Shown: positions 1 to 64,000 of the stretch, in pieces
How positions within the stretch are numbered: the stretch's first letter is position 1
Layout of the letters: each line of letters starts with the position of its first letter
Virus record (IMG/VR): IMGVR_UViG_3300021400_000154
Location: 32,001-96,000 of that record
Source of the DNA: a virus
Lineage: Duplodnaviria > Caudoviricetes
Reading direction: 5' to 3' (one strand)
DNA: 64,000 nucleotides
Made by a program: the position numbers and the translations under genes
Notes under the pieces: generated by a model
Told to the model about the DNA's origin: nothing
The model's database searches: none
What the model saw: only the letters and a program-made list of their open reading frames with translations

Positions 1-93
1 ATCCGCAACCTCGAAAATGAACGTATTGGAAAGAAACGCAAAAAATGCGTCTCTTTTTCGCATTATATTTTCATAACAATCAGAGGTGATCTC

Positions 94-993
94 ATGCCAG
101 AACCCATTGAATCCAAGTCAAAGAAATCAAGTGTGCCGACCAAAACAAAAACCTGCCAGAGGTGTGGCAAGAATCACCCATTGACAGATTACTACTCAAA
201 CAAAGACTGGACAGAGCAAGGCGGCAGGGACGCATGGTGCAAAGACTGCTTCTCCCGCTGCACAACAAAGGACGAAATCCGCGAGTACTTCTGGTACAAC
301 AATCGTGAGTTCAGCGAAAAGATGTGGCAGAATGCGAGCGCCAAAGCCGAGGCGGCGGCGAGCAACAATGCGACATTCCTGAAACTGCGGGACGACCAGA
401 AGATCAAGGTTCTGGAGAAGATGACATGTCAGCAGCTGCCATCTCTTCTGGTCCAGTACTACAGCTTTGTCGACAACACGATGGGCGGCAAGCTTCACTC
501 CTACGAGGAAGCGAAAGCCGAGGGCTACATCGTGGAGGAAGCGATCGACGACGATGTAAAGTACCACTCCTCGAAGTTCAACGGCGACTTCAAGAAAAAG
601 GAGCTGGAATACCTTGAGGACTACTACTCCGGTCTGGAGCAGGACTTCGACCTGACAGACGTGAACCTGAGAGACATTGCGAAGAAGCTAGCGAAAGCCT
701 CGCTTCAGTACGATAAGGTTCAGGCAGACTTCGCCAATGGCAGATGCGACATCAGCGTGGTGAAGGATGCGATGGCGCAGTTCGACATGCTCTCCAAGTC
801 CGGCAACTTCGCTGCATGCAAAAGGCGACCGGGAGACACCAGCGGCTTAAGCTCGTGGTCCGAGATCGCCTTAAGGCTGGAAGAGTCTGGTCACCCATGC
901 ACTCGCAAGATCGAGTGGGAGGAAGACGATGTCGACAAGACGATTAACGACTTCCGATACATTGTGGAGTCTTTGTCTCTGGATTCCTTGTAA
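94..993 (+). CDS. Zn-ribbon protein upstream of terminase (small terminase subunit candidate)
   Basis: 299-aa ORF with GAGGTG RBS and CxxC...CxxC near the N-terminus; lies just upstream of the large terminase; ends in TAA. Confidence 0.5.
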   Translation: MPEPIESKSKKSSVPTKTKTCQRCGKNHPLTDYYSNKDWTEQGGRDAWCKDCFSRCTTKDEIREYFWYNNREFSEKMWQNASAKAEAAASNNATFLKLRDDQKIKVLEKMTCQQLPSLLVQYYSFVDNTMGGKLHSYEEAKAEGYIVEEAIDDDVKYHSSKFNGDFKKKELEYLEDYYSGLEQDFDLTDVNLRDIAKKLAKASLQYDKVQADFANGRCDISVVKDAMAQFDMLSKSGNFAACKRRPGDTSGLSSWSEIALRLEESGHPCTRKIEWEEDDVDKTINDFRYIVESLSLDSL

Positions 994-1042
994 GATCTTT
1001 TCTATGAACAAAATCGCGCTGCGATAACAAGCAGCGCTTTGA

Positions 1043-1113
1043 CGCGCTGTGGTGCAAAGGCAGCATGTTAGGGTCATAACCTAGAGCTTCGGGTTCGAGT
1101 CCCGACGGCGCAA
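1043..1113 (+). tRNA. tRNA-Met(CAU), initiator-like
   Basis: Cloverleaf CGCGCTG...CGGCGCA-A with a C1:A72 mismatch, anticodon arm TTAGG-GTCATAA-CCTAG, T-loop GTTCGAGTC; CCA not encoded. Confidence 0.8.
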
Positions 1114-1137
1114 CTTCTTATTTAGCGAGGTGTTATC

Positions 1138-2784
1138 ATGTAGAAAGCAAAGCTTGGTGTAATCACAAACTGGGATGTAATGGAAGAGCAAATCATTTTC
1201 TACAGGACGCACCTTGATGTCTTCATTGAAGATGCTTTTCCACCGATTAAACTCAGCAGGGACCAGCATGTGATCGCAAGACAGATTGGCAACTGCAGAG
1301 ACTCAGATGTTGTACAGAACCGTGGTGCTGGTAAGACATGGCTGATCGCACTCTGCTGCCATGCATTGTGTGTCCTGTACCCGCAGACATTTGTCGCGGT
1401 GTGTTCCAAGACAGCGAAACAGGCGAAGCTGGTTCTGGAAAAGCTGAAGTTCCTTGCTGAGCGCAACCCGAACATCGCGAACGAGCTCACGTCGAACAAC
1501 GCCAGGAGTCTTGTGCAGATCTCGACAGACAAGGGCAGAGCCGTATACAAGAACGGATCCAAGTTTGAATCCTTTGCGATGGAGAGTGCCCGTGGCCAGC
1601 GCGCAAAGATTATTGTGGTTGACGAGGCGCGGGACGTGGACCCTGAGATTGTGGATGCCGTTGTTTCTCCTTTAAAGAACTACCGTCGGGAGATCTCGTT
1701 CGAGAACAAGTTCCCGGATTTTGCTTCAAAGACGATTCGCATCACATCCGCATGCGAGAAAGCCCTCCCATATTATCAGGAGTTTGTGAAGACCCTGAAG
1801 AACATGGCCGCAGGGGATCAGCAGAGCTTTGCTTGCGCCTTGGATTGGAGGGCTGCTGTGGAGAACGGTGTCAACCAGGAGGAGTACTTCATCCACGAGC
1901 GCGAGAACAAACCCGATGTTGTCTTCGCCATGGAGTACGAGTCAAAGTTCGTAGGCTCCACCAATAACTCAGCCTTCCCGTATGATCTGACGCAGAAATG
2001 CCGGACGCTTCAGAAGGTTGAGCTGGAACAGCCGAAGAACTCCAAAAGCCGATATGTGATATCCCTGGACATCGCGACCAGCGATGCGGACACGGCTGAC
2101 AACTCCATTCTGAGTGTATTGAAGTTCATGGAGAAGTCAGACGGCACGTTCAACAGAAAGCTGGTCTACATGCGATCCTTCCATGGAGAATCGCTGGACG
2201 TGCTGGCAGAGGAAGTTCGTAAGCTGTATCACCTGCACTTCCCGAACGCGGAAAAGATCATATACGACGCCAGAGGTCTGGGTGACAGCCTGGACAGGTT
2301 CTTCGACAAGGAATGGGTGGACTATGCCAGCGAGAAGGAATACCCACCGCTGGTGGTTGATGACGAGCCGAACATGAATGCGGCTGCTCAGCCGATGCTG
2401 CATCCATTCCGGGCGATCCAGGCGCTGAACCAGCGGTTATACACAAACATGCGTGTGGCGCTGGAGAAACAAAGGATTGAACTTCCGATCCCCAGCAGGC
2501 TGCTTCAGTCGAAGGAGCTTGAGCGGGACGAGAAGCAAAAGATGTCCATGTATGAAAAGGCCATATATGCAGAGGCTGACGCCCTGCAGTTTGAGATGGG
2601 CAACATTGTCGCAAAGGTGTCTGCCAGCGGCAATGTATTGTACGATACTACAAACATTCGCCTGCACAAGGACCGGTACTCATCCCTGGCGATGGCGAAT
2701 GACTACATCAGCGAACTGGAGAAGGTCAACATCAAGCGTTTCAATCGTGGTGCGCAGTGTGTAGGCCTTGCCAGTGCGTTTTAA
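1138..2784 (+). CDS. terL: terminase large subunit (TAG as codon 2)
   Basis: Walker A NRGAGKT, Walker B IIVVDE, RNase H-like SLDIA...KDRYSS. The GAGGTG RBS precedes ATG 1138, followed by TAG 1141 in frame with ORF 1180 (M*KAKLGVITNWDVMEEQ). Confidence 0.9.
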
Positions 2785-2835
2785 ACATGTGATTAATAAT
2801 CAGGGTACCTTAGTTTCGAAGAGGAGGTGAGGAGC

Positions 2836-3054
2836 ATGGCGCACGCTCTTGTGAGAAAAGACGACGAACCTATCAGCCCGAGTATATGCGAATGGCTGGT
2901 CGACGACGAAAACGATGTGTCGGAGCTCCCCACCATTATTTCAAAAGGCGCGCATGGGGAACCGACGTGTTACCCTGGCTCTGTCGCGTATGTGGCGGAC
3001 CTGTAGAAGATCTGGATGCTTGGCGTTGACAGCGTCTGGCACCAGACCGTATAA
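2836..3054 (+). CDS. small virion-associated hypothetical protein (1 in-frame TAG)
   Basis: GGAGGTGAGGAG RBS; MAHALVRK...PGSVAYVADL*KIWMLGVDSVWHQTV-TAA, TAG at 3004. Confidence 0.7.
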
Positions 3055-3068
3055 AGGGGTTGGTGCGT

Positions 3069-3323
3069 ATGGATGTCGTGACGTATGCAGCAGCAGTCGG
3101 GAAAGCGAAAAGCCTGATCGACGAACACATTCACGATCTCCCCATAGCGTCCAAGAGCAAGCTTGGGGCCGTCATGATTGGGGACAGTCTGGACATCTCC
3201 GGTACAGGCAAACTGTCAGTCCTGACAGCCAGCGACGCCGAAAGCGACAACACGCTTCCGATCACATCGGCAGCGGTTTATACGGAGATCGGAAACATTA
3301 ACGCACTGTTGGCAACGATATAA
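3069..3323 (+). CDS. hypothetical virion protein
   Basis: ORF MDVVTYAAAV...EIGNINALLATI within the late operon. Confidence 0.6.
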   Translation: MDVVTYAAAVGKAKSLIDEHIHDLPIASKSKLGAVMIGDSLDISGTGKLSVLTASDAESDNTLPITSAAVYTEIGNINALLATI

Positions 3324-3365
3324 TGCTGGTGCTTATGCACAGCGATTACGAGAGGTGATGGAAGC

Positions 3366-5183
3366 ATGAGCACCGCAACAGAGATTGCGCGACTTCAAAC
3401 GGCGCGCAATACCATCCGCAACAAAATGATCGAGATTGGCGTAGGCCAATAGACAGACCATCTGGACGATCTTGCTCAAGAGATCGATAACATACAGAAC
3501 AGGGGATCTGTCAACGCAACGGTTCGCGAAGGCGAATCCTACACGATCCCTGCGGGATACCACAGTGGTTCCGGTACGGTTACCGGTATTGCAGGTGGTG
3601 GCAACTATTCGCTGCAGGCGAAGTCTGCCACACCCACAAAGCAGCAGCAGAGCGTCACGCCAGACAACGGATACTATGGCCTGTCCAGCGTGACCGTTGC
3701 TCCGATCCCTGCTGCGTACCAGGACGTTACTTCTGTGACGGCAACAGCGGCTGACGTTCTGGCGAACAAAGTGATTGTGACGTCAACAGGCGCTGTTACG
3801 GCAGGCACCATGGCGAACAACGGCGCAATCACGAGAACGCTGGACACTACAACGACCAGCACAACGATTCCTGCCGGATACCATAATGGATCCGGTACGG
3901 TCAGTATCACAACGGAAACCAAGACTGCCACGCCGACCGAGGAAACACAGGTTGTGGCTCCTACGCCGGGGAGTGTGCTGTCGTCAGTAACGGTTAATCC
4001 GATTCCGGCTAACTATATTGACACGACCGATGCAACAGCTTCATCGCTGGAGATCCTGGAAGGGTATTCCGCATATGTGAACGGTGAACTGGTGGAAGGC
4101 GAGCTTCCGATTAATCCAGCGCCAGCTGTTACTTTGACTGTCAGCAATCAGGAGTATTCGCAGGAAGAAGGATACTACGAAGGTGAAGGAATCATCAATG
4201 TGGCATCTGATTCTTCATATGAACAGAACGCCGTTGTTCCGACAACATCTCAACAGCTGATCCAGGGTGAGAACAACGCTTTCCTTACGGCTGTGTTAGT
4301 TGATGCCATCCCGAGCGAATACCAGGATGTTTCCGGCGTTACCGCTACGGCTGGCGATGTACTGGATAGCGCGTCATTTGTAGACGCGAACGGTGATACA
4401 ATAACCGGTACAATTCCTGCGAATGCGGCTGTCACCGAAACGCTGGACACGTCGAACTCGACCTATACGATTGATCAGGCGTACTACAGCGAGGGCGGGA
4501 CTGTGACCGTCAACTACGAGACGATCGACGCTTCGGACCCTGTTGTTCCGACAACGGAACCGCAAATCATCACAGGAACCAATAACGCATTTCTTGATTC
4601 TGTGTGTGTTGACGCCATACCGTCAAACTTTGTAGATACGACTGACACTACGGCTACGGCTGCGAACATTCTCGAAGGCCAAACAGCCGCTATTAGCAGT
4701 GGCGTTGTGACTGGCACAATGCCAGATTGCAGTGGAACAGATGATGAGTTCCTGTTTCCAAATGATTTTGTTCTCGAAGGGCATACCATTCCTGCTCATA
4801 CCAGCTGCACTATAGCGCAAGGTTATCATGATGGTACTGGCACTGTGCAGATATTTGTTGAAACTGCTACGGCTACTCCCACAAAGCAAGCACAGACAAT
4901 TTATCCGTCCGATGCACACACTTTGTCTTACGTAACCGTCAACCCAATTCCAGACAACTACATCGACACTACGGACGCGACGGCGACAGCAGCTCAGATT
5001 CTGACAGGAGCCTCGGCATACGTGAATGGGGTGAAGGTCACCGGCGCAATGGCGAACAACGGGAGCGTGACAACCACGATTGACGGACTGACTTCTATGA
5101 GCGCAACTATACCTGCCGGGTATACGACGGGAGGTACAGTGACCCTCACGAACGATATTGAACAGGCTCTTGCCGCAATTTAA
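3366..5183 (+). CDS. repeat-containing fibre protein (head or tail fibre; 1 in-frame TAG)
   Basis: ATG 3366 after GAGGTG RBS; TAG at 3450, continuing in frame into ORF 3690. Repeats DATATAxxILxGxxAYVNG / TIPAGYHxGSGTV / TPTxxxQ. Confidence 0.75.
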
Positions 5184-5195
5184 GGCGGTGAGTCT

Positions 5196-5708
5196 ATGAG
5201 CATACAGAGTGAGATCAATAGAATCGCTGACAATGTCGCTCGTGCCAAGGTTATGATCAGCAGCAAGGGCGTAACGGTTCCAAGCGGCGCGACATCTGAC
5301 GATCTCGCTCCGCTGATCCAGCAGATCAAGTCTGTCGAGGACGACGTCCTGATCGTGCACATCACATGGAACGGAAGCTCCGGGACTTCGGATCTCTAGT
5401 ATCGGGAGATCGCATTGGCCTTCGCAGGAGACTCGGAGGCACTAAGTGAGTTCATCGCAGGGTCTTCTGTTTTGGATGGCTACGGAACGCCGAGAAAGAT
5501 CTTCGCTATCGCCCAAATCACAGGACAGACAAGCGTCTACGGAACCTCCACTTTTTCCGGGACGTTGGTGGAAATGGACACGACGAATCAGAGGGCTGTC
5601 TTCGCTTTGTCCCGTTCTCTCCTGGTCTGGGTGGATGCCAACTATAGCGCGGGCATTATTCAGACGGTGACGCAGGACAGCACAACCAACGCCCTCAATA
5701 TTTCTTAA
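5196..5708 (+). CDS. fibre-associated protein (1 in-frame TAG)
   Basis: ORFs 5196-5399 and 5415-5708 are in the same frame, joined over TAG 5397 (GTSDL*YREIALA); N-terminus MSIQSEINRI is typical of fibre-associated genes. Confidence 0.7.
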
Positions 5709-5719
5709 GGAGTGATAGC

Positions 5720-6592
5720 ATGGCACAGGACATCTCCCTGTTCGGATCAACCTATCAGTCTGTGCCGTCTGTCTCCTTACCAAAGGTCGGAGGCGGGACA
5801 GCGACGTTTACGGACGTTACCGGGACAACGGCTGTCGCTTCCGATGTGGCTCCCGGCAAGACGTTCTACCTTGCCAATGGTCAGGCCGCGACAGGCACGG
5901 CCACTGTTCAGCTTGTCCCGTATGCGATCCGCCCGGACGCAGAACTGGTGAAGACGGTGTACTGGGATCAGATGCTGGTGGCAGATCTTGGCATAACGAT
6001 CCCGGCCTACTCAACCAGCGCAAAAACTCTTAAGGCAAGCGCTGTGCTGGACACCTACGCCGGTGACAAGTCGAACTACAATTACTGGCTTGTGCTGCGG
6101 ACGCTGACGATTCCGCAGTACTCCATTGAGACCAAGGCCAAGGGCAGAGAGGAATACATGCTGACGAGCTACGTCTATGAGATGTGCGACTTGCCAGCCA
6201 ACAGTTTCCCGGCGGTCATTGACCCGACCAAGAAAGTGACGGCTGCGTCCGCCCCAGCCCCAGCCTTGGGTGTTGCCAGACACATCTACTGGTCAAGCGC
6301 CTCCGCTTTGGCTGTCAACACAGCTGTGACATACGGCCTTGGCGTGACTGTAGCTGCTCCAACATGGTCTGGGAACACGTTGAACATCAACAGCGGGTCG
6401 ATCACAATCCGTGGACATACGACCTATTTTGTCAACACATTTTATAATGCGCTGACGGATGCAAGGATTCAGGTGAAAGTGGACGTATACCGTGCGCCAA
6501 AGAATCATTTGAACGTTGACGGATGGAGTGCCCAACAGAATCTCAACCGTCTGATCGAAACCGTCAACAGCGCAACAATGAATTTATTGTAA
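5720..6592 (+). CDS. fibre-associated virion protein
   Basis: 290 aa; contains TTAVASDVAPGKTFYLANG, resembling the fibre repeat; AAGGAG RBS. Confidence 0.6.
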   Translation: MAQDISLFGSTYQSVPSVSLPKVGGGTATFTDVTGTTAVASDVAPGKTFYLANGQAATGTATVQLVPYAIRPDAELVKTVYWDQMLVADLGITIPAYSTSAKTLKASAVLDTYAGDKSNYNYWLVLRTLTIPQYSIETKAKGREEYMLTSYVYEMCDLPANSFPAVIDPTKKVTAASAPAPALGVARHIYWSSASALAVNTAVTYGLGVTVAAPTWSGNTLNINSGSITIRGHTTYFVNTFYNALTDARIQVKVDVYRAPKNHLNVDGWSAQQNLNRLIETVNSATMNLL

Positions 6593-6607
6593 CAGGAGGT
6601 GAGGCCC

Positions 6608-8266
6608 ATGGGCTTTTGGGATTTCATTGGTTCATTCAGGAGACAGCCCTCGCAGCAGGCGGAGCCTCCAGTAAAGAGAGAGAGGCCGGGAAAGGTCGCG
6701 GTCGGAGCGAAGGATGATGAGGAAAGGAAAGACATCCAGTCTTACAATAACTCAAACATCACGTTCTCCGGCGAACTTTACGGCTACGATTATGATTCGA
6801 TTCTTCGGAACAAGCAGCAGCACATATACGATCTGTATAAGCTGTAGGATTACTACACAGACGCAGATCCGCTGATTCACGGCATTGTGAAGCACGTTTA
6901 TGTGCCGTACAGCCTTGGCTCCTCCTGGACGCTTCATGGCGCTGCGGAGAAGACGATCAAGATCTATGAAGAATTCTATAAAAAGATTCGTCTCCGGGAA
7001 AAGCTCAGTTCGATTATGTTGGAATACTGGAAGTACGCGAACGTGTTTGTTTATGTGTACCACGGTGTTCCAATTACCCTGCCTCCGACAAAATGCAGGA
7101 TTGGTAACGTATCCTTCAACGGAGAGCCCGTGGTGGACTTCGACTGCCAGTCGATTTACAACGAATGGCGGCAGAAGAACTACGTCATCAAAGAGAACTG
7201 GGTGAAGGACAACGACCTGGAGACATACTTCGATGGCTTCCCGGAGGAAGTGCAGGAGGCCATCAATCGCGGAGAAATGTACGCGCAGCTGAACCCGAAG
7301 TACTGCAAGGTACTCCAGGCAGACAAGGAAACCTGGCAGCGCTATGCCATTCCGTTTATCTCCGCTTGTCTGCCAGCTCTGGCCAAGAAGGAACTCATTA
7401 ATAAGTACGAGGTAAAAATGCTGGATCTTGGCATCCATTCTTTCGTACATATCAACTATGGTGACGAGAAGAAGGGCGCCGATATGCTTCCTGAAATCAA
7501 TCAGTTAAGAGAGACCAGGAACATATTCTCCAGGGCCATGAGCAACTTCCCGCTGGCCGTCACAAACCAGCTGGCCCATGCGCATGTGGTCCAGCCAGAT
7601 CTGGATAACCTCTTCCAGTTCGACAAGTACAGAGACTGTAACAACGACATCCTGTCTGCCGGTGGCATCAGCGGTCTGCTGGTAGCCGGTCTCAGCACGG
7701 ACGGTTCAACGTTTGCTTCTGCCCAGGTGTCCATGCAGACAGCTGCGGCCAGGATCGAGTCCTGCCGGGATGAGGTCTGCGAACTGATGAATAAGATCAA
7801 TGTCTGCATCCAGGAAGAGCTGGCGAACACCCATGCCTATAACGTGAGCAAGGTTCCAGAGTTCAGCTTTATGCCGCTGGACATGGCCGGAAAGAAAGCG
7901 CTGCGCGAAGCCTGTGAGAAGCTCTGGAAGGAAGGCGTTGTCTCCACAGAGACATATATGACAGCCTTCGGATATTCCATGGAGCGCGAGACTTCCCGTC
8001 GCAAGAGCGAGGCCGGGAACGGCACCGATGAAGTGCTGGTTCCGAGGGATATTGTGAACGAGCTGAACAAGATCAAGCTCCAGCAGGAGACCTCTCCGCC
8101 TGAAGAGCCTGTTCAGCAACCTGAAGAGCCTGATCAACAGGAGACAGAAGAAACGCACATCGGCAGGCCAGAGCTTGACGACAGCGAACGGACTTCTGAC
8201 CCAGAGAACGCGATACGTTCCAAACAGCCCAAACCTTCCAACCCGGAAGGCAGTATGGGTGAGTAA
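6608..8266 (+). CDS. portal protein (1 in-frame TAG)
   Basis: ORFs 6599 and 6887 are in the same frame, joined over TAG 6845 (LYKL*DYYTDADPLIHG); ~552 aa; located upstream of protease/capsid; C-terminal GRP motif in an acidic tail. Confidence 0.8.
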
Positions 8267-8521
8267 GCAAGTTTACGGTGATCGGCTTTCCTGATTCAGG
8301 AGGGGCATTTCCTCAAACCGTATTATTCCACGAATATAGCACTGAACAGTGGCTGGTGCGTAAACTGCCACCCTTATGTCTGCCTATAACTGTGCGTGGC
8401 AGGAAAAGGCAGATTTTCTTATTTGATTAAAACGGCTACGCCGTTTTAATAGATTAGCTCGCTTCGCTTGCTTTGCCCCCTACCATTGTGAGCAGAGAGA
8501 GCAATAAAGGGGATGAGACCC

Positions 8522-9835
8522 ATGAACAGGATGAAAACCTGTTTTGCCTCTGTCATCTCCGAAATCCAGCAGTCGGATATTTATCTGACCGTCAAAGCTC
8601 GGCTGTTCGAAACACCGGGAGCTAATCTTAATGGTGTTCGAGTTACTCCTGCGTTCCTTGACGAAATTGTGGAGCACCAGGAGAAGTATGTCGGGCTCCC
8701 ACTGTGCGCGGATGTAAAAAATCTCGCGAGCGGTGATTACCAGCACCTTGGTCATCTGTATGATGCGCGCACGGGAGAGTTTCACTCTGCCCAGATTGGC
8801 TCCTTCTATCGCTATGAGAAAGAGGAGACTGCGGATGGCGCTGCGCTTATCGGTTACGCGAGGATCATGAAAAGGAACAAAGCCGTCTGTAGGGCAATTT
8901 CCGAATTGTTCGCGGATGGGAAGCTGAAGTTCTCCTTTGAGATCTCCTGCGGAAGCTACCGAGAGCTTGAGGATGGGACCATTGAGATCGACGCTTCTGA
9001 GGATAACTTCCTCGAAGGCGCTGCCGTGGTGACGTTCCCGGCTTGCGAGAGCGCTGTTGCTTTGGATCTGGTGGCCGAGTGCAACAGTATAGCGGATGGC
9101 CGCAGAGAGGGTGAACAAGAGATGACAGATGTGAACGACACCGAAGTGATGGCTGAGGCCGTCGCGGAGGAGCAGGAGAGCCAGGAGGCTCTTGCTGCGA
9201 AGGTCGTGGTGGAGGATCATGTAGCGGTTGATACCGTGAAGGTGGTCGACACCGAGACCGGAAACGTTGTGGAGGACCATAACGTGCATGAGACTCACAC
9301 GGAAACGGTTGTCCAGGATCCAGCGCCGCTTGGCGACAACAGTGTGGCCGTGGTTGAGTTTGCCCAGACCGACGATGAAGCCTGCGCTGCTTGCTCCGAT
9401 GATAAGGAGAAGAAGTGCGGCGAAGAGGATGAGCCTGAAGAGGAGACTGCCTCTGTTGAGACTGCCAAGGAAGAGTCGATTGCTTCCGAGGAGCCTACCG
9501 AAGAAGTGGCTAACGCCACGGAGGAAGTGGCCATTGCCACTGAGGAGGCTACCGCTGAAGAGACCGGGTCTACCGAGGAGACAGCAGAGGTCGGCACGGA
9601 TTCCATGTCCGAGCTTGTCGCCTCGCTGCAGGAATCCGTCAATACGCTTCGTCGGGAGCTGGCCGAACTGAGGAATCAGCTGAATGACGCGCCTGCGAAG
9701 ATGATCGCTGAAGCGGCCACTTCCGGCGCCAATAAGGCGAATCCTTTTATGGCGAACATCCAGGAAGGCGAAGACCATCCAAAGTATTCGCTGCTGGAGA
9801 GTGAAGAGCCTGTCTCTTCCTATACTCTGCTGTGA
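8522..9835 (+). CDS. prohead protease/scaffold fusion
   Basis: Globular N-terminus (NLNGV...KFSFEI...FLEGAAVVTFPACESA) plus a long E/T/A-rich acidic C-terminus and coiled coil; lies between portal and capsid. Confidence 0.7.
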   Translation: MNRMKTCFASVISEIQQSDIYLTVKARLFETPGANLNGVRVTPAFLDEIVEHQEKYVGLPLCADVKNLASGDYQHLGHLYDARTGEFHSAQIGSFYRYEKEETADGAALIGYARIMKRNKAVCRAISELFADGKLKFSFEISCGSYRELEDGTIEIDASEDNFLEGAAVVTFPACESAVALDLVAECNSIADGRREGEQEMTDVNDTEVMAEAVAEEQESQEALAAKVVVEDHVAVDTVKVVDTETGNVVEDHNVHETHTETVVQDPAPLGDNSVAVVEFAQTDDEACAACSDDKEKKCGEEDEPEEETASVETAKEESIASEEPTEEVANATEEVAIATEEATAEETGSTEETAEVGTDSMSELVASLQESVNTLRRELAELRNQLNDAPAKMIAEAATSGANKANPFMANIQEGEDHPKYSLLESEEPVSSYTLL

Positions 9836-9868
9836 CAGAGCAAATAAATTACGAGAGGAATGATAGCT

Positions 9869-10297
9869 ATGGCTGGATACATGACCGCCCTTCAGGGCTA
9901 CGTGTACGAAGGCGAGCTGGTGAACGGCGAGACCACCGCTATCGAGAACGGCATGTTTGTCGCTCCTACGATGGATAATGGCAAGCTGGTCATGAAGCTG
10001 CCCGCTGCCGACACCGATACTAAGCTGCTGTGCAAGGAAGTTACCACCATTTACGATGGCATTCCTGCCTACCGCTTTATCGTGAACGCTGTTGGCAAGA
10101 ACAACTATTTTGTCGAGAACGGTTTTGAGGTGAACAGCGCTGCTGTGTATGACACCACGCTGTACTCCACCGCTTCCGGCAAGTTTCTGCGTGCCCATCC
10201 GATTCAGGTGGGCGAAGAGTTTGTGACGGACAAGGTCAGCGGAACGCCTGTGGTTGGTACCGAGTATGGCGTTCTGGCGACTGGTCTCGTCGGTTAA
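9869..10297 (+). CDS. capsid decoration/stabilising protein
   Basis: Small beta-rich ORF (IENGMFV) directly upstream of the major capsid gene; strongly biased codon usage. Confidence 0.6.
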   Translation: MAGYMTALQGYVYEGELVNGETTAIENGMFVAPTMDNGKLVMKLPAADTDTKLLCKEVTTIYDGIPAYRFIVNAVGKNNYFVENGFEVNSAAVYDTTLYSTASGKFLRAHPIQVGEEFVTDKVSGTPVVGTEYGVLATGLVG

Positions 10298-10311
10298 GGA
10301 GGTGCAAGACA

Positions 10312-11325
10312 ATGAGTGATATTATCGTGAATCGCGACAGCAAGCTCATTAAGGTGCTTGCGTCTCAGGCTCGCGGCGAGCGGGTCGACTAGGCCAACGT
10401 GGACGAGGCCGCTTCCATCATTGCCGAGCTGTAGAAGGACCTGAATCCCCAGAATCGGCATCAGATCGCGTAGGTCATCGCGTTTACCGTGGATGAGCTG
10501 CAGAAGCGCGAGCTGGATTTCCTGAACCAGGTGGCTGACCAGAAGTCTGTCGGCTATCAGGACAAGGCCGTGTTTAACATGCGCACTGGCGGCATCAAGG
10601 CCTACATCCAGGCCAAGGGTTCCACCACCAAGCGCAGCTATGTGGCAGATCGTCAGGTGACGGTTGAGACCGATGAGATCTCCGCCCGTCCCGCCATCAA
10701 CATCGTGGACCTGCGCGCTGGCCGTGTGAACATGGCCGACCTGATCCGCGAGGCGAACCGTGAGATCACCAACAAGAAGCTGGCTCTGGTGGAGAATGTG
10801 CTGCATACTGCCATGCAGACTTACTCCAGCCCATTCTATGCTGCCGGTACCGGCATCGTGAAGGCGACCCTGGACGCTCAGCTGGCGTACTTCCGTCGGC
10901 TGGGTCCTGTCACCATCCTGGGCGACCAGGCTGCTGTTGCTCAGCTGGCTGGCCTGACCGGCATGGAGATGAACCCCGGCGCGACCGGTGGCAACCTGTT
11001 CACCGAGCGCAGCCATGGCATGATCGATGAGATGAACGACAATGGCTACATCGGCCGTTACAATGGCGCTGCAGTGGTGTCCCTGGCGAACACCTACTTC
11101 GACGGCACCACCACCCCGGTGCTGGCCACTGACTGGCTCTACATCATCCCTGGTGGCATGAGCGGTGATGCCCGCAACCTGAAGATCGTCAACGAGGGCG
11201 GCGTGAATGCGTTCGAGTCCCAGAACATCGATGATCTGGTGTACGAGGTCCGCCTTGACACCTGGTTCGGCGCTGGCTTTATCTCCGGCAACCTGCCCAC
11301 CATCGGCGCTTACAAGATCAACTGA
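10312..11325 (+). CDS. major capsid protein (3 in-frame TAGs)
   Basis: AAGGAGGTG RBS and ATG 10312; TAGs at 10390, 10432 and 10471 in frame with ORF 10489; 337 aa; high-expression codon bias; followed by a terminator. Confidence 0.85.
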
Positions 11326-11332
11326 TCTCTTG

Positions 11333-11380
11333 AAGGGCAAAAGGGGCACCCTTATGGTGCCCCTCGCCCTGATTTATTTT
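11333..11380 (+). terminator. Rho-independent terminator after the capsid gene
   Basis: AGGGGCACC-cttat-GGTGCCCCT hairpin followed by a T-rich tract. Confidence 0.65.
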
Positions 11381-11401
11381 ACAAGGAAGAAGGTATAAGG
11401 C

Positions 11402-11872
11402 ATGGATATGACACCCGCTGGATACACTGAGGCCCGTTATCGGGTTTACAACCGTTGCAAGTATGATATCGGTGTGACCGTTGCTGACGGTCGCCAGTAC
11501 AATATCAGGCCTGGCAGTTTTGCACTGATGACTGCTGCTGATATCGAGTATGTTGACAGCATTTGCCGAACAAAGAAGTTCTTCGGTTCCGGAATGCTTG
11601 TCGCTGTAGATGGAACCAACAAGGAGATTCCGCTGGATAAACTGAACATTGTAGAGGTTGATGAGAGCGAGAAGCACCTTACTGACGAGGAAATCACCGC
11701 TGCGCTCAAGAAGTCTGCAAAGGCTATGGAGGCATGGCTGAACGCCATTGACGATCCGGTTGAGCTGCATGCTATTTATACAGTCGCGTCTGAGATGGAC
11801 TTGCCGACGAGCAAGCTGAAGATTCTCAACGCGAAGATGCCAGACAAGGATTGGCTGGATCAGTTTAATTGA
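11402..11872 (+). CDS. hypothetical head-region protein
   Basis: 156-aa ORF downstream of the capsid gene. Confidence 0.6.
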   Translation: MDMTPAGYTEARYRVYNRCKYDIGVTVADGRQYNIRPGSFALMTAADIEYVDSICRTKKFFGSGMLVAVDGTNKEIPLDKLNIVEVDESEKHLTDEEITAALKKSAKAMEAWLNAIDDPVELHAIYTVASEMDLPTSKLKILNAKMPDKDWLDQFN

Positions 11873-11889
11873 TAAAGGAGGCGCTGCCC

Positions 11890-12339
11890 ATGACGAACGT
11901 AACAGAGCTTGCGATGGAGCTTAAGGACATCGTTTCCTGGCAGAGAACGCCAGAAGAAATGGAAGATGCGGACTTTATCAAGATGATCCTGAATGGCATC
12001 AAAACCCTGTACATTGACACGGGCAGAGCGTCTCAATACTCCAAAGACATGATCGTATACCCTGAAGAAACAGAAGAGGAACCTGTGGATGACACAATCT
12101 GGTTCACGGTGGATCTTCCGATCGACGAGGAAAAGTATGTGCTGATTGTAGCGCAGATTGCGTTCTTTAAGAAGGTGCAGAGCGATGTGAACAACATTGT
12201 GTCCTACACCACGGACGCGCTGAGTGTTGCGAACGCAGACAAGCCTTACGCTCATCTTCAGGACACGATCGCGAATCTTGAGAACGAGCGCCGGATCATC
12301 TTTTACAAGATGGTCTCCTACTCGTTCTACTCTGTTTGA
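11890..12339 (+). CDS. head-tail connector/adaptor candidate
   Basis: AGGAGG RBS; position; C-terminal SYTTDALSV...LQDTIANLENER pattern. Confidence 0.55.
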   Translation: MTNVTELAMELKDIVSWQRTPEEMEDADFIKMILNGIKTLYIDTGRASQYSKDMIVYPEETEEEPVDDTIWFTVDLPIDEEKYVLIVAQIAFFKKVQSDVNNIVSYTTDALSVANADKPYAHLQDTIANLENERRIIFYKMVSYSFYSV

Positions 12340-12348
12340 GGTGAGAGC

Positions 12349-12687
12349 ATGAACGAAGACTTTACTGTCCGTACTGAATACTATAACAAGGCGATGGACG
12401 CACGGGAGATCAGGACGTATCCGTTCGAGTCTTATACGGATCATATATACAACGAACTGAAATCCCTCGTGCGGGATGTCGAGTCTGTGTTATCTTATCT
12501 TCAGAACTACAAAGATAAAGATAACTGGGATCCGGAAGCTCTGGAAGACTTCCAGACGATTCGGAAGAAGCTGCTGAACAATGCGAACAACATTGGCCGC
12601 CTCCCACAGACCCTGTGTTACAAAGGGGTTCCATGCGCCAATGTCAGCATGAGCGAAATCATTGCAAAAATCATTAACGACCAGTGA
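12349..12687 (+). CDS. hypothetical protein
   Basis: 112-aa ORF with GAGGTG RBS. Confidence 0.55.
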   Translation: MNEDFTVRTEYYNKAMDAREIRTYPFESYTDHIYNELKSLVRDVESVLSYLQNYKDKDNWDPEALEDFQTIRKKLLNNANNIGRLPQTLCYKGVPCANVSMSEIIAKIINDQ

Positions 12688-12705
12688 TGAAAGGAGCTGG
12701 CGCAA

Positions 12706-13440
12706 ATGTCAAAACCATATGTGCCAGCAGGCACGAAGACAAGGTTTTTCCGTCCGCCGACACTGGCGTAGGATTTTACGGAGTTTCTTGATGGGGACAT
12801 CCCGAACATGGTCATGGACTTTACGCTGTTGACCAACTGGTATGACCAGTTCAAGGAAGGCTACGAGCCGAAGATCATTCGCGGGGAGTTCTACACAGAG
12901 ACTGCCAAAAGTCGTTACACTAACACGGATAACAACGTAAACATCCGCTGTGATGTGGCCAGCGGCATCAAAAAAGGCGACATGGTGATCGCCAGTAACA
13001 ACAATGATGTGTATATCCTGGACTGGGAGATTACGCTGCAGAGCAATAACGCGCCTTCCCGAGCGCTCAGGTGCAACTTCGACCTGACGGTCAAAAGGCA
13101 TCATCCGGAGATTACGGATGACAGAGGCTATCTGCTCAAGGAGGAAGGCGACGATATCATTGTGGACGCGCTTCCTGCGAACGGATACTTCTACGACGGC
13201 AGAAACGCGAGATATCTTGCGTCCAACGGAACGCCTGGTGTTGCGCCCGAGGTGAACGCTCTGGTAACCGTGCAGTACAACGAGCAGACCAAGAACCTTC
13301 GAGTGGACGATGTGTTCAAATGGGGCGGCGACATCTACCAGATCACAGATATCTCTGTGGCAGGTTTGAACAGGGCTGGTACCAGCGGCTGTCTGAACCT
13401 ACAGACCATACAGAAACCGGGTGGCATCTATGACAAATAA
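12706..13440 (+). CDS. head-closure/neck protein candidate (1 in-frame TAG)
   Basis: AAGGAG RBS and ATG 12706; TAG 12769 (PPTLA*DF) in frame with ORF 12808. Confidence 0.65.
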
Positions 13441-13741
13441 CATGAACGGCCTGGTTGAGACAGTGAAGCGTTCTGTAAAAGACGCTGTATTCAAGAGAGT
13501 CAACGAGATGGCGAGATCTCTTCAAAGTAACCTTTTGTATGAGTTCCAGAACGATCTGGTTTTTGCAGGGCACTCAAAAGAGTTTGAACCGCTGTCCAGC
13601 ATTACGGTTTCTGTAGAAGAAAACGGAGATAACCAATATAAGCTTGTGATGGATATGAGCAACCTGAACGACAAACAGAAGGAACTGTTTGAGTTTTATT
13701 TCAAGAACGCAAAGTCACGCGTGTTAGGAGGTGATGCTTGA
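13430..13741 (+). CDS. neck/tail completion protein candidate
   Basis: ORF translationally coupled to its neighbours. Confidence 0.5.
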   Translation: MTNNMNGLVETVKRSVKDAVFKRVNEMARSLQSNLLYEFQNDLVFAGHSKEFEPLSSITVSVEENGDNQYKLVMDMSNLNDKQKELFEFYFKNAKSRVLGGDA

Positions 13742-14214
13742 TGCCGGCTACATGGATCCATGATTGGAACGAGATTATTCGTGATGTGATATATCCCGAC
13801 ACCGAGCTTCGCCGCCTGATGCGGCTGCCGAAGGGTACCGGCATTATCGAGTTCATCGATAAGTATTTTATGAGATCCGGTTATTCCAACCAGACGCTTG
13901 AGCATGAGGACGTTCGAATCGTCTATGGAGATACCGGCGCGCATGAAACAGAAGTCCCCAACGTGACGAAGAACGAAATGAGTTTCGATATCTATGTCAA
14001 GCAGGAGCACCTGCATAACGTCGGAAACGACAGGCTGCAATACAGGACACACCTGATTGCAGCGAGACTGATTGAGCTTTTGACCAAGCATGGTACAAGC
14101 GGCAAGTATTTAGGCGGGTATCGGTTCTGGGTCAAGAACGAGATGGATCTTGGCACACGAACGACAGGTTATGCACGGTACTGCGTCACGTTCTACTACA
14201 TGCGAGTATATTAA
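13741..14214 (+). CDS. tail terminator candidate
   Basis: Directly upstream of the tail tube genes; FDIYV...RTHLIAARLIELL pattern. Confidence 0.55.
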   Translation: MPATWIHDWNEIIRDVIYPDTELRRLMRLPKGTGIIEFIDKYFMRSGYSNQTLEHEDVRIVYGDTGAHETEVPNVTKNEMSFDIYVKQEHLHNVGNDRLQYRTHLIAARLIELLTKHGTSGKYLGGYRFWVKNEMDLGTRTTGYARYCVTFYYMRVY

Positions 14215-14228
14215 GGAGGCGACGTTTC

Positions 14229-15143
14229 ATGAGCACTTATGTTCCAGCCTGGAAAGGCTACATCGCAGACGTTCCGCAACTCTGGTTCAAGAGATGCGAT
14301 GGCAACGTCTATCACTTTGACGAGCTGACCCAGGCCAGCGTTCAGCCGGACACGAACACGATCGACATCAACGCCGGTCAGAGTCTTTATCCGGTGGCCT
14401 ATCTTCCCGGCCAGTCCACTATGACGATTGATGTCACCAGCGGACAGTTTGATGCTGATATGTTTGCGATGGCGAACAACGCGTAGTTTGAGGATGGGTC
14501 AATCGAGATCCCCGGCTCTGCTTCGGAAGCCATCGAAATGTATACGCAAGAGATTGCGCAAGGCATGACTGTTATGCACATCAAGCTGCACAACTTCCTG
14601 GCCTACAAGACGGCAAGCGTTCAATTTTCTCTTGATGGGGAGGACGTCGGTGACCCTATTGTTTGTTCTGACACACAGGACGCGGACAGCAAAACGAGCT
14701 TCAAAAATGCTGTCGCTCAGTTTTTCCCGCATGATCCAGGCCAGCAGATGGGAGTTATTATGCCTGAAACCGGTGATGATGTTGACATACAGATTAACTT
14801 CAACTCTGCTCCTTCTCTTCCGGAGATGCCAGCTGACGGTGGCACAATGGAGTAGGAAGGTCGTGTTTCCAGCGGCAAGGTCGCGAAGTTTGACAACAAG
14901 TCCGCTGCCGTCGGCGAGGCTGTTCTGAAGTGGCCTGTATATGCCAGCGGAGACGACTGTTCCGACTCTGCGATCAAGGGCTACCTGATCATGCACATGT
15001 ATCGTGCGCGGATTACGAGAATGCCTGGGTTTGACGATTCATACAAGAGCGCCTCCACGTTCCAGTTCCAGCTCTCTGCCATGGATGCGAAGCGCGATGA
15101 CGGGAAGATTTACGAGCTGGCGTATAAGGAAAACGATCTGTAA
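14229..15143 (+). CDS. tail tube protein paralogue 1 (2 in-frame TAGs)
   Basis: TAGs at 14484 and 14853; the read-through product ends DAKRDDGKIYELAYKENDL-TAA; N- and C-termini are collinear with the 15225 gene. Confidence 0.75.
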
Positions 15144-15224
15144 CAATATGATTGACTACACGAAGTCTGTAGGGGGACAGCGTGTTTTCAATATATACAA
15201 AAATAAACCAAAGGAGTGTTGCAT

Positions 15225-15992
15225 ATGCCTAATACATATGTGCCCGCCTACAAGGGCTACATTGCGGACGTGCCGCAGGTCTGGTTCAAGCGTTGCGATG
15301 GCGAAGTGTTCCACTATGACGAGATCACTCAGGCTTCCGTGAACCCACAGACTAACTTCACTGAAATCAACGCCGGTTGGTAGCTGTATCCCGTGGCTTA
15401 TCTGCCCGGTCAGTCCACCATGGAGATCTCCATGACATCTGGTCAGTTCAACGCCGATCTGTTCGCGATGGCGAACAAGACCAAGTTTAAGACGATTGGT
15501 CAGGATCCTCAGGACACCGAGAAGTATAGCACCTTCAAGACCGAGTCTCTGACTCCTGACGCCACCACTCACAAGGTGACCCTGGCCGAGACTCCTGTTG
15601 AAGGCACCGTTGCCATTCGTGGCCTGGAGCTGACCACTGACTTCACCGTGTCCGGCAAGGAAGTCACCTTCACCGATGATAAGATTGCCGGTCCCGTCGA
15701 GATCTCTTATGAGTATGAGGTGAATGGCGCCAACGTGATCAAGATTGACAACAAGTCTGCTGCTACCGGCGAGGCCGTCATGAAGTGGCCTGTGTACGGT
15801 GCTGGAGACGACTGCACCGACAGCGCTGTGAAGGGCTATGTGATTCTGCGGATGTACCGTTGCCGGGTCACCCAGATGCCTGGGTTCGACACCAGCTATA
15901 AGAGCGCGGCCACCAATGCCGTGACCTTCTCCGCTATGGACGCGAAGCGCGACGACGAGAAGATCTACGAGATCGCCTACATCGACGCCTAA
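15225..15992 (+). CDS. major tail tube protein paralogue 2 (1 in-frame TAG)
   Basis: AAGGAG RBS and ATG 15225; TAG 15381 (EINAGW*LYPVAYLPGQST); high-expression codon bias. Confidence 0.8.
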
Positions 15993-16049
15993 TCAACCAA
16001 ACATCGTTTCTTGTATTAAGGATAAATTATAAGGTTATGCAAGGAACTC

Positions 16050-16088
16050 AAGGGGTTGCTGCATAACGCAGCAGCCCCTTTTTTATTA
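16050..16088 (+). terminator. Rho-independent terminator
   Basis: AAGGGGTTGCTGC-ataac-GCAGCAGCCCCTT followed by TTTTATT. Confidence 0.75.
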
Positions 16089-16111
16089 CGTATAAGGAAA
16101 GAAGGATTTAT

Positions 16112-16959
16112 ATGCCAGTTATGAACAAAGATCTCCCGGAAGCGAAGGAGAATAATAAAAAGCTTCCTACGAAACGTGCTCTGAAGAAGGACATCCCTGA
16201 CGAGGCTGAACTGGACAAAGAAATACCGGAAGCCTCGGAGCTCGACAAAGAAATGCCGGAAGCTTCTCCGCTTGATAAGCCTCAGCCTCCGCTTGTAGAC
16301 CCGGAGAACATTATCCGGGTTGGCGACCAGGACATTGAAATCAAGCCGACGAAGCTGTTGTACCAGCGGAACAAGACCGCTGCAGCTTACCGGATTCTTG
16401 ATGTGTACCCTCTGCCTGACATCCTTGCGATGGATAAAGGCATCCTCGACCCGGAACGTGATGGCGATGCGATCGTATTTGACTTCCTGACCGCCGTGTT
16501 CGACGACGGCAAGTTGGTGGCCAAGTATTACGACACGATGGACTCTGAAACCATTTATCGTGCGGTTCAGATCTTCAAGCGGCTGAACCATATAGACGAT
16601 AAGGAAGAGGCCTCAAAAAACCGGGCAGCCAAGGGGACGAGCAAATAAGCCTTGACGAGGCTGTAGCGCTGGTTGCTGTCTACCTTGGCGAAGCTGATGA
16701 ATCGAAAATAAACGGAATGTCGATTCCGTTCTTCAATAATGTATTGGCGGCATTAGGCAAGCGCGTTAACTACGATGCCGTCGTGAACTATGCCGGTAAC
16801 TCTTTCGCGAAGGATTCATGGAAACTGATTCAAGAGGCGAACCCGTTGGTAAAGCCGAGGAAGATCAGTTCCGGTTTTATGGATCTGTTGAACAAGGCTG
16901 CGCCGAAGTCTGATGCTAAGACACAGCAGATGCTGAAAGAGATTGACTGGGCGAAATAA
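16112..16959 (+). CDS. tail assembly chaperone G (16112-16648) with -1 frameshift product GT (to 16959)
   Basis: Slippery heptamer A AAA AAC at 16615-16621; the -1 frame is open and runs into ORF 16717-16959; located between tail tube and tape measure. Confidence 0.75.
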
Positions 16960-16971
16960 GAGGTGATTCAT

Positions 16972-17199
16972 ATGAACCGTGCTTGTTTCTATTATGAGGC
17001 AATGATGCGCTCCTATGATAAGTTTGTGAATGGCGAGTGCAGCCAGGAGTCTTTTATCCTGGCTGCCAAAGCCTTTGCTGCTTTACGGGAGCCTAACCCA
17101 TTCAAACAGTGCGAGGACGAAAAGTTGTTCTCTCAGAATGCAGCGATCCGTCCTTAGGCTGATGCCAAACTTGTTACTGCCGTGAAGGAGGAGTATTGA
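16972..17199 (+). CDS. hypothetical protein (1 in-frame TAG)
   Basis: Read-through of TAG 17155 gives a TGA at 17197-17199 overlapping the next ATG (TGATG coupling). Confidence 0.6.
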
Positions 17200-17594
17200 T
17201 GAGTTATTTTGACGTGTTAAATAAAGCTTACGAGCTTGTGGTTGTTACTGATGAACTTACTGGTATTTCTTATCTACAGCCTTCGTACAAGATGCTGCTT
17301 CGTGATAATGAAGTGCATCTGCCAGATTATGATTCAATCGTGAACAATAATGATCCAGAACTTTGGGAGGCTGTGAAGCTTGAGGTTGAGAAGCGCAACG
17401 CCATGCTGAACTTCGTGAACCCTGTGGCTGAGTGGGTGTATTCTGCGATTGCTAACACGGTTGAGCCTGCGATGACGCAGGAGGAGAATGAGCTGCTAAA
17501 GAACGTGATGGAGTATCTGCAAGCGAAGAACGGGAAGAAGACGAGGACGAGGAAGAAGAAAGGCGCTCAAAGCGAGAGTACTCTGTCGCAGTGA
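17199..17594 (+). CDS. hypothetical protein
   Basis: AAGGAGGAG RBS; basic C-terminus. Confidence 0.6.
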   Translation: MSYFDVLNKAYELVVVTDELTGISYLQPSYKMLLRDNEVHLPDYDSIVNNNDPELWEAVKLEVEKRNAMLNFVNPVAEWVYSAIANTVEPAMTQEENELLKNVMEYLQAKNGKKTRTRKKKGAQSESTLSQ

Positions 17595-17627
17595 TTTTTT
17601 GTCGTAAGGCCAATACTGATAACGGCT

Positions 17628-18455
17628 TTAATGCAAATACATGTAAAACAATATATCTGGGCCGAACGCATATTTATCTATGGCTATGTTTTGCGAAGGA
17701 ACGAATACTTTTTTTACTGGACTTTTGTAGAAACAAAATTTAGCAATCGATGTTATGCTCGGTGGCAAGATTACAGTATGTAAATTTTCAAAACCGCAAA
17801 ACGCCTCCTCTTCGATTGTAAGGATTCCATTTCCAATGATCAAACAGGACAATTGTTCTGCATGCCCGTTTGGATACCAGGAAGGAACTTTATCGTCTAT
17901 CAGCTCATAAAAATTAAAAGATCTTCTCCCTATCGTTGTAATGTCCGTGCCGTTAATCGTACTAGGGACACAGAGAATCTCTTCGCCTGATAAATCTCCG
18001 TAGGTCAACTTATTTCCTGTTACTTTCCAAAACGTAGTTATTGTGTTTCCGTTCAGCAACGTACCGTTTGCTTTATAAGCGAAATGTAAAAGCAAATCAG
18101 AATATGACATAGAAATCCTTTTAGCGTCATATATTAGCCTATCTGACAACTTGAAGTATAAGCGTATTCTATGAATGCCATTTACACAATTATGAGATAT
18201 TAAATGCGCAGTTTGCTCAGTTCGCCCATTGGAAAAACGAGACGCTGCATCTGCAGAAATGGTATGAAAAGCATTCATATCTATATCCCTTTGTTTGGTG
18301 ATCATGTATTCACCAAACAACATATGCTGATATTGGTTGTTGCTTTTACTCGTCGAAACAGTATATTGTAATAAAGCTATTTGTTTGTATTCGGCATCGC
18401 TTATTTCGACTTCTGCAACAACACATCCGTCAATCATGAAACAGTTAATCTTCAT
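17628..18455 (-). CDS. moron: BspA-type leucine-rich-repeat protein
   Basis: AT-rich and antisense to the tail operon; LRR_5-like repeats TIEEEAF.GFENLHTVILPPSITSIAKFCF; no TAG; ends in TAA. Confidence 0.7.
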   Translation of the reverse strand: MKINCFMIDGCVVAEVEISDAEYKQIALLQYTVSTSKSNNQYQHMLFGEYMITKQRDIDMNAFHTISADAASRFSNGRTEQTAHLISHNCVNGIHRIRLYFKLSDRLIYDAKRISMSYSDLLLHFAYKANGTLLNGNTITTFWKVTGNKLTYGDLSGEEILCVPSTINGTDITTIGRRSFNFYELIDDKVPSWYPNGHAEQLSCLIIGNGILTIEEEAFCGFENLHTVILPPSITSIAKFCFYKSPVKKVFVPSQNIAIDKYAFGPDILFYMYLH

Positions 18456-18477
18456 GATAACACCCCCCTTATGTGGT

Positions 18478-18506
18478 TATATAACATAAGTTTGCCTTAC
18501 TGTCAA
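18478..18506 (-). promoter_or_regulatory. sigma70-type promoter of the moron
   Basis: TTGACA-N17-TATATA on the - strand, followed by an AAGGGGGGTG RBS. Confidence 0.65.
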
Positions 18507-18529
18507 CACTTCGAAAAGGAGGTAATAAT

Positions 18530-21500
18530 ATGCCGAATGATCAAGTAGTACTTGATGTCGTTTTTCAGCCTCAAGTAGAAAGCCTGATTCAATAGTTGCA
18601 TCAGGCATCACAAATTGCGTCAGATGACGTTCAAACAATGCTTACCGAATCAATAACTCAAGCTGGATTATTGGCGAAAGAATCTGAAGGCTTTTAGTCT
18701 CAAAGTATGCCTCAGGAATATGTTCAAATGGCACAATCTTTAATGAATGCCATGAATAAACAAGTTCAAGACATCATCGCACAGCTTAATAAGGCATCGC
18801 AAGATGCAACTTCTTCTGGGTTTGAGGATGGTATTATCCAAAGAATAAAGACTACAATAGGTTCGCTTACTGCGAACATTATAGATCAAACTTTTTCAGT
18901 TGGCGCTATGAAAAATATTGTTGGTCAGATAGCACCTGATATGGCACAGTCTTTTGCCCAAAACTACAGAGATTACTATTTGCAAGCAAGTAGACTTATG
19001 GCAAGGCAAGCCAAAAACCCAGCAACAAACGGCGAATGGATGAAGTACCTTGATTTAGATTCTGGCTTTGCCGCTGGTCAAAGAGCTATGATGCAACATT
19101 TTGGGTTGTCAGAAGCTCAAATGAGACTGATGCAAGAATCAGTAGTGCGCAGCCAGCCAAATCAAATACGTATCGATTACGCCAGAAATGCTGTTCGATA
19201 TTCAGGTGGGGCCATGAAGAAAGTTGGCGTGATCCCACAATATATGACATATCAAGAACGGCTACCTGCTTTTTATCAGGGCTTAAGCAACCAACCACAA
19301 ACAACAACGTTGTCCCCTGATGAAAGGCAGGCTTTACAAGCAGAAGTAAGTGATGAGCAATGGAAAACAATCAGAAGTATAGCCGCTAGCAACCCTTCTT
19401 TTGAAAAAGCTCTTATTATGGCTGGATTAGCCCAAAGAACAGTCCATAACAAAGCGGCAGGTTAGTTAGTTATGCCACAAAAGCCAGTAAGTACTGAATT
19501 GGTTGCAAGAGCGATTGGCCATTTACATAGAGATATAATGATTCCTTAGCTCGAGGGAGCGCCATCTAATTACAGAAAAATCACATAGACATCTGGTGAG
19601 GATCAGATGGCAATGGCAAATGCAGATTAGAAAACAGTGTTAGATATTATCGATGCGTTTCATAAACTTGCTCCATTGGGTATTTCTCCCGTATATGGTG
19701 ATGCTGTTACACGCCCATATAATCCACAGACTGGCGTTTCGCGTGTACGAGGTGCGAAATCTACTGCAGCTCCAGAAAGATATCAGATTATGAGTTTAAC
19801 ATGGGATGATTTCCAAAAAGGAGTTATGCTTGATCCACATGGCCCTGTTCAAAGCGAATATGAAGAAGGCGCAAGGGGCACATCGACAAACAAGATGATT
19901 CTTGAATCGGGTTTCACAAGAATGCTCGGCATGCATGGTAACAACACGTTCGGTAATGGAAGCAAAACAGATAATAGTTCGCCTTCTATAATACAAATTG
20001 ACTTGTAGGATCGATTATTAAAGAAACGTAAAGACGGAGAGTTAGAATGGGAAAATGGACACGTTGTTCAAGATGAAGATACTGCGAAGCTAATCGAGCG
20101 TATATTTACTATTCCGCAAGGCCATTCTCACCCGAGAGTTCAGTTTGGCCAAACTGGTATTCATTATGTTCCTACTAATGTGAAGAATGGCGTGATTACT
20201 CTTGGACGGGAAGATGCTGTTGAAAGTGCAATCAGCGATTCTATAAGACTGACAGGGCATAATGTGCTCGCTAATATGGTTGACCCGAATACTGTGTTCT
20301 AGACATATACTGATTTGAATAAACAAATCGAGGCATACAACAGAGACTTAACTCCGTCTGTGCCTATTGAAAGAATGGGCGGAAAGCTTCCTGATAAAAA
20401 TAGAATCGCATTTGTTGATCTGTCTTCGTTTACAGGGAAAAAAGATAGTAAGACTGGCCGTAATGACTATCACGATGGTTCATCCTTTTTTATGCCTGGC
20501 TTTATTCCAGGTGGCAATGCAACATACAGAATCGCCGGACAAAAGGGCACAGCTCAAACAGTTGATTTCCGTGCAATGATTAGAGATTTATACGGCGATG
20601 TTGATCATTTTTATTTGCCTGCATTGAATGCTCCGAAAGAATACAAAGATGCATTTAACCAGCATGGTATTGAAAAAGTTAGAGAAATGATGCAACAACG
20701 AGGAGAGTTGTAGAAATTCGAAGAATATTTCCTTGATGCGTTACAGTTTGATGCGCTTATATAGGACTCAGTCATTAAATCGCCTGCGTACAAAGGCTTG
20801 ACGAACGCACAGGCGCAAGATCTTTTTTATAAAACAAAAGAAACCCCTATGGGTATGGGCATTGTACAAACAGCAAGCCAGTTTTTGACAAAAGGGAAAC
20901 TTTCTCTTGGCAGACAGTTATCTCAGCATTTAGACTTAACACCAGAGCAGATAGCAGAAAACAGAGAGTTGTGGGAGAACTATATAAATATGCTCAGATA
21001 TAGGCCAGAAGAGACTGCAAAGAGGTTGTTTTCAAATCCTAACAATTCTTTGGATTCTAAGATAATGGCTAACCCTGGATTAATGTGGGATGACCCAGAA
21101 GCAAGGTAGATTGTGCTAAACGAAATATCTAAAGCTATGATTTCTATGGCGAACGGAGAATTGTTTTAGGATGGATTATCGCCTTCTGCTCTGGCCGCAG
21201 CGAACCCAGCAAAGATATTAATGGATGCAGCCAGCAGAAATGGCCTTAAGATACAGAATCCATTACTTGCGCGAAGGCTTACACTTGGAACTGGTAAACT
21301 TGCTGCAGGATTCTTGGATGATGACGAGATAGCAGTTGGAAGATGGCCAATGACACCTGGAGAACAATATAGTGCCCAACTATAGAAAGATTACTTGGAG
21401 GCTGGAAGAAAGTACGGGCTCGCAGATGACGTTTTTTATACTGATGCCGGATTTATCGGAGCAATGGGAGGCGGAGATGTCGACGGCGACACGATCCAGG

Positions 21501-24500
21501 CATTAAGAGGAAGACTTCGTGATTATGTAAAAAACACAATAACTGCAAGAGCTGGTAAAACCGGGCAACGTGATGCGTCTTTAATACCAGAACCTTTGCC
21601 AGCAAATCAAAAAATAGGGCCAAGAGTTTTTGCAGATCAAATGTTCAGAGCTGCTCAGCAGCAGATCGAATTAGGAATGGTCTCTAGAGCTCAAGACGCT
21701 TTATCCCAACTTCCTTGGATTGACCCAGAAATAGTTAGACAATATGGGCAAGCGAATGCAGACTTAGCCATGCAATATGACGTAGATTCGACTTTTTTGA
21801 AGACAGGCGTATTGGCGAACTGGACTCAGGCCTCAAAAAATGCAAGGTATTTAGGCAGACCTTTCAGTCATGTATATAAAGACCTTGTTGGAGCTATCCA
21901 AGAAGGAGATTATTCGAAAATAAGAAAAATGTAGGAGTTGAACTTTCCAAGTCGGTATCATGCTTTGACGGCTTAGATGATGGAAAGTTTATACCAGAAT
22001 CCAATAAGTAACACAGCTATTGACAAAATGATTGCTGCTCAAGAAGATTTAGAAGGAATACCTCAGCTTGAACAAGGAGAGCTATATCAACGAAGTCAAG
22101 CCGCGTTCTTAAGAGAAAACATACGAGTGATGTAGCAATTACTCTCTTCAAGAGCTGGTTTTGTTTCAACCGAAGATTTTGAAAACCTTGGAGCAAAAGC
22201 AAAAAAGTGGCAAGCTGACGTCCAAACAGAGCTTGCTCGACCTGGCATAGACGAAAAAAGAAAGAAAGTTCTTTTGGAGAATTTGGGACTTGCACAACAG
22301 CAACAATACCGTTTAGATCGCTTAAGACAGTTCGGTGTTATTGAAGGAGCTACAGACGGTTATGTTAGCTTGTTTAAAAACACTAGAGGCACTTCTGGAT
22401 AGTCTGTTTTTAGTGTTGCGCAACAGCAAGCCACGGATGCAGAAGCAGCTGAGGTTGCGGCAAGAGTTGGCGCCAATCCAACAATGATAGCAGCGATGAG
22501 AACTGCTGCGGAGAATGCGCAAATCGCTGACGCTAAACGAAAAGCCGAGAGCGCGAGATATAGTTTCTCTCAGTTGGCTCTGTTGGATAAAAGCCCTGAA
22601 GAATGGTTTAATCGGTACATAGCTAAATCAAGCGAAACAGAAATGACGCCAGCAATACATATTGGCAACGTTGTTGATAAACTTACGACAGAATGGGGTT
22701 ACAGGAGACTAGCTGAACAAAAAGGGCAAGGAAAAATGCTTACTCCTGATGAGTTTGAAAAAATGTTTGTTGCCTTGTTTACAGGAAACTTTGATCCATC
22801 TTCTTTTATAAGCGGTTTTGACGAGCGCGAACGCAATAAGTTTACAGATGCGGCGAAAAGGCTTGGTTTTCAAAATGGAATGGAACATCCATCTGACAGA
22901 TATAGAAATGCTTTAGCATATGTTAGAGCGATGCCTTTCATGTTGCCAGATGAGGAAATATTGGAATGGGATGATAATGGAGAGAAAAAACCATCTGTTC
23001 AAGTACGCGTTCGCCCTGATTTCGGAACAACTCCTTCGGGAAGCAGGGTAAATAGTATTGGTTTTGTAGACTTGATCACGAGAAATAAACATACAGGTCA
23101 GATTACAGAATGGGACACAAAAGCAAATAGCGACCAAGAAGGACGTACTGGAGGCATCAATCAAGTATATTCTTATAGTACAGATCCTGCCTTCCAGCCT
23201 TCTCATATTGGAATCTTAGCGTACAATGATCCTGAACACACGGTAACACAGCTTCCTTTTTCTAAAGAAAGACAAGATGAAGTCCGAGCTATGACTAGGG
23301 ATATTCTTGCTCAACGTTTTTTAATCGCTGAGCATGGAGACAGTTGGGATTTTATTCGGAATCAGTTCTATCCAGGAATGAACGAAGCAGCAGAACGCAC
23401 GCAAACTGAAGCCGAACATCAACAAAGTAGATCTTTTATGGAACAAGGAACTGGAATGGCAATGGCCAAAGCAATGACGTTGCAAAATGATATCACAGAA
23501 TATGAACAACGCATGCAACAAATAACACAACAACTACAAAATGGATTAAGGCGTAGAAGCGGGGATCAAACAGATAATCCTTGGGAGTCTTTTGATGCGC
23601 AGTTGAATGCTTCATTTGATGCAAGAAGACGACAGTTGGTAAAAAGGGGAGCCAACAAAGAAGATTTGGTAGGTTTAGACGAAGAGAGAAGAAAAGCTGC
23701 GGAAATGTTCGACAAAGCTTTAATGGAAGCGGCCGGTGGAGAAAAATCCGATATCGTTCAAACAATAAACGCGCTAAATGATTAGTTCGCTAAGCGACGG
23801 TCTGATTCCGGTTTGACAACTTACATTCAGGAATTTGAGGGCATTGAAAAGGCAGTTAAATAGGCTACTATGGCGTTTGACGTGTTTGAACAAAAGATGG
23901 CAAAAAAGAAGAACTTGTCGCAGAAAGATCAAGAAGCTCTCGACCGTGGAAGACAGCAAAGAGAAGAGCTTACTGGTTTGGCAGACATACAAAGGCGCGC
24001 TATATAGGAAGAGGCAAAACGGAAAGCATTGTCGCAAATAGAAGATTTTGCAATAGATCAAGGTACCATGGAAATGACTCCAGAAATAAGAATGCAGCGT
24101 ATCAAACAAAAAAGGGCAGAAGAACTGATGCGTACTCAGTTAGCCATAGGAGAGTTAAAAGATAAAGGCCTTTTATCGGAAAAAGATTTCGAATCAATGT
24201 CTAGCAGTATTACTGATATGCTTGGCGATCAATAGCTGGGTGCTTTTGCTGCGCGCGCTGAACGAATCCGACTTGGATTAGAAACAAAAACGCCTGAACA
24301 AATGAGTCAGGAGCGTTTGAGAGATATTCGAGCAGCGATTGCAGCATAGGTTGAATCTGGAGGAGACAGTCCTGAAGTTGCCGCAGCAAGAGAAAGAAAA
24401 CGTGCAGCTGATAAAGCTTTGGAACAAGCACAACAACAAGCTGCGGAAGCGCAACAGGCAGCGGGTGGTAAAACAGTTACAGCTGAAGATGTAGCGGCGG

Positions 24501-27500
24501 CAAATGCTACAGTAGTATCAGCAAAGTCCAGACTTAAACAGTTGCAATAGGAAAGAGATCGAATAAGTACAGATATACAAACCCGCACATCTGCTCTTAC
24601 AGGAACTCAGGCTGAACAAAAAGCTCGTCGAGATGCTCTTCAGTAGGCATATGGCGAAGCGAAATCAGCCTATGAGCAAGTTGTAGCTGCCCGCCCTGCA
24701 GACGGAAGTAAGGCTCTCGAGGAGAAAAAGGCAGCTTTGCAGGCAGATTTAGAAAAGCGAAAGAAGATTGGTACTCCGGAGCAAGCGGAAGAAGCTTTAG
24801 CGCGAGAAAAAGCAGAATTAGAGAGACTTACTGCAGCAAGCGGAACTGCATAGCAATCTCTGAAACAAGCCCGCGCAAGCCAAACAATAATGGATCAAAG
24901 AAAGGAACAGCAGGATATTATTACAGCTGCGACAAAGGATTTAGAAAAACTCAAGCCAGATCAGGAAAGAATAACAGAGGCACACACTAAAGCTAAGGCA
25001 GCCAGAGCTGCTGAAAAAATACATAAATTACAACCCCAACTTGGTGGGAAAACCCCGGAAGAAATCTTGCAAGAAGAAGAAGACGCCAAAAAGGAACTTG
25101 AACAGGCTCAGAAAGAAAAACAAAGAGCAGAGCATGATGCAACTGCTTATTGGGGTAGCCGAAAGAGGAAGGGTTTGAGTCAACAAGGCGACTTTAAGGC
25201 AATACGTGGAGAGCTTTTAGATCACCTTAGTAAACTCAGTCCCACAGAGCTGAAAGACCTTGGGTTTATATAGCTTGCACCTGATAAAATGGACGAGGAT
25301 GCATTGGCCTCTACCCTCAAATACAACGCTGGTGCTTTTTCTAGATCTCGCGACACATCCCTTTCAGGACTTGCAGCTTAGTTTGTTGAAGCCTGGAAAG
25401 CGGAGAAAGATTTCCGACCGATTTCAGGAAGAGTAGAGGAAGCACAAGGGAGAGCCGCAACAGCTCAAGCAGCAGTAAAAGGACTTGAACAAAAGGCCGA
25501 AGCAGCAAGGAAAATACAAGATCTTTTGCGTGATACTCCTGGAGCTAAAGAAATGCTGTCAAAAACAGACGAAGAACTCGCCGGCTTTAAAGAAGCGGAA
25601 GATGCTCAGAGCGTATCCGAGAAATAGCAAGCAGCACAACAAAAGATAAGCGCAGCTTTGCAAGAGTTAGCTAAACTTCCTGAACCTAAAGAAGTTGATG
25701 TCAAAGGGAAACAACAAGAAGCTGCCGAAGCGGCTGGAGCAGTGGATGCTCAAAAATTGAAGGTTGAAGCAGCAGAACAAAGATTAAAAGACGCTAGAGA
25801 ACTGGACACACGAATCAGAAGTTTTCCCACTCTGACAGAGCTAGAGGAACAAATCGAAGCCGAAGGGCAAAAGCAGACCGATGCTGCCGAAGCAGAACGC
25901 AAAGCAAAAGAAAGAATGGATCAAGCACAAGAAGCGTTAACTGCAGCTACGCCACAAGACACTACAACAGCTCAATCAGAGATCGCAAGCTTGAAACAAC
26001 AGCAAGCCCAAAACCAAACGCAGATAGAAGCTCAACAGGCAGTAGTAGCACAGGCGGAAGCAAACCTTGCGGCAACAAATGCTGCTGCTCAAAACCCTGA
26101 TGAACGGATAGCCAATGCGAATGCAGCTGTTGAGAATGCGCAAAATGAAGCAAACCAAGCAGCCCAGGATCTGGAAGACGCAATAAAGAAACAGGATTCC
26201 ACTGCGAATCAAAGTATTGACGAGCAAATGAAACCCCATGTTGAAAGAGAAAACCAAAAGCTTGAAAGAATCCGTCGGAAAAGCGAGCGCGCCAGAGAAG
26301 ATTTCAGGCGTATGCTTACCGGCGAAACATTGACTCCAGAGGAAAGAGCTGCCAGGTCTGAAGAAGACATTAAATTCGCGCTTCAGGAAGCAAGAGACAA
26401 AATGTATGAAGATGGCAATCAAGATTGGCAAAAGCTTGATGAGATCCTTGGCAATGATAGTATGTGGGCATAGTTCAGGCAGCGTACTTAGCAACAGGAA
26501 AAGACCATGGACCAGCTTGCTCAGAACGATCTCGAGCGTACTGCTCAAGACCTGCAGAACAGAATAACCGGACACATGGAAACGAAGGAAGAAATGGAGA
26601 ACAGAGCGATCCAGACGTTCAGGGATCAAATCATTCAGAAGCGTGATGCAGCGAAGAAGAAAGGATTGGATACTTAGGCTTATGACAGGATGCTTGAGAA
26701 GGATGAGAATGGACAAGAACAGCTCAGAGGCGATTTACAGGGTGCCATCAAGGAGCAAACGGATTTACAGAGACAACAACAGATCGCTCAGCGGAGAATG
26801 CAGAATCTCGGTATTCTCAGGCGCGTATCTGGTTTCACAAGCACGACAGATGCCGCTGCTCAATATGAAGCTCAGAAGCAACAGGACCGTATTGCTTTTA
26901 AGAATGCAAGAGACAAAGCTGAAAATACAGCGGAAGCAGAACGCACAGAGCAAGATCGTGCTCTCCTGGCGATGACCGAAAAGGATTGGGAACGGCAATA
27001 CGACGAGCAGAATCTTGGAATGCAAGGGCTTGGTACAAGGGACGCTGCGAGAAAAAAAGCACAAGACGATTACCGCAATAATAAGGGTTATATTCAAGAA
27101 ATCCAAAACAGCGCCTTGTAGGATACAGAAAAGGCAGCAAGACTTGCAAGATTTTCCAGGTATCTGGGACAAGACAGACAGCTTATTTCCGAGGAAGATT
27201 ATGTCAATCAGGAACTGTAGTTATTTGATGAAAGAGCTGATATAGCAAGAAGAAATGCTTTGCAAGGTATAGATCAAGCGGCTGATGCTTCTATGCAATA
27301 CAGGTTAGGAAAGCTTTCTAGTGGGCGGCGTGCGTTAACTAGCTTTGGTATGACGTCGCAAATGGAGCTTTCAAGGCGTTTATCAGCTTTCAATCAATCT
27401 GCTGCCGCGCGCAGGAGTAGCGTCTCTTTATCTTCAAAAATCAAAGAAACAGAGACAGAGCTCGCCTCGCTCACAGATGCAGACAAAGAAAAAAGAGCTA

Positions 27501-30500
27501 CTCTTGAAGCCAGGCTACAAGCTTTGCGCGATCAACAATCATTAGCTGATACGCAGTCTGAAGAAGCAGAGCAGAGAGCTCTCGGAAAAAACAAAAAGTA
27601 TCAAGCCGCAAGAGGAAAATACGATCTCGCAAGACAAGCTTACGATGCCGCGTTGAAAAACAATGATTCTGATTAGATGGCAAACGCAGCACAAGGTATG
27701 CGCGACGCCGAATAGGAAATGCAAAGAATCGCGGCAACATCTATAAGCGCGCGAGCTTCCCTCTCTGCTCTTGGGCAAACGTTTGCTAGGGTTGGCATGC
27801 AGTTCGGAAGGCGCATATTCCAGGCAGCCATTCGTGAAGCGACTCAGTTTGTCAAAGTATATGATCAAACCATGCATCAGATTCAAGCCATAACCATGAA
27901 ATCCAACCAGGAGATGGCTACAGTCAGATCTTCTACGATAACTCAAGCTATAGGTTTAAAAACCTCTGCGACAAACGTTGCACAGGTCAAATCAGAGTTA
28001 TATCGGCAAGGGTTATCTGATTCGCAAGTTAATGACAGAACTGATTCGATTATAAAGTTTTCTGCTGTCACAGGGATGAAGGCAACGCAAGCAACAAAAG
28101 CTCTCACTACGGCGTTGCAAAGCGGACTTGTTAATAATATTCATGAGGCAATGGACGCGATGGTCGCTCTGGGCGATAGCGCAGCAACGACAGCTGAAGA
28201 AATAGCAAAAGGTATGCAAAAATCTGCTGCGGCTGCAAAAGTTGCAGGCGTGTCTTACGGTGAACTGACATCCATGTTAACAGTTATCACCAGCAAAACT
28301 CAGCTTGGCGGCAATCAAGCAGGCACAGCGCTTCAAACGATATTCAGCCGGATGCGCAGAGTAACAAACGAAGGTATAACCAGTGATGAAGGCGGAGAAA
28401 TCACAAGCGTCAATGATGTCGAAGAATCTCTTCAACGTGTTGGCATTTCTATGAGAACAGACGCTAACAGTTTCAGAGATACGTTGGATATCCTTCGCGA
28501 TCTTGCAAAAGTTTGGAATGATTTGAATGACATACAGAAGAACAATATCATGTATAATATGGCTGGCGCAAGACAGAGCAATATGTTCTCTGCTTTAATG
28601 GAAGGATTGGCTGATGATAATGGTAAGACATTTGATAAATATCTTGGGCTTACTGAGGATAGTGATGGGATAACTCAGAGCAAATACGAAATCGTAATAT
28701 CAAACATCAATGCAGAACTCGACGAACTGAAAACCACATTCGACGGGCTTGTAGAAGCAGTCACAAACAATGGATTGTTAACGTTCTTCATCGACCTCGC
28801 AACAACCATTACTGGTTTTGTCGCAGGAGTTTCCGATGGATTAGGAGCTATCCCTTAGCTTCTCTGGGCTATTGCTGCTGTGTTAGACGTGGTGAAGATT
28901 AAAAGCGCTGCAGTGGCCGTATTCAAAGGATTGGCGAATCCTGCTACGTTAATAGGGCCGATTTTAGGCCTTCTGGCTGTTGCAGGAGTAGGCGCTTTGG
29001 GATCACACATAAGTGGATCAAGAAAAGCAACAGAACAAAATACTGAACTGAAACGACAAGCCGATTCTGACTTTCTAGAACATGCATCCAGTGTTCGTAC
29101 GGATAGCATAGAAAAAGTGGAAAAAGCACTTGACAAAGTAAAGCAAATGCAAAAGATAGATGTCGATATGGAAACAGAAGAAGCCCAAAAAGCGCTGGAA
29201 GATCTCAAAAGAAGCACAAAGGCGATAGGTGGCAATATCTCTGATTGGCCAAATGCCGTAAGAGAGGCTACAAAAGCTATAAATGAAGCGAGAAAAGAAA
29301 GTGCACTATTTTTACTCGGACTTGGGGATACTGGGGCAAAGGATCTCCAGACAAAATATAATAATAATGTTTAGACATATAATGGTGCCATCTAGTAGTC
29401 TGATTTTGAAGACGGCGGTATATTATATGGCAGATCAATTTTCCAGGGTATATCTCAAAAGGACTTAAAACCTTACTCAACACAAGACGGTAAAGGCGGC
29501 TATACTTACGAAAGCTTGATAAATGATCATTAGAAACTTGACATGAAAGCGCCTCGTAAATCTATGACTTATAGAGATGCGATGAAACAAGATTTAGAAA
29601 ACATTGGTATAAAGACAGAGGGGCTGTAGGACACAGACTTGATCGATTTGCACGGTGTATACTATTACAGTGGCCTTTCCCAAAACTTTAGGCGCGTTAA
29701 ATACAACAAGAATGCAGGCAATCAAAATCGTGATAACCAGGAATATGCTTACGAATTTTTTAAACAGCTTTCTGACAACACAAATCAGCAAAATATAACC
29801 ACTTCATCATTGAAACGTGTAGAATCATGGTTTGATCTGTGGACTAAAACAGCAGGATATGAAAACTTTATGAATGCTCATGGTGGACATATAGGTTCAT
29901 ATACAGCAGGTGGTTCCTTTGAAGACTTTGCATCTGTTATGGCAAAACAACAATACGAAGGAGTTAGAAATGAAGTTATTGGGTTATGGGATTAGGACGA
30001 AACAAGAAACGAAATCGCAACAAGAGCTGCTGAAGAAAATGAAATTCTGTCTAATATGGACAGCTTGTTCGTTCAGTCGCTTATGACTAACGATGATGCA
30101 TATGGGCCAGCTGTAAAACTTTGGACTTAGGGTAACGAAAAGTTTAAGGATCGCATTGTTTCCGAATTTCTTGATTACGCAAAGGACCAAGGTATTACGC
30201 CGAATTATACAAATGTTAAAGAGTGGCTAATGAAACAAATTGAAACTTATACTTCTGATGAATTCCTGCGGATGTATGGGTCTCCCGAAGACTTTGAGTA
30301 TTATTATTCAGATTCAGAAGGCAATCCATTGTTTGGTGCGCATGATTTATAGCGAGAAGCAATCCTTGAGGCGTACAACGAAGAAGTTGCGCTTGCCGAG
30401 AAAAACGGTAACACCAAACGGGTTGAGGTACTTAAAGCGCTGCAAGAAGAAGTAAGTAAGTATAATCCTTTGAAGACAAACAAAATATATACGTCATCAG

Positions 30501-33500
30501 GGGCGCAAGTTGGCGGTACTATTGGAAGTATTTTCGGAAGCACGAATCTTTCTTCTAAAGACTTGGGATACAGAACTGAATACGCACAACTGCTTGCGAT
30601 GGCTAACGGAGTAACAGACTATGACGCATTTAAAAATACAGAAGGATACACGACATTGACGGCTCTCGCGCAAAACGATACTGCTCTGACGACTTTAATG
30701 CAAGATGCTAATACCGGACGAGCTGGCCTTGCTGATATTATTGACTATCTTGAGAAAAAAGTCTATGGCGAAAACTATATACAAACAACAGCGTCTTCAG
30801 GTAGGGCCATATCTGAAAATAGACTTGATATTGCAGCGCTTAAAGATGAAACTAGTCCTTTGCCTGCTTCTGTTGCCAAGCGCGTCGCAAGCGCGATTAA
30901 TCAAAACGAATCGTATGTTTATCAAAATAGACAGGCCGCTGCAGCTATGCTTGAGTAGACTACCGATCAAAACCAACGTGGTCTTGAGACAAAAGCTCGT
31001 GGATGGATAAGCGATCTATATCGGTTTGCGTAGAGAGAAGATATGCTTAAGGACTTAAGAAAGAACTATTAGAAAATGTCTGACGAAGAAATAGCAACGA
31101 TGTATGGGAGCTGGGGCATTACAAACAGATCGATGGCTGCGGCTGTTTCCAATAACAGTAAAGTCCTTAGTTCTGATTAGGAAGCAATGAATTATATCCA
31201 AGCTCTTGCTGCCCAGCTTCCTGGATTTGAATATGATAAGCAAACTGGCGGAATCAAGTTTACAGGTATGGATGTAAAAGGTTATGAAGATGTTTTGTCT
31301 TTTGCTCCCGTTATAACAAATCATGATGTAAGAGACCTTGCTGAGACAATGTTGAATGGTGCGGAAGGGAAAACGTGGAACGATTTTGTTAATAAAGCCA
31401 ATCAAGATATAGCAAGACAGTTAATGCAGCAAAATCCTGAACTGTTCACGTATATGACGATGACTGATGCTCAACGAAGAACAGAGGAAGGACAAGCCGC
31501 ATATTATACTGCAAGACAGCAACTTCTTACGTCTGAACTCCAAACGCTTGAAAAAATCGGGCAAATCCTTCCAGAGGCCACTCAAGTTGCACAACAACTT
31601 TCGAGCGGATCTTATGGAGATCAGATTGCAGGCATTAGTGGTTTTGGGTCTATGGTGCAAAGCTATGGTTAGATAGTTGCTCTTAGGCAGAAAATATCTT
31701 AGATGACAAACTTAAGCGATGAAGAATGGAAATAGCAAGGCGGAGAAGCCTACGTCAACAAGCTAGCCACGATGTTAGGATTGGATCCTTAGCTTTTTGA
31801 CAAGAGTAATGTTGACGAACTGCTTGAGCAGGGCAAAAAGAAAGCAGACAAAATATCTAACGGTTTGCAACAAATTATTGAATCTGTATTCGACATAGAT
31901 TTATCCAACTACGACAATCTGGAAGGCGTTATCGCTAAGCTCGAAGAAAGCGGAGACGCGTTATCAAGCTTTTTTGCCATACTATTAAGATCCCTTTCTG
32001 ATGTATATGGGTTAAAGATAAATGATCAGCACGAGCTCGATGTGGAAGGCAACGGCATTTAGGGAGCTCAAATATTCCAAAGTGCAGACGAAGAAGAGTC
32101 TTATTCGGATAAAGTCATAGGGAGAGACGCGTTAGCCGCGTTCTCAAGCCAAGCAAGAATAGCTTCGACTTCTGAAACACCTCAAACTATTGGCGATGTA
32201 GTTGGTTGGCTTGTGCAGCAAGGGATTATCTCTGAGACAAATCAGATGAAAAATATGCCTGGTTTTGCTGGACTATTAAACAAATACGGCGCAAACAAGG
32301 TTATTACTCCTGATATTGCGGACGAAATAGAGACGCTTACTCCATGGTCTTAGATGCTGGTTAACACGGAGTATGGCCGAAACGCTGATTTGTTTAGCAC
32401 AGCATTGAACGAAGATGGTACAATAAATCAAGATAGATTAAAGGCAATCTATAAGTCAGATGTCGATGGTTCATTTACTTCTTGGGCAGGCGACTTAACG
32501 TACTTACAAGATGCCATAAATGGTGTCGATGGCGCGATGGAAAAACTCAACAATGAAATCTATTACAAAGGTTTACGCGCCACACATGCATTTGGAGAAA
32601 ATACAGAAGAGATTGTTGATGGTATGGCAGACATGAATAAAGGTTTAATCCAGGCTACAAACAGATTCACCAAGTTCAATGAGACAACGACAAAAGCTCT
32701 AAACAACAAATATTACATCAATATGTGGAAAAAGGGAAACAGAGATTCGAAAGTTGTAGATTACATTTCTTAGCTAACGAAGATGGATAAAGAAATGGTC
32801 AGCTCCCGAAAGTATGACGCTCAAATTAATACATTGTTGGAATCTATTGAGCTTGGTGATATTAGCGCTATTGAAACAGAAGGCACTACTCTTATGGGAA
32901 GTTTAGGAGAACAGCTTCAAGGGATGCTTGACAAAGAAACGATGACTCTGCATCTGAATAATGTCGATGTGGATCTTTCAGAGGGATAGTACAATGTAGA
33001 TTTTAAAGATGTGAATACTAGGCTTGCAGGCATAATCAAAGATCAGCAAATGGCAATGATCAATACGCTGATGCAAGCTGGCGTCAAAGGCCACCTGGAA
33101 GTGTCTGGCAGCGGCGACAACATCGTTGTTCAAATGGTAATAGACGATATGGGCGAAGGTGTTAAACACACTGGTGGCGGTGGCGGTGGAGGTAAGTCAG
33201 CCGCTCAAAAACTGATTGATCGACTCAAACATAAAGACTCTGAGGCTGATCATCGCCTTAAAATGTTGCAATATGAGGAGACAAGATACGAGAATGCTGG
33301 AGAGATCACCAACGTCAACGCGTTAATAGGCCAGGAAAACACGCTTCGCGAAGAACTCAATAAAAAATATGAGGAAAACATTGAAAAGTTAAAAGAGCAG
33401 ATGGCGAAGACAAAGAAAAACACAGACGACTGGTACAGCCTGCGGGATGCCATCATGTCCTACGAGGAAAAGATCAAAGAATCGAATAACGCAATAGAAG

Positions 33501-34969
33501 AGAACAACCGGAAGATTGAGGAGAATCTGCAGAAGATTCGTAAGCTGCGCACTGCACTTGAGCAAACGGTCGAGCAGGAAATCCAGAACAGAATCAAGCG
33601 TGAACGAGATATGCTTTCCGGGACAGTTGATATGCAGAATACGGTTCTTGACGCGATCAAGCACCGGTATGAGGAAGAGTGGAAACTCGTCCAAAGGGAT
33701 ATTGACAAGAAGAAGTCTGCGCTTGAAGAAGAGAAGAACCTGATTGAGGAGCGGCTCAACAAGCGCAAGGAAGCAGAAGATGAAGCCCAGAAGTACGAGG
33801 AGCTTGCGGAACTTCGCAGACAGTATGCGCTGATCTCCATGGACTCCACCAGAACAAAAGATGCAACAGAGATGCGCAAGAAGATCACGGACATGGAGAA
33901 GGAGCTCGCCTATAAGTCAGCGGAAGACGAAGTGAAAGCGCGGCAGAATGCGCTTGACGAACAGATTAACGCTTACGACAAGTATACTGAGAACGGCGAA
34001 GAGGATCTTCAGATGCTGCTCGACAATGCGAATAACTTTGGCGACGAGCTCAACAAAGTTATTGGCATGAAGGACGAGGAGCTGTACAACTGGCTGATGG
34101 AAAACGTGACCGAGTACGCCAACAGCGTCAAGGAAGCGCAGAAGCAGATCATGCTTGGCTGGGAAGACACGTATAACCAGATGATTGGTTATACGCCAAC
34201 CTACTGGGATGGCTGGACTGATCTGGAAGGCAACGAGCATGCTGGTGTTTACGACATTCTGTAGAGCAGAGAATCGTATCTGGAGTTCATGAAGGAAAGC
34301 CAGGATTACCTCAACGCGTCCGAGACTGATAAGGCAGCCATGGAGTACGAACGTGGCACTGCTTACGACGAGTGGATTAACTCGCTCAAGACAGGTGCTT
34401 TCTGGGAACACTTTGATAAATGGATGGAGACGCTTGGCTTAAGTTCAGTGACTTCTGGAAACAGCGGAGGAAAAAACAAACCTGATTTGAATGACCAGTT
34501 AAAACAGTTAGGAGAAACAGCAGCCAAACTTACAGGTAGAACTGTCGCTGATCTGCTCGAGATTGAACGTAGATTCGGGTTGTATGCAGGGCAACAGTTT
34601 AACGCTGGGACAACCAATGCAAACGGTATTCCTGGAAACGCTTCCGGTGGCCTTGTCGACTACACAGGTCTTGCCTGGGTTGATGGATCGATAACGAAGC
34701 CTGAGGCGTTCCTGTCTGCTGCGGACACCGAGCTGATGCGCAACATGCTGGATGCTGCATCCTACCTTGCGTATCGTCCGACGATCAGCAATATCGACAG
34801 CAATGCTTTCGGCAAAGGCGGGATTAATATCGGAGACGTGAACATTACCATCACAGAAGCGAGTTTCAAGGAAGATGCAGACTATGAGCGGGTGGCCGAA
34901 CGGGTTGGCGCGGCATTCGTCAAAGAGCTTGGCAAGCAAGGATTCAACACAGCCAACTATGCATTCTGA
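18530..34969 (+). CDS. giant tape measure polyprotein (~5479 aa, >50 in-frame TAGs) with RNA polymerase-like and PD-(D/E)XK nuclease domains
   Basis: AGGAGG RBS and ATG 18530. All 21 long + ORF fragments from 18707 to 34289 share one frame, and every intervening stop I checked is TAG. TP901-type tape measure core at ~27800-28800 (GNQAGTALQTIFSR...NMAGARQSN); C-terminal ASGGLVDYTGLAWVDG..KPEAFL; ends in TGA. Confidence 0.85.
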
Positions 34970-34970
34970 C

Positions 34971-35010
34971 AGGCGAAAGAGGGGGAGTTCGCCTCCCCCT
35001 CTCGCCTTAT
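34971..35010 (+). terminator. GC-rich hairpin after the tape measure gene
   Basis: GAGGGGGAG-ttcgc-CTCCCCCTC stem with outer AGGCGA/TCGCCT arms; weak T tail. Confidence 0.4.
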
Positions 35011-35029
35011 AAGGAAAGAAGGTGAAGGA

Positions 35030-36220
35030 ATGACTGGCGGATTTACTTTTAACGGTACAGACATTTCCATCCTCGGTCTGGAATACGTCCCAGACAATCA
35101 AAACACATACGTCTTCAGGCCATCGCAATGGAATATGAATGAGGAGACTTTCGATGCGCACGATGGCGGATATTATTACGGAACAACCGTGAAACCGAAG
35201 GACTTTTCGCTCAGGTGTATTTATGAGAGCAGACATGTGAACGACGGAATCTTGACGAGAATCTTTAATACTTTTAAGAGAGGAACAACCGGCAGACTTG
35301 TGTTCAGAAAGCGTCCATGGTGCTGGTATGTTGCGACTGTTGTTTCCGTTGATAGTTCACAGATGACCAACTACATGAACGGCCTGATCACGATTAACAT
35401 GAGAGCTTACTATCCTTTCGCGAGAACGGATAAGACATACATTACAGACGACGATGCTGCAGCAGAGCTCTATCCTGGCGGGCCAACGCTGGAGGAAGAC
35501 CTGTTGGCGAATACAGCCATGCTGAAAGGGATTGAGTGGGACCTGTCCAAGAACTTTGCTGAGACGCCGATTACATCGCAGCAAACATTCCATCTCTATA
35601 ACCCTGGCACAGAGACGGCTCCTGTTGCCATTGAGATCGCAGGCGATACGGGAACGGGCATTGTGATCACAAACTCAACCACCGGTCAGAGATGCGACAT
35701 CGCGCCTTTCGACTCTACGTCTGGTGAACATGCCGGGAAATACCTGATCGTCGACAGCTTAAGCGGCAAGGTGCTGCTGACAGATGGCTCAACGTCCACA
35801 ACATATGGTTTCCTGTACCACGACAATGGCTATATCGATTTTGCTTCCGGGTATCCCGTTATCAGAAATGTTCATGTGACAGGACAATCTGGCCAGAGTC
35901 AGCTGACCTTAAGCGAACCGATTGGAGGCAAAGAGTTGATCGGACATCAGCTCAGCATGTTTGTGTCAGGCCAATCCTGTCTGCTTGGCATTGCCGTTGT
36001 GGGGATTGCCAAGCTAAGCGTTCAAGGCACAGGAAGTATATTCAATGCAGGCATCACAAACGTTTCTGATGATGGGCTGACACTGTCATTGGACAAATCT
36101 CTTGCGTCCGATGTTGGGACCGATGCTTAGCTTGTGAAATACAATGAGATCACAATCACGCCCAACACAACCATGAATCTTACGAAGCTGATCTTCCGGT
36201 ATCGGCCAACATTTACTTAA
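35030..36220 (+). CDS. distal tail protein (Dit) (1 in-frame TAG)
   Basis: GFTFNG N-terminus, RAYYPFA and YNPGTETAP motifs; read-through of TAG 36128 gives the C-terminus LIFRYRPTFT-TAA just before the next RBS. Confidence 0.75.
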
Positions 36221-36232
36221 GGAGGTGAAGGC

Positions 36233-39200
36233 ATGCTTCGTTACAAAAGGAACCTGATTCTTGACGTGTACGATTACAGCGGCAATAAGCAATGCACGTT
36301 GTATGACAGCACATCAGATTTATCCGGCCAGGCTACAGACGTTGTCGTAACGATTGAGCGAAACGGCTGGAAGGAGCTGTCGTTCACCATCCCCACAACA
36401 TGCGAAAGCGAGAACGGCGGGCAGGAAGAAAACTTCCGACTGCAATACCTGATCGCTGACTATCGGATTCGCCTGAAGGATGATGATGGGATCGACTGGT
36501 TCCTGATCTCAGAACCAAAGATAACACATAATGTTTATTCGAAGAACGTGTCTGTGTCAGCAGGGCACATTTCTCAACTGCTGAAGACGAAGAATCTTGG
36601 TCTGGAGTTCTCCGACCATGAGGGCAATAATGTAGGAACAGCGGAAGATCTTCTGACAAAAATCCTCGATGGTACTGGATGGTCTGTCGGAAGTGTAGCC
36701 GACTTCAAAGAGAAGCGTTCCGGCGCAACCAAGATCCGCTCTATGAAAGCTTCTGCGAAGACAGGTGCTTTTAAGCTGATCTCCAACATGTGCGACCTGT
36801 TCGAGGCGAAGCCTGTTTACCATGGAGATTAGAAGACGGTAGACATTATTCCGATGAACCCGTTCTCAGAACCGGAGGATGGATCGCTGCCTGCTGTGGC
36901 GACAGGTGAATGTATTGAGCTGCACTACGGGAAAAACGTGAAGAACGTTACGAGAACGCTGAACACAGAAAACCTCGTGACGAAGCTGTATGTCTATGGC
37001 GCTTATGGTGATGCAGTGAACGGATACTGCGGTATTGACGAGTGGCATCACAAAGAATACGTGTTGACTCCTCCAGGAGCAATCCCTGCAGGTACGCAAT
37101 GCACATTCTCCGTGACGGACGATGTCTCGGGGATCACGTATACGAGATACTTTGTGGCGAAGAACGCGATCTCTGCGTCTGCAAGGCTGATATGGTAGAT
37201 GTTGGATCCTGCTTCCATGAGCTATGTATGGGATGAGGAGAACAATGCTGCCTATAGTGTGTCTGATAAGACAGATACCCATTACAACCTGATCATCAAC
37301 ACAGCAAATCCAAGCACAACTGCAGCAAAAAGGCCGCGCTTGATTCATCAATCCAGCAATACGGAATCTCGTGCAGGAAGCACTGCCGCAACAGCAGAGC
37401 ATGGCATGAAGGTAACTCTTAACTCACAAATCAAATATCAGTATATTTATTTCGGGCAGAGCACTAATGGGAAAGGAACCATGCAAGGACTGGAGCCTGG
37501 GCAAACATATACCATGTCTTTCGATGCCACGTGGAAACTTGAAAGTGGGCGGGCAACGCCTGCAACAGATAACTTTGTTGTGTTTATTAACATAGACAGA
37601 GGAACAAATACATACTCAACACTTACAAGAAAGACGATCAAAACCTTTACAACAGGAGAAGAAACATAGGACAGATGTGAATCCTTTACTTTTACTATTC
37701 CAAACGATTGCGTCAGGTGTTATATAGGAATACGTGCAGACAGTTCGACAGCCGCCAATTATGCGAAGGGTGACTTCATCGAAATCCGAAACGTCAAACT
37801 CGAAGCAGGTTCAGTTGCAACACCTTGGTGCCCATCGGAATCTGAATAGACGCTGACTGTCACGGAAACAAATGTTGTTGACAACAAGGTATCCTATCTG
37901 ATGGACTTCGATTATTACCGCAGCGTCGGGCTGTTGACGGATGAGATGCTTGACGAGGTAGGTGCTTTCCAACGCGAGATTCCTGCCCTTTTGGATACTG
38001 CGCAGACGAACGCTGCAGCGTACGCCTCCACTATCAACGATCTGTCCGAGACGATTGGAACGCCTGATTTCTGCAAGCTCTCCGCGCAGTATGATACAAG
38101 CGGAGAATACCTTGGGTTAAACTTGAACACAGGAACAGGCGGTTATCCGAAAGGTGTTATCTACAGAACGGACTATGCGCTGAAGGAATCGAAACAGTTC
38201 CAGTGGAGAACCACGAGTAATATATACCCGAACGGAGACCCGTATGAAAACTATGCAGCGGTGGTTTACATCGTTCACACACATACGGATCCTTGCACAT
38301 ACGACATCGGATATCTTCGTGCGGTTAACGATCATTTGGAACCAACAGAAGATGATCAGAAAGCACCGACAAAGCTGTCCTTGTGGCTCAAGAGTGCAAA
38401 CTTCGATGATTCTCACTCAAACACAGATCACATCTATCTGTTCAGGCAAAACAGCATCATCGGCGACCTTGGCGCGATGATGCTACAGGACGAGACGGCG
38501 GAAGATACGCTTAAAGACAGCGTAAAGAACCAAATCAAGGGTGATCGCCTCGTGTATTATACGGATCAGGCGATCACAAGAGAAAATCCTGGATTTAACT
38601 TCGTTGGATATGCCTGGGCGTGGAGGTATTACAAAGATAACTCGCAGCCATCTGAAATGTACTTCTGCGATCTTGATGCCGGAGACGTAAGCTGGCACAG
38701 GACTTTCGTTACAAAGAATCCTCCAGCGAACACATTGGGTTCTAACCAGGATTACGCCTATTGCTGGAAAGAAGGAACATTATACCGGAAGAATGGCAGC
38801 GCCTGGGAAAAACAAACAAATAAGTCTACCGTCGACGACAACTTCGGCAGGATGGTTTCCAGTTTCGGCACCGTGTACAACAGCTGCGTTGATCGCGACA
38901 TGATCAGAAACGGACACTATGAGTATTATGCAGTGGATGCCCAGGAAAACCTGCCGGTTGGCAACTACGCTATCGCAGACCCGTTTGGAGTCTACCATGC
39001 GTTTACAACGAAGGCACAAACCGATCAAGGAAAACGGATATCTTTCGACTGGACGCACGGTTGGGTGGCGATATTTAACAGCGGTACAGACCCGTAGAGT
39101 GTCGACATCACGACTGTGATTGATGACGCTCTGACCAGTTCCCAGTACCGGTATGATTCTGTATTCGACAGCGGCGAGGATGTGCTAAACGATGCGATCT

Positions 39201-41641
39201 GGGAAAGCGGCTCGATTACTGCAGGCTCTGATCCCAAAGCAGGAAGCCCGTACATCATTATGGGCGGTGGCGAAGTCATTGATGCTTCCTAGCAACGGAC
39301 TGGATTCAGAGGCATTTATCCGAAGATTATCTATCGCCTGACCCGCCCTGGAAATCTCGAATGCGTCGTTCACTTCTATACAGCAGAGCACGGGTATCTT
39401 GGTTGCAGAACACTCAGCGCCGGTTCTTCCAGCGACAGTACTGTAACGGAAATCACAGCGCCTGCGTACGCAAGGTTTGTTCGCGTTGTAACATCCGCAG
39501 AAGCGAGCACCGAGTCTTTCTCCATGCAGTCAAAGTATGCCGATCAGTCCTTTGTTGTGCAGGAAGAGGAATACAGAAACCTCGGCATTGGCACAGGATA
39601 TGGAAAGCTAAAAGGTATCATCCCGATGATTAAAAAGTTCCAGGAGCTATCGGACCTGGCATATCTGGTCCAACTGGACGCGGTAAAGACAGCACAGGCG
39701 GCAGTAAAGGAAGCAGAGAATCATCTGATTGATGTGCTTGGCGATATTTATCGGGAAGGCTATTGGCAGAAGGCCGACTATGTGGACGGCGACGAAGAGA
39801 AACTGTATGACGATGGAATGGAAAACCTGAAGAAGATCGCTAAACCAGATACTACTTATAACGTTCAGTATCTGGATCTCTATGGGGCGAACACAGCAGA
39901 GCACGAGTATGCAGAAAACGGCATTGTTGCTAAGACGTACTGGCCTGATCTAAGCTCGAACTATGCGGTTCATCTTGTGGACCCGGACATCGGCATCAGC
40001 CAATGGGCGTTCATTGACAAGATTTAGAAATGCTATGACATGCCGTGGAAAACAACCATCAGCATCAATACGAACCTGACCACAATACAGCAGCATACGT
40101 TTACGGATGTCATGACGCACATCGCAGATGTCGCATCCCAAGTCAAAGGGAAAATGGAGCTGTATGACAGAGCCAAAGCATTCGACGAAGATGGAAAGAT
40201 GTCGACCTCTACGTTGCAGGGCGTTATTGATGCGAATACGCTGCTGATCACAGGCGGCGCTTCTACATGGTATACAGACGACAAAGGCAACATGGTCTTT
40301 GTCTCTGCCGATGAGAAGAGCGCAATGACGTTAACTGGCAACGGGTTTGCAATTGCGAACCAGAAAGACGAATGGGGCGAATGGATCTGGAGAACCTTCG
40401 GTACTGGCTCGGGGTTTACCGCTGATCTGATTACAGCCGGTACACTTCAGGCAGACAGAATACGGGCAGGTTCTATTACGCCTGCGAAAGCTTCGCCAGA
40501 CTTCGGAACCTACATCGACCTGACAGAAAACGGCACGATCATCGAGAATGCCAATGCGGCGAAATCATATACAGATGGCAAGACACAGGAGACAATGCAA
40601 GAGGTTACGAACGTGACGCAGAAACTGAATGCTGTGAACGGAAGGTTCGACAACTATGTTGAGCAAACGGTTTACAACGCAGACAAAGATGTCGTCGACC
40701 GCAGAGTGTCCTCCGTGGAGCAGACAGCGAATGGCGTAAAGACAACGGTGGACGATTACATCAACGAAATGGGAACCTGTGTAGAGATTACCACGAACGG
40801 TCTCGAACTGCGTCAACGGCAGAACTCGGAGTACTACGCGATGCTGACGGCAAACTCGATTGACTTTAAGAACAGGTCGAATGGTGATTCTGTTGCTTCG
40901 TTTGGTGCCGGTGGTGCTTACATTGACAAGGTACGATCCAGGAAAGTTCTGTCGGTCGGTACTGAGGAGAACGGCTGGTATGACATGACAGCGCTTCCCG
41001 GTGGCGTGGCAGACAAGTGGCGTGACGGTACTGCTTCTGTGCTGAAGCCGATCATCATTAAACAGCCGGAAGATTACTATGCGGATTTCCAGGCTGGATC
41101 ACATCCTATCACAGGGACTACCAACTGGCCAGAAGCATTTACTTTTACCGTGGAAGCTGAAAATGTTGCTTCGTATCAGTGGCAATACAAAACTGCGTTT
41201 AACGCAACCTGGATTGACGGTTCCGCTGAAGGCAATAAAACCAACACGCTTACGTCTACTTTAAACGCCCAGCGTCTAAACTTCATATACAGATGTCATA
41301 TCATAGGCAACGATGGAACTGAACTGTATACGAATGAAGTGCAACCCAGAATGAATAATGCTCCTGTTATTCTCGCTCAGCCAAAGCCAGCGTATCGGGA
41401 AGTAGCAATTGGAGATGTCGTGCAACAAAGATTCTATGTTGTCGGAGCAACATCTTATCAATGGCAATACAGAACAAGCGCAACTCCAACTGGCAAGTTC
41501 AAAAATGTAAGCGCAAACTCGAACGCTCCTACTCGCGACGCAACTTCGGCAACTGCCTTGAAGCAATACTATCGTTGCGTTGTAACAGGGCCAACCGGAG
41601 CTATTGCCGTGACTGACGAATTTGTCATCGAATGGAAGTGA
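36233..41641 (+). CDS. baseplate hub/tail spike (Tal-like, ~1802 aa, 7 in-frame TAGs)
   Basis: Six ORF fragments in one frame, joined over TAGs at 36830, 37196, 37667, 37847, 39095, 39290 and 40025. Prophage tail endopeptidase-like N-terminus (YGKNVKNVTRTLNTENLVTKLYVYG), CBM-like insert (NVKLEAGSVATPW), FTADLITAGTL spike motif, two C-terminal Ig-like repeats (SYQWQY). Confidence 0.8.
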
Positions 41642-41651
41642 GGTGAAACGA

Positions 41652-43568
41652 ATGCCTAATCTTACTTTTGCTGGCAGTCCTGCCAGTATAACCTTTGCTC
41701 AAGGAAACACTGCAAAAATCCAAAGTGAAGTATCCTGGAATATTACCTCTTATACTGCACAATATGAAATCGAGTCGTTCAGCATTCGTTTCAAAAGGCA
41801 GACTTCCGGTTATGGTGTTATTGCCATAAAAAACGGCCACGATTTCTGTTCTGCTGTCAGTTACAGCAACAAGCCTTCTACGGAAGACTATATTTTTGTG
41901 ACCGTGCCGCAGAGCTACTGGGAAAACCGTACCAGCGACTCGTTCGCTTTGAGCTTCTACAGCCCGATGGCGCAGAGCGTAAGACAAATCTACAGAGAAA
42001 TCAGCCTGTACATTGTGCTTAAGGCGAAAGCGTTCCCTTAGACGGCCACTGTAGACACGGTGAATGTGGGCGCTGAGCAGACAGTTACGCTCTCCAACGA
42101 CTCGCTCGGTTCCTTGTCGCATAAAGTCACTTGGGCGTATGGTAGTGTAACAGGCACAGTCAACGCAAGCACCGGCAAGCCGACAGTATCCTGGGCGGTA
42201 CCCTCCGACAAAGTGGAGACCGTCTGCGCGTTAAGTCCGGACAGCAGAACGGTCAGTGGTACGGTTACCGTTAACACATATCTGCCCGGCGATGGTGATA
42301 GTGTGCTGATTGGTACTACGGCGACAACCGCAAGGCTGACGATCCCGGATGATACGGATACGAAGCCGACGATTTCAGGCACGATCACTGCTGCGAAATC
42401 AAGCGATGCGCCAAATACGAATACTCTGCTTCAGCGGTTTACGGACGTAACACTGACGAACATCTCTGCAACGGCGAGGTATGGTGCATCAGTCCCGTCC
42501 TCGGCCTACAGGCTTGTGGTGAGAAACAACGGATCGGAAGTGTTCAGTACTGACATTACATCCGGCACAACCGTGTTTGACCATGTGGCATGGCCAGCTG
42601 GAACAAACACCGTAGCGGTGGTGGTCACGGACTCCCGTGGCATATCCAATGAAAAGACCTTGGACGTGGCGCTGACGGCTTATACGCTTCCAGCGATTAC
42701 AGACATTGATGTCGCCCGGTACAGCCTGTCGAAAGATGCGCTGGATGACGAGGGCGATGCTTTTCAGGTAACCGTCTCTGCCGTGTTTGACACCAATGCC
42801 GGTGCTGGCGCAACGCCCTATGCGGCTGTTGTTAAACAGGGCAGTACGCAAATCGCAACAGCCACAAACTCCAACAATGTTTTCGTTGTCGGAGACACCT
42901 CTCACACAACGAGTCCGGAGGAGACCTACTCAATCGAGGTCACCGTGACAGACGGGTACGGTAAGCAGACAACCCAGACGACAGAGATCGGAACCTCGGT
43001 TTATACGATCTATCGACTGGCTGGCGGTAAAGGTGTTTCGTTTGGTAAGGCTGCGGACAAGTATGGCGTGGAAGTGAACGAGGACTGGCCGTTCTATACG
43101 CACGGACAAGAGATTCAACGAATGCTCCTGGATTATGCTCATCCGGTCGGGAGTGTATTGGAAACCCTGGATGAGGAGTTTGACCCGAATGAACAGTGGC
43201 CATGGACAAAATGGGGAAAACTGGAAGACGTGTTCCTTCTGGCATCGGGAACGAGAAGCGTACTCGATGAGGGAGGGTCTGAGACGGCATCCGTTGGTAC
43301 GCAAGTTACGTTTACGCTTGAGCCACAGAACTTGCCCAAATATTCTGTGCTTGCGGCAACGACCAGTGCGTACCCGGACGTTGGGTATAGTACATCGAAT
43401 CTTCCGGCAGGATTTCCAACGTATAGTTCGAGAGCGCATAGCCAAGCGGCTGGCCATGGATATCTGGCAACCACAGCTGACGCGGAACCTGTCACCGCAA
43501 CGGCCAGCGGTAGTGTCGCTACCATGCCGCCCTACCTCACTGTTAACATTTGGGTACGATCACGATAA
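41652..43568 (+). CDS. baseplate/tail protein (DUF859-like with gp10-like C-terminus; 1 in-frame TAG)
   Basis: ORFs joined over TAG 42039 (KAFP*TATVDT); VTDSRG and GKGVSFGK motifs; C-terminal HPVGSV...DPN...MPPYLTVNIWVR. Confidence 0.7.
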
Positions 43569-43582
43569 AGGAGTGTGATAAA

Positions 43583-46500
43583 ATGGCTTACCAAACGCAA
43601 ACCTTTACGGACAATGAAACCGTATTGACTGCGGCGATGATGGATCATATCGAGGCCGGTATCGTCGCAAACGACCAGCGGGTAACCAGTATTCTTGGTG
43701 AATACAATGAGTATGACCCGGCGACTGAGTATGATGAAGGTTCGGTCGTCGTACACGGCAACAAGATCTATGAGTGCGTCGAGGATGGAACCACCGGAGC
43801 CTGGGATGATACGAAATGGAGCGAAGTCCCTTTGCTGGATATAGCTCGTGAGGGAAGAGACACAGCACGTACAGACAGCGAGTATCTGGAAACGCTGGAC
43901 ACAGAGGTTGGCGTCCTCGCGCCTAAGACAGATGTTCTGACCTATTACAATCAAGGAACGATCAGCTCGACAACAGGAGGAACCTCCAGTTCCACCACCC
44001 GGATTCGCTCCGGGTTTATTTTCATCCAGGTGGACTCCATGGTTGTGCTGACGCCTGTTGAAGGATTTGGATGTAATGGACGACTGTACGCGACGACCGA
44101 TACGAGTACGTTTGTTGAGACGTTTGGCGACGACAGTTGGTACGGTAGTGAGACACGCACAAAGATTGATGGAGGCCAGTACATTCGGATTGTCGCGAGA
44201 AGGCTGGAAGACACGGAGATTACGCCTGAGTTCGGCACAGAAAACATCAAGATCACCGCGATCACAGAGCCTGAGAAACAGCCTACGGCAGACGATACGA
44301 TTGCTTTGAATCTGACAGAAACAACTGCATCGTATATGACCGGTAATGTCGGAGAACAGATAAACTACAGTAGTTCGTCTTCGACGACCGTGTTTAAGAA
44401 CGCGGCACAGGTGAAGGCAGGAAACCGATATGCCATGTTGGTGACATACGGGGACACGATTAGCTCTGACAACGTAAGAACATCCTACATCGTCAGCCAA
44501 GGCGGCGTGGTGTTGCAGAAAGTGAACAACTGCGTTGCTGCATCCACCACTGTTAAGAGCGAGTTTGTGGCTGTAGCAGACGGGTTCCTCTATCCGAACG
44601 TAGACAACAATTATACAAGTATTGTGCTGAAGGGTGGGCCACTGTATGATGTGTCGCATGGCCATCATAATGAGAACTTCAACCTGATTGCTCCACTTTG
44701 TAACGTGCATGGATCAGCCAATATCTATGGGCGGCGCATCGATGTGGACGGATGTCGCGTGAAAAAGGAACGGCTCTCCAGCGACCAATCGACCGTGACG
44801 CTCTGCGTTTCTCTGTTTGGCGACCAGTTCCACTATTGGAACGCGGGTTACTCTATCAGTGATGATGCTATCATCGGGCAAGGTCTACAGGACAGCGATT
44901 TCGTGCCAATCCCCAATTGGCTAAAAGTAGCAGATGTGAAAGATTACATCTTCCATGCTGTCGTAACTTGGCGGAGCGCTGGTCCAGGAACGAACGGAAG
45001 ACTTCTGTTCTTCACGAAAGACTCTGAAGGAACAATTACTTACAGTGCTCGATTGAATGTTTCAAGTTATACAGATGAATATAGAGGTAACCTTACTTAC
45101 CTTCTTGCGCCTGGGTTTCTGGCAACTGCGATAGCCAATGACAATATTGCTTTCGTCTATTATAATCCGAACTCCCAGACTATTACTGATCAGGAGTTTT
45201 ACTTCAGTATCGAAAGAGCAGTTGCTCCAACGGAATATCTTGCACCTCCGGAAAGTTACACCGCTGAAAACGCGCATGAGGTTGGTGATTTGATTACCTA
45301 TGGCTCAAGGCTCTGCAAGGTAACGAGTCCTATTGCAACAGGCGAAACAACAAGCGCCAAAATTGAGGACACTTCTGTCGCCGCAGAACTGGCCAGCAGA
45401 GATAATGCGATTGTGACAGACAAGACCGCGATTCTTGACGGTAGCGGGTATGTCGACTGGGGCTGGGTTCCCGGAGAGCAGACCGTAACCGTGGCTGGCG
45501 TGACTGTGACCCGGAACGGGAACAGGGTCAAGCTGAACGGCGTGTCTACCGGGAACTTCTTCGTTCGCATGGTGGGCAATCTGCTGGCACAGACATCCTC
45601 CCCAACTGCCGCGCAGGTGATTGCCGGATGCCATACCACCGCGGGGCATGAGTACCAGTATCAGCTTCGGCTGACGGGCGGTTCGGCGGCGCTTAACACG
45701 GCACACTCGGTTAGTTTATCGCTGGCCGTGTCTTCGTACAAGGCAGGATCAACCAATTCCTTCGCAAATCACCATGCCCAGCGCATCGAAGAAGAGGGCT
45801 GGGCCCTGCGGGACTTCACCAGCGATGATGGCGCAGATTTGTCCGTGTGGCTGTGGTGCGCGACAGGGACTACCTTCACGAACGCAGAGTACGAACTGAC
45901 CCTGTTGGATGTTACAGCGGCAGAACAGACCGACCATGCCACCACCATGGCGAGAGCCGCTCTTGCGACAAAGCCTGGTGCGATCCCGGTTGAGGCATAC
46001 GGCAAGCCGGGGTCTATCATGACGAACAACAAGGTTCGGGTTTCCAAGGGCTGGGGTAACCGGGTTCGCGTAGACGCGATCGGCAACACAAGCACATATG
46101 CGATGGTGTCCATTCAAAATGGCGTGAAATTCCTGAACAATTGGACTCTGAGCAACGACATGGTGGAATTGGATCTCGAACCGTTCCATGCCTATAAATT
46201 GACGGCACGGTACATCTCCGGCACGGTGGCACAGGTAGGCAATGCTGACTCGGTTTTGGTCTGGATGAGGAAGAGAGAAAGCGAATCCTCCCCACAAGCA
46301 CCTAACTTTACCGAACACATGATTGCCGACATTAACAACGGAATTACTGAATGGAACTCAATTTGTTGCTTCTCCGATCCGTGCAAGATCGGATTCGGCT
46401 TCTACTTCCGTGGTCTTACCGCTGACGCGCTGATCATTGAGTTCCTGTGCGAGGAGATTCCTGACATTTCCAGCATCGCACCGGTTGACTCCACAACTGC

Positions 46501-47341
46501 CGCCAGCAACCACGCCGTCGGCGACCTGCTGACCAATAAGGGCCAGCTTTACAAGGCCACACAGGCAATTGCAACAGGGGAAATCATCACACCTGGAACG
46601 AACGTAGCGTCCACCACTGTCGCCGCAGAACTGGCCAGCAGAGATGCCGCGATTGCGGCAGAGGTTGAGGCGAGGGAAAACCAGGACACGCTTATTTCAG
46701 ACACGCTGCAAAGGCTTTCGTTGACCCCGTTTGAGAAAAGGCTGTTCACGACATGTGAGCGAAACATCGTAGTTAATACGGGTGTAAACCACCGTATTGC
46801 AAATGTTGTGTACAACTCAATAAACAGTTTAGGCGAAGATCGCTCAGGATCAACATACCGTACAGTCTGGCTGACGGGCGACGATCCCGGCCCAAACGGG
46901 CAAATAACCTCGATGATCTCATTTCGAAGGAGTCGATTTGCCCATTTTACTGTTTCCAATACAGAACAAAAAAAGTTAATCATATCTGCGCATCGTGTTG
47001 GGCTTACTGACTCAAGTTTTTCAAATGCATTCAGTAATCCACCTGAGTTTTTTGTACTTACTTATGATCCGGCAACAGATCTTGTCTATTGGTTCGTCGC
47101 TGCGCCGCCTGCGCTTGAAGTCAGTGATAATGAATACGGCTTTTCACAAAGCCTGGCATATGGAAACATCGCTATTGCAGTTCAGTTCAGAAGACCAACG
47201 CAAACTATAGACTGGAGATTCAACGTCAATGTTGCGAGAAAAGACTTGTCGCCTTACATTGAAGATGTTCCAGAAAAAGAGTTTTCAAGCTCCGGAAAGT
47301 ATATCACACAAGATGAATTCTCGCCGGAAACCACGACCTGA
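43583..47341 (+). CDS. tail fibre/receptor-binding protein
   Basis: ~1250 aa; VLTAAMMDHIEAGI N-terminus; two HxVGDLxTxxxxLxK...VAAELASRD repeats; mosaic GC content. Confidence 0.7.
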   Translation: MAYQTQTFTDNETVLTAAMMDHIEAGIVANDQRVTSILGEYNEYDPATEYDEGSVVVHGNKIYECVEDGTTGAWDDTKWSEVPLLDIAREGRDTARTDSEYLETLDTEVGVLAPKTDVLTYYNQGTISSTTGGTSSSTTRIRSGFIFIQVDSMVVLTPVEGFGCNGRLYATTDTSTFVETFGDDSWYGSETRTKIDGGQYIRIVARRLEDTEITPEFGTENIKITAITEPEKQPTADDTIALNLTETTASYMTGNVGEQINYSSSSSTTVFKNAAQVKAGNRYAMLVTYGDTISSDNVRTSYIVSQGGVVLQKVNNCVAASTTVKSEFVAVADGFLYPNVDNNYTSIVLKGGPLYDVSHGHHNENFNLIAPLCNVHGSANIYGRRIDVDGCRVKKERLSSDQSTVTLCVSLFGDQFHYWNAGYSISDDAIIGQGLQDSDFVPIPNWLKVADVKDYIFHAVVTWRSAGPGTNGRLLFFTKDSEGTITYSARLNVSSYTDEYRGNLTYLLAPGFLATAIANDNIAFVYYNPNSQTITDQEFYFSIERAVAPTEYLAPPESYTAENAHEVGDLITYGSRLCKVTSPIATGETTSAKIEDTSVAAELASRDNAIVTDKTAILDGSGYVDWGWVPGEQTVTVAGVTVTRNGNRVKLNGVSTGNFFVRMVGNLLAQTSSPTAAQVIAGCHTTAGHEYQYQLRLTGGSAALNTAHSVSLSLAVSSYKAGSTNSFANHHAQRIEEEGWALRDFTSDDGADLSVWLWCATGTTFTNAEYELTLLDVTAAEQTDHATTMARAALATKPGAIPVEAYGKPGSIMTNNKVRVSKGWGNRVRVDAIGNTSTYAMVSIQNGVKFLNNWTLSNDMVELDLEPFHAYKLTARYISGTVAQVGNADSVLVWMRKRESESSPQAPNFTEHMIADINNGITEWNSICCFSDPCKIGFGFYFRGLTADALIIEFLCEEIPDISSIAPVDSTTAASNHAVGDLLTNKGQLYKATQAIATGEIITPGTNVASTTVAAELASRDAAIAAEVEARENQDTLISDTLQRLSLTPFEKRLFTTCERNIVVNTGVNHRIANVVYNSINSLGEDRSGSTYRTVWLTGDDPGPNGQITSMISFRRSRFAHFTVSNTEQKKLIISAHRVGLTDSSFSNAFSNPPEFFVLTYDPATDLVYWFVAAPPALEVSDNEYGFSQSLAYGNIAIAVQFRRPTQTIDWRFNVNVARKDLSPYIEDVPEKEFSSSGKYITQDEFSPETTT

Positions 47342-47362
47342 CAACGAAAGGAGTAATGACTT

Positions 47363-47629
47363 ATGTATCAGTATTACATCATCGAGATCACCCGTAACCA
47401 GCAGGGCGCGTATGCCCACAATGTCTACTGGGTATATGACGCGAACCAGGACACTGCTCGTCTGAAGGGCGAGGCCAAGTGGCATGAACTGCTGGCTGCT
47501 GCGGCTGTCAGCACCCATCTCACCCACAGCGTGACTCTGCTCTCTGACGAGGGCGTGACCCTGCTTCAGAAGGTGTACAAGCACCCCTACATTGAGACTC
47601 CAGAACCCGAGCAGGAGGAAGCCGAGTAA
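47363..47629 (+). CDS. hypothetical protein (fibre assembly?)
   Basis: AAGGAG RBS; 88 aa; followed by a hairpin at 47641-47685. Confidence 0.6.
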   Translation: MYQYYIIEITRNQQGAYAHNVYWVYDANQDTARLKGEAKWHELLAAAAVSTHLTHSVTLLSDEGVTLLQKVYKHPYIETPEPEQEEAE

Positions 47630-47702
47630 CAACTTTACGGATTCTCTCCGTCAGATGGCATAAAACACTGTCTGGCGGAGAGAATCGCTGTATTCAGAGG
47701 TG

Positions 47703-48212
47703 ATGCGAATGAACGGAAAAACAACCCACGTCCTCTTCCATGGAGAGCGTGTTACCGAGTCCCCTCAGCTTTATCAGTATGACTATGGCCAGAGCCTGGT
47801 GTTCGACGACATCACCTTGCCGGAAATCTACGAGGTGCTGTTCAGCAACGGCATTACGCAGGAGGCCAAGACGGTGCTAGGCAATGCGGATGGCGTCCAG
47901 ATCCCGGACGAATATCTGACCACAGGCAAGAATGTGCTGGCGTGGATCTTCCTCCACGACGGCGATGATGACGGCGAGACCGAGTATGTGATCCGGATCC
48001 CGATCCGTCCCCGCTCTGGGCTCTCAGACGATGAGATCACCGAGGAAGAGCACAGCATTGTGTCAGACCTGATCGCACTGGTGGACAGCATGAAGGAAAC
48101 GCTCTCTGCTTATGAGACGAGGATTCACACTCTGGAGGAAAGGATTCCGGCACTTGGCGGCTGGAAAAACAACGGAGGTGAGACCGATGATTCAACCGCA
48201 GGATCTGATTGA
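47703..48212 (+). CDS. BppU-like upper baseplate domain protein
   Basis: LYQYDYGQSL...VQIPDEYL..G...AWIFL pattern. Confidence 0.5.
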   Translation: MRMNGKTTHVLFHGERVTESPQLYQYDYGQSLVFDDITLPEIYEVLFSNGITQEAKTVLGNADGVQIPDEYLTTGKNVLAWIFLHDGDDDGETEYVIRIPIRPRSGLSDDEITEEEHSIVSDLIALVDSMKETLSAYETRIHTLEERIPALGGWKNNGGETDDSTAGSD

Positions 48213-49005
48213 ACTGTTCCAGAAGGCGTATACGGAGCGCTGGGGCTACATCTGGGGAACCGCAGGAGAGACCTGGACAGAAGAGAAACAGGCTGACGCG
48301 GTCAAGCAATACCATCTGGCTGAAGCGAACAAAGGCAACGTCAGCCGCTGGAAGATGACGGCGCAGTACGGTGCCAAGTGGATCAACCGCAGAGTCGCTG
48401 ACTGCTCCGGCCTCTTCTCCTGGGCCTTCAAACAGCTGAAGGGCTATATGCCCCACGGCAGCAACAGCATGTTTAAACAATACACGACAGCCAACGGCAA
48501 GATCGTCGGTGGTCGCAAGGAAAACGGAGAAGCTCTGGCTCCGGCAACAGCAGTGTTCAAGTACAACGACAAGGACGGCTACTACCATGTAGGCCTGTGC
48601 ATCGACGGCACCAAGGTGATCGAAGCACAAGGTACACAGGCCGGTGTGACGATCTCCGACGTGAAGAAGTGGCACTACTGGGGCGAACTCAAGGGCGTGA
48701 ACTATAAAACGGAGGTGAAGCCTATGGAGTATCAGAAGGCGGTTGTCATCGCGGATGGCGGTGTAAACTTCAGGTCTGGCAAATCCACCAGCGCCACCAA
48801 GATCGACGTGATCCCCAAGGGTGCAGAGATCGAGGCGGCTGATGCTGGTAATGGCTGGAGCCAGGTCAAGTACAACGGTCGGACAGGCTACTGCATGTCC
48901 AAGTATATCAAGTATGGAGAAGCGGCTTCCGACAACGAGGCCGTGAACATCATCAACAACATCATCAAGGAGCTTGGGCAGCTGAAGGAAATGCTCGAGC
49001 CGTAA
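48187..49005 (+). CDS. endolysin (NlpC/P60-type peptidase + SH3b)
   Basis: WGYIWG, ADCSGL catalytic Cys, YHVGLCI His, IEAQG; C-terminal VNFRSG..SH3-like GW..VKY.G.TGY. Confidence 0.85.
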   Translation: MIQPQDLIELFQKAYTERWGYIWGTAGETWTEEKQADAVKQYHLAEANKGNVSRWKMTAQYGAKWINRRVADCSGLFSWAFKQLKGYMPHGSNSMFKQYTTANGKIVGGRKENGEALAPATAVFKYNDKDGYYHVGLCIDGTKVIEAQGTQAGVTISDVKKWHYWGELKGVNYKTEVKPMEYQKAVVIADGGVNFRSGKSTSATKIDVIPKGAEIEAADAGNGWSQVKYNGRTGYCMSKYIKYGEAASDNEAVNIINNIIKELGQLKEMLEP

Positions 49006-49020
49006 CAGGAGGTGGATCCC

Positions 49021-49419
49021 ATGGAGCAGATCAGCGGATGGCTTTTCTCGGTAAGGGATCTGCTGACAGCGTTGGTCGCTGTGGTGACGGCTGTCGGTGT
49101 GATCTATGGATGGGTCATCAAACCCATCAAACGTCAACAGGAACTCGACAAACTGCAATCCGAAAAAATCGACAAACTTGTGGTCGCTGTGGATGAACTG
49201 AAGAAACAGGTCGATGCGAATCAAGCTGAGTACGTTCGAGACAGACTTCAGACCATGCATGAAAAATATTGTAACGAGCTTGGATGGGCTTCAGCAGAAG
49301 AGAAGCGGCGGATCGTTGACTGGTACGAAGACTACCGGAGGCGCGGCTACAACCATCTGGCAGAAACTTATGCAGAAGATATTGTGAAGCTTCCGGAGCG
49401 GCCTCCTGTGAAGGAGTGA
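49021..49419 (+). CDS. membrane-anchored lysis-region protein (holin-like)
   Basis: N-terminal TM helix, coiled coil, YxxxGYN motif. Confidence 0.55.
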   Translation: MEQISGWLFSVRDLLTALVAVVTAVGVIYGWVIKPIKRQQELDKLQSEKIDKLVVAVDELKKQVDANQAEYVRDRLQTMHEKYCNELGWASAEEKRRIVDWYEDYRRRGYNHLAETYAEDIVKLPERPPVKE

Positions 49420-49424
49420 TCCGC

Positions 49425-49715
49425 ATGTACGACAAGGACTATATCCAGTATTCCAAACGATTCACAAAGTGGGGCATGATCATGATCGGTGTGGTCATGA
49501 TTCTGTGCCTTGGGATTATCGCGTTCTGCAACTTGCCACAGTACTCCATCCAGAGCATTGTCTCGCTGTACTCCGCTTTTGCGACCGTGCTGGGCATCAC
49601 GATTGGTGCCTATCAGGGGAACTCGTCTCTGGAAAAATGGACGAGGGCGAAGTATCAGTATGAGGAACTGATGCAGAGCGAGCCGATTGATTCGGACGAA
49701 CCGTCAAACGGTTGA
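49425..49715 (+). CDS. two-TM membrane protein (holin-like)
   Basis: Two hydrophobic segments; lies within the lysis cluster. Confidence 0.5.
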   Translation: MYDKDYIQYSKRFTKWGMIMIGVVMILCLGIIAFCNLPQYSIQSIVSLYSAFATVLGITIGAYQGNSSLEKWTRAKYQYEELMQSEPIDSDEPSNG

Positions 49716-49861
49716 TTTTCTCCTGCTTTAGACTTATAAACATATAGAGTTTATGCGGGTTTCAGAGGGCCCGAATATCGCAGATGGGTATTTATTCCTG
49801 AAACCCATAAAACACAGTTTCAAGGCAGGAGATTCTAATAAGTTATTAGGAGGCGTTATCA

Positions 49862-50179
49862 ATGGATTGGACAACCATTATTGTGCTGGCGATTGGCCTG
49901 GTGTTTACTGTTCTGACCGGCGTGGCTGTGAAGCATGTGATTCCTTGGCTGAAGGAACGCCAGCTGTACGATGCTGCCATGATTGCCGTGAACGCAGCTG
50001 AGGCTGTGTATGGTCGTTATCATGGCGAGGAGAAGCTGGCTGCTGCGCTGAAGTAGCTGGCCGACAAGGGCTTCGATGTTAAGTCCGATGTCGTGATCGA
50101 GGCGCTGAACGCTGCCTGGAAAGAGATGGACAGGGCGATGATTGACGCTGGAGAGAAAGAGATCGTGAAGGCGGAGTAA
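49862..50179 (+). CDS. phage holin, LL-H family-like (1 in-frame TAG)
   Basis: N-terminal TM, IPWLK, AVNAAEAVYG...GEEKL; read-through of TAG 50054 gives 105 aa ending in TAA. Confidence 0.75.
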
Positions 50180-50184
50180 CGGAT

Positions 50185-50241
50185 AAAAAAGGGCTACCTC
50201 TCATATGTCGTAATGACACATGGGCGGTAGCCCTTTTTATT
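50185..50241. terminator. bidirectional terminator at the end of the late operon
   Basis: AAAAAAGGGCTACC...GGTAGCCCTTTTT inverted repeat with A and T flanks. Confidence 0.65.
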
Positions 50242-50369
50242 TCTTCCCAGATTCTACATGGGAAGATGGATTTTTCAATCCTGGAGAACGAATAATGGCT
50301 TTCGAAAGCATACACTCAGTGGGTGTTTTCGAAAACCATTATTGACAACAACACTCGCTGCGGTGGTCT

Positions 50370-50415
50370 GGTCTGCAAAACCTTCACTCCCCGGTTCAAA
50401 TCCGGGTGGCACCTC
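50370..50415 (+). other. attP: attP core: 3' half of tRNA-Cys(GCA)
   Basis: GGTCTGCAAAACC...CCCGGTTCAAATCCGGGTGGCACCT provides the anticodon arm, T arm and 3' acceptor strand of tRNA-Cys; no matching 5' half upstream; ~110 bp from the integrase stop. Confidence 0.75.
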
Positions 50416-50521
50416 TTCTGGGTCGAAGCATGTAACATCTGGTATTTGCGATTGGGACAGAGTTTACTGCTTCGTTTCAGTGAGCATCGGTTGCGACCGG
50501 TGCTCTTTTTGTCTTTTCTGG

Positions 50522-51493
50522 TTAGCCGGTTAAGGCGGCATACATCTCATCGAAACCGTCCCCTCTCAGGCTGACGTAGATGTTCATGGTGACGCCGATG
50601 TCTGAGTGCCCGAGAAGCTTGGAGAGAACTTTGACATCAACGTTTTTGTAGTAACAGTTGGTCGCAAAGGTATGCCGGAAGGCATGGGCTCCTCTGTACT
50701 CTACTCCTGCTGCCTTGCATACCTGGCGAATGTGTTTCGCAAGATTGTTGTAGCTGAGCCAAGAGTCTCCTGTTCCCGGAAACACCCATGTACTGTTCAA
50801 CGGCTTCAGCCTTTGCAGGAGTTCGATTGCCTTTGGAGTCAGAGGAACTGTGCGATTGCTGGCCTTGGACTTTGCGCTTGGTTGATACGCGCAAGAAGTT
50901 TTTCCTGATGGATTCAGAATGGTGGCTTCCACGCGAAGCCGCTTGCGCTGGATGTCGATCTTGTCCCAGCGAAGTGCCAGGACTTCCCCTGCTCTCAGGC
51001 CTGTCTCAAGCATCAGACCGATGGCGATCACTGCCGGATGGTTCTTTGTCTCGATGACATTCCAGATGCGTTTCTGCTCTTCCTCTGTGTAGGGCTCCAC
51101 GACTTTGGTGTGCTTCTGTAGCTTCTCATCATTGGGAAGTCTGACGCCAGCGGAAGGATCAGCAGGGATCAGATGCATGGCAGCCGCTTGTCTGAGGGGC
51201 GCAGTCACGATCTGCATCTGCTTTTTTATTGTGGATAAGCCATACCCTTTCTGGGCAAGCTCGTTGATGTAGAGCTGGATATGGAAAGCAGTAATGTCCT
51301 TGATCTGCATTGTTGCTATCCTGTGCTTCAACAAGGATTTGTATGAGCACAGCAGCCTGTTCAGCGTTGCAGATTTGACGGATCCTGCCTTGAACATATC
51401 GAGCCAAGACTTGACATAGTCTGCGAGAATCATGGATGGATACATGTTCACATCTCCTATTTCTTCGCAGCGAGTGAAGTTGTCAAGGTTCAT
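50522..51493 (-). CDS. int: tyrosine recombinase (integrase)
   Basis: ETGLRAGE (R), HAFRHTFAT (HxxR), LLGH, NIY (Y); SAM-like N-terminal domain; AGGAGG RBS before ATG 51493; no TAG. Confidence 0.92.
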   Translation of the reverse strand: MNLDNFTRCEEIGDVNMYPSMILADYVKSWLDMFKAGSVKSATLNRLLCSYKSLLKHRIATMQIKDITAFHIQLYINELAQKGYGLSTIKKQMQIVTAPLRQAAAMHLIPADPSAGVRLPNDEKLQKHTKVVEPYTEEEQKRIWNVIETKNHPAVIAIGLMLETGLRAGEVLALRWDKIDIQRKRLRVEATILNPSGKTSCAYQPSAKSKASNRTVPLTPKAIELLQRLKPLNSTWVFPGTGDSWLSYNNLAKHIRQVCKAAGVEYRGAHAFRHTFATNCYYKNVDVKVLSKLLGHSDIGVTMNIYVSLRGDGFDEMYAALTG

Positions 51494-51533
51494 AGCAGTC
51501 CTCCTTTTAAAAAATAAGGGCTGCCATACTGGT

Positions 51534-51562
51534 ATTATACCAGACATGACAGCCTATGTAAA
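51534..51562 (-). promoter_or_regulatory. sigma70 promoter for the integrase
   Basis: TTTACA-N17-TATAAT on the - strand, overlapping an inverted repeat (GGCTGCCAT...ATGACAGCC). Confidence 0.65.
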
Positions 51563-51564
51563 GG

Positions 51565-51873
51565 TTAAGCTAAACCACATACAGACCTGTCGCCGTTATG
51601 CGAACACAGATCCTGTTCTTTTGTCGCCCAGCAAACTCCCTGTCCATATATGACATTGTAATAAGGGCACATTTCGTGCTCTTTCGGCGAAGAGGGATTG
51701 CGCATCTACATAAGAATGTTTTCGATCTTAATCGCAACTGTCACAGGGATCTTCACATGTTCGTCATTCGTATCAAATGCCGTGTCGATTGCCCTGCTCA
51801 GCAAGCGCAGCGCAGTCTCAGGCTCAATCGTTTTTCGCTGACTTTCAGTGTTTATTCGCTGACTTTCAGTCAT
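51565..51873 (-). CDS. hypothetical Cys-rich protein (1 in-frame TAG)
   Basis: MTESQRINTESQRK...ENILM*MRNP...CPYY...GVCWATKEQDLCSHNGDRSVCGLA-TAA; TAG at 51706-51708. Confidence 0.6.
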
Positions 51874-51874
51874 T

Positions 51875-54800
51875 TCAGTTCACCTCCTCTGGCGGTTCTG
51901 GCAGTGGCATCCAATGGGTAACTGGTGTCGTTGGATAGATAGTACCGGAATCTTCGGAATGCCAGAATGTTCCGTCGAAATAGCCTCTTTTTGCCCTGAA
52001 CCAGTCTCCGTGGCAGTTCTTTCCTATGAACAATACCGTCTCGATCTGCATAGGCATTTCGTCCTTCACGCTGATCCATCCGCCAACGGTAGGCATTCCG
52101 TCAATAAGGTTCTTAATGTACTTTTTGGTGTACATCCCCGGATACTCCCCAACAAATACGCCCTTCAGCGCATCCGCATCAATCGGTCGCATCCCCGCTC
52201 ACCTCACTCCCTGTAATCGTTGTAAATCTCAACCTCCCAGTCACATCCGAGCCGTTCAAGATCATTCTTGCAGTAAGACCGTGCCGCCACCGTTACAACA
52301 AAGTCTGGCTGGTCAAACTCTTTCGACAGGGATAGCAGACACTGTTCCAAATTATCGTACTCCCTGACCTCGAAAAGGGGTCCTCTTGTCATGCTGACAC
52401 GAACCTTCATTCCTGCACCTCCTCCGGCGGTTCCGGTAGCGGCATCCAAAACAACGGCGTGTACCCAAGGAATCTCATTGCCTTAAATGAATCAAGCGCA
52501 ATCTCCCTGTATTTTGCCCCGCTTCTGCCCGTCCATTCATAGACAATCAGTACTTGTTCGTCTAAGTCCGGCATCCGTTCCTTGACGCTGATCCAGCCGG
52601 GCACCTCTACGGTCGGAGCATTCATGATTGCTCTTAATGGCCTATTGTGGTCAATCGTGCCTTCAAGAATGTTGTCATATGGCATATATCTGAGTTCCTC
52701 ATATAGCGCATCCGCATCAATCAGTCGCATCCCAGCTCACCTCCTTCGGCGGTTCGGGCAACGGCATCCAATGGGTAACATCAAAGTCGCAGTACCCTTC
52801 GTAGTCGTCCGTCCATTCGCTCTGCGCCCTGCCTTTTTCGTAATACACGGATGACACGCATGTCCTGTCATAGTACGCAAGGTACACTCCGTTCTTCTCT
52901 GGTAGCCTGTCTTCAACGCTAATCCAGTCACCAACGGTAGGGGTAGAATCTATGTCATCCATAATACGATGCCACATATTAAACGCTACAACTTCTTCAG
53001 GTGAATCCGTCCAGTTTTCCGGGCATTCACCAATGATTTCTTTAAGTGTATCTGCATCAATCAGTCGCATCCATGATCACCTCCTCCGGCGGTTCAGGGA
53101 GCGGGCACCAACAAATGACACGATCAGGTACCCATACGATACCGATCTTATCGTGCCACAGTTTATACTGCCGATCATACGTTCCGGTTGTTACATATTT
53201 TGTCCCGTCACCCGCGAGAATGCATATGATGTAATCCTTTGCGTCGTCTGGCAGCATGTCTTCAACATTGATCCAGCGCGGAGCATTCATTCCGATAGCC
53301 ATCCATTCCGTGATAGATTTACCGCCCATGAAGGGCTCGTTCAACGCCTCTTTAACACCGGACTTGATTATAGTTTCGAGGTTAAATTCAGCCATGCCAC
53401 TTTACCGCCTTTCCACACCATGGGCAGAAGTTGTACATTACGCCGTAGCTCATGATTTTGTGACAGTTCCCGCAAATGAGTGCCTGTATCGTTTGTTCTT
53501 CTCCGATTCCTGTACGCACAACAGTTTCCGGCCTGACAGGTTCCTGTTCTCTCAGCAGGGTAATGGCAGATTCAATGGCTTCCTCAACTTCTGACAATGT
53601 TACGTTGTCCATGTCTCCATATCCAACTCTCGTCAGAGCTTTGTTCAACGATTCGATTACTTTTGCTCTCTCAGGCATCGCCGTTCACCTCTACATCTGT
53701 GTACCACTTGTAACCATCAGGACCACGAGGAATATCAGCCCAGAACAACGGGTCGCCAACCATCACATTGCCAGATATGGTGCTCCACCAAGCGCCACAT
53801 ACTAGTGCGCCCATGTCCGGCACAAGAACATCTTTTGTCTTTAGCAAGACAAGGACTTCTACGCCGTCCTTGGGCAAGCGCTCCTCAACGCTTATCCAGA
53901 AATCTGGTTTTACTGTCTCCTGCTCCTGGAGCAAGGCGAGGGCATCCAACATAACGGCATCTGTGCAATAATCGTTGCCCTGATAAGGACATTTCTGGCA
54001 TTCCTCAACAGGCGTACTGTCTGTGCAAACTGTCAAACCACGGATAACAGCCTCACGATCAGGCATCCCTGCAACCTCCTCGTATCTGTTGCCTGTGTAC
54101 TTCAGCAAGGCAATCGCGTCATCGTAAATCGGGCAGTAGCCTTCAGGTGTATCAGCGTCTCTCGCATACGGACACCCGTTGCATACTGCCGTTTCTTTGT
54201 GGTGCTCAAGGGCTTTTAGCACCTTTTCTCTGTCAGGCATTCCGCTCATCCTCCACAGTGAAGTATTTGTCTGTGCGGTTCTTCGATAAGCACTCAGGGC
54301 ACTCTGCATAGCAGGATGCGATTTTACTTCCTCTCGGTCCGCCATGATTGTCGAAAATGTTTACGCTGATTTCTGTTGTCTCGTACACGCATCCGCACTC
54401 ACACCTGAACCGGACTGGGTTGCAGAAGAATACACCGTGCTTGATGATTCTGGTCTGTCCATCCCAATTTTCATTCATCCACACTCACCTCATCAGGCCA
54501 TTCTTTTCTCCGCTCCGTCTCGCTCAAAAGCATCTCTCGTCCGCAGTTTGGACAGTATAGGTATGTCGCTATCCCAACCATGCCGTTACACCCAGAACAG
54601 CGGAAATGATGCGGCCTGTCCCAGATCCACTGTGCAGTCTGTCCGTTCAGCAGTTCAACTGCGCCCCATAACACCTGTTTCCACTCATCGCTGAATGCTC
54701 CGTAGGCAGCCAGAAAGTTCAGTCGCTGTATGATTTTTCCACGGTCAGGCATCCCAATCCACCTTTCTTCCACATCCGGGACAATATTTGTAATATTCTG

Positions 54801-57800
54801 CAAGAGGTTTTTCGAGGTAGTATCTGACTTCACTTACAAACTCTGTGCCGCAATTCGAGCATTTTAAGTCTGGGAAGCCATGTTCCGGCTTCACGGACTC
54901 ATGCTCTTTTAGCAAGGCGAGAGCATCGGTACACAGAGAACCAATGCCAGCTTCGCGCCCGAAATCACCGCACTCGTTGCTATACGGACACCCAGCACAG
55001 CCGCGCTTTTCGTTGAATCCACAATGCTCAAGCCCTTGGATTACTTTCTCCAGGTCGGGCATCAATACCATCTCCTCCACAGCCATTCGCCTATCGACAG
55101 GCCAATCATGATTCCGAGGACGATGCCAGCACCGACCAGGGCGAGTCCCCCAAGCCATTCATTCGTCACAGCTCGTCTCCTCCTCAATGCTGAAACGTCA
55201 AGATAAGCACACCAAGTATCATTCCACAAATTAGTCCGAAGAGGAAGAACCCCGATCTCTCATCCATCCCACTTCACCTCACTTCGTAATCTCAATGCTG
55301 GCGTATCCGACATATCCAGATACAAGCCACACCTTCTGGCCCTTCTTAATGAAAGGACATTTGCGCACAAAACGCATAGCTGCCTTTAGCGACCTGAAAT
55401 GTCTGATACGTCTGTATGGCCTCCTACCCATGCGGCTCGGAGGCTCCATAATCGTCAGGTTTGTGCTCCAAAAGTTGCAAGGCGGCGATTCGCCGTACTC
55501 ACCATATCCAAGCAGTTCATAATCTTTCGTATAACTGAACCACTGTAGACTGTCGGCATCAATCCATGCTCTTCTGCTGGTTGTCCATTTCTTGCCTCTA
55601 CCGTATCGATAAGTCGTTTTTACTCATCTCCTCTCTTGTAATCAGTCATCCCATTTAACCGCCCTTCCACACCACGGACAGTAGTTCCACCGTTCTATCT
55701 CGTATGTTTCACCCCACAACTTACCGCACGCTCCGCACTTATAACAATCATACCAAGCCCACTCTTCTACGGGCTCAACAGGCTCCTGCTCTTTTAGTAA
55801 GTCCAGAGCACTTCGTGCAATCTCCTGCACCTCGCCGTCAGAGTGGTACTGCCGCCAATCATCCTGTGCTAGCCCCTCCAGCCAACTCATTACACTAACT
55901 CGATCAGCCATCCCACTTCACCTCCGTCCCACAGTGCCCGCAGTAGTGCGGGTGATCTTCCGGATACAGCGGCCATTTGCAGATCTGACAAATAGCTCCG
56001 GGATCACGAACACGGATAGTATGCCCGTGCGCCTTCATGTATTCGATAGCGAACTCGATTGCGTCGAGAGCAGCAGTTTCTTCGCCACCGCACACGTCAA
56101 AGAATCCACGCTCAAGAATTCTAATGGCCTCATTCCTTGTCATTGATTTTACCTCTCTCTACCCAGTCTCCGATCTCGGCACTGTTGTATTGTTCTGCCG
56201 AGACCATCCACTTGTCTTTCTTGTCGTCCAGTGTCACGATGAAGATGTATGACTCTTCATGATGGTAGCGGCGACGCATCGGGATGACCGCTTTCCCGGC
56301 GCGAATCATGACGGTCGTGGTACCCGTTCGTGCCGGGACGTACTGCTTCTCTGCCAGCCACCCGGCATCCAGATGATTGTGGATCGTCATGTAGACACCG
56401 TATGCCGCCACTGCTACGACGACAATGCACAGCAGCGCAATCACAGAAGCGCCGATCACATCGCCCCAGTCGCGATCATAAGTTCTCTTGCTTTTAGTCC
56501 TCATGCTCCATCACCTTTCGAGACAAATAGTCGATCCGGTTCTTGAGATCCTTCACTTCCATGAACAATCCCCATACCTTGGAGACACACCAGACTGCCA
56601 TGCCACACAAAGACAAAGCGCCGATCACGGCAAGCAAGGTCATGGTGGCTTGGGCGAGTGCATTAACATTCATTTGCTGGCTCCTCCATATTAGATTCCG
56701 AAAAAGACTTTATTGTTGTGCTGAAGCAGGATGGTCTCTACTTGCTTGATGACATCCTGGAGTTTCTCCACATCCTGCTCCGAGAACTCAGAGGGCTTTT
56801 TGCGATGAACAAGCTTGTCGATTTCGATGTCTCCCAGGATTTTAAGAACCTGGTCAGAGTATGATGTGATCTTGTCCAGAAGGTCATCTATCTTCTGAAG
56901 GTATGACTTAGCCATTCGTTTCTTCCTCCTCAGGTATTTCAGGGATCTCTGTCCAGTACAACACATACGGCACCCAGTACCATCTGCCGTCTTTCCACAA
57001 ACAGAGCTGCCGGTGTTTCACCCCGTTGATCAGCGTGACGCACAGATACTGCCATTCCTTATCGGGCAGTCTGTCCTTGACACGAATCCAGTCCATTGTT
57101 TTACCTCCCGTCATCCTCTTCGGTGACAAGTTCTTCCAGCACTTCAATCATGTCGTTCTCGACAGCGAAAGATCTCTCGCTGCACACACCATCGTAGGGG
57201 CAGCCGTCGCAGTCTTCGTCGCTGATGCACTTCTTCAACGCAGTAAGCAGATTATTAATGTTAACCATAGTTACACCTCCATAGTTTTATCTTCAGACAT
57301 TCGGCAAGTCTTTATCTTTTTTGCCGATAAGCAGCTGATAAGCATCTTCCAAGATGTCATCGAAACAGTCGCGCGGCGAATCGGCATATGGGCATCCAAT
57401 CAATTTACAACTTCCCGTATTAACAGGACAGCCGTTGCCTTTATCGCTGTTGTGCCAGAGCGTTAAACCACGCAGGACTTTTTCCTCCAGCGTCAAGGGC
57501 TTCTTCAGGATCTCAGGGGCCTCTGTCCAATAAGCGATTGCGCGCATGCTCAGCTTAGGCTGGCATTCGCAGAAGAAATATCGCGCAACCGCATCATAAA
57601 CAGCAGAAACAATGCTATCTTTTCCTTCGTCATCAATAAGATAAACAAGATAACGTCCTGACTTCTCAGGGAGGCGATCATTCGAGTCAATCCAATCCAT
57701 GTTGTCCTCCTTAATCCTGGGTATCGTCAGGAGCGCCCCATTCCTTCTCGCCTTTGAGATAAATATCGAACGCAGAAGGAGTGATCTTACCGAAGACGCT

Positions 57801-58293
57801 CCACGATCCGAAATCGAAATAGGTTCCATCGTCTGCGTCCCAGAATCTTATGTATGACGGTTCCTTTCCGGTTGTTTCTTTTGCGAGCTTCCTGATCTCG
57901 TCCCCGATCTCTCTCGCTGTCGGCTCATAATCCCATGTTTTCGTCAGGTATGAGCCATCTTCGCAGCGGTAAAACTGATACTTTGCCATAGAATCCTCCT
58001 TAAATCTTGACGCGATTATTAAAAGCGCCCTCTCGTTCCAGATACTCCTGACGAAGCAGCAACGTATCTCCAGAAGGCGTTTTTACTTTGATTGTGTTGT
58101 AGTGGAACCAGTGCGATCCTGCGGCGTTCACGTGATGCCAGATGTATTCCACGTTGTGCCACATCTTCAGGATCCTGAATGGGCCTATCGTAGGCGAAAA
58201 GAAGTCGCGTATATACAGAAGCTGGTTGTCCCGTATTCGCCTGCGGTAGTGAAGTTTCATTGGGTTGATCTCATTGAGCCTTGAAGGAATCAT
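51875..58293 (-). CDS. array of about 20 small early/middle genes (DUF551-like and Zn-ribbon proteins, small membrane peptides)
   Basis: Tightly coupled ORFs, e.g. 51875-52192, 52407-52730, 52717-53070, 53057-53395, 53388-53678, 53671-54240, 54471-54752, 54745-55062, 55642-55911, 55904-56143, 56130-56504, 57293-57700. Motifs WISVKDRLP...HWMPLPEPP and YCPxCGxxVKW; GAGGTG RBSs; TGA/TAA stops. Confidence 0.75.
55279..55627 (-). pseudogene. frameshifted hypothetical gene
   Basis: GAGGAG RBS + ATG AGT AAAAA; deleting one A (55617-55621) gives a 115-aa ORF MSKTTYRYGRG...IEITK-TGA that exactly fills the gap. Confidence 0.5.
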
Positions 58294-58311
58294 TTCAGCA
58301 CCTCCATAAAG

Positions 58312-58670
58312 TGTCGGCGACGGGATTCGAACCCGTAGCGTTTCTAATGTGACGGATTTTCCTGCTACTCTATGTTGCCATAGCCGCTTGCGCGTTGTAG
58401 TCTGGACTATGTCTTCACCATGTCTTTCGATTTAGGTGGCTGGTGTATAGTCTCTACGCATTTATAAACGATTGGCGGTGACCCCTTAACTGCTCACGCT
58501 TTAATCACGCCACAATCACAAATAGGAGCTTAGCGGAACCAATCGTTTAACTTAGTTCGGCGTTATCCCATAAGGATTTTCGCCGAATTAGCCAGCATTC
58601 ACTCAGGCGATTTCTCTTCCTGGTGCTCATTTAAAAGTCCGTTGTGTCTCGCCAGTTGCACCACGCCGAC
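58312..58670 (-). tRNA. tRNA-Leu(UAA) interrupted by a group I intron
   Basis: 5' exon 58670-58635 ends GGACTT; 3' exon 58360-58312 begins AAAATCCGT; spliced loop CT-TAA-AA; long variable arm; A73. Confidence 0.88.
58361..58634 (-). ncRNA. group I self-splicing intron (274 nt, no ORF)
   Basis: Exon U before the 5' splice site and terminal G; core P AATTCGGCGAAA, Q ATAACGCCGAACT, R GTAGAGACTATA, S AAGACATAGTCC. Confidence 0.88.
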
Positions 58671-58774
58671 AAAAAAAGGCTTATGCGAATTATCTACCCT
58701 ATCGGGTATAAACGTTTTACCAACACCTTAAATCTTCCTTATCGGGTATAACGCTTTCGCATAAGCCTATATCA

Positions 58775-58996
58775 TTAGATCGGGTACGCCTGCTTATCTT
58801 CTGTTTCTGCGTACACTACTTCCCATCCGTTTCGTCCAGCCAAAGCGTCAGCATAGTATTTGTCTATTCTGACCTGAGGCACGTTTGTTTTCAGCGACAT
58901 CTTGCCGTCCATCTTGTTCTGGACAGCCAGTCGTCTTTCTTGCACATTCAGATAGCATTCTTCTTCTGATGTGTCTCTGTGAAGGAAAACCTGCAA
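58775..58996 (-). CDS. hypothetical protein
   Basis: TTG start after AAGGAG; open to TAA at 58775. Confidence 0.4.
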   Translation of the reverse strand: MQVFLHRDTSEEECYLNVQERRLAVQNKMDGKMSLKTNVPQVRIDKYYADALAGRNGWEVVYAETEDKQAYPI

Positions 58997-59017
58997 CCGA
59001 TCATCTCCTTTTAAGTT

Positions 59018-59102
59018 CGCGGAGTACAGGATTTGAACCTGTGGTATGTCGCCATACGACGGTTTTAGAGACCGCTGCAATAAACCACTCTGCCAACTCC
59101 GC
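59018..59102 (-). tRNA. amber-decoding tRNA (anticodon CUA) with serine-type body
   Basis: GCGGAGT-TG-GCAGAGTGGTTTATTGC-A-GCGGT-CTCTAAA-ACCGT-C-GTATG-GCGA-CATAC-C-ACAGG-TTCAAAT-CCTGT-ACTCCGC-G; anticodon at 59066-59068; long variable arm; G73. Confidence 0.92.
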
Positions 59103-59105
59103 ACA

Positions 59106-59190
59106 CGCGGCGTGGAGGATTCGAACCTCCGGAATCTTTCGATTCGACGATTTTCAAGACCGTAGCCTTCAGCCTCTCGGCCAACGCCGC
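59106..59190 (-). tRNA. tRNA-Ser(UGA)
   Basis: Acceptor GCGGCGT/ACGCCGC, loop CT-TGA-AA, variable arm GAATC-GAAA-GATTC, G73. Confidence 0.92.
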
Positions 59191-59194
59191 ATAG

Positions 59195-59268
59195 TCGAGG
59201 CGACAGGATTTGAACCTGCGGCCCTCTGCTCCCAAAGCAGATGCGCTACCAAACTGCGCTACGCCTCG
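59195..59268 (-). tRNA. tRNA-Pro(UGG)
   Basis: CGAGGCG acceptor; TCTGC-TT-TGG-GA-GCAGA anticodon arm. Confidence 0.9.
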
Positions 59269-59269
59269 T

Positions 59270-59644
59270 TTAATACCATTTACACGAGCAATCTTTGATA
59301 TTTGTTATTTCGAAAGTGAATTCTTTGATGAACATATCTTTTCGAAACACCTTATGCCTCTCATTGCCAATGTAAAATATGCAGTAGTCGTATGTATACC
59401 AACCACCGCTTCCATCGCATACTTGAAAAAAGCTACTTGCTTTCCATTCCGCATCTGACAACGAAGAATGAAACATTACATCTCCATTCGCAATGTCAGT
59501 TTCTCTATAAAGAGAAACTCCCGCTCTTCCATATACAAACTCGGACGGATCACACACAACATTTTCTTTTTCCCCTTTGCTGCGATTCCATCCTACAGCA
59601 TAAAGCTTATTGTCCACATTGGCCACAATGACATACAGTTTCAT
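59270..59644 (-). CDS. hypothetical protein inside the tRNA array
   Basis: AT-rich 124-aa ORF with AAGGAG RBS. Confidence 0.6.
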   Translation of the reverse strand: MKLYVIVANVDNKLYAVGWNRSKGEKENVVCDPSEFVYGRAGVSLYRETDIANGDVMFHSSLSDAEWKASSFFQVCDGSGGWYTYDYCIFYIGNERHKVFRKDMFIKEFTFEITNIKDCSCKWY

Positions 59645-59676
59645 AAAGCTCTCCTTCCTTTTGTCGCAAGCAAATA

Positions 59677-59749
59677 AGCCAGATCTGGGATTCGAACCCA
59701 GGTTTAAGCTTTACAAGAGCCTCGTTCTGACCAGCTGAACTAATCTGGC
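59677..59749 (-). tRNA. tRNA-Thr(UGU)
   Basis: GCCAGAT acceptor; AGGCT-CT-TGT-AA-AGCTT anticodon arm. Confidence 0.88.
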
Positions 59750-59757
59750 GATTGTTG

Positions 59758-60060
59758 TCACTCATTTTCTCTATTAACTTTATAGAGTTTTTCTCTTGCT
59801 TTTCTGGCTGTCTCTGCTCTCCTGAGTCTTTCTTCATCCGACAAATGACGCTTCTTTTTAGGCCTTAAACTCAGATAGTTTATAGGAAGTGTCGCATAGA
59901 TGCATCCCTGGTTGGACTCAGGCTCTGCGATAATCCGCACCTCGTCCGGGTGTTCCTGCTGCCACTTGCGGATGTTGTTAATAATACGTTTTTCTGTAGA
60001 GGAAACGTACATCACTTCGCCCTTGATATAGTTGCAGCATGTCTCGATCAACTCGCTCAT
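59758..60060 (-). CDS. hypothetical protein
   Basis: 100 aa; AAAGGA RBS; basic C-terminus. Confidence 0.65.
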   Translation of the reverse strand: MSELIETCCNYIKGEVMYVSSTEKRIINNIRKWQQEHPDEVRIIAEPESNQGCIYATLPINYLSLRPKKKRHLSDEERLRRAETARKAREKLYKVNRENE

Positions 60061-60092
60061 TCGCGTCGTCCTTTCTAATAAGTTATCAGAAA

Positions 60093-60675
60093 ATCAGAGG
60101 TCCTCTGATCAGCAAGCATTGCAGCCTTCGCCATACTTCCAATACCCTTCACACATGTTCGGTCACCGTGAAACCAGAGGCTGAGCCACAGGTAGCGACC
60201 CTGTAACTTCTCTGGCCTACCCAAAGGGACAAGCACGGAGGCGATTGACTACGCCTAAGTTTCAGCCAAACCATTCAGCAATAATCATATTATTATTAGT
60301 TAATGTCGCGTTGGCCTACTCCTACCCCAAACCTTACTCACAGGACATTTCTGCCCCTCCCGACACCGGTCGCGTCTTGGTGGCATTTCCAGAGTACCGA
60401 CAGTCGCCAGCTAACGTCTTTTCTGGATTCGTGGGCTGGTTGGGCCCCTTCTATTGTGACGCCGTAAGGAATGGTACCTTTGTGTGCGAATACGAAAGCG
60501 CGCAACCTTATCATTGGGCTTTGCTTTCAACCCTATCGCTGGCAGTTACCTGCTTCGCGTCCCCTCTTGCGAAAGTATCCCATCGCGAGAGACTGGATGA
60601 TGTACGGTCGCCCCAAGCAGTGTGGTTGGCACCTCTGCACTTGGGTCAATGCTTGCTGATCAGAAGACCTCTGAT
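60093..60675 (-). ncRNA. large structured ncRNA, ROOL/GOLLD-like candidate (583 nt)
   Basis: Ends form a 29-bp inverted repeat (60093-60121 with 60647-60675; one G-U); no credible ORF; inside a phage tRNA array. Confidence 0.6.
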
Positions 60676-61080
60676 CTTTTGAATGAAAGATGTCACGGAT
60701 ATTGTACACTATCCGTGACAAGATACGTCCCGAACGTTTCTTACCCTGATCGCAGGCTTGTTTTACAGGACGCACAGCCCCGAGGTAGGCATTACAACTT
60801 GCGCTAAGTTGCAAGAGGCCCCGGCAGCTTGATTCGGCGAGGTACATCCCCGCCCAATAGAGGGACCCAGCGCGTTTCACGCAGCCCAAACGGCAGTTAT
60901 TATGGCATACTGGCCCATGGCTCTCTTGTAGACCGACGCAGAATCCAGTCGTAACCGGATTCATTGGAGAGCAAACACGGTCATATGACTAACAGGATTT
61001 TGTTTGCAGGGTCGCACGTCTGCGTTGCCTGCGCCTTGAGTATTAAGTCCAATAAGGCTTCAGGACTCCTGTTAGGCAAG

Positions 61081-61151
61081 AGCGCGATACCGGATTTGAA
61101 CCGGTGACATCTGAGTGGAAGTCAGAAGTGTTGCCACTACACTAATCGCGC
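61081..61151 (-). tRNA. tRNA-Gly(UCC)
   Basis: GCGCGAT acceptor; TCTGA-CT-TCC-AC-TCAGA anticodon arm; U73. Confidence 0.88.
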
Positions 61152-61913
61152 AGAAGCCGCTGGTTGCGGCTTGTCGTCAAAGTAATGTATATCTGCGAGG
61201 ATTTCGTCTATGCGCTTTTCTACATCCTCGTCATATCGGATTTCGTAAAGCGGAATATTGTGTTCTTTGCAGTAGTCACGTTTGAGCTGATCTGTTTCTT
61301 CGCGTTGTTGTTTGCCAAAATCACCGCGATCTTTATAATGTTGTACTCCTTGATATTCTATCAAACACAGCGTTTCTTTGTTTTTGTTTTGCAATGCAAA
61401 ATCAAACTTAAGCATATAACCGTATTTGCTTTTCAGATCGCTAAACTTATATTGCGTAGAGAATTCTATGGATTTTTGAAGCAGTATTTTTCTTGTTGTT
61501 TCTTCGCCTATAGAAATGATGCATCCACAGCTAGTAGTGCTCCCATCTCGCAAATGATGACTACTTACTATTGTCTCATTTCCGCAATCACATTTGCATC
61601 TCCATGTTACGCATCCATTTTTATTCCTCCCGGAGCATTTACCAATAACCAACAAGTGTCCAAATCTTTTCCCCATTATATTTTTTACTTTTATTTTGCG
61701 ACTTAATTCTGATGCTTTTTGTCTGCGGTAGCACCCACAACTTTTTGTATCGCCTCTCAAAAGACTGGGCGATCTTACAGTAATTGTATTTCCACAAGAA
61801 CATTCGCATATCCACATCACGTCCTTGTTTCTTTTACTCAAATCTCGTTTTATAACTGTTAGACGTCCAAACGTCATTCCAGTTAAATCTTTCAAAGGCG
61901 GCAAAAAAATCAT
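61137..61913 (-). CDS. free-standing homing endonuclease (two DLTGxxFGRLTV..WxCxCxCG..TKSCGC repeats plus a PD-(D/E)XK/Vsr-like domain)
   Basis: Repeats visible in the translation; FDF...LIEYQGVQHY...KRDYC catalytic region; AT-rich; lies between tRNA-Gln and tRNA-Gly. Confidence 0.75.
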   Translation of the reverse strand: MIFLPPLKDLTGMTFGRLTVIKRDLSKRNKDVMWICECSCGNTITVRSPSLLRGDTKSCGCYRRQKASELSRKIKVKNIMGKRFGHLLVIGKCSGRNKNGCVTWRCKCDCGNETIVSSHHLRDGSTTSCGCIISIGEETTRKILLQKSIEFSTQYKFSDLKSKYGYMLKFDFALQNKNKETLCLIEYQGVQHYKDRGDFGKQQREETDQLKRDYCKEHNIPLYEIRYDEDVEKRIDEILADIHYFDDKPQPAASARLV

Positions 61914-61926
61914 CTCCTTATTACAG

Positions 61927-61998
61927 CTGGGGACAGTGGAGTCGAACCACTACTGTTTGAGTCAAAGTCAAATGTACTTGCCGTTATACGAGTCCCCA
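61927..61998 (-). tRNA. tRNA-Gln(UUG)
   Basis: TGGGGAC acceptor; TTTGA-CT-TTG-AC-TCAAA anticodon arm; G73. Confidence 0.88.
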
Positions 61999-62002
61999 TC
62001 AG

Positions 62003-62076
62003 TTGCCCTGCTGGGACTTGAACCCAGAACACACGGCTTATAAGGCCGCCGCTCTAACCGATTGAGCTACAAGGCA
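62003..62076 (-). tRNA. tRNA-Ile(UAU)
   Basis: TGCCTTG acceptor; GCGGC-CT-TAT-AA-GCCGT anticodon arm; A73. Confidence 0.85.
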
Positions 62077-62090
62077 GTAGTGTGGTATGG

Positions 62091-62345
62091 TTACCACACA
62101 GGATCGTAGTCGCCTACGTCAGAATCAGGGTCAATGCTCAGCTTGGCTTCGATAAAATCGGCCACGGCAGACTCCACAGCGTCGTGGAGAATGGGAACCA
62201 GTCTCTCCAGATCGCTTTTCGTCTTCGCGTACCGCTCCAGATAGCTGTCCAACATGATTTCAATTTCGAGAACGTCGCCGTTCAATGGAACCACTCCTTT
62301 TTTTCTTTCCATTACGTTCATTTTCGAGGTTGCGGATTTTGTCAC
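62091..62345 (-). CDS. hypothetical protein
   Basis: Acidic 84-aa ORF; start uncertain. Confidence 0.5.
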   Translation of the reverse strand: MTKSATSKMNVMERKKGVVPLNGDVLEIEIMLDSYLERYAKTKSDLERLVPILHDAVESAVADFIEAKLSIDPDSDVGDYDPVW

Positions 62346-62787
62346 CGTTCACCCTACCGTATTCCGCGATTAAAACAGCTTCAGCCATGCCGTCTGAAGG
62401 CTTTTTGCAGCGAGAAGTCGGCAAAAGAGAGAGTTCTGGATGCATTTCCTGGCATTTTTCAATGGATTTTTGCTTGTCCGAGCCCAAATCATAGGCTTTT
62501 TTCCATTTTTGAGGCGGTACAAGCAGGGTTTCAATGCCAAATGCTGCCAAAACTCCCTCGATGAAGCCCGCAGACTTGCCGAAGTTGAACATGGAGACCA
62601 CGCCTTGTCCCGGCATGGCTCCAACCTTCTCAACTACGGCATAAATCTGCTCTTCGTCGTGATTTTCGGCGATTTTTCGCATCTCCTGAACGAAAACCTG
62701 GTTATCCCATGGGAAAACCTATGCCCGGGTCTCCCCAAGAATCGCAAAAGCACCCTTCTGACCGGGATCAATGCCGATAACGGTCAT
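62260..62787 (-). CDS. RuvC-like Holliday junction resolvase (1 in-frame TAG)
   Basis: ATG 62787 overlaps the upstream TGA; MTVIGIDPGQKGAFA...RA*VFPW; VEKV, FNFG, PQKWKK, DGMAEA motifs; TAG at 62719-62721. Confidence 0.85.
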
Positions 62788-63047
62788 GATTCGGCCTCCT
62801 TTTCCAGTCTTGCGATCTCGCGGTCCAGATACCAGCGAGCTTTCTTCAGATCTTCGAGAGCGTCGAGCTTGTGGCCCGCCCTGGTAACGTATTTGACCAC
62901 GTTACCAAGGCAGAAGCCCAGCTTCTTGTCCTCAATGAAGTCGATCGTCTCGATTTTGCCGTAGGTGTAATGGGCGGGATGGTTCACGGGGTCGTTCTGG
63001 ACAACAGTGTCGTCCTGACGCGGGACAATAGCTGTAATCATGCTCAA
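62784..63047 (-). CDS. DUF3310 (SaV-like) protein
   Basis: DPVNHPAHY..IETID..GFCLGNVVKY..RAGHK..EDLKKARWYL. Confidence 0.8.
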   Translation of the reverse strand: MSMITAIVPRQDDTVVQNDPVNHPAHYTYGKIETIDFIEDKKLGFCLGNVVKYVTRAGHKLDALEDLKKARWYLDREIARLEKEAES

Positions 63048-63054
63048 ATCTCCT

Positions 63055-63273
63055 TTACTTGAACTGGCAAGACCGGATCTGGTACACCTCGTCCAGCCAT
63101 TCGTTCAGCTCATCGACTGTTTTGCCGAATCTTTCAGCAAGACAGTTCTCACAGGTCGGCGGTGTGCGAATCGCCCTGGAACAGCGCTCGTCCCACTTGT
63201 TCATGCGCTTCTTACACACGCTGCAGTACTTATCGGACCACTGTCCCATCTTGATTTGTCGGATATTGCTCAT
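63055..63273 (-). CDS. small Zn-binding hypothetical protein
   Basis: CxxC...CxxC; GGAGG RBS. Confidence 0.6.
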   Translation of the reverse strand: MSNIRQIKMGQWSDKYCSVCKKRMNKWDERCSRAIRTPPTCENCLAERFGKTVDELNEWLDEVYQIRSCQFK

Positions 63274-63285
63274 GCGAAAGCCTCC

Positions 63286-63969
63286 TTAGATGTGACAGTC
63301 AACAAAGTTCACGTAGGGATTCTCATCGGAGGAAACATACTCGGCCCACTCCTTAATGTAGCGCTTCAGGCTCTCCGGCGTGTCGTCACTGCAGGCGAAC
63401 CAGCCAACAGTACCGGGCGAATGCCACTCTCCGTCAGGCGTAACGAACGCATAAGGGTAGTTCCACTTCTCAACGAGCTGATATGTCTCTTCATCAGGAT
63501 AATCTTCCAGAAATCGCTCGGCATCCTCTTTCGAAATCGTTCCAAGGGGATCCTCGCCGGTATCGACAATCGTCAGCATGCGATTGTAGGTCTTTCTTGC
63601 GCTTCTCTCGCTGTAACCGGGCTCAGTGTAAAGGTAGTCGTTCTTTCGGCTATCTTCGCCAGCATTGCGCAGACGATCAAACTGCCAGTCTCCACCATCC
63701 AGCGTATACCAGTCCCACTTGGCATTAGGGTTCACCATAAAGCCAAGGGACCCATCCTCAGGCGAGTTAATGTAGCCCTCGTGGGTCAGAAACTCTTCGT
63801 ATGGGATCTCGGGACAATGTTTAGCATGGAAATCCTTCAGCCATTCGATCCTGTCCTCTGCCAGCGGAACAAAAGAGAAGTAATCGCTGTCAGTTTCGCT
63901 GTAAGGTGCGAGCAGTTCCTCGAATCCATCAGGATTATTGGAAAACACAGCAACTCTGTAGTGACTCAT
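63286..63969 (-). CDS. conserved phage hypothetical protein
   Basis: NPNAKWDWY..GG, YAFVTPDGEWH..G..GWF, VDCHI motifs. Confidence 0.7.
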   Translation of the reverse strand: MSHYRVAVFSNNPDGFEELLAPYSETDSDYFSFVPLAEDRIEWLKDFHAKHCPEIPYEEFLTHEGYINSPEDGSLGFMVNPNAKWDWYTLDGGDWQFDRLRNAGEDSRKNDYLYTEPGYSERSARKTYNRMLTIVDTGEDPLGTISKEDAERFLEDYPDEETYQLVEKWNYPYAFVTPDGEWHSPGTVGWFACSDDTPESLKRYIKEWAEYVSSDENPYVNFVDCHI

Positions 63970-64000
63970 ATGTTTCCTCCATCAAAATAGCGTGCATTCA

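Follow-up and report, generated by a model that had tools for sequence, protein, structure and literature searches.

Organization of the late operon

The 64,000-nucleotide window analysed here (the whole stretch of DNA under study, positions 32,001 to 96,000 of IMG/VR record IMGVR_UViG_3300021400_000154) is part of a complete, circular phage genome of 110.5 kb, and raises the question of whether the TAG codons lying within its virion and lysis genes act as stops and, if not, which amino acid they encode. The plus-strand late operon, extending from terminase to holin, contains approximately 80 in-frame TAG codons in 15 of its 34 genes; the raw count is 82 in a total of 16,085 codons, and falls to about 80 once the terminase start is corrected. 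None of the late-strand genes is broken by TAA, TGA or a frameshift. A sequence-only reading of this DNA had listed TAG codons in the terminase, portal, major capsid (three), tail tube, tape measure, Dit, Tal (seven), baseplate, holin and RuvC genes, and all of these are present, with each interrupted gene confined to a single frame lacking both TAA and TGA.

The large terminase gene (1138..2784; phrog_2 terminase large subunit, 4e-23) begins at an ATG preceded by a GAGGTG Shine-Dalgarno sequence, and its second codon is TAG (1141). The portal gene (6599..8266), identified by a match to phrog_2739 (portal, 5e-19) and by tblastn to annotated Bacillus phage portals, has a TAG at codon 83 (6845). 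The gene at 10312..11325 is predicted to encode a major capsid protein of the HK97 fold, as suggested by Foldseek matches of a moderate model (pLDDT 60) to phage capsids (E ~3e-6), and contains TAG at codons 27, 41 and 54 (10390, 10432 and 10471). It is followed by a head-tail region gene (12706..13440) with TAG at codon 22 (12769), and by two putative tail tube paralogues whose products share 45% identity. The first of these (14229..15143) has TAGs at 14484 and 14853 and a weak match to the virion structural protein family phrog_2729, and the second (15216..15992; phrog_2729, 2e-14) has a TAG at codon 56 (15381), within the motif NAGW-TAG-LYPVAYLPG.

The most extreme case is the giant tape measure gene (18530..34969; PF10145 PhageMin_Tail, 3e-26, at residues ~3143-3346), whose 5,479 codons include 57 in-frame TAGs, and no TAA or TGA; the other two frames contain 100-129 TAA and 101-234 TGA codons. 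Downstream are genes for the distal tail protein Dit (35030..36220; phrog_33, 5e-19; TAG at codon 367, 36128), which when read through its TAG leaves only 12 nt before the next gene, for a Tal-like tail-associated lysin of 1,802 codons (36233..41641; PF06605 Prophage_tail, 1e-9) with its seven TAGs, and for a Gp10-like baseplate-type protein (41622..43568; PF21939 Gp10_C, 6e-7; TAG at codon 140, 42039). The endolysin gene (48112..49005; NlpC/P60 and SH3_3) has no TAG, and the holin gene (49862..50179; PF09682, 1e-5; phrog_6918 holin, 1e-10) has one at codon 65 (50054).

TAG is reassigned in these virion and lysis genes, and decay is not the cause. Re-calling genes with TAG as a sense codon, a check that the sequence-only reading had proposed, reduces the number of genes from 154 to 116 and raises coding density from 80.0% (table 11) to 86.6% with a codon-model gene caller, and simple ORF coverage of the late block increases from ~0.78-0.80 to 0.99-1.00. 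Identical TAG codon positions are found in independent metagenome contigs, which rules out sequencing error. Standard-code relatives carry intact orthologues, including tape measure ORFs of 5,453 and 5,918 aa, and this uninterrupted giant gene points to recoding, not decay, as had been proposed from the sequence.

Identity of the encoded amino acid

In the late genes TAG very probably encodes serine, not glutamine, judging from alignments of TAG columns to relatives. Scored with BLOSUM over 45 such columns, serine reaches 50.7, alanine 31.3 and glutamine 0.7, and serine scores highest, with alanine second, in all six genomes of the clade to which this phage belongs (five other contigs and the phage itself). 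The same scoring returned the correct amino acid in all 2,950 control subsamples of 45 positions, drawn for 59 sense codons, and for relative G001, which has a Leu-like tRNA(CUA) with A73, it gave leucine (129.5 over 44 columns). For the clade as a whole (106 TAG columns), the distinct aligned codons are mainly serine codons of all six kinds (82, as against 40 for alanine and 10 for glutamine). These include 19 AGC or AGT codons, whose presence cannot be explained by mutational proximity since none of their three bases matches TAG.

Individual sites conserved among several relatives agree with serine. Portal codon 83 is Ser or Ala in relatives. Of the standard-code relatives, most have Ser at capsid codon 27, six of seven have it at codon 22 of the 12706..13440 gene and at codon 56 of the second tail tube paralogue, and three of three have it at Tal codon 322. 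Within this genome, the site paralogous to the second tail tube TAG is Ser52 of the first paralogue (AGT, 14382-14384; NAGQ-AGT-LYPVAYLPG), and four relatives of the serine clade have TAG at that Ser52 site. Overall, the TAG sites are under serine-like constraint. Other sites differ: terminase codon 2 is Ala in relatives, and capsid codon 41 is Val, Ala or Thr.

A serine-type suppressor tRNA

The amber-reading tRNA is encoded on the minus strand (59018..59102; ARAGORN; Rfam RF00005, 58 bits), 3 nt from a tRNA-Ser(UGA) gene (59106..59190, minus strand). It has a long variable arm with a 5-bp stem, and G73 following a 7-bp acceptor stem that lacks G3:U70; the long variable arm and G73, which make up the SerRS identity set, are also found in the adjoining tRNA-Ser(UGA). 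The anticodon loop, CUCUAAA, is of standard 7-nt form with U33 and a purine at 37. Sequence identity is 71% to tRNA-Ser(UGA), 79% to the CUA tRNA of relative G002 and below 50% to tRNA-Leu, and tRNA-Ser(UGA) is the probable parent of the suppressor. The automatic ARAGORN label of tRNA-Pyl was rejected, given the long variable arm and the normal D loop, where tRNA-Pyl has a short variable loop and a small D loop, and the absence of a PF00587 class II synthetase core from the genome.

The seryl-tRNA synthetase of bacteria recognizes its tRNAs without reading the anticodon. The phage genome encodes neither a release factor nor a class II synthetase, and host SerRS should charge tRNA(CUA) with serine, since it ignores the anticodon and the phage brings no synthetase of its own. 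There is a parallel in the Escherichia coli amber suppressors supD (tRNA-Ser CUA) and supP (tRNA-Leu CUA), in which a CUA anticodon on a class II tRNA, together with a synthetase that ignores the anticodon, leads to Ser or Leu at UAG. However, supD and supP are host tRNAs mutated in the laboratory, and they act on rare nonsense mutations, whereas here a natural phage gene would serve about 80 fixed sense TAGs.

Alternative readings of TAG

Among the alternatives, a leaky stop at which partial read-through attenuates or truncates the late proteins, with full-length products in the minority, is improbable, although several observations suit it. TAG still serves as the stop of at least one early gene, at a position where the stop is conserved; no RF1 inhibitor or antagonist and no RF2 gene was found in the phage genome, and prfA is encoded in MAGs that hold related phages. 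Moreover, 57 TAGs in one gene demand very efficient suppression against host RF1: by simple arithmetic, 95% read-through per codon would give only ~5% full-length tape measure. But the phage encodes a dedicated cognate tRNA(CUA), essential single-copy functions (terminase from codon 2, portal and capsid) rely on read-through, the TAG sites are under serine-like constraint, and TAG accounts for ~7% of serine-equivalent codons in the late genes. Decay of a dead phage, or sequencing or assembly error, has a negligible probability. Nothing beyond the stop codons in essential genes speaks for it; against it stand the unbroken late-strand frames, the TAG positions shared with contigs of other samples, the completeness and circularity of the genome, and the matching tRNA.

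If TAG is a sense codon, alanine or an ambiguous reading as several small residues is a quite unlikely substitute for serine. Alanine is as frequent as serine among residues aligned to the TAGs of this phage (0.25 and 0.24, whereas true Ser codons align to Ser at ~0.47 and Ala at ~0.1), it is the runner-up in every genome of the clade, and the margin of serine over alanine is 19 at TAG compared with 44-67 at real Ser codons. Nevertheless, BLOSUM scoring favours serine in six of six genomes, the conserved multi-relative sites are Ser and the paralogous site is an AGT Ser codon, and the tRNA, which has a long variable arm and G73 as in tRNA-Ser, lacks G3:U70, the alanine identity pair. Glutamine, which would correspond to code 15 as in the crAss-like, Lak, Garnet and Topaz phages and was the background against which the sequence-only reading was set, is very improbable. 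It would fit capsid codon 54, a nearly invariant Gln in relatives (CAG in 14 of them) where this phage and its closest relative have TAG, and CAG is the second commonest one-step neighbour in the TAG columns (six, as against ten for TCG); the phage also encodes a tRNA-Gln(UUG), and the published phage cases are of TAG as Gln. The alignments argue otherwise, with glutamine near zero by BLOSUM and AGC, AGT and TCN codons predominating, and the sole CUA tRNA is a Ser-like class II molecule with G73, the tRNA-Gln having retained its UUG anticodon.

Early genes and a proposed late-gene lock

The recoding had been described as genome-wide, but a different picture is seen on the minus strand. The late strand has 5.1 in-frame TAGs per 1000 codons and the early strand 0.9 or fewer, with at most 14 in 15,808 codons, most of them ORF-extension artefacts. 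The tyrosine integrase gene (50522..51547; PF00589, 7e-30; phrog_1, 5e-65) is TAG-free from its ATG, its table-11 ORF beginning downstream of a TAG that lies upstream. A primase-helicase-like early gene terminates with ...EEMPF-TAG, at the very site where the orthologous genes stop with ...PF-TGA or TAA. The homing endonuclease ending in TAG that the sequence-only reading had named was not confirmed, as no HMM match was obtained for any ORF lying between terminase and the gene after it. Enrichment of TAG in late and lysis genes, holin included, together with its avoidance in integrase and early genes, is a trait of recoded phages and is found here. The split is not absolute, since true in-frame TAGs occur in two minus-strand genes outside the window and in the RuvC-like Holliday junction resolvase gene (62260..62787, minus strand; phrog_1770, 3e-33, residues 1-147). 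The RuvC TAG, at codon 23 (62719-62721), falls within the conserved domain, and alignment to the G002 orthologue runs across it. In genes other than the tape measure, TAGs are biased to the 5' third (KS p = 0.019).

We consider it very likely that amber reassignment to serine depends on time and gene class. In this scenario the early and lysogeny genes of the minus strand, including integrase, are written in the standard code, with at least one ending in TAG, and the minus-strand tRNA cluster contains a tRNA-Ser whose anticodon was turned to CUA, probably after duplication of tRNA-Ser(UGA). Charged with serine by the host enzyme, this tRNA would build up until the TAGs of the late operon were read through, among them the second codon of terminase, three within the first 54 codons of the capsid gene, the 57 of the tape measure and the one in holin. 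Without it, for example during lysogeny, the virion and lysis proteins would be left unfinished, and TAG would serve as a translational lock; we infer both this function and the timing of tRNA expression. The description of the phage as temperate is based on its integrase; in the species-representative genomes no integrated copy or close prophage was found.

Relationship to known recoding

TAG-recoded gut phages with Sup-CUA tRNAs include crAss-like and Lak phages and the temperate Garnet and Topaz (Borges et al., bioRxiv 10.1101/2021.08.26.457843), and gut-phage recoding has been validated by proteomics (PMC9523058). The gut phages of Borges et al. share with this phage the concentration of the recoded stop in structural and lysis genes with integrase spared, a suppressor tRNA of their own without a phage synthetase, standard-code relatives and presumably a standard-code host, and a proposed gate on late translation. 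They differ in that here the tRNA is serine-type, the alignments indicate Ser, there is no RF2 gene, and the family also contains lineages in which TAG is Leu. Among phages whose code differs from that of the host, only TAG to Gln and TGA to Trp were reported (Borges et al., bioRxiv 10.1101/2021.08.26.457843), and the phage recoding literature that we searched describes only TAG as Gln and TGA as Trp or Gly. In the NCBI tables (Biopython copy) the amino acids given for a sense TAG are Q, L, Y, E and W, with Ser not among them; TAG as serine, if true, would be a natural code absent from these tables and from the literature searched. Phyllopharyngean ciliates have independently reassigned UAG to Leu and to Gln (PMC11687900), and similarly show one stop repeatedly reassigned to different amino acids within a lineage with matching suppressor tRNAs, although theirs are eukaryotic nuclear genomes with constitutive codes.

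Borges et al. argued that the glutaminyl and tryptophanyl enzymes are especially susceptible (bioRxiv 10.1101/2021.08.26.457843). If our reading is correct then, contrary to that view, the amino acid that takes over would be set by which synthetases ignore the anticodon. Annotation pipelines and surveys take amber-recoded phages as code 15, and if TAG stands for Ser in this phage and for Leu in its sisters, such translations are wrong at every TAG and the range of natural codes exceeds that of the current tables.

Relatives and probable repeated recoding

Six contigs including this phage form the serine clade, TAG is leucine in three other related contigs, and the majority of relatives keep the standard code. 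Standard-code relatives sit between the recoded lineages on the tree, which calls for recoding to have occurred separately two or three times. It is rather likely that, in a family of ~100-kb integrase-bearing Clostridia siphophages, TAG has changed from stop to sense two or three times, to Ser in one clade and to Leu in two lineages, through anticodon changes in class II tRNAs. In each case the altered tRNA appears to have been one carried by the phage, with a synthetase that is blind to the anticodon. A family with standard, Ser and Leu codes offers a natural setting in which to compare how phages change their code, and why, and could be used to test the late-gene lock in lysogens; amber suppressor tRNAs for Ser and Leu that occur naturally and work in Clostridia could also become useful tools.

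By portal protein, the nearest cultured relatives are the Bacillus phages Slash, Stahl, Staley and Basilisk, siphoviruses of ~80 kb that are very distant (~22% portal identity over 74% of the protein by tblastn) and gave no sign of recoding in this analysis. More distant relatives of the phage are found on contigs of Acutalibacteraceae and Lachnospiraceae MAGs.

Genome organization

The window covers bases 32001-96000 of a single virus contig, which is 110,614 nt long and is 100% complete according to CheckV, and its ends overlap by approximately 107 nt, such that it represents a complete circular or terminally redundant genome. At the genome G+C content of 50% the density of naive longest ORFs barely separates one code from another, and a codon-usage gene caller was therefore built, using the conserved genes as the training set. 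This shows two blocks of genes. The plus-strand late block begins shortly before the window, ends at position 50179 and includes the terminase, portal, capsid, tail, lysis and holin genes, and the minus strand holds almost everything else, including the integrase, small regulators, a tRNA cluster, a ROOL RNA and the replication genes.

Identities were checked for the terminase, portal, Dit, Tal, a Gp10-like baseplate protein, the holin and an NlpC/P60-SH3 endolysin, all in the late block (+), and for a RuvC-like resolvase on the minus strand. Pfam yielded little for the head genes, and because PDB sequence searches with the capsid and terminase returned no match, the HK97 fold of the major capsid protein, also in the late block (+), was shown with an AlphaFold model of moderate confidence (pLDDT 60) and Foldseek. 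The two putative tail tubes (14229-15143 (+) and 15216-15992 (+)) matched just a generic virion-protein PHROG, but are paralogues with 45% identity and lie in the expected position.

We note several other features of the genome. A lone minus-strand gene amid the late operon (17628-18455 (-)) encodes a BspA-type leucine-rich-repeat protein (PF13306, 1e-11) and looks like a moron-like insertion. A tRNA-Met(CAU) gene (1043-1114 (+)) lies directly upstream of the terminase start and is the sole late-strand tRNA, and a full-length ROOL RNA (Rfam RF03087, 278 bits) is located at 60103-60668 (-) within the tRNA cluster, between tRNA-Thr and tRNA-Gly.

In-frame TAG codons in the late genes

ORF lists made with translation table 11 break up the late block, and reading TAG as a sense codon joins the fragments in frame. 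The region 18530-34969 (+) is a single frame of 5,479 codons with 57 TAG codons and neither TAA nor TGA; the other two frames contain 100-129 TAA and 101-234 TGA codons. About 80 in-frame TAGs are distributed among 15 of the 34 late-strand genes (with the terminase start set at the ATG at 1138, upstream of which is GAGGTG), and outside of the tape measure gene they favor the first third of a gene (KS p = 0.019). These observations uphold the sequence-only reading as regards in-frame TAGs in the late genes, although no ORF resembling the homing endonuclease that it described as ending in TAG was identified. The tape measure gene, 18530-34969 (+), is exceptionally long, with orthologues of 4,210-5,918 codons in relatives; its G+C content is below that of the rest of the genome, and a single Pfam domain was found in it (PF10145, at approximately residues 3143-3346).

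Decay of the late genes is a simple alternative to recoding, and relatives distinguish between the two. A search with the capsid protein recovered 27 related IMG/VR contigs, and whole sequences were taken for five relatives that are complete or near-complete. In alignments of real genes only, in-frame stops in the relatives are either absent or are TAG alone, and TAG is present at identical codons in this phage and several relatives. Two relatives using the standard code, G003 and G004, have unbroken tape measure ORFs of 5,453 and 5,918 codons, showing that the giant ORF is one real gene. The earlier preference for recoding over decay is thus borne out, and amber is truly reassigned in this integrase-bearing phage, in the 'late-gene' manner known from other phages. 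A tally of all ORFs of at least 70 aa had given tyrosine as the top partner of TAG and apparently in-frame TAA and TGA codons in the relatives, and both disappear when only real genes are considered, the source being antisense and off-frame ORFs.

Contrary to what had been supposed from the sequence alone, recoding does not extend genome-wide. The late strand has 5.1 in-frame TAGs per 1000 codons and the early strand at most 0.9, most of the latter sitting upstream of the likely start codon; genuine cases on the minus strand are RuvC and two genes outside the window. From its ATG onward the integrase has no TAG, and the primase-helicase-like gene ends ...EEMPF-TAG at the exact site where its orthologues have ...PF followed by TGA or TAA; a back-up TGA lies four codons past the TAG. 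TAG probably also ends one or two further early ORFs.

TAG is very probably read as serine

The sole tRNA with a CUA anticodon is encoded at 59018-59102 (-), just 3 nt away from a tRNA-Ser(UGA) gene. Its variable arm is long, a G follows the 7 bp acceptor stem, and G3:U70 is absent. It shares 71% identity with tRNA-Ser(UGA) and 79% with the CUA tRNA of a related phage, G002, and less than 50% with any tRNA-Leu; 'tRNA-Pyl' is an automatic ARAGORN label that we do not retain. In this phage (59018-59190), tRNA-Ser(UGA) and tRNA(CUA) follow one another in the opposite transcriptional order to that in G002 (L019:2355-2531).

TAG columns were evaluated with a Codetta-like score, in which BLOSUM62 values are summed over the residues of other lineages, with one vote per lineage. 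For the 45 columns of this phage the scores are 50.7 for Ser, 31.3 for Ala and 0.7 for Gln, and Ser is also top-scoring in each of the other five contigs of the clade. As a control, 2,950 subsamples of 45 positions each, drawn from 59 sense codons, were scored in the same way, and the right amino acid came out in all 2,950. At 106 TAG columns of this clade the distinct aligned codons are Ser (82), Ala (40), Thr, Asn and Gly (14 each) and Gln (10). TCG is the commonest one-step neighbor, and 19 of the aligned codons are AGC or AGT, which match TAG at none of the three bases. The tail tube genes provide a paralogue control, with NAGW-TAG-LYPVAYLPG in paralogue 2 versus NAGQ-AGT-LYPVAYLPG in paralogue 1, and four relatives have TAG at the position of the latter serine.

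A more complex relationship is seen at this phage's own TAG sites, where Ala is aligned as often as Ser, and the margin of Ser over Ala is smaller than at true Ser codons. Furthermore, capsid codon 54 (10471-10473) is TAG where nearly all relatives, down to 50% identity, have Gln (CAG), and this TAG is common only to this phage and its closest relative, L015. Either the capsid tolerates a Gln-to-Ser change at codon 54, or this site hints that TAG is decoded ambiguously. We read these two observations as TAGs that arose at tolerant small-residue sites together with one CAG-to-TAG transition, and the meaning of TAG in this phage is non-canonical, very probably serine.

Among phages with a code unlike that of their host, only TAG to Gln and TGA to Trp were seen by Borges et al. 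(bioRxiv 10.1101/2021.08.26.457843), and the other papers on phage recoding that were consulted either report the residue as Gln, Trp or Gly or take it to be one of these. No phage with TAG as Ser or Leu was found in the literature searched. TAG as Ser is in no NCBI table (in Biopython's copy), and TAG as Leu is known in green-algal mitochondria and some ciliates (PMC11687900).

Exact-match searches of IMG/VR with both suppressor anticodon arms returned mostly phages that are unrelated and whose CUA tRNAs are class I. One of these, an unrelated 135-kb phage contig (L081, IMGVR_UViG_3300002494_000025; region 800-7514), encodes a 76-nt class I tRNA(CUA) with a 22-nt anticodon arm identical to that of this phage, directly followed by a tmRNA gene, and has a nearby 1,421-codon ORF with 24 in-frame TAGs.

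Host and a plausible mechanism

Several features point to a host in the Clostridia, including the SH3/NlpC-P60 endolysin, a holin of the LLH type and GAGGTG as the ribosome-binding site. The portal has distant matches to Bacillus and Clostridium phages, and relatives are found in MAGs of Acutalibacteraceae and, from the rumen, Lachnospiraceae, on contigs assigned to them. Both MAGs encode prfA, and these bacteria thus terminate at TAG; this bears on the host of the present phage only indirectly, because the relatives in these MAGs use the standard code. No prophage was found in a search of bacterial genomes for close relatives. A more distant head/tail-module relative with a 42% identical capsid is on a contig binned with a Bacteroidota MAG (Alloprevotella, CAVEOA010000025.1); this placement may be a binning artefact, as the other evidence points to Clostridia hosts.

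SerRS does not inspect the anticodon. The phage genome encodes neither a release factor nor a class II synthetase, and without the latter tRNA(CUA) would have to be charged, with serine, by the host SerRS. The pattern of TAG use in this phage fits the model of Borges et al., in which the host code serves for the early genes and translation of the late genes waits for the suppressor tRNA. Such timing is plausible here, and TAG may act as a lock against leaky lysis in lysogens. In the tape measure gene the suppressor would have to outcompete RF1 at 57 sites, and the low copy number of the tape measure protein per virion may let a low yield be tolerated.

Leucine in the same family

The family of this phage has also adopted leucine. 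In the related genome G001, 35 of 44 aligned in-frame TAGs fall on Leu columns, where the codons aligned with its TAGs include CTG (36), CTT (22), CTC (16), TTG (15) and TTA (10). Its CUA tRNA has A73 and an encoded CCA, and its D arm is identical to that of the tRNA-Leu(UAA) of a relative. Two further contigs show the same preference, L086 (10 of 12 TAGs on Leu) and L097 (4 of 5), and no TAG column is common to the Ser and Leu groups. The partial contigs of Leu lineages, G009 and G010, contain no tRNA genes, and their suppressors are not seen.

A tree of six concatenated head proteins, which is unrooted and without bootstraps, shows the Ser clade as monophyletic (SH-aLRT 100). G001 pairs with L086, and L097, for which the code is called from just five sites, is located elsewhere, with standard-code contigs in between, a topology that requires two or three code changes.

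G001 also encodes a tRNA (L018:1575-1648) to which ARAGORN assigns an undetermined two-base anticodon ('tt'), flanked by two tRNA-Thr genes. In-frame TAGs are frequent on both strands of G001 (4.3 and 2.9 per 1000 codons, including ORF-extension artefacts), and its recoding may be less confined to the late genes than in this phage.

Follow-up and report, generated by a model that had tools for sequence, protein, structure and literature searches.

The stretch of DNA analyzed here (the window, 64,000 nucleotides) is contained in a complete circular phage genome of 110.6 kb from IMG/VR. Its features are listed in Table 1. The plus strand carries a virion/lysis operon, whereas the integrase, a leucine-rich repeat (LRR) moron, small genes and a tRNA array are located on the minus strand. 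The phage also encodes a YonO-like two-barrel RNA polymerase (Pfam RdRP match). The preliminary description of the window had reported that integrase and moron are free of TAG codons and possess sigma-70 promoters. The former was confirmed, and sigma-70-like motifs were indeed present upstream of both genes, a promoter-like TTTACA-17-TGnTATAAT (51562-51534, minus strand) for the integrase and a TTGACA-17-TATATA identified by eye for the moron. A sigma-70 scan around the tRNA array revealed promoter-like sites no more often than expected by chance.

TABLE 1. Genes and other features of the phage genome, with positions in the 64,000-nt window.
Feature	Position	Strand	Remarks
TerL (terminase large subunit)	1138..2784	+	phrog_2 (PHROG); ATG 1138, TAG 1141 = codon 2
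Portal	6608..8266	+	phrog_2739; TAG at codon 80 (6845)
Major capsid protein	10312..11325	+	YonB family PF27364; TAG at codons 27, 41, 54 (10390, 10432, 10471)
Virion or tail gene	12706-13440	+	TAG at codon 22
Virion or tail gene	14229-15143	+	TAG at codons 86 and 209
Virion structural protein	15225-15992	+	TAG at codon 53
BspA-type LRR moron	17628..18455	-	Pfam LRR_5; zero TAG
Tape-measure-type giant protein, 5,479 aa	18530..34969	+	PhageMin_Tail; 57 in-frame TAGs
Dit, Tal/YomG-like, baseplate Gp10_C	35030..43568	+	1, 7 and 1 TAG, respectively
Fibre-like protein (1,252 aa), small genes, endolysin	43583..49005	+	zero TAG in all
NlpC/P60-SH3 endolysin	48187-49005	+	zero TAG
Holin (Holin_LLH), one N-terminal transmembrane helix	49862..50179	+	TAG at codon 65/105 (50054)
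attP core	50370..50415	+	46 nt identical to 3' part of tRNA-Cys(GCA) of three Clostridia MAGs
Tyrosine integrase	50522-51493	-	PF00589, 104.9 bits; zero TAG
Small genes incl. five DUF551 paralogues	51565..58996	-	readable in standard code; stops almost only TGA or TAA
Suppressor tRNA(CUA)	59017..59103	-	class II, long variable arm, G73, anticodon loop CUCUAAA; 58.4 bits, Rfam tRNA model
Rest of tRNA array: Ser-UGA, Pro, Thr, Gly, Gln, Ile-UAU	59105..62076	-	
ROOL RNA	60103-60668		within minus-strand tRNA array

In the late genes, TAG is a sense codon. The reading frame of the tape-measure-type protein extends over 16.4 kb with 57 TAG but no TAA or TGA codons, and seven standard-code relatives possess unbroken genes for proteins of 5,006-6,308 aa at the same position. 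This correspondence and the fact that alignments with relatives continue through the TAG sites of the conserved genes for TerL, portal, capsid, Tal, and holin are the basis for the assignment. The TAG directly following the start codon of TerL, which had been noted before, is part of a genuine N-terminus, since the first 14 residues encoded from ATG 1138 are homologous in 10 of 10 relatives; a Shine-Dalgarno motif (GAGGTG) precedes this ATG. Codon 15 of TerL is an in-frame ATG, which might permit initiation without TAG.

The three TAGs previously counted within the first 54 codons of the capsid gene were found again, the first being kept in every serine-type relative and the third being located at an invariant Gln column. 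Early TAGs had furthermore been ascribed to portal, fibre, neck, tube, and RuvC genes. Those in the portal gene, at a column with S, A or V in relatives, and in the virion structural gene 15225-15992, at a column with Ser in all eight relatives having a sense codon there, stood up. The labels "RuvC," "neck," and "fibre" did not: a search with PF02075 gave no match, and Pfam and PHROGs were silent on these genes. In the tape-measure gene the TAGs are evenly spread, the earliest being codons 22 and 56, and the first TAGs of the Tal/YomG-like (1,802 aa) and baseplate (Gp10_C) genes are codons 200 and 130. The single TAG reported for the holin is likewise present, and a full-length homolog of this protein exists in the relative G005. 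The TAG is located downstream of the sole transmembrane helix, which is left intact.

The phage encodes a suppressor tRNA with an anticodon matching TAG. As described before, it lies on the strand opposite to the late operon; it is located outside this operon, some 50 kb away from the beginning of the minus-strand block. The lack of release factor and synthetase genes in the window extends to the complete genome, in which neither RF1/RF2, SerRS-type or GlnRS domains nor an anti-RF1 function were found, and the suppressor is the sole code-change component of the whole genome. In a BLOSUM column test, the TAG positions of the present phage (designated G000 in comparisons with relatives) scored 1.67 for Ser versus 0.30 for Gln and those of the relative G010 2.84 versus 0.39, with Ser being the best residue in both cases. 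Based on these column scores and on three features of the tRNA (G73, the long variable arm, and an acceptor stem resembling that of tRNA-Ser), TAG is most likely read as serine and not as glutamine. Genetic code 15 (TAG = Gln) was rejected based on the Ser columns and on the class II tRNA with its tRNA-Ser-like stem. Some insertion of glutamine is possible, since several recently arisen TAGs fall at Gln columns and GlnRS is present in the candidate hosts. With 57 TAGs in one protein, a read-through of about 99% per site is needed.

The preliminary description had called for statistical tests of gene-class and positional bias of TAG, and both kinds of bias were confirmed. The late genes contained 80 in-frame TAGs in 16,048 codons versus at most 12 (2 verified) in 16,344 codons of the other genes (Fisher p = 6e-14). 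Omitting the tape measure and Tal, there were 16 late TAGs in 8,767 codons (p = 0.017 with the liberal and 3e-6 with the verified count). TAG occurred in 15 of the 34 genes of the virion/lysis operon compared to 1 to 9 of approximately 98 others, and the frequency of out-of-frame TAG was equal in the two groups. The codon is overrepresented in the genes for structural and lysis proteins, whereas integrase, moron, early, and replication genes avoid it; the only homology-verified case among the non-late genes is phoH in the replication block with two TAGs. The remaining 19 late genes, including those for the endolysin and the fibre-like protein, are TAG-free. None of the late genes ends in TAG, and TAG terminators are rare genome-wide.

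Within genes, the first quarter held 9 of the 16 late-gene TAGs (p = 0.0075). When the positions of synonymous codons served as null, the 23 TAGs of the non-giant genes showed a 5' bias of 57% versus 24% of the Ser codons (p = 8e-4), and the bias was repeated in two related phages, the leucine-type sister G007 (p = 1.5e-8) and G010 (p = 0.006). The early TAG codons vary by lineage: in the capsid gene they are located at codons 27, 35, 40, 41, 48, and 54, and in TerL at codon 2 in G000, 61 in G010, and 39/69 in G007. This preference of TAG for gene starts, seen in three genomes, provides a new quantitative signature and argues for selection on the site at which translation is aborted.

The phage is temperate and probably infects Clostridia of the gut or rumen. 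Its tyrosine integrase gene adjoins the attP core, which duplicates a tRNA 3' end, and in an integrated relative (L088) the integrase gene is located beside a complete tRNA-Cys. The three MAGs sharing the 46-nt tRNA-Cys identity are candidate hosts, and an intact RF1 (prfA, above the curated cut-off) was present in all three. TAG terminates 5 of 49 long ORFs at the candidate host loci. If the tRNA-Cys identity points to the true host, the phage would thus enter cells using the standard code.

Comparison with relatives showed that the organization of the system varies. The suppressor orthologs of G010 and six other contigs are encoded within the late operon, and this holds for most serine-type relatives. 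Such an arrangement is more suggestive of a feed-forward leak filter than of a switch in an early operon. A sister lineage took up TAG independently and as leucine, which is a new point. In its representative G007 late and replication genes are recoded, compared to late genes only in G000, and the block without TAG is exactly the one bearing the suppressor. In the region common to G000 and G010, about 2 of 12 TAG sites of G000 are also TAG in G010.

We consider it somewhat probable that the near-confinement of TAG, a sense codon most likely for serine, to the virion/lysis operon acts as a translational AND-gate or leak filter over transcriptional control. The phage would read TAG through its own class II tRNA(CUA) and would keep this codon almost only to the plus-strand operon, preferably to the first ~100 codons of a gene. 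In Clostridia using the standard code and containing RF1, translation of TerL, portal, capsid, tube-region genes, tape measure, and Tal would terminate almost immediately and that of the holin would stop inside the gene. Since late genes would terminate early without the tRNA, the formation of virions and a timed lysis would depend on both late mRNA and a sufficient amount of suppressor tRNA. Integrase, LRR moron, polymerases, and replication genes, which are readable under both codes and end in TGA or TAA, could function before and after the switch. We infer the timing of tRNA synthesis, its silence in lysogens, a near-complete read-through of late genes, and selection for gating.

The translational switch of a prophage proposed in the preliminary description is plausible. 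Several features that such a switch requires were observed. The essential virion genes and the holin gene are unreadable in the standard code, and the lysogeny, early, and replication genes are readable in both codes. The late operon does not include the sole suppressor, which is encoded on the opposite strand. Furthermore, the phage is temperate, and an intact RF1 is present in the candidate hosts. The part of the proposal that did not hold as a general rule is the tRNA in an early operon as the switch, since the suppressor is inside the late operon in most serine-type relatives and replication genes are recoded in the leucine-type sister. Limits on a lock are set by the lack of TAG in 19 of the 34 late genes, that of the endolysin among them, by the holin TAG, which spares the transmembrane helix, and by the two TAGs of phoH.

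A passive origin of the pattern is possible, but we regard it as rather doubtful. TAG might drift into genes translated late, when the suppressor is abundant, and be purged from those translated first, and the 5' bias might reflect cost, because failed read-through is cheapest and poisons assembly least when it occurs early; no lock would have been selected. This is consistent with the fast turnover of TAG sites between G000 and G010, the different extent of recoding among the sisters, the suppressor inside the late operon of most serine-type relatives, and the many TAG-free late genes including that of the endolysin. In addition, the whole family, including its standard-code members, avoids TAG stops (3-6% of genes), which fits the drift model of Borges et al. 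(bioRxiv 10.1101/2021.08.26.457843). However, the independent serine and leucine lineages both place TAG strongly towards the 5' end, using other codons of the same essential genes, and the 57 evenly spread TAGs tolerated in the tape-measure gene indicate that failure of late read-through is rare and that cost alone would be a weak force.

A function in conflict, with lysogeny being secondary, appears improbable. In that case the late suppressor would derange host or competitor translation at TAG stops, or deny late genes to satellites, co-infecting phages or host-forced premature expression. The TAG stops at the candidate host loci, together with phage genes ending in TGA or TAA, would suit such a role, and blocking of host-forced premature lysis has been discussed by Borges et al. 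However, this genome showed no sign of a competitor or satellite, and the 5' placement and the restriction to virion genes are explained no better than by gating. That TAG is a sense codon for the host as well, or that the host provides a suppressor, leaving neither code conflict nor lock, is very improbable: although the host is known from no isolate and was deduced from 46 nt of tRNA-Cys, prfA is intact in all three MAGs, the non-late genes avoid TAG in frame only, at least one early gene (that for DnaB-primase) ends at a TAG aligned with the TAA stop of a relative, and the phage has its own suppressor.

Extending the gating model to the entire SPbeta-like family of Clostridia phages is more tentative. 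TAG might have been captured at least two times, as serine and as leucine, each time by a class II tRNA whose synthetase ignores the anticodon, and in both lineages selection might favour TAG within the initial 50-100 codons of late genes that are essential. The stop codon would then be a deliberate abort-early checkpoint of translation whatever the amino acid, with the suppressor supplied from a separate array (G000, G007) or feed-forward within the late operon (G010 group). The family offers a natural comparison set for the gating hypothesis, with standard-code sisters, serine and leucine lineages, recoding of virion genes only or also of replication genes, and suppressors outside or inside the gated operon. 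There are also consequences for annotation: code 15 leads to wrong residues in such phages, and gene prediction under the standard code cuts their late genes short or into fragments. The capsids of the clade are stored as ~277-aa proteins lacking the N-terminus.

A serine tRNA with its anticodon altered to CUA is known from E. coli supD (serU), which is still charged since SerRS ignores the anticodon. supD is a mutant host allele causing partial suppression, whereas the present tRNA is encoded by a phage and serves 80 codons used as sense. A lysis-lysogeny lock by recoded stop codons is a published hypothesis (Borges et al., bioRxiv 10.1101/2021.08.26.457843), proposed for the phages Garnet and Topaz. 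Like the present phage, these use the recoded stop codon in structural and lysis genes, avoid it in the integrase gene, and are depleted of TAG terminators. They are prophages at tRNA genes of standard-code hosts (Topaz in Oscillospiraceae), which probably applies to the present phage as well. However, they have genomes of only ~25 kb and read TAG as glutamine, whereas the present phage, which is SPbeta-like, has a genome of 110 kb and most likely inserts serine at TAG via a class II tRNA. In that study, no reassignments other than those of TAG to Gln and of TGA to Trp were observed, a 5' position bias was not analyzed, and some recoded phages carried release factor or synthetase genes, which the present genome lacks. 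The virulent code-15 phages (crAss-like, Lak, phAss-1; PMC9523058, PMC10607447) share the phage-encoded tRNA(CUA) and the in-frame TAGs mainly in late genes, but read TAG as Gln and infect Bacteroidota.

Bacillus phage SPbeta (PMC5467207; bioRxiv 10.1101/2021.11.22.469490), also a large temperate phage of Bacillota, resembles the present phage in its YonB capsid (PF27364), YomG_N on Tal, a faint YomX_C match, the giant tape measure, and the YonO-like RNA polymerase. This likeness is at the level of family profiles only, and the tyrosine integrase aimed at tRNA-Cys is a feature of the present phage; the literature searched does not list SPbeta as a recoded phage. A synthetic feed-forward leak dampener (PMC7969014) removes leak by making output dependent on an mRNA together with a suppressor tRNA under the same regulation. 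This circuit was engineered in E. coli, whereas the phage arrangement is natural with a putative regulation, but its logic may be the same as that of the gate proposed here.

The IMG/VR record of the phage (G000) comprises 110,614 bp, of which the window represents bases 32,001-96,000; its ends overlap by 107 bp, and it is assigned to the class with direct terminal repeats and carries a completeness rating of 100%. Coding-potential profiles and ORF calls divided the genome into two strand blocks, the late genes on the plus strand and all remaining ORFs (about 98) on the minus strand, continuing round the circle. The closest annotated TerL was that of Clostridium phage c-st (31% identity). Pfam and PHROGs provided no names for most tail and neck genes and for the small minus-strand genes, so that no repressor was identified. 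Whole-genome searches for a serine recombinase and an HTH_3 repressor gave no match above the cut-off. The same holds true for RuvC, and the label RuvC used in the preliminary description was not confirmed.

Features of the phage genome and of its relative G010. Positions refer to the window unless a locus (L0xx) is named; G006, G007 and G010 are related IMG/VR records.
Feature	Position	Strand	Remarks
Plus-strand (late) block	-338 to 50,179	+	34 genes
Late block, start (gene order)		+	HNH-like gene, tRNA-Met, TerL, portal, capsid (YonB family), tail genes
Late block, middle		+	5,479-aa tape-measure-type protein (PhageMin_Tail), then Dit, YomG/Prophage_tail Tal, Gp10_C baseplate protein
Late block, end		+	1,252-aa fibre-like protein, NlpC/P60-SH3 endolysin, three small membrane proteins incl. 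Holin_LLH
tRNA-Met(CAU)	region 1043-1143	+	late operon, 24 nt upstream of TerL; same in G006, absent from G007 and G010
Tape-measure-type gene	18530-34969	+	G+C 40-45% vs. ~52% elsewhere
Minus-strand block, replication/other		-	DnaB-primase, Pol III alpha, Sak annealing protein, PD-(D/E)XK nuclease, NrdD, dUTPase
Minus-strand block, further genes		-	ClpP, PhoH, two amidoligase paralogues, YonO/RdRP-like polymerase
Minus-strand block, remainder		-	tRNA array with ROOL RNA, five DUF551 paralogues, tyrosine integrase last
DUF551 genes	51875-54240	-	domain in each of five consecutive small genes; tandem paralogue array adjoining integrase
Suppressor tRNA(CUA)	59017-59103	-	in tRNA array
ROOL RNA	60103-60668	-	full-length, 277.9 bits; between tRNA-Thr and tRNA-Gly, ~1 kb from suppressor
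PhoH gene	66492-67337 (L073:2492-3337)	-	only non-late gene with homology-supported TAGs (codons 5, 64)
Large polymerase-like gene	L071:4793-7627	-	Pfam RdRP match just at cut-off; fits YonO-like enzyme
Large polymerase-like gene	L072:6464-9961	-	may start 92 codons further upstream, via two TAGs
Group I intron (G010)	L070:11026-12005		71.8 bits; just past capsid gene

With the standard code, the late block splits into TAG-terminated fragments, all in a single frame; with TAG read as sense, every one of its genes ends with TAA or TGA. Each specific TAG statement of the preliminary description was located at its position. The frame containing 57 TAGs represents one gene, since in seven relatives without a tRNA(CUA) the tape-measure gene runs without a break over 5,006-6,308 aa. 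The TAGs in TerL, capsid and holin are internal rather than artefacts of start or stop calling, because relatives align with the first 14 residues of TerL, with the capsid at its N-terminus and with the holin at its C-terminus. Pseudogenisation and assembly error were rejected on the finding that the interruptions are TAG only and are kept in relatives of 85-97% identity. The TerL frame opens with ATG-TAG, a minimal start-stop ORF under the standard code. In public protein sets, capsids of the serine-type clade are N-terminally truncated to 274-281 aa (P0008, P0013, P0015, P0024, P0032, P0077, P0080, P0107), because standard-code gene callers begin them after the last TAG. The first ~2,200 residues of the tape-measure-type protein had no match in the relatives, although a length of 5,000-6,300 aa is usual for this gene in the family.

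A scan of IMG/VR with TerL yielded 16 loci, and ten records were fetched whole; relatives with a YonB capsid number roughly 490. Seven of these (G001-G005, G008, G009) use the standard code, yet TAG ends only 3-6% of their genes. Orthologous suppressors were present in G006 (TerL 97% identical to that of G000), G010 and the contigs L080-L086; together with that of G000 they are identical in the D-arm and share G73 and an acceptor stem resembling that of tRNA-Ser. The suppressor of G007 (92-kb record; L059-L063) is a different one, built on tRNA-Leu and ending in A73-CCA, and the tRNA array of this record contains drum and skipping-rope RNAs rather than ROOL. The amino acid specified by TAG was assessed by column tests against the standard-code relatives. 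These gave values of 1.67 for Ser and 0.30 for Gln in G000 (9 columns), 2.84 and 0.39, respectively, in G010 (7 columns), and 2.91 for Leu in G007, where 25 of 34 well-aligned TAG columns had a Leu majority and 15 were invariably Leu. Decoding of TAG as serine in G000 is well supported; as several recent TAGs stand in place of CAG (Gln), some charging with Gln may occur. The serine lineage formed a clade in both portal and capsid trees; its pairing with standard-code phages as sister group was fully supported in the former and more weakly (88/86) in the latter. G007 fell outside this joint group in both trees, which indicates two captures of TAG.

The preliminary description had noted TAG in virion genes, mostly near the 5′ end, and in the holin, and its absence from the integrase and nearly all small early genes; a bias in both gene class and position was borne out. 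In-frame TAG occurred in 80 of 16,048 late codons and in at most 12 of 16,344 other codons (p = 6e-14). Composition does not account for this excess, because out-of-frame TAG was as frequent in one set as in the other (4.5 and 2.1 per 1,000 codons in late genes, 4.5 and 2.0 in the others). If TAG served for Ser as often in the non-late genes as in the late ones, leaving aside the tape measure, about 27 TAGs should be present in the former. The 12 candidates there lie mostly in unverified N- or C-terminal extensions, and the second TAG site of PhoH is Trp (TGG) in two relatives. With respect to position, 57% of the TAGs in G000 fell into the first quarter of their gene; for ordinary Ser codons the figure was 24% (p = 8e-4). 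The tape measure departs from this pattern, with TAGs spread evenly and the first two of them at codons 22 and 56. It alone is significantly enriched in TAG, with 15% of its Ser decoding falling to this codon. The base following TAG showed no bias pointing to read-through tuning. The sole context effect was a strong depletion of C directly before in-frame TAG (5 observed, 22 expected in G000; also seen in G007), which is consistent with generic CTAG avoidance.

The tyrosine integrase scored 104.9 bits against PF00589. Between this gene and the holin, 46 nt duplicate the 3′ portion of tRNA-Cys(GCA), extending from the anticodon stem to U73. This copy is identical to tRNA-Cys genes of three MAGs (Oscillospiraceae, Christensenellales-type and unclassified Clostridia). 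In a contig (L088) with a 68%-identical integrase, that gene directly adjoins a complete tRNA-Cys, indicating a relative in the integrated state. No integrated relative emerged when 185,579 species genomes were scanned with TerL, and the exact attL pattern (host tRNA-Cys 5′ half, core, phage arm) had no match in metagenome contigs. All three candidate hosts, as judged from tRNA-Cys identity, possess an intact RF1, a second release-factor match and GlnRS, and their loci use TAG as stop. The absence of release factor and synthetase genes, described previously for the window, extends to the whole phage genome: searches for RF-1, PCRF, the class-II aaRS core and GlnRS gave nothing above the cut-off, and the sole sub-threshold PCRF match lies in the tape measure coiled coil.

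The preliminary description had interpreted the TAG distribution as a lock, by which virion and lysis genes are blocked in a prophage until the suppressor is made from an early/middle operon. The observation itself was confirmed; the interpretation is supported in part. It is favoured by the recurrence of the 5′ bias in G007 (first quarter: 39 of 71 TAGs, p = 7e-8, and 32 of 59 when restricted to sites verified by homology) as well as in G010 (p = 0.006 vs. Ser codons), and by early TAGs in the same essential genes at codons that differ by lineage (capsid 27, 35, 40, 41, 48, 54). The only TAG-free region of G007 is the 31-kb early block holding its suppressor and tRNA array, and a relative ~85% identical in the holin region keeps the holin TAG at codon 65 and gains one in a second lysis membrane protein. 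Against an early-operon switch, the suppressor of G010 and six other contigs is encoded on the late strand, between portal and the late gene that follows it, and G007 has TAGs also in replication genes and one YonO-like polymerase. Moreover, the endolysin and 18 other late genes of G000 are TAG-free, and the holin TAG is located downstream of its single transmembrane helix.

The best reading, slightly more likely than not, is a translational AND-gate, by which virion and holin output would depend on both late transcripts and a sufficient amount of suppressor tRNA. The main rival, passive accumulation of TAG with minimised abort cost, we consider possible but rather unlikely. For the tape measure to be made at full length, read-through would have to reach about 99% per site. 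A role of TAG density in setting protein stoichiometry was rejected, as this density is much the same in the capsid, a many-copy protein, and in the tape measure, which is present in few copies. Counts of sigma-70-like promoters around the tRNA array and within the late operon were at or below chance.

In the phages described by Borges et al. (bioRxiv 10.1101/2021.08.26.457843), the authors state that only recoding of TAG to Gln and of TGA to Trp was observed, and our literature search found no paper reporting TAG as Ser or Leu. The ORF following the group I intron of G010 contains an in-frame TAG, and its counterpart in related contigs has a faint match to NUMOD3 (homing-endonuclease-type); this arrangement recalls the recoded intron endonuclease of Borges et al. 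(bioRxiv 10.1101/2021.08.26.457843). A suppressor inside the gated operon, as in the G010 group, would still provide a feed-forward leak filter, similar to the suppressor-based filter of a synthetic circuit (PMC7969014). In summary, the phage represents a serine-decoding version of an already known TAG-recoding type, in which the serine decoding is new.

Follow-up and report, generated by a model that had tools for sequence, protein, structure and literature searches.

The giant open reading frame (ORF) spanning positions 18,530 to 34,969 of the window, i.e., the whole 64,000-nt stretch of phage DNA analyzed here, probably encodes a single tape measure protein with an N-terminal RNA polymerase that is injected for early transcription, as for gp96 of Thermus phage P23-45. 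We infer catalysis, virion packaging, injection, and template of the fused polymerase by analogy. A polymerase fused within the tape measure was the structural claim of a preliminary description of this DNA, and this part of its interpretation stood; the supposed novelty of the architecture did not, since P23-45 gp96 is already a tape measure with a virion polymerase (PMC10770324). The architecture is thus not new, and is experimentally known only from P23-45, i.e., one small Thermus phage group. No tape-measure-fused polymerase family beyond Thermus phages was found described in the literature searched: no further tape-measure fusion appears in the supplements of Chaban et al., and the Oshimavirus neck paper is silent on polymerase location.

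18530..34969, plus strand: giant tape measure ORF (5,479 aa, 57 in-frame TAG, TGA end)
59017..59103, minus strand: suppressor tRNA, anticodon CUA, long variable arm, beside tRNA-Ser(UGA)

When the frame of this ORF was checked, it contained no TAA and a single TGA, its stop, compared to 201 and 363 TAA + TGA in the remaining two frames, and the open frame is therefore not due to chance. The genome originates from a gut metagenome, and TAG is a sense codon in its late genes. The TAG sites of the giant ORF align with Ser in homologs, from which we conclude that TAG is Ser, not Gln, in this phage; the tRNA(CUA) is needed to translate the giant ORF.

Codons 22 and 56 are already TAG, as are eleven codons inside aa 440–1300, so that without read-through neither part yields a product. 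This counts against the fusion being an artifact, either a chimeric contig or separate TAG-terminated genes merged by read-through, as could be suspected of a giant ORF apparent only after recoding. Relatives with 0–1 TAG have the same continuous ORF, the whole stretch is present in one independent public run, and bovine and sheep gut runs contain pieces 95–99% identical to it; given these data, we regard an artifact as very improbable. A bovine gut piece also retains the TAGs at 20711 and 20762. None of the runs listed as containing the stretch was an RNA run, and the metatranscriptome of the source sample had no matching contig. A 37-nt element with six copies in this phage was absent from the relatives' loci searched.

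22427..23449, plus strand: probable PD-(D/E)XK nuclease domain, giant aa ~1300–1640 (ESM Atlas features)
27956..28567, plus strand: tape measure core, Pfam PF10145 PhageMin_Tail (E 2.3e-26, 93.4 bits against a Pfam cut-off of 33.2 bits)
28775..29017, plus strand: hydrophobic cluster of about three transmembrane-like segments, giant aa 3416–3496 (Kyte-Doolittle)
35030–36220, plus strand: Dit (phrog_33, E 6.9e-19), directly downstream of the giant ORF
36233–41641, plus strand: Tal-like protein (phrog_6211 minor tail protein, E 1.6e-18)

Besides PF10145, eleven PHROG tape-measure families match the giant protein (best 2.5e-33), and the ORF lies between tail tube/chaperone genes and Dit/Tal, as expected for a tape measure gene, an order also seen in relatives L005 and L006. 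Kyte-Doolittle values ≥1.6 in 19-residue windows occur only at aa 3416–3496, while aa 1751–3000 (AEKLQR content 0.58–0.65, few aromatics) would be helical judging by composition only. For the nuclease region, the ESM Atlas, queried with TAG-free stretches of the window, returned a score of 0.96 and 178 shared features, with 26 of 30 matches in PF12705 clusters, pointing to a probable PD-(D/E)XK nuclease that we treat as a lead only; scores for the N-terminal part (aa 57–311) were all <0.9.

19874..22006, plus strand: predicted two-barrel RNA polymerase domain, giant aa ~449–1159 (AF2 model, structural matches)
20471..20548, plus strand: first-barrel (beta-subunit-like) motifs HDGSSF...MPG...YRIAGQKG, supplying basic residues
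21338..21490, plus strand: second-barrel (beta-prime-like) motifs GRWP....E and GGGDVDGD, with the metal-binding aspartates
21785..21808, plus strand: bridge-helix-like motif DSTFLKTG, downstream of the catalytic loop

The four polymerase motifs reported by the preliminary description do lie in the tape measure frame and become visible only with TAG read-through: HDGSSF (aa 648–653, nt 20471–20488, TAG read through), YRIAGQKG (aa 666–673, nt 20525–20548), GRWP (aa 937–940, nt 21338–21349), and DVDGD (aa 983–987, nt 21476–21490), with five TAGs between the first and the last motif. In a MAFFT alignment with 25 homologs, the G of DG, R..G.KG, R.P....E, and G..D.DGD were ≥90% conserved. Within the first barrel, this level was reached by G211, R228, K233, and G234 (fragment numbering), and the basic residues of RxxGxKG align with the same motif of the YonO-ortholog family. 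Second-barrel residues R499, P501, E506, G541, D544, D546, G547, and D548 were nearly invariant, with R499, P501, D544, D546, G547, and D548 ≥90% conserved in one alignment (A1) and invariant in another (A2). T649 and K652 were likewise invariant in A2, with YDIDSTFxKTG as the family consensus; in the YonO family, the motif aligned with DSTFLKTG, which resembles beta-prime DTALKTA, is ...AKTG. The domain thus has the features of the single-chain QDE-1/RDR/YonO clade, i.e., a DxDGD loop after [RK]xP and basic residues from the other barrel. We also considered a catalytically dead relic that the tape measure would retain as a structural plug or spacer, but the aspartates, the first-barrel basic residues, and R.P....E stay (nearly) invariant down to 30% identity, which makes a relic hardly credible.

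The two-barrel fold proposed in the preliminary description was supported by an AF2 model of giant aa 440–1300 (pLDDT 87.7, pTM 0.83), in which aa ~449–1159 are predicted with high confidence to adopt a two-barrel (DPBB) RNA polymerase fold. Model residues 10–720 matched plant RDR2 (PDB 7ROZ; VIA Z 17.6), QDE-1 (PDB 2J7N; 16.7), and P23-45 gp64 (14.6) better than gp96 (11.1 over 384 residues; PDB 8H2M/8H2N), and the matches also included gp62, which like gp64 is a non-virion polymerase. The RDR2 and QDE-1 matches covered ~500 aligned residues (rmsd 3.8–4.5 Å, 10–13% identity). Foldseek gave E 1.5e-10 against QDE-1, the best BFVD matches carry the name RNA-dependent RNA polymerase, and model residues 444–559 matched isolated DPBB barrels, both designed and natural (Z 8–9). 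By comparison, a single-sequence AF2 model of aa 500–1150 was unusable (pLDDT 37.9). On the three points named in the preliminary description as decisive, a DPBB fold is predicted, DxDGD is conserved in homologs, and no TAA or TGA separates the polymerase motifs from the TP901-type PhageMin_Tail core (aa ~3143–3346), the frame staying open up to the end of the ORF.

Sequence searches alone did not reach known polymerases: Pfam, RdRP PF05183 included, had no match to this domain at cut-offs as permissive as E 10, and searches of the polymerase region against Pfam, PHROGs, and the PDB (phmmer) found nothing. The phage itself carries a YonO ortholog and a third paralog, both of them stand-alone two-barrel polymerases free of TAG. 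The YonO ortholog, a 945-aa protein, shares 33% identity with SPbeta YonO over 86% of its length (E 4e-107), and its family reaches PF05183. An hhalign comparison of this family to the fused-domain family gave 91% probability (E 1.1e-6) over 566 columns, all motifs being in register, and hence links the fused domain to PF05183 indirectly. Pairwise BLASTP of the fused domain gave no significant match to either stand-alone polymerase, nor did single-sequence hhalign, although the latter picked the correct motif. By the profile alignment, the fused domain is a distant paralog of the phage's own YonO ortholog, which is also present in all five relatives' genomes searched. SPbeta YonO is a single-chain DNA-dependent RNA polymerase transcribing late genes (PMC5467207); the fused domain falls in the same clade of two-barrel polymerases but sits in a tape measure, whereas YonO is free-standing and non-virion.

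With RDR2 and QDE-1 as best structural matches, the delivered domain could instead be mainly an RNA-dependent or ssDNA-templated polymerase or primase, QDE-1-like, for replication priming or dsRNA synthesis. RDR2/QDE-1 enzymes have RNA- and ssDNA-templated activity (PMC9508822), but they are cellular eukaryotic RNA-silencing enzymes found outside virion proteins. The characterized phage members YonO, gp96, and gp64 are DNA-dependent transcriptases (PMC5467207, PMC10770324), crAss-like phi14:2 gp66 is titled as such in its PDB entry, and the YonO family is the nearest sequence relative, leaving an RNA-dependent enzyme or primase quite improbable. Gp66 (PDB 6VR4) is likewise a two-barrel polymerase inside a very large ejected virion protein, yet it matches weakly (Z 6.6, Foldseek E 0.29) and, rather than forming part of a tape measure, has its own gene in a phage with a podovirus-like virion.

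In architecture, gp96 comes closest: the N-terminal part of this tape measure is an active virion RNA polymerase of the two-barrel type (PMC10770324). The two giant tape measures (5,002 aa for gp96, 5,479 aa here) each carry their single-chain two-barrel polymerase close to the N-terminus, after an N-terminal region of 330–440 aa, with comparable catalytic loops (DFDGD at 779–783 in gp96, DVDGD at 983–987 here); each phage also encodes a separate non-virion two-barrel polymerase. Beyond the DxDGDT loop, however, the sequences share no detectable similarity: the best blastp match to gp96 (E 0.037) lies outside the polymerase, hhalign of the fused domain gave 2.7% probability confined to DFDGDT, and hmmsearch E 0.45. 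The functional analogy is therefore one of architecture alone. The gp96 fold is flat and clamp-less with 67 disordered inter-barrel residues (PMC10770324), whereas the corresponding segment is modeled here as ~140 well-ordered residues, hinting at a possible clamp element, and the model matches clamp-less gp96 less well than clamp-bearing QDE-1 or gp64. The fused polymerase is moreover followed here by a probable PD-(D/E)XK nuclease, with no metallopeptidase found in the giant protein by Pfam. P23-45 comes from a thermophile host, as opposed to a gut metagenome, and the tape measure gene described here is hidden by TAG recoding.

About 20 giant homologs of 3,900–5,900 aa were found in metagenomes, all collinear (N-terminal module, tape-measure core, C-terminal module) and with nearly invariant polymerase motifs, at 30–43% identity in the polymerase domain and 27–35% over the N-terminal module. 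Every full-length relative seen retains the fusion. Under the standard code, several relatives are open as well, with the L006 gene translating under table 11 and L010–L013 having 0 TAG. Clustered at 50% identity, the family comprises at least 20 clusters. The relatives are all uncultured, and the clade is one of ~75–150-kb phages (contig sizes of IMG/VR records) in which the tail module of relatives has the SPbeta-type domains YOMG_N and YonB; judging by these SPbeta-type modules only, Bacillota are candidate hosts. A tblastn search of 50,697 phage records with the fused domain gave no match, i.e., no deposited phage's tape measure, and no relatives emerged among 185,579 species-representative genomes.

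Given this organization, the N-terminal third of the giant protein would be enzymatic cargo, with the polymerase at aa ~449–1159 and the probable nuclease at aa ~1300–1640, followed by a helix-rich spacer of ~1,300 aa, the PhageMin_Tail core, a hydrophobic cluster for membrane insertion, and finally a C-terminal module that is conserved. Translation of the gene would be possible only late in infection, alongside other virion genes, once the phage tRNA(CUA) decodes TAG as Ser. The tape measure would then be assembled into the tail and expelled upon infection, such that the head-proximal N-terminal polymerase would enter the cytoplasm together with the incoming DNA and transcribe the first phage genes without host polymerase, before the YonO ortholog and the third paralog take over the programme. 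The ordered inter-barrel segment and the QDE-1-like bulk of the model would make fit in and passage through the tail tube a difficulty for such delivery.

The giant product may also undergo proteolytic processing or have internal starts, and tape measure proteins are often processed. It could thus be a cleaved polyprotein whose polymerase (and nuclease) would act late in the producing cell, with only the C-terminal part in the tail, an option that would also suit a predicted domain bulkier and more QDE-1-like than flat gp96, and a relative, SPbeta YonO, devoted to late genes (PMC5467207). Two TAG-free stand-alone polymerases, however, already serve intracellular use, and the retention of the fusion across relatives with 30–43% identity in the polymerase domain and 27–35% over the N-terminal module speaks for co-delivery. 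For P23-45, experiments placed the fused part in virions (Chaban et al. 2024, PMC10770324). We therefore consider a cleaved, late-acting polymerase unlikely, and favor injection with the tape measure.

A duplicate of the phage's YonO-type polymerase and a PD-(D/E)XK nuclease may have been grafted onto a tape-measure N-terminus in a convergent fusion independent of that in P23-45, an origin that we put forward tentatively, as slightly less than an even bet. If so, the tape measure would be a multi-enzyme injection vehicle, and the phage would run a three-polymerase, host-independent transcription relay with a late step gated by the TAG-to-Ser code switch. A clamp-bearing QDE-1-like polymerase would then travel with the tape measure, and a flat clamp-less fold would not be required. 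Together, the added nuclease and the three polymerases point to an early programme that is largely independent of the host, and the fusion would offer a mesophilic system for studying how a phage tail stores an enzyme of ~700 residues and lets it out. Standard-code annotation hides such polymerase–tape-measure genes in recoded phages. The fused polymerase occurs here in an uncultured phage group unrelated to P23-45, and this second, sequence-unrelated lineage, with its at least 20 clusters and its bovine and sheep gut pieces, suggests a recurrent strategy rather than a curiosity.

The 5,479-aa tape measure ORF at window 18530-34969 (+), hereafter the giant, contains a predicted two-barrel (double-psi-beta-barrel, DPBB) RNA polymerase at aa ~449-1159. 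Under the standard code this region is split into many short ORFs, and the gene is thereby obscured, as the preliminary description had stated. Read with TAG as sense, it forms a single frame of 5,479 codons with 57 TAG (the first at codon 22), no TAA and one TGA, which is the stop; the other two frames hold 201 and 363 TAA+TGA codons. In BLASTP alignments to homologues, serine was found opposite the TAG sites of the giant 3.5x above background (e.g., 19/24 homologues at codon 367 and 21/28 at codon 1135). Glutamine, the alternative meaning, showed no enrichment at these sites; the codon thus most probably specifies Ser rather than Gln. The same reading appears to apply to all TAG-containing genes of the phage; no NCBI table making this assignment is known to us. 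Reading Ser instead of Gln alters 11 residues in aa 440-1300 and no motif residue. One tRNA and four motifs, the latter in the giant frame with TAG read through, were placed as follows:

Window 59017-59103 (-): tRNA, anticodon CUA, long variable arm, adjoining tRNA-Ser(UGA)
Window 20471-20488 (+): HDGSSF
Window 20525-20548 (+): YRIAGQKG
Window 21338-21349 (+): GRWP
Window 21476-21490 (+): DVDGD

All four motifs lie exactly where they had been reported from the sequence alone, and the frame runs up to the TP901-type core without TAA or TGA. The giant product is a tape measure. The part matched by PhageMin_Tail is also matched by eleven PHROG tape-measure families, transmembrane-like sequence clusters only at aa 3416-3496, and the stretch aa ~1750-3050 is high in A/E/K/L/Q/R with few aromatics.

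Giant aa ~3143-3346 (+): PhageMin_Tail (Pfam), E 2.3e-26

Terminase, portal, capsid and two tail-tube-like genes lie 5' of the giant, with Dit and then a Tal-like protein (1,802 aa) 3' of it. The tail chaperone genes are separated from the tape measure by a TAG-free gene on the minus strand (window 17628-18455), whose counterpart in L005, the locus of a metagenomic relative, has an LRR_5 domain. Directly 3' of the tail genes, another TAG-free ORF (window 43550-47341 (+), 1,263 aa) gave a weak CBM_5_12 match and no match in a PHROG search. The full record comprises one contig of 110,614 bp, whose terminal overlap of ~107 bp indicates a probably complete circular assembly.

Sequence searches of the polymerase region against Pfam, PHROGs and PDB returned no match. 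When 1.84 billion representatives were searched exhaustively with HMMER, 49 relatives were identified, ~20 of which are giant proteins of 3,900-5,900 aa carrying the domain at the same place (aa ~430-1330). These giants are all collinear by BLASTP: an N-terminal module of ~1,900 aa is followed by the tape-measure core and then by ~800 aa of C-terminal module. The DG, R..G.KG, R.P....E and GGGD.DGDT columns are invariant or near-invariant in the family alignments, bearing out the conservation of DxDGD. AlphaFold2 with the family alignment (aa 440-1300) predicted a DPBB fold, as proposed, with pLDDT 87.7 and pTM 0.83. Foldseek against PDB matched this model to QDE-1 (E 1.5e-10), maize and Arabidopsis RDR2 (about 1e-8 to 1e-9), P23-45-type gp62/gp64 (about 4e-4) and gp96 (1.5e-3). 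VIA-align scored RDR2 at Z 17.6 (501 residues, 3.8 A), QDE-1 at 16.7 (514 residues), gp64 at 14.6 (415 residues), gp96 at 11.1 (384 residues) and crAss gp66 at 6.6; model residues 440-560 reached Z ~8 to designed DPBB barrels and bacterial beta-prime. The best BFVD matches come from phages and carry the name RNA-dependent RNA polymerase.

The fusion of polymerase and tape measure is genuine. TAG counts among relatives' loci are 16 in the L005 frame, 14 in each of the open frames of L007-L009, which continue past the locus ends, 1 each in L006 and L014, and 0 in L010-L013; the called gene of L006 translates under table 11. These frames span 3,300-4,100 codons when ending inside the loci and up to about 4,700 when reaching locus ends. 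In L005 and L006, PhageMin_Tail lies in the same protein and Dit- and Tal-like genes follow. The whole stretch is present in one public run, and bovine and sheep gut runs hold fragments 95-99% identical to it, a bovine gut fragment retaining the TAGs at window 20711 and 20762.

The architecture, for which the preliminary description knew no example, has a precedent in gp96 of Thermus phage P23-45, a 5,002-aa tape measure with an N-terminal two-barrel polymerase (DFDGD at 779-783; Chaban et al., Nat Commun 2024, PMC10770324). There, virions contain gp96, which transcribes pre-early genes, among them that of gp64, the second, non-virion polymerase; the authors termed the fusion previously unsuspected and the enzyme flat and clamp-less (PMC10770324). 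Our literature search found no paper on another tape-measure-fused polymerase family. Between the fused-domain family and gp96, tblastn detected no sequence similarity, hhalign gave 2.7% over the DFDGDT loop only, and hmmsearch gave E 0.45. The predicted structure is closer to QDE-1/RDR2 and gp64 than to gp96, and its inter-barrel segment has about 140 ordered residues, whereas that of gp96 has 67 disordered ones. The fusion is probably independent of gp96's in origin.

Two further DxDGD proteins are encoded outside the window:

Contig 4790-7627 (-): YonO orthologue, 945 aa, TAG-free ORF; Pfam RdRP E 2e-5, phrog_8308 E 1e-157
Contig 26461-29685 (-): third DxDGD polymerase (locus L003 on the phage's own contig, 26461-30069); phrog_8308 E 1e-22

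The former is 33% identical to SPbeta YonO over 86% of its length (E 4e-107) and, with the fused domain, parallels the P23-45 gp96/gp64 pair. Profile-profile comparison linked its family to the fused-domain family (91% probability, E 1.1e-6, 566 columns, all motifs in register), and a YonO orthologue occurs in all five genomes of relatives that were searched (76-151 kb; three are complete), with a second, weaker match in 3/5. Together with the dissimilarity to gp96 and the model's proximity to QDE-1/RDR2/gp64, this makes an old paralogue of the YonO-type enzyme that the phage itself encodes the best reading of the fused polymerase. In two complete genomes of relatives (G001 and G002; loci L018 and L019), the YonO orthologue is in two or three pieces 0.3-0.7 kb apart, which could reflect an intron, intein or homing-endonuclease insertion. 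The third polymerase is TAG-free from an RBS-led start, probably at contig 29685; two TAGs 5' of this position lie in a small leading ORF from contig 29961, where the first would be a stop. At the N-terminus it has MKKLFALILALVLAFCAGW, which resembles a signal or lipoprotein peptide and is unexpected in a polymerase; the protein also has a helix-hairpin-helix motif.

With TAG from codon 22 on, the giant can be made only with active suppressor tRNA, alongside other virion genes; neither of the two stand-alone polymerases depends on suppression. A late-made enzyme welded to a virion protein would most simply be destined for the next cell. Tape measures leave ahead of the DNA with the N-terminus head-proximal. 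By analogy with gp96, the fused polymerase would encounter the DNA as it enters and then start transcription. A probable nuclease behind it would be co-delivered:

Window 22427-23449 (+), giant aa ~1300-1640: PD-(D/E)XK nuclease domain (PF12705-like), probable, Atlas score 0.96

This region is family-conserved, with GxxD...DxK...Q...Y columns in both alignments (A1/A2). The bulk of the polymerase domain relative to passage through a tail tube is a real difficulty.

A 37-nt element, AAATCCGCAACCTCGAAAATGAACGTAATGGAAAGAA, may serve as a promoter for a phage polymerase. Six copies with 0-5 mismatches occur in the 110.6-kb genome, which holds no further copy at up to 9 mismatches:

Window 1-35 (+) and window 62303-62339 (-): 37-nt element
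Contig 2669-2705, 7805-7841, 19835-19871 and 99354-99390, all (-): 37-nt element

The element was absent from the searched loci of relatives. Five copies stand 10-60 nt ahead of an RBS and a start codon. The copy at window 1-35 leads the plus-strand virion operon (the first ORF found there starts at about window 94), another lies 5' of the YonO orthologue, and one leads a minus-strand unit with the tRNA cluster including tRNA(CUA).

Follow-up and report, generated by a model that had tools for sequence, protein, structure and literature searches.

What is a nuclease of the RecB type doing inside the tail ruler of a phage, next to an RNA polymerase-like module? The question is raised by a giant open reading frame in the window, by which we mean the whole 64-kb stretch of DNA analysed here (positions 32001-96000 of the complete 110,614-bp virus genome IMGVR_UViG_3300021400_000154 in IMG/VR, whose recorded "terminal repeat" is merely a 107-bp overlap). 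A first-pass annotation of the sequence had pointed to a PD-(D/E)XK domain at 22560-23320, in the same polyprotein as a polymerase. We asked in turn whether the protein is a tape measure, whether the domain is a genuine nuclease with a working active site, how widely it is conserved, and on which DNA it may act.

A recoded giant gene in tape-measure position

In the frame that covers 18.5-35 kb, each long open stretch terminates at a TAG codon. When TAG is read as sense, these stretches merge into a single ORF of 5,479 codons on the plus strand (18530..34969), with 57 in-frame TAG and no cysteine codon. The readthrough is allowed by a suppressor tRNA with a CUA anticodon, encoded on the minus strand (59017..59103). 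Under the standard code the nuclease region is visible as P0001, a 433-aa ORF lying in a TAG-free stretch (22484-23785). Expression of P0001 alone from the ATG at 22484 was considered and rejected: there is no ribosome-binding site upstream, and the frame is absent in relatives that are not recoded.

The giant ORF contains a tape measure core (PhageMin_Tail, PF10145, E 1.8e-26) at 27956..28567 on the plus strand, corresponding to residues about 3143-3346, and 14 PHROG tape-measure families match this core. The genes upstream encode terminase, portal and capsid-like proteins. Directly downstream come the distal tail protein Dit (35030..36220, plus strand; phrog_33, E 6.9e-19) and a minor tail protein. 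Because of these family matches and neighbours, we assign 18530-34969 by sequence as the gene of the tail tape measure protein, and Dit as the next gene fixes it in tape-measure position. The order along the protein is RNA polymerase-like module, nuclease, long coiled coil, tape-measure core and C-terminal domain, with a hydrophobic segment after the core. Family scans detected no peptidoglycan hydrolase or peptidase domain in the giant ORF, in line with the first-pass annotation, which had recognised no peptidoglycan hydrolase there.

The RNA polymerase-like module spans 19817..22489 on the plus strand (residues 430-1320). It carries a DxDGD motif (21476-21490, plus strand; residues 983-987) that is invariant in the seven full-length giant proteins compared. 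For this module the PDB yielded no match, by sequence or by profile; its predicted model reaches a pLDDT of just 65.9, and Foldseek returned nothing significant. Structural alignments longer than 300 residues were obtained solely to two-barrel polymerases, at modest Z scores (7.7 for RDR2, 6.0 for P74 gp62 and 5.1 for QDE-1). On the model, the module resembles polymerases of the QDE-1/RDR type, to which the virion polymerase gp66 of a crAss-like phage is related. The nuclease follows just after it in the one 5,479-aa ORF, in keeping with the first-pass annotation, which had placed both in a single polyprotein.

A genuine RecB-family nuclease domain with a complete active site

The nuclease domain occupies 22541..23398 on the plus strand (residues about 1338-1623). 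All the motif strings that had drawn attention to it lie in a single frame (frame 2, plus strand), with the aspartate codon at 23069 and EWDTK at 23108-23122, as first described; the start originally given, 22560, is one base off the reading frame, which is immaterial. The domain opens with the N-terminal helix motif YSFSQL (22559..22576, plus strand), the SxSxL start of the PDDEXK_1 profile, which aligns with FSFSEL of the PF12705 member P0016 and whose serine (S8, domain numbering) is nearly invariant. Four motifs follow on the plus strand, each on the helix or strand expected of it in the predicted model: motif I, GNVVD (22664..22678), with invariant Gly42 and with Asp46, on helix 37-60; motif II, GFVD (23060..23071), with invariant Asp177 (23069-23071), on strand 174-182; motif III, DTK (23114..23122), with Asp192 and invariant Lys194, on strand 188-194; and motif IV, QVYSY (23162..23176), with invariant Gln208 and Tyr212, on helix 205-212. 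The motif I helix, the motif II and III strands and the motif IV helix make up the core fold of the model.

A motif series of this kind is rarely met by chance. We wrote it as a regular expression (SxSxL, Gxxx[HD], GxxD, [DE]xK and QxxxY, with realistic spacings) and found a single match in the six frames of the window, at the nuclease domain. Shuffled copies of the 5,479-aa protein gave 0.001 matches per copy for the full series and 0.088 for the core of motifs II-IV alone.

The domain is remote from its relatives in sequence. The full 433-aa P0001 has no match in Pfam or PHROGs, PDB sequence and profile searches returned none for the nuclease domain, a related-locus search with P0001 found nothing, and word-index protein searches gave nothing beyond the sequence itself; relatives came to light when 1.84 billion representatives were searched exhaustively with HMMER. 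Of the 15 relatives found, six are giant proteins (4,456-5,641 aa) in which the domain has the same location (about 1335-1660), and one is the stand-alone protein P0016, which matches PF12705 at 1e-23. An hhalign comparison of the window domain with P0016 gives 97.4% (E 9.5e-12) with the motifs in register. The trimmed window domain itself scores 19.0 bits on PF12705 (E 0.0015), below the curated cut-off of 22, and seven of 11 family members match this profile, the best at 3.9e-15. A protein-language-model search placed PDDEXK_1 in 27 of the 30 nearest clusters, with a score of 0.96. In Foldseek, the strong structural matches of the model are all RecB-family DNA nucleases, the closest being AddB, AdnAB, Dna2, MGME1 and Cas4. 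Profile alignment, family matches, language-model clusters and fold all agree with the PDDEXK_1 layout read at first from the motifs, and we regard the assignment to the RecB-type PD-(D/E)XK fold and family as nearly certain.

The active site is not only complete but also conserved. In an alignment of 16 embedded copies and two stand-alone PDDEXK_1 proteins, G42, G167, D177, K194, Q208 and Y212 (domain numbering) are invariant in all 18 sequences, and D192 is Asp in 17 and Glu in the remaining one, the D/E alternation of this motif. The seven full-length giants share D1514, D1529, K1531, Q1545 and Y1549 (protein numbering) without exception. Some embedded copies are merely 13-21% identical to the window domain and still keep the motifs. 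Catalytic residues that stay fixed while the rest of the domain drifts on long branches argue for an active enzyme, and judging from sequence we consider catalytic activity likely.

Could the fold have been kept and the cutting lost, leaving a module that binds DNA or holds its end, or a piece of the ruler that serves folding or spacing? At the metal-ligand position of motif I, most other copies have His, but the window phage and its two closest relatives (L005 and L007) have Asp, and four lineages do without the domain altogether. There is also a precedent in TP1 of TTV1, reportedly a Cas4-derived, non-catalytic virion protein (PMC4625639). An Asp at the motif I position could, however, plausibly bind metal, and inactivated PD-(D/E)XK domains usually lose the D and the (D/E)xK, both of which are kept here, along with QxxxY, at 13-21% identity. 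We judge the loss of cutting improbable.

The original label was RecB/Cas4-like, and its two halves fared differently. Motifs and fold uphold the RecB family, whereas membership in Cas4 does not stand: an Fe-S module with four conserved cysteines is found in all Cas4 members (Hudaiberdiev et al. 2017, PMC5704561), and all 16 embedded domains contain no cysteine at all, so that they are not Cas4 proper. The absence extends over the whole 5,479-aa protein, its homologues having 0-2 cysteines and gp96 of the Thermus phage P23-45 none. The other virion proteins of the window phage mostly contain 0.3-2% cysteine, with one that has none. We infer that the loss of cysteines is an adaptation to passage through the tail. 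A chain that travels extended in a narrow tail tube and refolds after ejection could not bring a pre-assembled cluster with it, and without cysteines it would run no risk of disulfides; the nuclease would have been remodelled to fold without its "iron staple".

Distribution and the second nuclease of the same phages

An alignment of the giants, used to scan IMG/VR, recovered 24 loci. Modules were called with broader profiles, whole-record searches and reading of the spacers by eye. An initial impression from a narrow HMM, that many relatives have neither polymerase nor nuclease, was overturned by the broader HMMs and by this reading. In 17 of the 21 distinct related loci, namely 15 distinct viral loci, the window and one MAG contig, a nuclease with motifs I-IV comes after the polymerase-like module. 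The MAG contig, 100 kb long and binned with an Acutalibacteraceae (Clostridia) MAG, has the same module order. Nuclease and polymerase-like module co-occur in most of these loci, a point that the first reading had left to be checked, and the nuclease is a conserved, integral module of this giant tape measure family. In the four remaining distinct loci (L012, L019, L020 and L022/L026) the polymerase-like module is kept, the spacers are short (460-704 aa) and the nuclease is absent; it is thus dispensable for the polymerase-like module. TAG recoding is seen in the window, L005, L007 and L012 and is absent in the other loci, so the fusion is independent of the code change. A tblastn search of 50,697 GenBank phage records with P0001, two other embedded copies and the polymerase-like module as queries gave no match.

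The direct junction of the nuclease with a polymerase-like module in 17 loci brings to mind the cap-snatching endonucleases of influenza PA and bunyavirus L, PD-(D/E)XK domains that are joined to viral RNA polymerases, and by analogy the embedded nuclease might trim RNA or make primers for the adjacent polymerase. Influenza PA-N does appear on the Foldseek list, at rank 47 with an E-value of 0.19, a match that is not significant, while the strong matches are to enzymes that cut DNA. The PA and L endonucleases have RNA as their substrate and come from other branches of the superfamily, and the likeness is one of design only. A role in RNA processing seems very improbable to us.

The embedded domain is not the only RecB-family nuclease of these phages. 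The window phage also encodes a stand-alone Cas4-like exonuclease at 108.5-109.3 kb of the genome (PF12705, 4.5e-24; phrog_69), adjoined by an SbcD-like exonuclease, the pair spanning 108.5-110.6 kb. A separate Cas4-like nuclease with a Cys motif was likewise found in all four relatives checked. Stand-alone phage exonucleases of this type (PF12705, phrog_69) are homologous to the embedded domain and share its catalytic motifs; hhalign of the embedded domain against the phage's own stand-alone enzyme gives 97.2% (E 3.6e-11) over 210 columns, with the motifs in register. They differ from it in being proteins of about 255-282 aa placed among DNA-metabolism genes and in bearing the Cas4 Fe-S motif: the enzymes of the window phage and its four relatives have 4-7 cysteines in a C...CxxxC...C pattern, in contrast to the cysteine-free embedded copies.

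Could the embedded domain have arisen by a recent duplication of the phage's stand-alone nuclease? This is countered by an identity of 19% and by a maximum-likelihood tree, in which 16 embedded and six stand-alone copies are split by one branch (support 93/92). Branch lengths are 0.27-0.45 among the stand-alone and 0.3-2.5 among the embedded copies. As far as these sequences indicate, the tree fits one old fusion and not repeated recent copying.

The presence of two nucleases also bears on where the embedded one may work. The giant gene is a TAG-recoded late gene, and its free product would be cytoplasmic late in infection; the domain might then act in the producing cell before tail assembly, in recombination, concatemer processing or host DNA degradation, and enter the virion as a passenger. 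For such jobs, however, the phage has its dedicated stand-alone nuclease beside the SbcD-like exonuclease, and the joining of the nuclease to the tape measure, together with the fact that all cysteines have been lost, speaks for a function tied to tail passage. Of the explanations considered, we hold action in the producing cell to be the most improbable.

Delivery into the cell and possible substrates

Enzymes embedded in tape measures are familiar from the peptidase of T5 Pb2 and the Rpf-like motif of mycobacteriophage TM4. The likeness to the present family lies in an enzymatic domain that the tail ruler contains and that is set free at infection, but these enzymes attack the cell wall from outside, whereas the embedded nuclease needs the cytoplasm for its substrate. 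A closer parallel is gp96 of P23-45, a 5,002-aa tape measure whose N-terminal virion RNA polymerase transcribes the first genes and has been proposed to work at the entry pore during DNA entry (PMC10770324). It is the only characterised fusion of polymerase and tape measure. Like the window protein, gp96, which has counterparts in P74-26, G20c and TSP4, is giant and cysteine-free, and its N-terminal polymerase shares the DxDGD motif with the polymerase-like module of the window protein. It differs in its Thermus host and in its metallopeptidase domain, of which none was found in the window tape measure. Profile and motif searches detected in gp96 no PD-(D/E)XK domain and no similarity to the window family, and the study of gp96 never mentions a nuclease (PMC10770324).

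The nuclease domains of AddB, AdnA/AdnB, RecB, Dna2 and MGME1, for their part, sit on helicase motors or in free repair enzymes, not in virions, and are only 9-14% identical to the embedded domain. A phylogenomic review of the Cas4 family includes fusions to helicases and to Cas1, and a virion or tape-measure fusion is not among them (PMC5704561). Our full-text search of the published literature found no report of a tape-measure-borne nuclease. The nuclease domains of AddB and Dna2 hold a 4Fe-4S cluster, in contrast to the embedded domain with its lack of cysteines.

A delivery model has been published for the tape measure polymerase of P23-45 (PMC10770324). By analogy with it, the phage studied here probably carries its nuclease into the cell together with its DNA, and we lean towards delivery on these grounds. 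The tape measure chain would lie extended in the tail tube, leave ahead of the DNA at infection and refold, and the hydrophobic segment after the core may help to form a channel. With the coiled coil as its tether, the polymerase-nuclease head would then come to lie where the entry channel opens into the cytoplasm. There the nuclease, with a divalent metal, could act on DNA ends in the manner of its closest structural relatives: AddB, AdnAB, Dna2, MGME1 and Cas4 all cut single-stranded ends. At the channel mouth, no DNA end other than the leading one of the phage genome would be reliably available, so that the likeliest job of the nuclease would be the processing of this end, with 5' resection as one example, either for the neighbouring polymerase or for the establishment of the genome. 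That the phage's own genome end is the substrate is a tentative proposal built on this analogy. For the explanation as a whole we see an even chance, and for the phage's own genome end as the substrate somewhat less.

A delivered nuclease might instead be turned against the host, cutting its chromosome, plasmids or defence DNA at entry in the service of shut-off or counter-defence. The intact and conserved active site would suit such a task, as would the presence of a separate replication/recombination nuclease, which suggests that the embedded copy has a different job. Counter-defence proteins delivered by the virion exist elsewhere, as in the Dar proteins of P1 and IPI* of T4. On the other side, few copies per virion are expected, and a very long coiled-coil tether to a membrane-inserted protein would limit their reach. 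Free single-stranded ends are required by the closest structural relatives and are missing from an intact chromosome, and we saw no feature that would protect the phage genome. Since these relatives act on single-stranded ends, processing of the incoming genome is favoured over an attack on host DNA, which we consider unlikely.

Within the favoured scheme of end processing, one further step may be imagined, in which resection is coupled to first transcription. As the genome end came out of the tape-measure channel, its 5' strand would be resected by the tethered nuclease, leaving a 3' single strand that the fused polymerase could use as template or promoter form. In vitro, the virion polymerase gp66 of the crAss-like phage transcribes DNA efficiently when it is single-stranded or denatured but not when it is double-stranded (bioRxiv 10.1101/2020.03.07.982082). 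On this view the phage would bring in a pair of enzymes that prepares its own template and could do without host helicase, supercoiling or SSB. We offer this coupling, which draws on analogy, as a speculation with a small chance of being right.

Tape measures have long been viewed as passive rulers, sometimes equipped with cell-wall enzymes, until in 2024 one was shown to carry its phage's first RNA polymerase (PMC10770324). The embedded nuclease is a second nucleic-acid enzyme in tape measure cargo, and its pairing with the polymerase-like module is conserved across a broad, wholly uncultured group of phages of roughly 100-150 kb. If active and delivered, it would be a naturally occurring nuclease of the RecB family that reaches its fold with neither cysteines nor an Fe-S cluster once it has passed through a tail tube, and it would bear on the first seconds of infection and on how virion polymerases of the QDE-1 type obtain their template from double-stranded DNA.

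Occurrence of the nuclease domain in related loci

The RecB-family nuclease domain (window 22541-23398), which follows the polymerase-like module of the tape measure protein, is not found in the giant tape measure proteins of the related loci L012, L019, L020 and L022/L026. These proteins retain the polymerase-like module, with spacers of only 460-704 aa, and in L012 a Pro-rich linker occupies the place of the nuclease domain. The sole match among 185,579 species genomes, a 100-kb contig of an Acutalibacteraceae MAG (L040, JAZQFG010000001.1), has the same order as the window: polymerase-like module, nuclease, tape-measure core and C-terminal region. Its presence in this MAG is a weak pointer to hosts among the Clostridia (Oscillospirales).

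Outside the window, two further nucleases are encoded side by side on the minus strand (L028:1489-3539, genome 108.5-110.6 kb): a Cas4-like exonuclease, here a stand-alone protein of 255 aa with 6 Cys (PF12705, 4.5e-24; also phrog_69), and an SbcD/Mre11-like exonuclease (423 aa; phrog_284, 5.8e-60). At the genome ends, the record's "direct terminal repeat" amounts to just 107 bp of exact overlap (genome 1-107 and 110508-110614); this is consistent with a circular assembly and carries no information on the physical termini.

Cysteine content and reading of TAG

The entire 5,479-aa tape measure protein (window 18530-34969) contains no cysteine; most other virion proteins of the same phage contain 0.3-2%. 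Its giant homologues (P0005-P0014) have zero to two, and the tape measure protein gp96 of Thermus phage P23-45 (L027:13288-28296) is likewise cysteine-free over 5,002 aa.

Glutamine served as a mere placeholder at TAG codons in the translations analysed; the nuclease domain contains none of these codons. Serine is the likelier amino acid, because the suppressor tRNA with a CUA anticodon (window 59017-59103, minus strand) resembles the adjoining tRNA-Ser(UGA) (59105-59191) in its long variable arm and discriminator G, with a length of 87 nt.

Features of the C-terminal part

Seven to nine glycines followed by Lys-Ser (GGGGGGGKS; residues ~4882-4892, window ~33170-33200) are invariant across all giant homologues in our alignment. 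The run formally fits the Walker-A-like pattern GxxxxGK[ST], and may be just a hinge. Several relatives carry the initial ~100 residues of the conserved C-terminal block as two to five tandem copies (L004 24398-25696; L008 15914-17227; L018 18272-19558; L022 17432-18709), a variable copy number that may tune tail length.

Follow-up and report, generated by a model that had tools for sequence, protein, structure and literature searches.

The E. coli supD and phage T4 psu1+ suppressors are serine tRNAs whose anticodon has been changed to CUA and which are still charged by SerRS; they insert serine at UAG because SerRS ignores the anticodon. Both are single laboratory mutations that act on rare nonsense codons, whereas some 80 TAG sense codons have accumulated in the genome of the phage described here. 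A further parallel is offered by Candida and related yeasts, in which CUG is read as serine through a tRNA-Ser(CAG). There, as here, the anticodon-blind SerRS allows a tRNA-Ser to take over a codon by a change of its anticodon; however, the yeast change is from sense to sense and concerns a eukaryotic nuclear code, while the present one would be from stop to sense in a virus.

Among phages, the closest described cases are those of Ivanova et al. 2014 (Science 344:909), in which, according to the account given in a 2015 review (PMC4695839), UAG is read as serine and as glutamine in phages that encode a Ser-tRNA(CUA) or a Gln-tRNA(CUA). As far as that account goes, the likeness to the present phage lies in the combination of UAG = Ser with a phage-borne Ser-tRNA(CUA), and the difference in the RF2 that the Ivanova phages also encode, of which none was found here; beside them, the present phage would represent an SPbeta/c-st-like clade of gut or rumen Clostridia phages. 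The phage surveys consulted report only the recoding of TAG to glutamine and of TGA to tryptophan, and Borges et al. likewise observed only these two. The gut phages that use code 15 (crAss-like, Lak, Garnet, Topaz and phAss-1) resemble the present phage in that their TAG codons are concentrated in late or structural genes, in that they carry a phage CUA (Sup-CTA) tRNA, and in that their integrase is free of TAG. They differ in the meaning of the codon, which is glutamine in those phages and most likely serine here, with a type-II tRNA of serine body.

Our analysis suggests, from comparison of sequences, that the amber codon UAG has very probably been reassigned to serine in this phage. This reading, which had been put forward in an earlier note on the same DNA, is supported both by isotype profiles of the CUA tRNA and by conserved serine columns in homologous proteins. 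The reassignment of TAG to serine in phages is already known in kind, though neglected, and the present phage is a well-supported further case; the more novel part is the coexistence of the standard, serine and leucine codes in one clade.

Genome, clade and candidate hosts

The window analysed here, a stretch of 64,000 nucleotides, covers bases 32001-96000 of a phage contig of 110,614 bp. The contig is complete, with a 107-bp terminal overlap, IMG/VR class DTR and a CheckV value of 100%. ARAGORN and the Rfam family RF00005 both give a total of eight tRNA genes for the complete sequence, every one of them within the window, and the CUA tRNA is the sole suppressor tRNA that either program finds. 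A glutamine suppressor elsewhere in the genome, which the earlier note had kept as a caveat, is therefore absent from the phage.

For the terminase large subunit (TerL), the nearest proteins come from Clostridium phage c-st, phiCD211 and SPbeta-like phages (25-31% identity), and TerL together with the domains of the 1802-aa tail protein would place the clade near the SPbeta-like siphoviruses of Firmicutes (SPbeta/c-st-like). A temperate lifestyle is probable, since the genome encodes a tyrosine integrase (Pfam Phage_integrase, E 7e-30). The candidate host group is gut or rumen Clostridia, with Acutalibacteraceae and other Clostridia metagenome-assembled genomes (MAGs) as the candidates. In a tree of 78 portal sequences, phages carrying a serine-like CUA tRNA group as one clade (SH-aLRT 87; inner clade 99) that is nested among standard-code phages, and recoding of the leucine type, described below, occurs at no fewer than three other places on the tree.

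Two explanations that look to the host were ruled out. Hosts without GlnRS, which would force serine or leucine upon the codon, are contradicted by glnS, found above the curated cut-off and without gatB in three candidate host MAGs; hosts without RF1 are contradicted by prfA, found in three of the three candidate host MAGs. A release factor and a class-II synthetase core were also searched for in the phage and were not found.

Two further RNA genes of the window may be recorded here (Table 1). The TerL gene is immediately preceded by a tRNA-Met(CAT), and the same arrangement is seen in the closest relatives (L001 and L014). The tRNA cluster also contains, between tRNA-Thr and tRNA-Gly, a full-length ROOL RNA, which scores 277.9 bits with Rfam RF03087 (gathering score 99.1).

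Table 1. Positions of genes, RNAs and TAG codons in the window; for TAG codons, the residues found opposite them in standard-code relatives
Feature	Position	Strand	Remarks
tRNA-Met(CAT)	1043-1114	+	
TerL gene	1144-2784		
Virion block	3324-43565	+	76 of the 81 homology-supported in-frame TAGs of the genome
TAG in portal gene (6599-8266)	6845-6847	+	Ala 41, Ser 13, Val 4, Met 2 of 60
Coding region	8273-13503	+	plus strand confirmed as coding by PHROGs (phrog_4088, E 1e-32)
TAG in capsid-region gene (10153-11322; phrog_4088)	10390-10392	+	Ser 35/46
TAG in capsid-region gene (10153-11322)	10471-10473	+	Gln 46/46, CAG in 45
TAG in gene 12691-13437	12769-12771	+	Ala 27, Ser 11 of 38
TAG in tail-tube paralogue 2 (15216-15992)	15381-15383	+	Ser 28/28 (TCT 20, TCC 6, AGT 2)
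Giant virion gene	18530-34969	+	5479 aa with TAG read as sense; 57 in-frame TAGs
Tal-like protein	36233-41641	+	1802 aa; 7 TAGs; Pfam Prophage_tail, YOMG_N
TAG in Tal-like protein	36830		Thr 12/25
TAG in Tal-like protein	37196-37198	+	Ser 24/25
Tyrosine integrase	50522-51553	-	
tRNA(CUA), type-II amber suppressor	59018-59102	-	85 nt; ARAGORN, Rfam RF00005
tRNA-Ser(UGA)	59106-59190	-	85 nt; ARAGORN, Rfam RF00005
ROOL RNA	60103-60668	-	
tRNA-Gln	61926-61998		anticodon UUG; ARAGORN

A CUA tRNA of serine type

The CUA tRNA and tRNA-Ser(UGA) are encoded on the same strand with a gap of 3 nt, tRNA-Ser(UGA) being upstream, and the two adjoining genes reach Rfam RF00005 scores of 58.4 and 52.2 bits. 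The earlier note had described them as two genes of equal length with nearly identical acceptor stems, and ARAGORN, Rfam and the sequence agree with that description: the 7-bp acceptor stem of the CUA tRNA (GCGGAGT/ACTCCGC) is one base pair off that of its neighbour (GCGGCGT). The CUA tRNA has a 5-bp anticodon stem, a 5-bp T stem and a G-C pair at 3-70, lacks an encoded CCA, and carries the discriminator G73 reported before, which is visible in the sequence and in the ARAGORN drawing alike. Its variable arm is 16 nt long; the 5-bp stem of the earlier description closes a loop of 4 nt, and a single base is left unpaired on either side. The D loop had been called serine-like, which holds in part: the D arm, GGCAGAGTGGTTTATTGC, keeps C11-G24 and G18G19, and the rest of it departs from the host tRNA-Ser consensus. 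The tRNA-Gln of the window, as had also been pointed out, retains its UUG anticodon. Each of the five CUA tRNAs of the clade carries G73, as do all ten tRNA-Ser genes of host-type MAGs; A73 is found in the leucine-type CUA tRNA as well as in host tRNA-Leu and tRNA-Tyr genes.

The cloverleaf was examined in an alignment of seven related tRNAs, comprising five sister-phage CUA tRNAs and two phage tRNA-Ser(UGA) genes. Standard pairs occupy 97.8% of the pair cells, and nine pairs, including four of the five variable-stem pairs, are changed on both sides. None of 500 shuffles matches the observed pairing and covariation, and when the 3' partners are slid along the alignment the pairing falls to 35-55%. 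Pairing and covariation beyond all of the shuffles indicate that the type-II cloverleaf is under selection.

ARAGORN labels the gene 'tRNA-Pyl', a label that it gives to any CUA tRNA. A tRNA-Pyl is ruled out by the 16-nt variable arm and the 5-bp anticodon stem, as opposed to the 3-nt variable loop, 6-bp anticodon stem and small D loop of that class. A tRNA-Sec or allo-tRNA, with 8/5, 9/4 or 8/4 base pairs in the acceptor and T stems, is likewise ruled out by the 7/5 geometry; the eighth acceptor 'pair' drawn by ARAGORN uses the base preceding position 1. A scan for promoters and terminators around the tRNA cluster gave counts at chance level.

The isotype was assessed with nhmmer profiles, which serve as a stand-in for the tRNAscan-SE isotype models. 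The genes used, 10 for tRNA-Ser and 12 for tRNA-Leu, came from three Clostridia MAGs that contain relatives of the phage, and the anticodon was masked. The CUA tRNA of the window scores 26.4 bits on the Ser profile and 12.1 bits on the Leu profile, in agreement with the serine isotype proposed for it. The corresponding scores are 30.2 and 4.5 bits for the neighbouring tRNA-Ser(UGA), and 37.4 and 8.4 bits for the CUA tRNA of a sister phage. The phage tRNA-Leu controls all reach 31-57 bits on the Leu profile, and the controls are classed correctly; the Ser score of the window's CUA tRNA lies at the low end of the true tRNA-Ser range.

As for its ancestry, the sequences nearest to the CUA tRNA are other CUA tRNAs (76-97% identity) and the phage's own tRNA-Ser(UGA) (72%). 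The sister genome G014 has the same spacing of 3 nt between its CUA tRNA and a tRNA-Ser(UGA), and the latter shows 86% identity to a CUA tRNA, with the same unusual D arm. These identities, together with the arrangement in G014, suggest that the suppressor is a paralogue of a phage tRNA-Ser(UGA) and not a recent copy of its present neighbour. The duplication named in the earlier note holds in part only, since the identity to the neighbour is only 72% and any duplication must be old. A DNA search for the CUA tRNA in five relatives gave no match, as is expected of relatives that use the standard code.

TAG codons and the residues opposite them

In-frame TAG codons are concentrated in the virion block of the plus strand, while the minus-strand genes, among which the tRNA cluster sits, are almost free of them. 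In the final ORF set, which was chosen by homology score (by length in a first pass), 81 TAGs fall within the aligned spans of homology-supported ORFs. One example is the giant virion gene, whose standard-code homologues run uninterrupted in one frame for 5000-6400 aa. Relatives with a TerL identity of 60-66% lack the CUA tRNA and have the giant gene open under the standard code, and in 26 of 26 further standard-code relatives fetched around the Dit gene it is open under code 11 across the fetched stretch. In the first pass, 51 TAGs were flanked on either side by 10 aa or more with in-frame homology to standard-code relatives, and only one TAG of the genome (window 47783) was at the stop position of a relative's gene. 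Within the genes for TerL and the integrase there is no TAG, those that seem to belong to them being upstream of the start, and a Pfam scan of the TAG-containing genes at 50-64 kb matched the integrase and one DUF only.

A few TAGs do coincide with the stop codon of a homologue, namely that at position 191 of G014:92892-93674 (-) and that at 47783 in the window. Some genes may still end at TAG and acquire short C-terminal extensions once the suppressor is present.

The residues opposite TAG were collected by translating the recoded genomes with TAG as X and comparing them by tblastn with standard-code relatives, which were six whole genomes at first and finally 83 genomes and loci. The codon opposite each TAG was taken from the DNA of the relatives, and database translations, in which TAG may already appear as Q, were kept out of the count. 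A MAFFT alignment of eight giant proteins had a flank identity of 0.1-0.3 and uninformative TAG columns, and local tblastn columns were used instead. TAG columns were scored against empirical substitution profiles derived from the same alignments, with one vote per site.

Conserved serine columns face TAG at three sites of this genome, which lie in tail-tube paralogue 2, the Tal-like protein and the capsid-region gene (Table 1). The tail-tube site had been aligned before, with INAGQSLYPVAYLPG set against INAGWXLYPVAYLPG, where X is the TAG opposite serine, and this alignment was recovered; the TAG at 14853, which the same comparison had set opposite tyrosine, does face tyrosine in one relative. 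The tail-tube TAG is common to four genomes of the Ser-tRNA clade and the capsid-region TAG at 10390 to six, and that in gene 12691-13437, at a column of alanine and serine, to three. The TAGs that are common to several clade genomes, and that should thus be the oldest, sit at serine or alanine/serine columns. At the portal site alanine is followed by serine, at 36830 threonine is the leading residue, and the other TAG sites of the genome, most of which belong to the giant gene, are variable with small or polar residues prevailing. Opposite TAG, serine is encoded mostly by TCT, TCC and AGC, each at least two mutations away from TAG, so that the agreement is at the level of the amino acid.

For this genome the site-weighted log-likelihood is highest for serine (-110.0), followed by alanine (-115.7) and glutamine (-116.3), and serine is preferred in 85% and glutamine in 11% of bootstraps. 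Support for serine stops at 85% because most of the TAGs (57) are in poorly conserved parts of the giant gene; in sister genomes with the same type of tRNA it reaches 97% (G014) and 99.7% (G007 with L177). When the Ser-tRNA clade is pooled, the commonest residue at the 62 informative distinct sites is serine at 17, alanine at 10, threonine at 5 and glutamine at 4, and the columns in which one residue makes up at least 70% comprise ten of serine and one each of glutamine, alanine and asparagine. Code 15 predicts glutamine opposite TAG in the homologues; what the comparison gives is serine as the best-fitting amino acid in standard-code relatives, in line with the expectation of the earlier note.

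A control is provided by sister phages that appear to read TAG as leucine. In one TAG-recoded genome, IMGVR_UViG_3300029305_007380 (G001; loci L059-L063), the CUA tRNA (G001:49228-49311, which is L025:538-621) is 84 nt long, with A73 and a leucine-type D arm, and scores 41.5 bits on the Leu profile and 8.3 on the Ser profile. Leucine constitutes 55% of the aligned residues opposite TAG in this genome, the same share as opposite true leucine codons, and wins 100% of the bootstraps. Over the leucine-type lineages, which also include the loci L193, L236, L240 and L251/L252, leucine is opposite TAG at 47 of 72 sites and 25 columns of conserved leucine are found; conserved glutamine columns number two when ORFs are chosen by length and none when they are chosen by homology. 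The serine result here and the leucine result in the sisters indicate that the method separates the meanings and that the meaning of TAG follows the tRNA body. A literature search found no paper on TAG as leucine in phages.

A different tRNA form is seen in the loci L248-L252 (for example IMGVR_UViG_3300045988_108237), which have CUA tRNAs of 76 nt with a short variable region. L251 and L252 show leucine opposite TAG, and L248-L250 are almost without in-frame TAGs in the fetched stretch.

Competing readings and the proposed decoding

If the phage used NCBI code 15, TAG would stand for glutamine and the serine-like look of the tRNA would be misleading, for example through charging by GlnRS via U35 and G73. 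Such a reading can draw on the invariant glutamine column opposite the TAG at 10471, on a roughly threefold enrichment of glutamine opposite TAG, on the GlnRS encoded by candidate host genomes, and on published phage surveys in which TAG becomes glutamine only. However, the one glutamine column is set against three conserved serine columns in this genome and ten in the clade, and the CUA tRNA is of type II and scores as serine; the real tRNA-Gln retains UUG. The earlier note had named conserved glutamine columns as the observation that would speak against serine; such a column exists at 10471, the sole TAG site of the genome at which glutamine is the commonest residue, and not at the serine sites just counted. 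The enrichment itself is about 2.5- to 3.5-fold in the serine lineage, but an excess of the same type, about 1.7- to 2.8-fold depending on the run, is found in the lineage that clearly reads TAG as leucine, and the glutamine codons concerned are nearly all CAG, one transition from TAG. This shared excess of CAG fits CAG-to-TAG transitions rather than glutamine decoding, and a mutational footprint is the better account of it, alongside which a minor share of glutamine insertion may occur. We regard glutamine as the general meaning of TAG in this phage as highly improbable.

An ambiguous decoding has somewhat more in its favour but is still unlikely. The CUA tRNA would be charged mostly with serine and partly with glutamine, or a host tRNA-Gln would read UAG as a near-cognate codon, with mixed residues as the result. 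This would accommodate conserved serine and invariant glutamine within one gene, in hosts that have GlnRS, and the CUA tRNA possesses G73, G3-C70, G10 and U35, all of which are among the identity elements of E. coli GlnRS. Other members of the serine clade also have glutamine in the 10471 column, and the TAG is found there only in this genome and its closest relative, which rules out an assembly error. The TAG is thus young, being confined to two close relatives, and is one transition from CAG; with glutamine sites also appearing in the leucine lineage under length-chosen ORFs, a mutational origin suffices. In addition, the tRNA-Ser(CUA) of E. coli supD inserts serine unless its acceptor stem is changed. 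At 10471 itself, either serine is tolerated or some glutamine is inserted at UAG.

Charging of the CUA tRNA with another small residue (alanine, threonine or asparagine), or its descent from tRNA-Pyl or tRNA-Sec, is the least credible of these readings. Alanine is second in likelihood and leads at 10 of the informative clade sites, but the mixture of alanine and serine in the columns is the usual substitution pattern of serine, and the 3-70 pair is G-C, whereas AlaRS requires G-U. Recognition of the anticodon by ThrRS and AsnRS speaks against threonine and asparagine. The 'tRNA-Pyl' label carries no weight beyond the CUA anticodon, and the long variable arm, the 5-bp anticodon stem and the 7/5 acceptor and T stems are against both tRNA-Pyl and tRNA-Sec.

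Serine remains the preferred meaning of TAG, and a decoding scheme can be proposed for it. A paralogue of the phage tRNA-Ser(UGA) would have acquired the CUA anticodon and become the single suppressor encoded by the genome, while retaining its long variable arm, the discriminator G73 and the base pairs of its acceptor and D stems. These are the elements by which bacterial SerRS recognises its tRNAs, and the anticodon is left untouched. Because the enzyme does not read the anticodon, the SerRS of the host should charge the CUA tRNA with serine. With the tRNA gene placed in the TAG-poor minus-strand region and the TAGs in the virion operon, the portal, capsid-region, tube, giant, Dit and Tal proteins would reach full length only after the tRNA is expressed. 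The concentration of TAGs in the virion operon and the location of the tRNA among TAG-poor genes suggest a built-in translational gate on the late genes, and the gene arrangement fits the 'late-gene gate' idea that has been proposed for code-15 phages.

For the group as a whole, it is likely that the amber codon changed its meaning repeatedly within a single clade of large Clostridia phages: once to serine, in the clade of the window, and to leucine at three or more points of the portal tree that are separate from each other. Every such change would have come about through a new anticodon in a type-II tRNA with an anticodon-blind synthetase, so that the tRNA body tells the meaning of TAG. A practical rule follows, in which a type-II CUA tRNA with G73 indicates serine, and one with A73 and a leucine-type D arm indicates leucine.

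The consequences for annotation would be considerable. Annotation under code 15 puts glutamine at every recoded TAG, which amounts to about 80 wrong residues per genome in this clade and would include the invariant serine sites of the tube, Tal and capsid-region proteins. If the present interpretation is true, the practice of translating every recoded phage with code 15 misreads all of these serine and leucine genomes. For the phage, the scheme means that 57 TAGs have to be read in a single gene in hosts that apparently have RF1, with no release factor detected in the phage. The occurrence of close relatives that use the standard code, TAG as serine and TAG as leucine offers a comparison for how the capture of a stop codon starts, and for why it is anticodon-blind synthetases that are involved.
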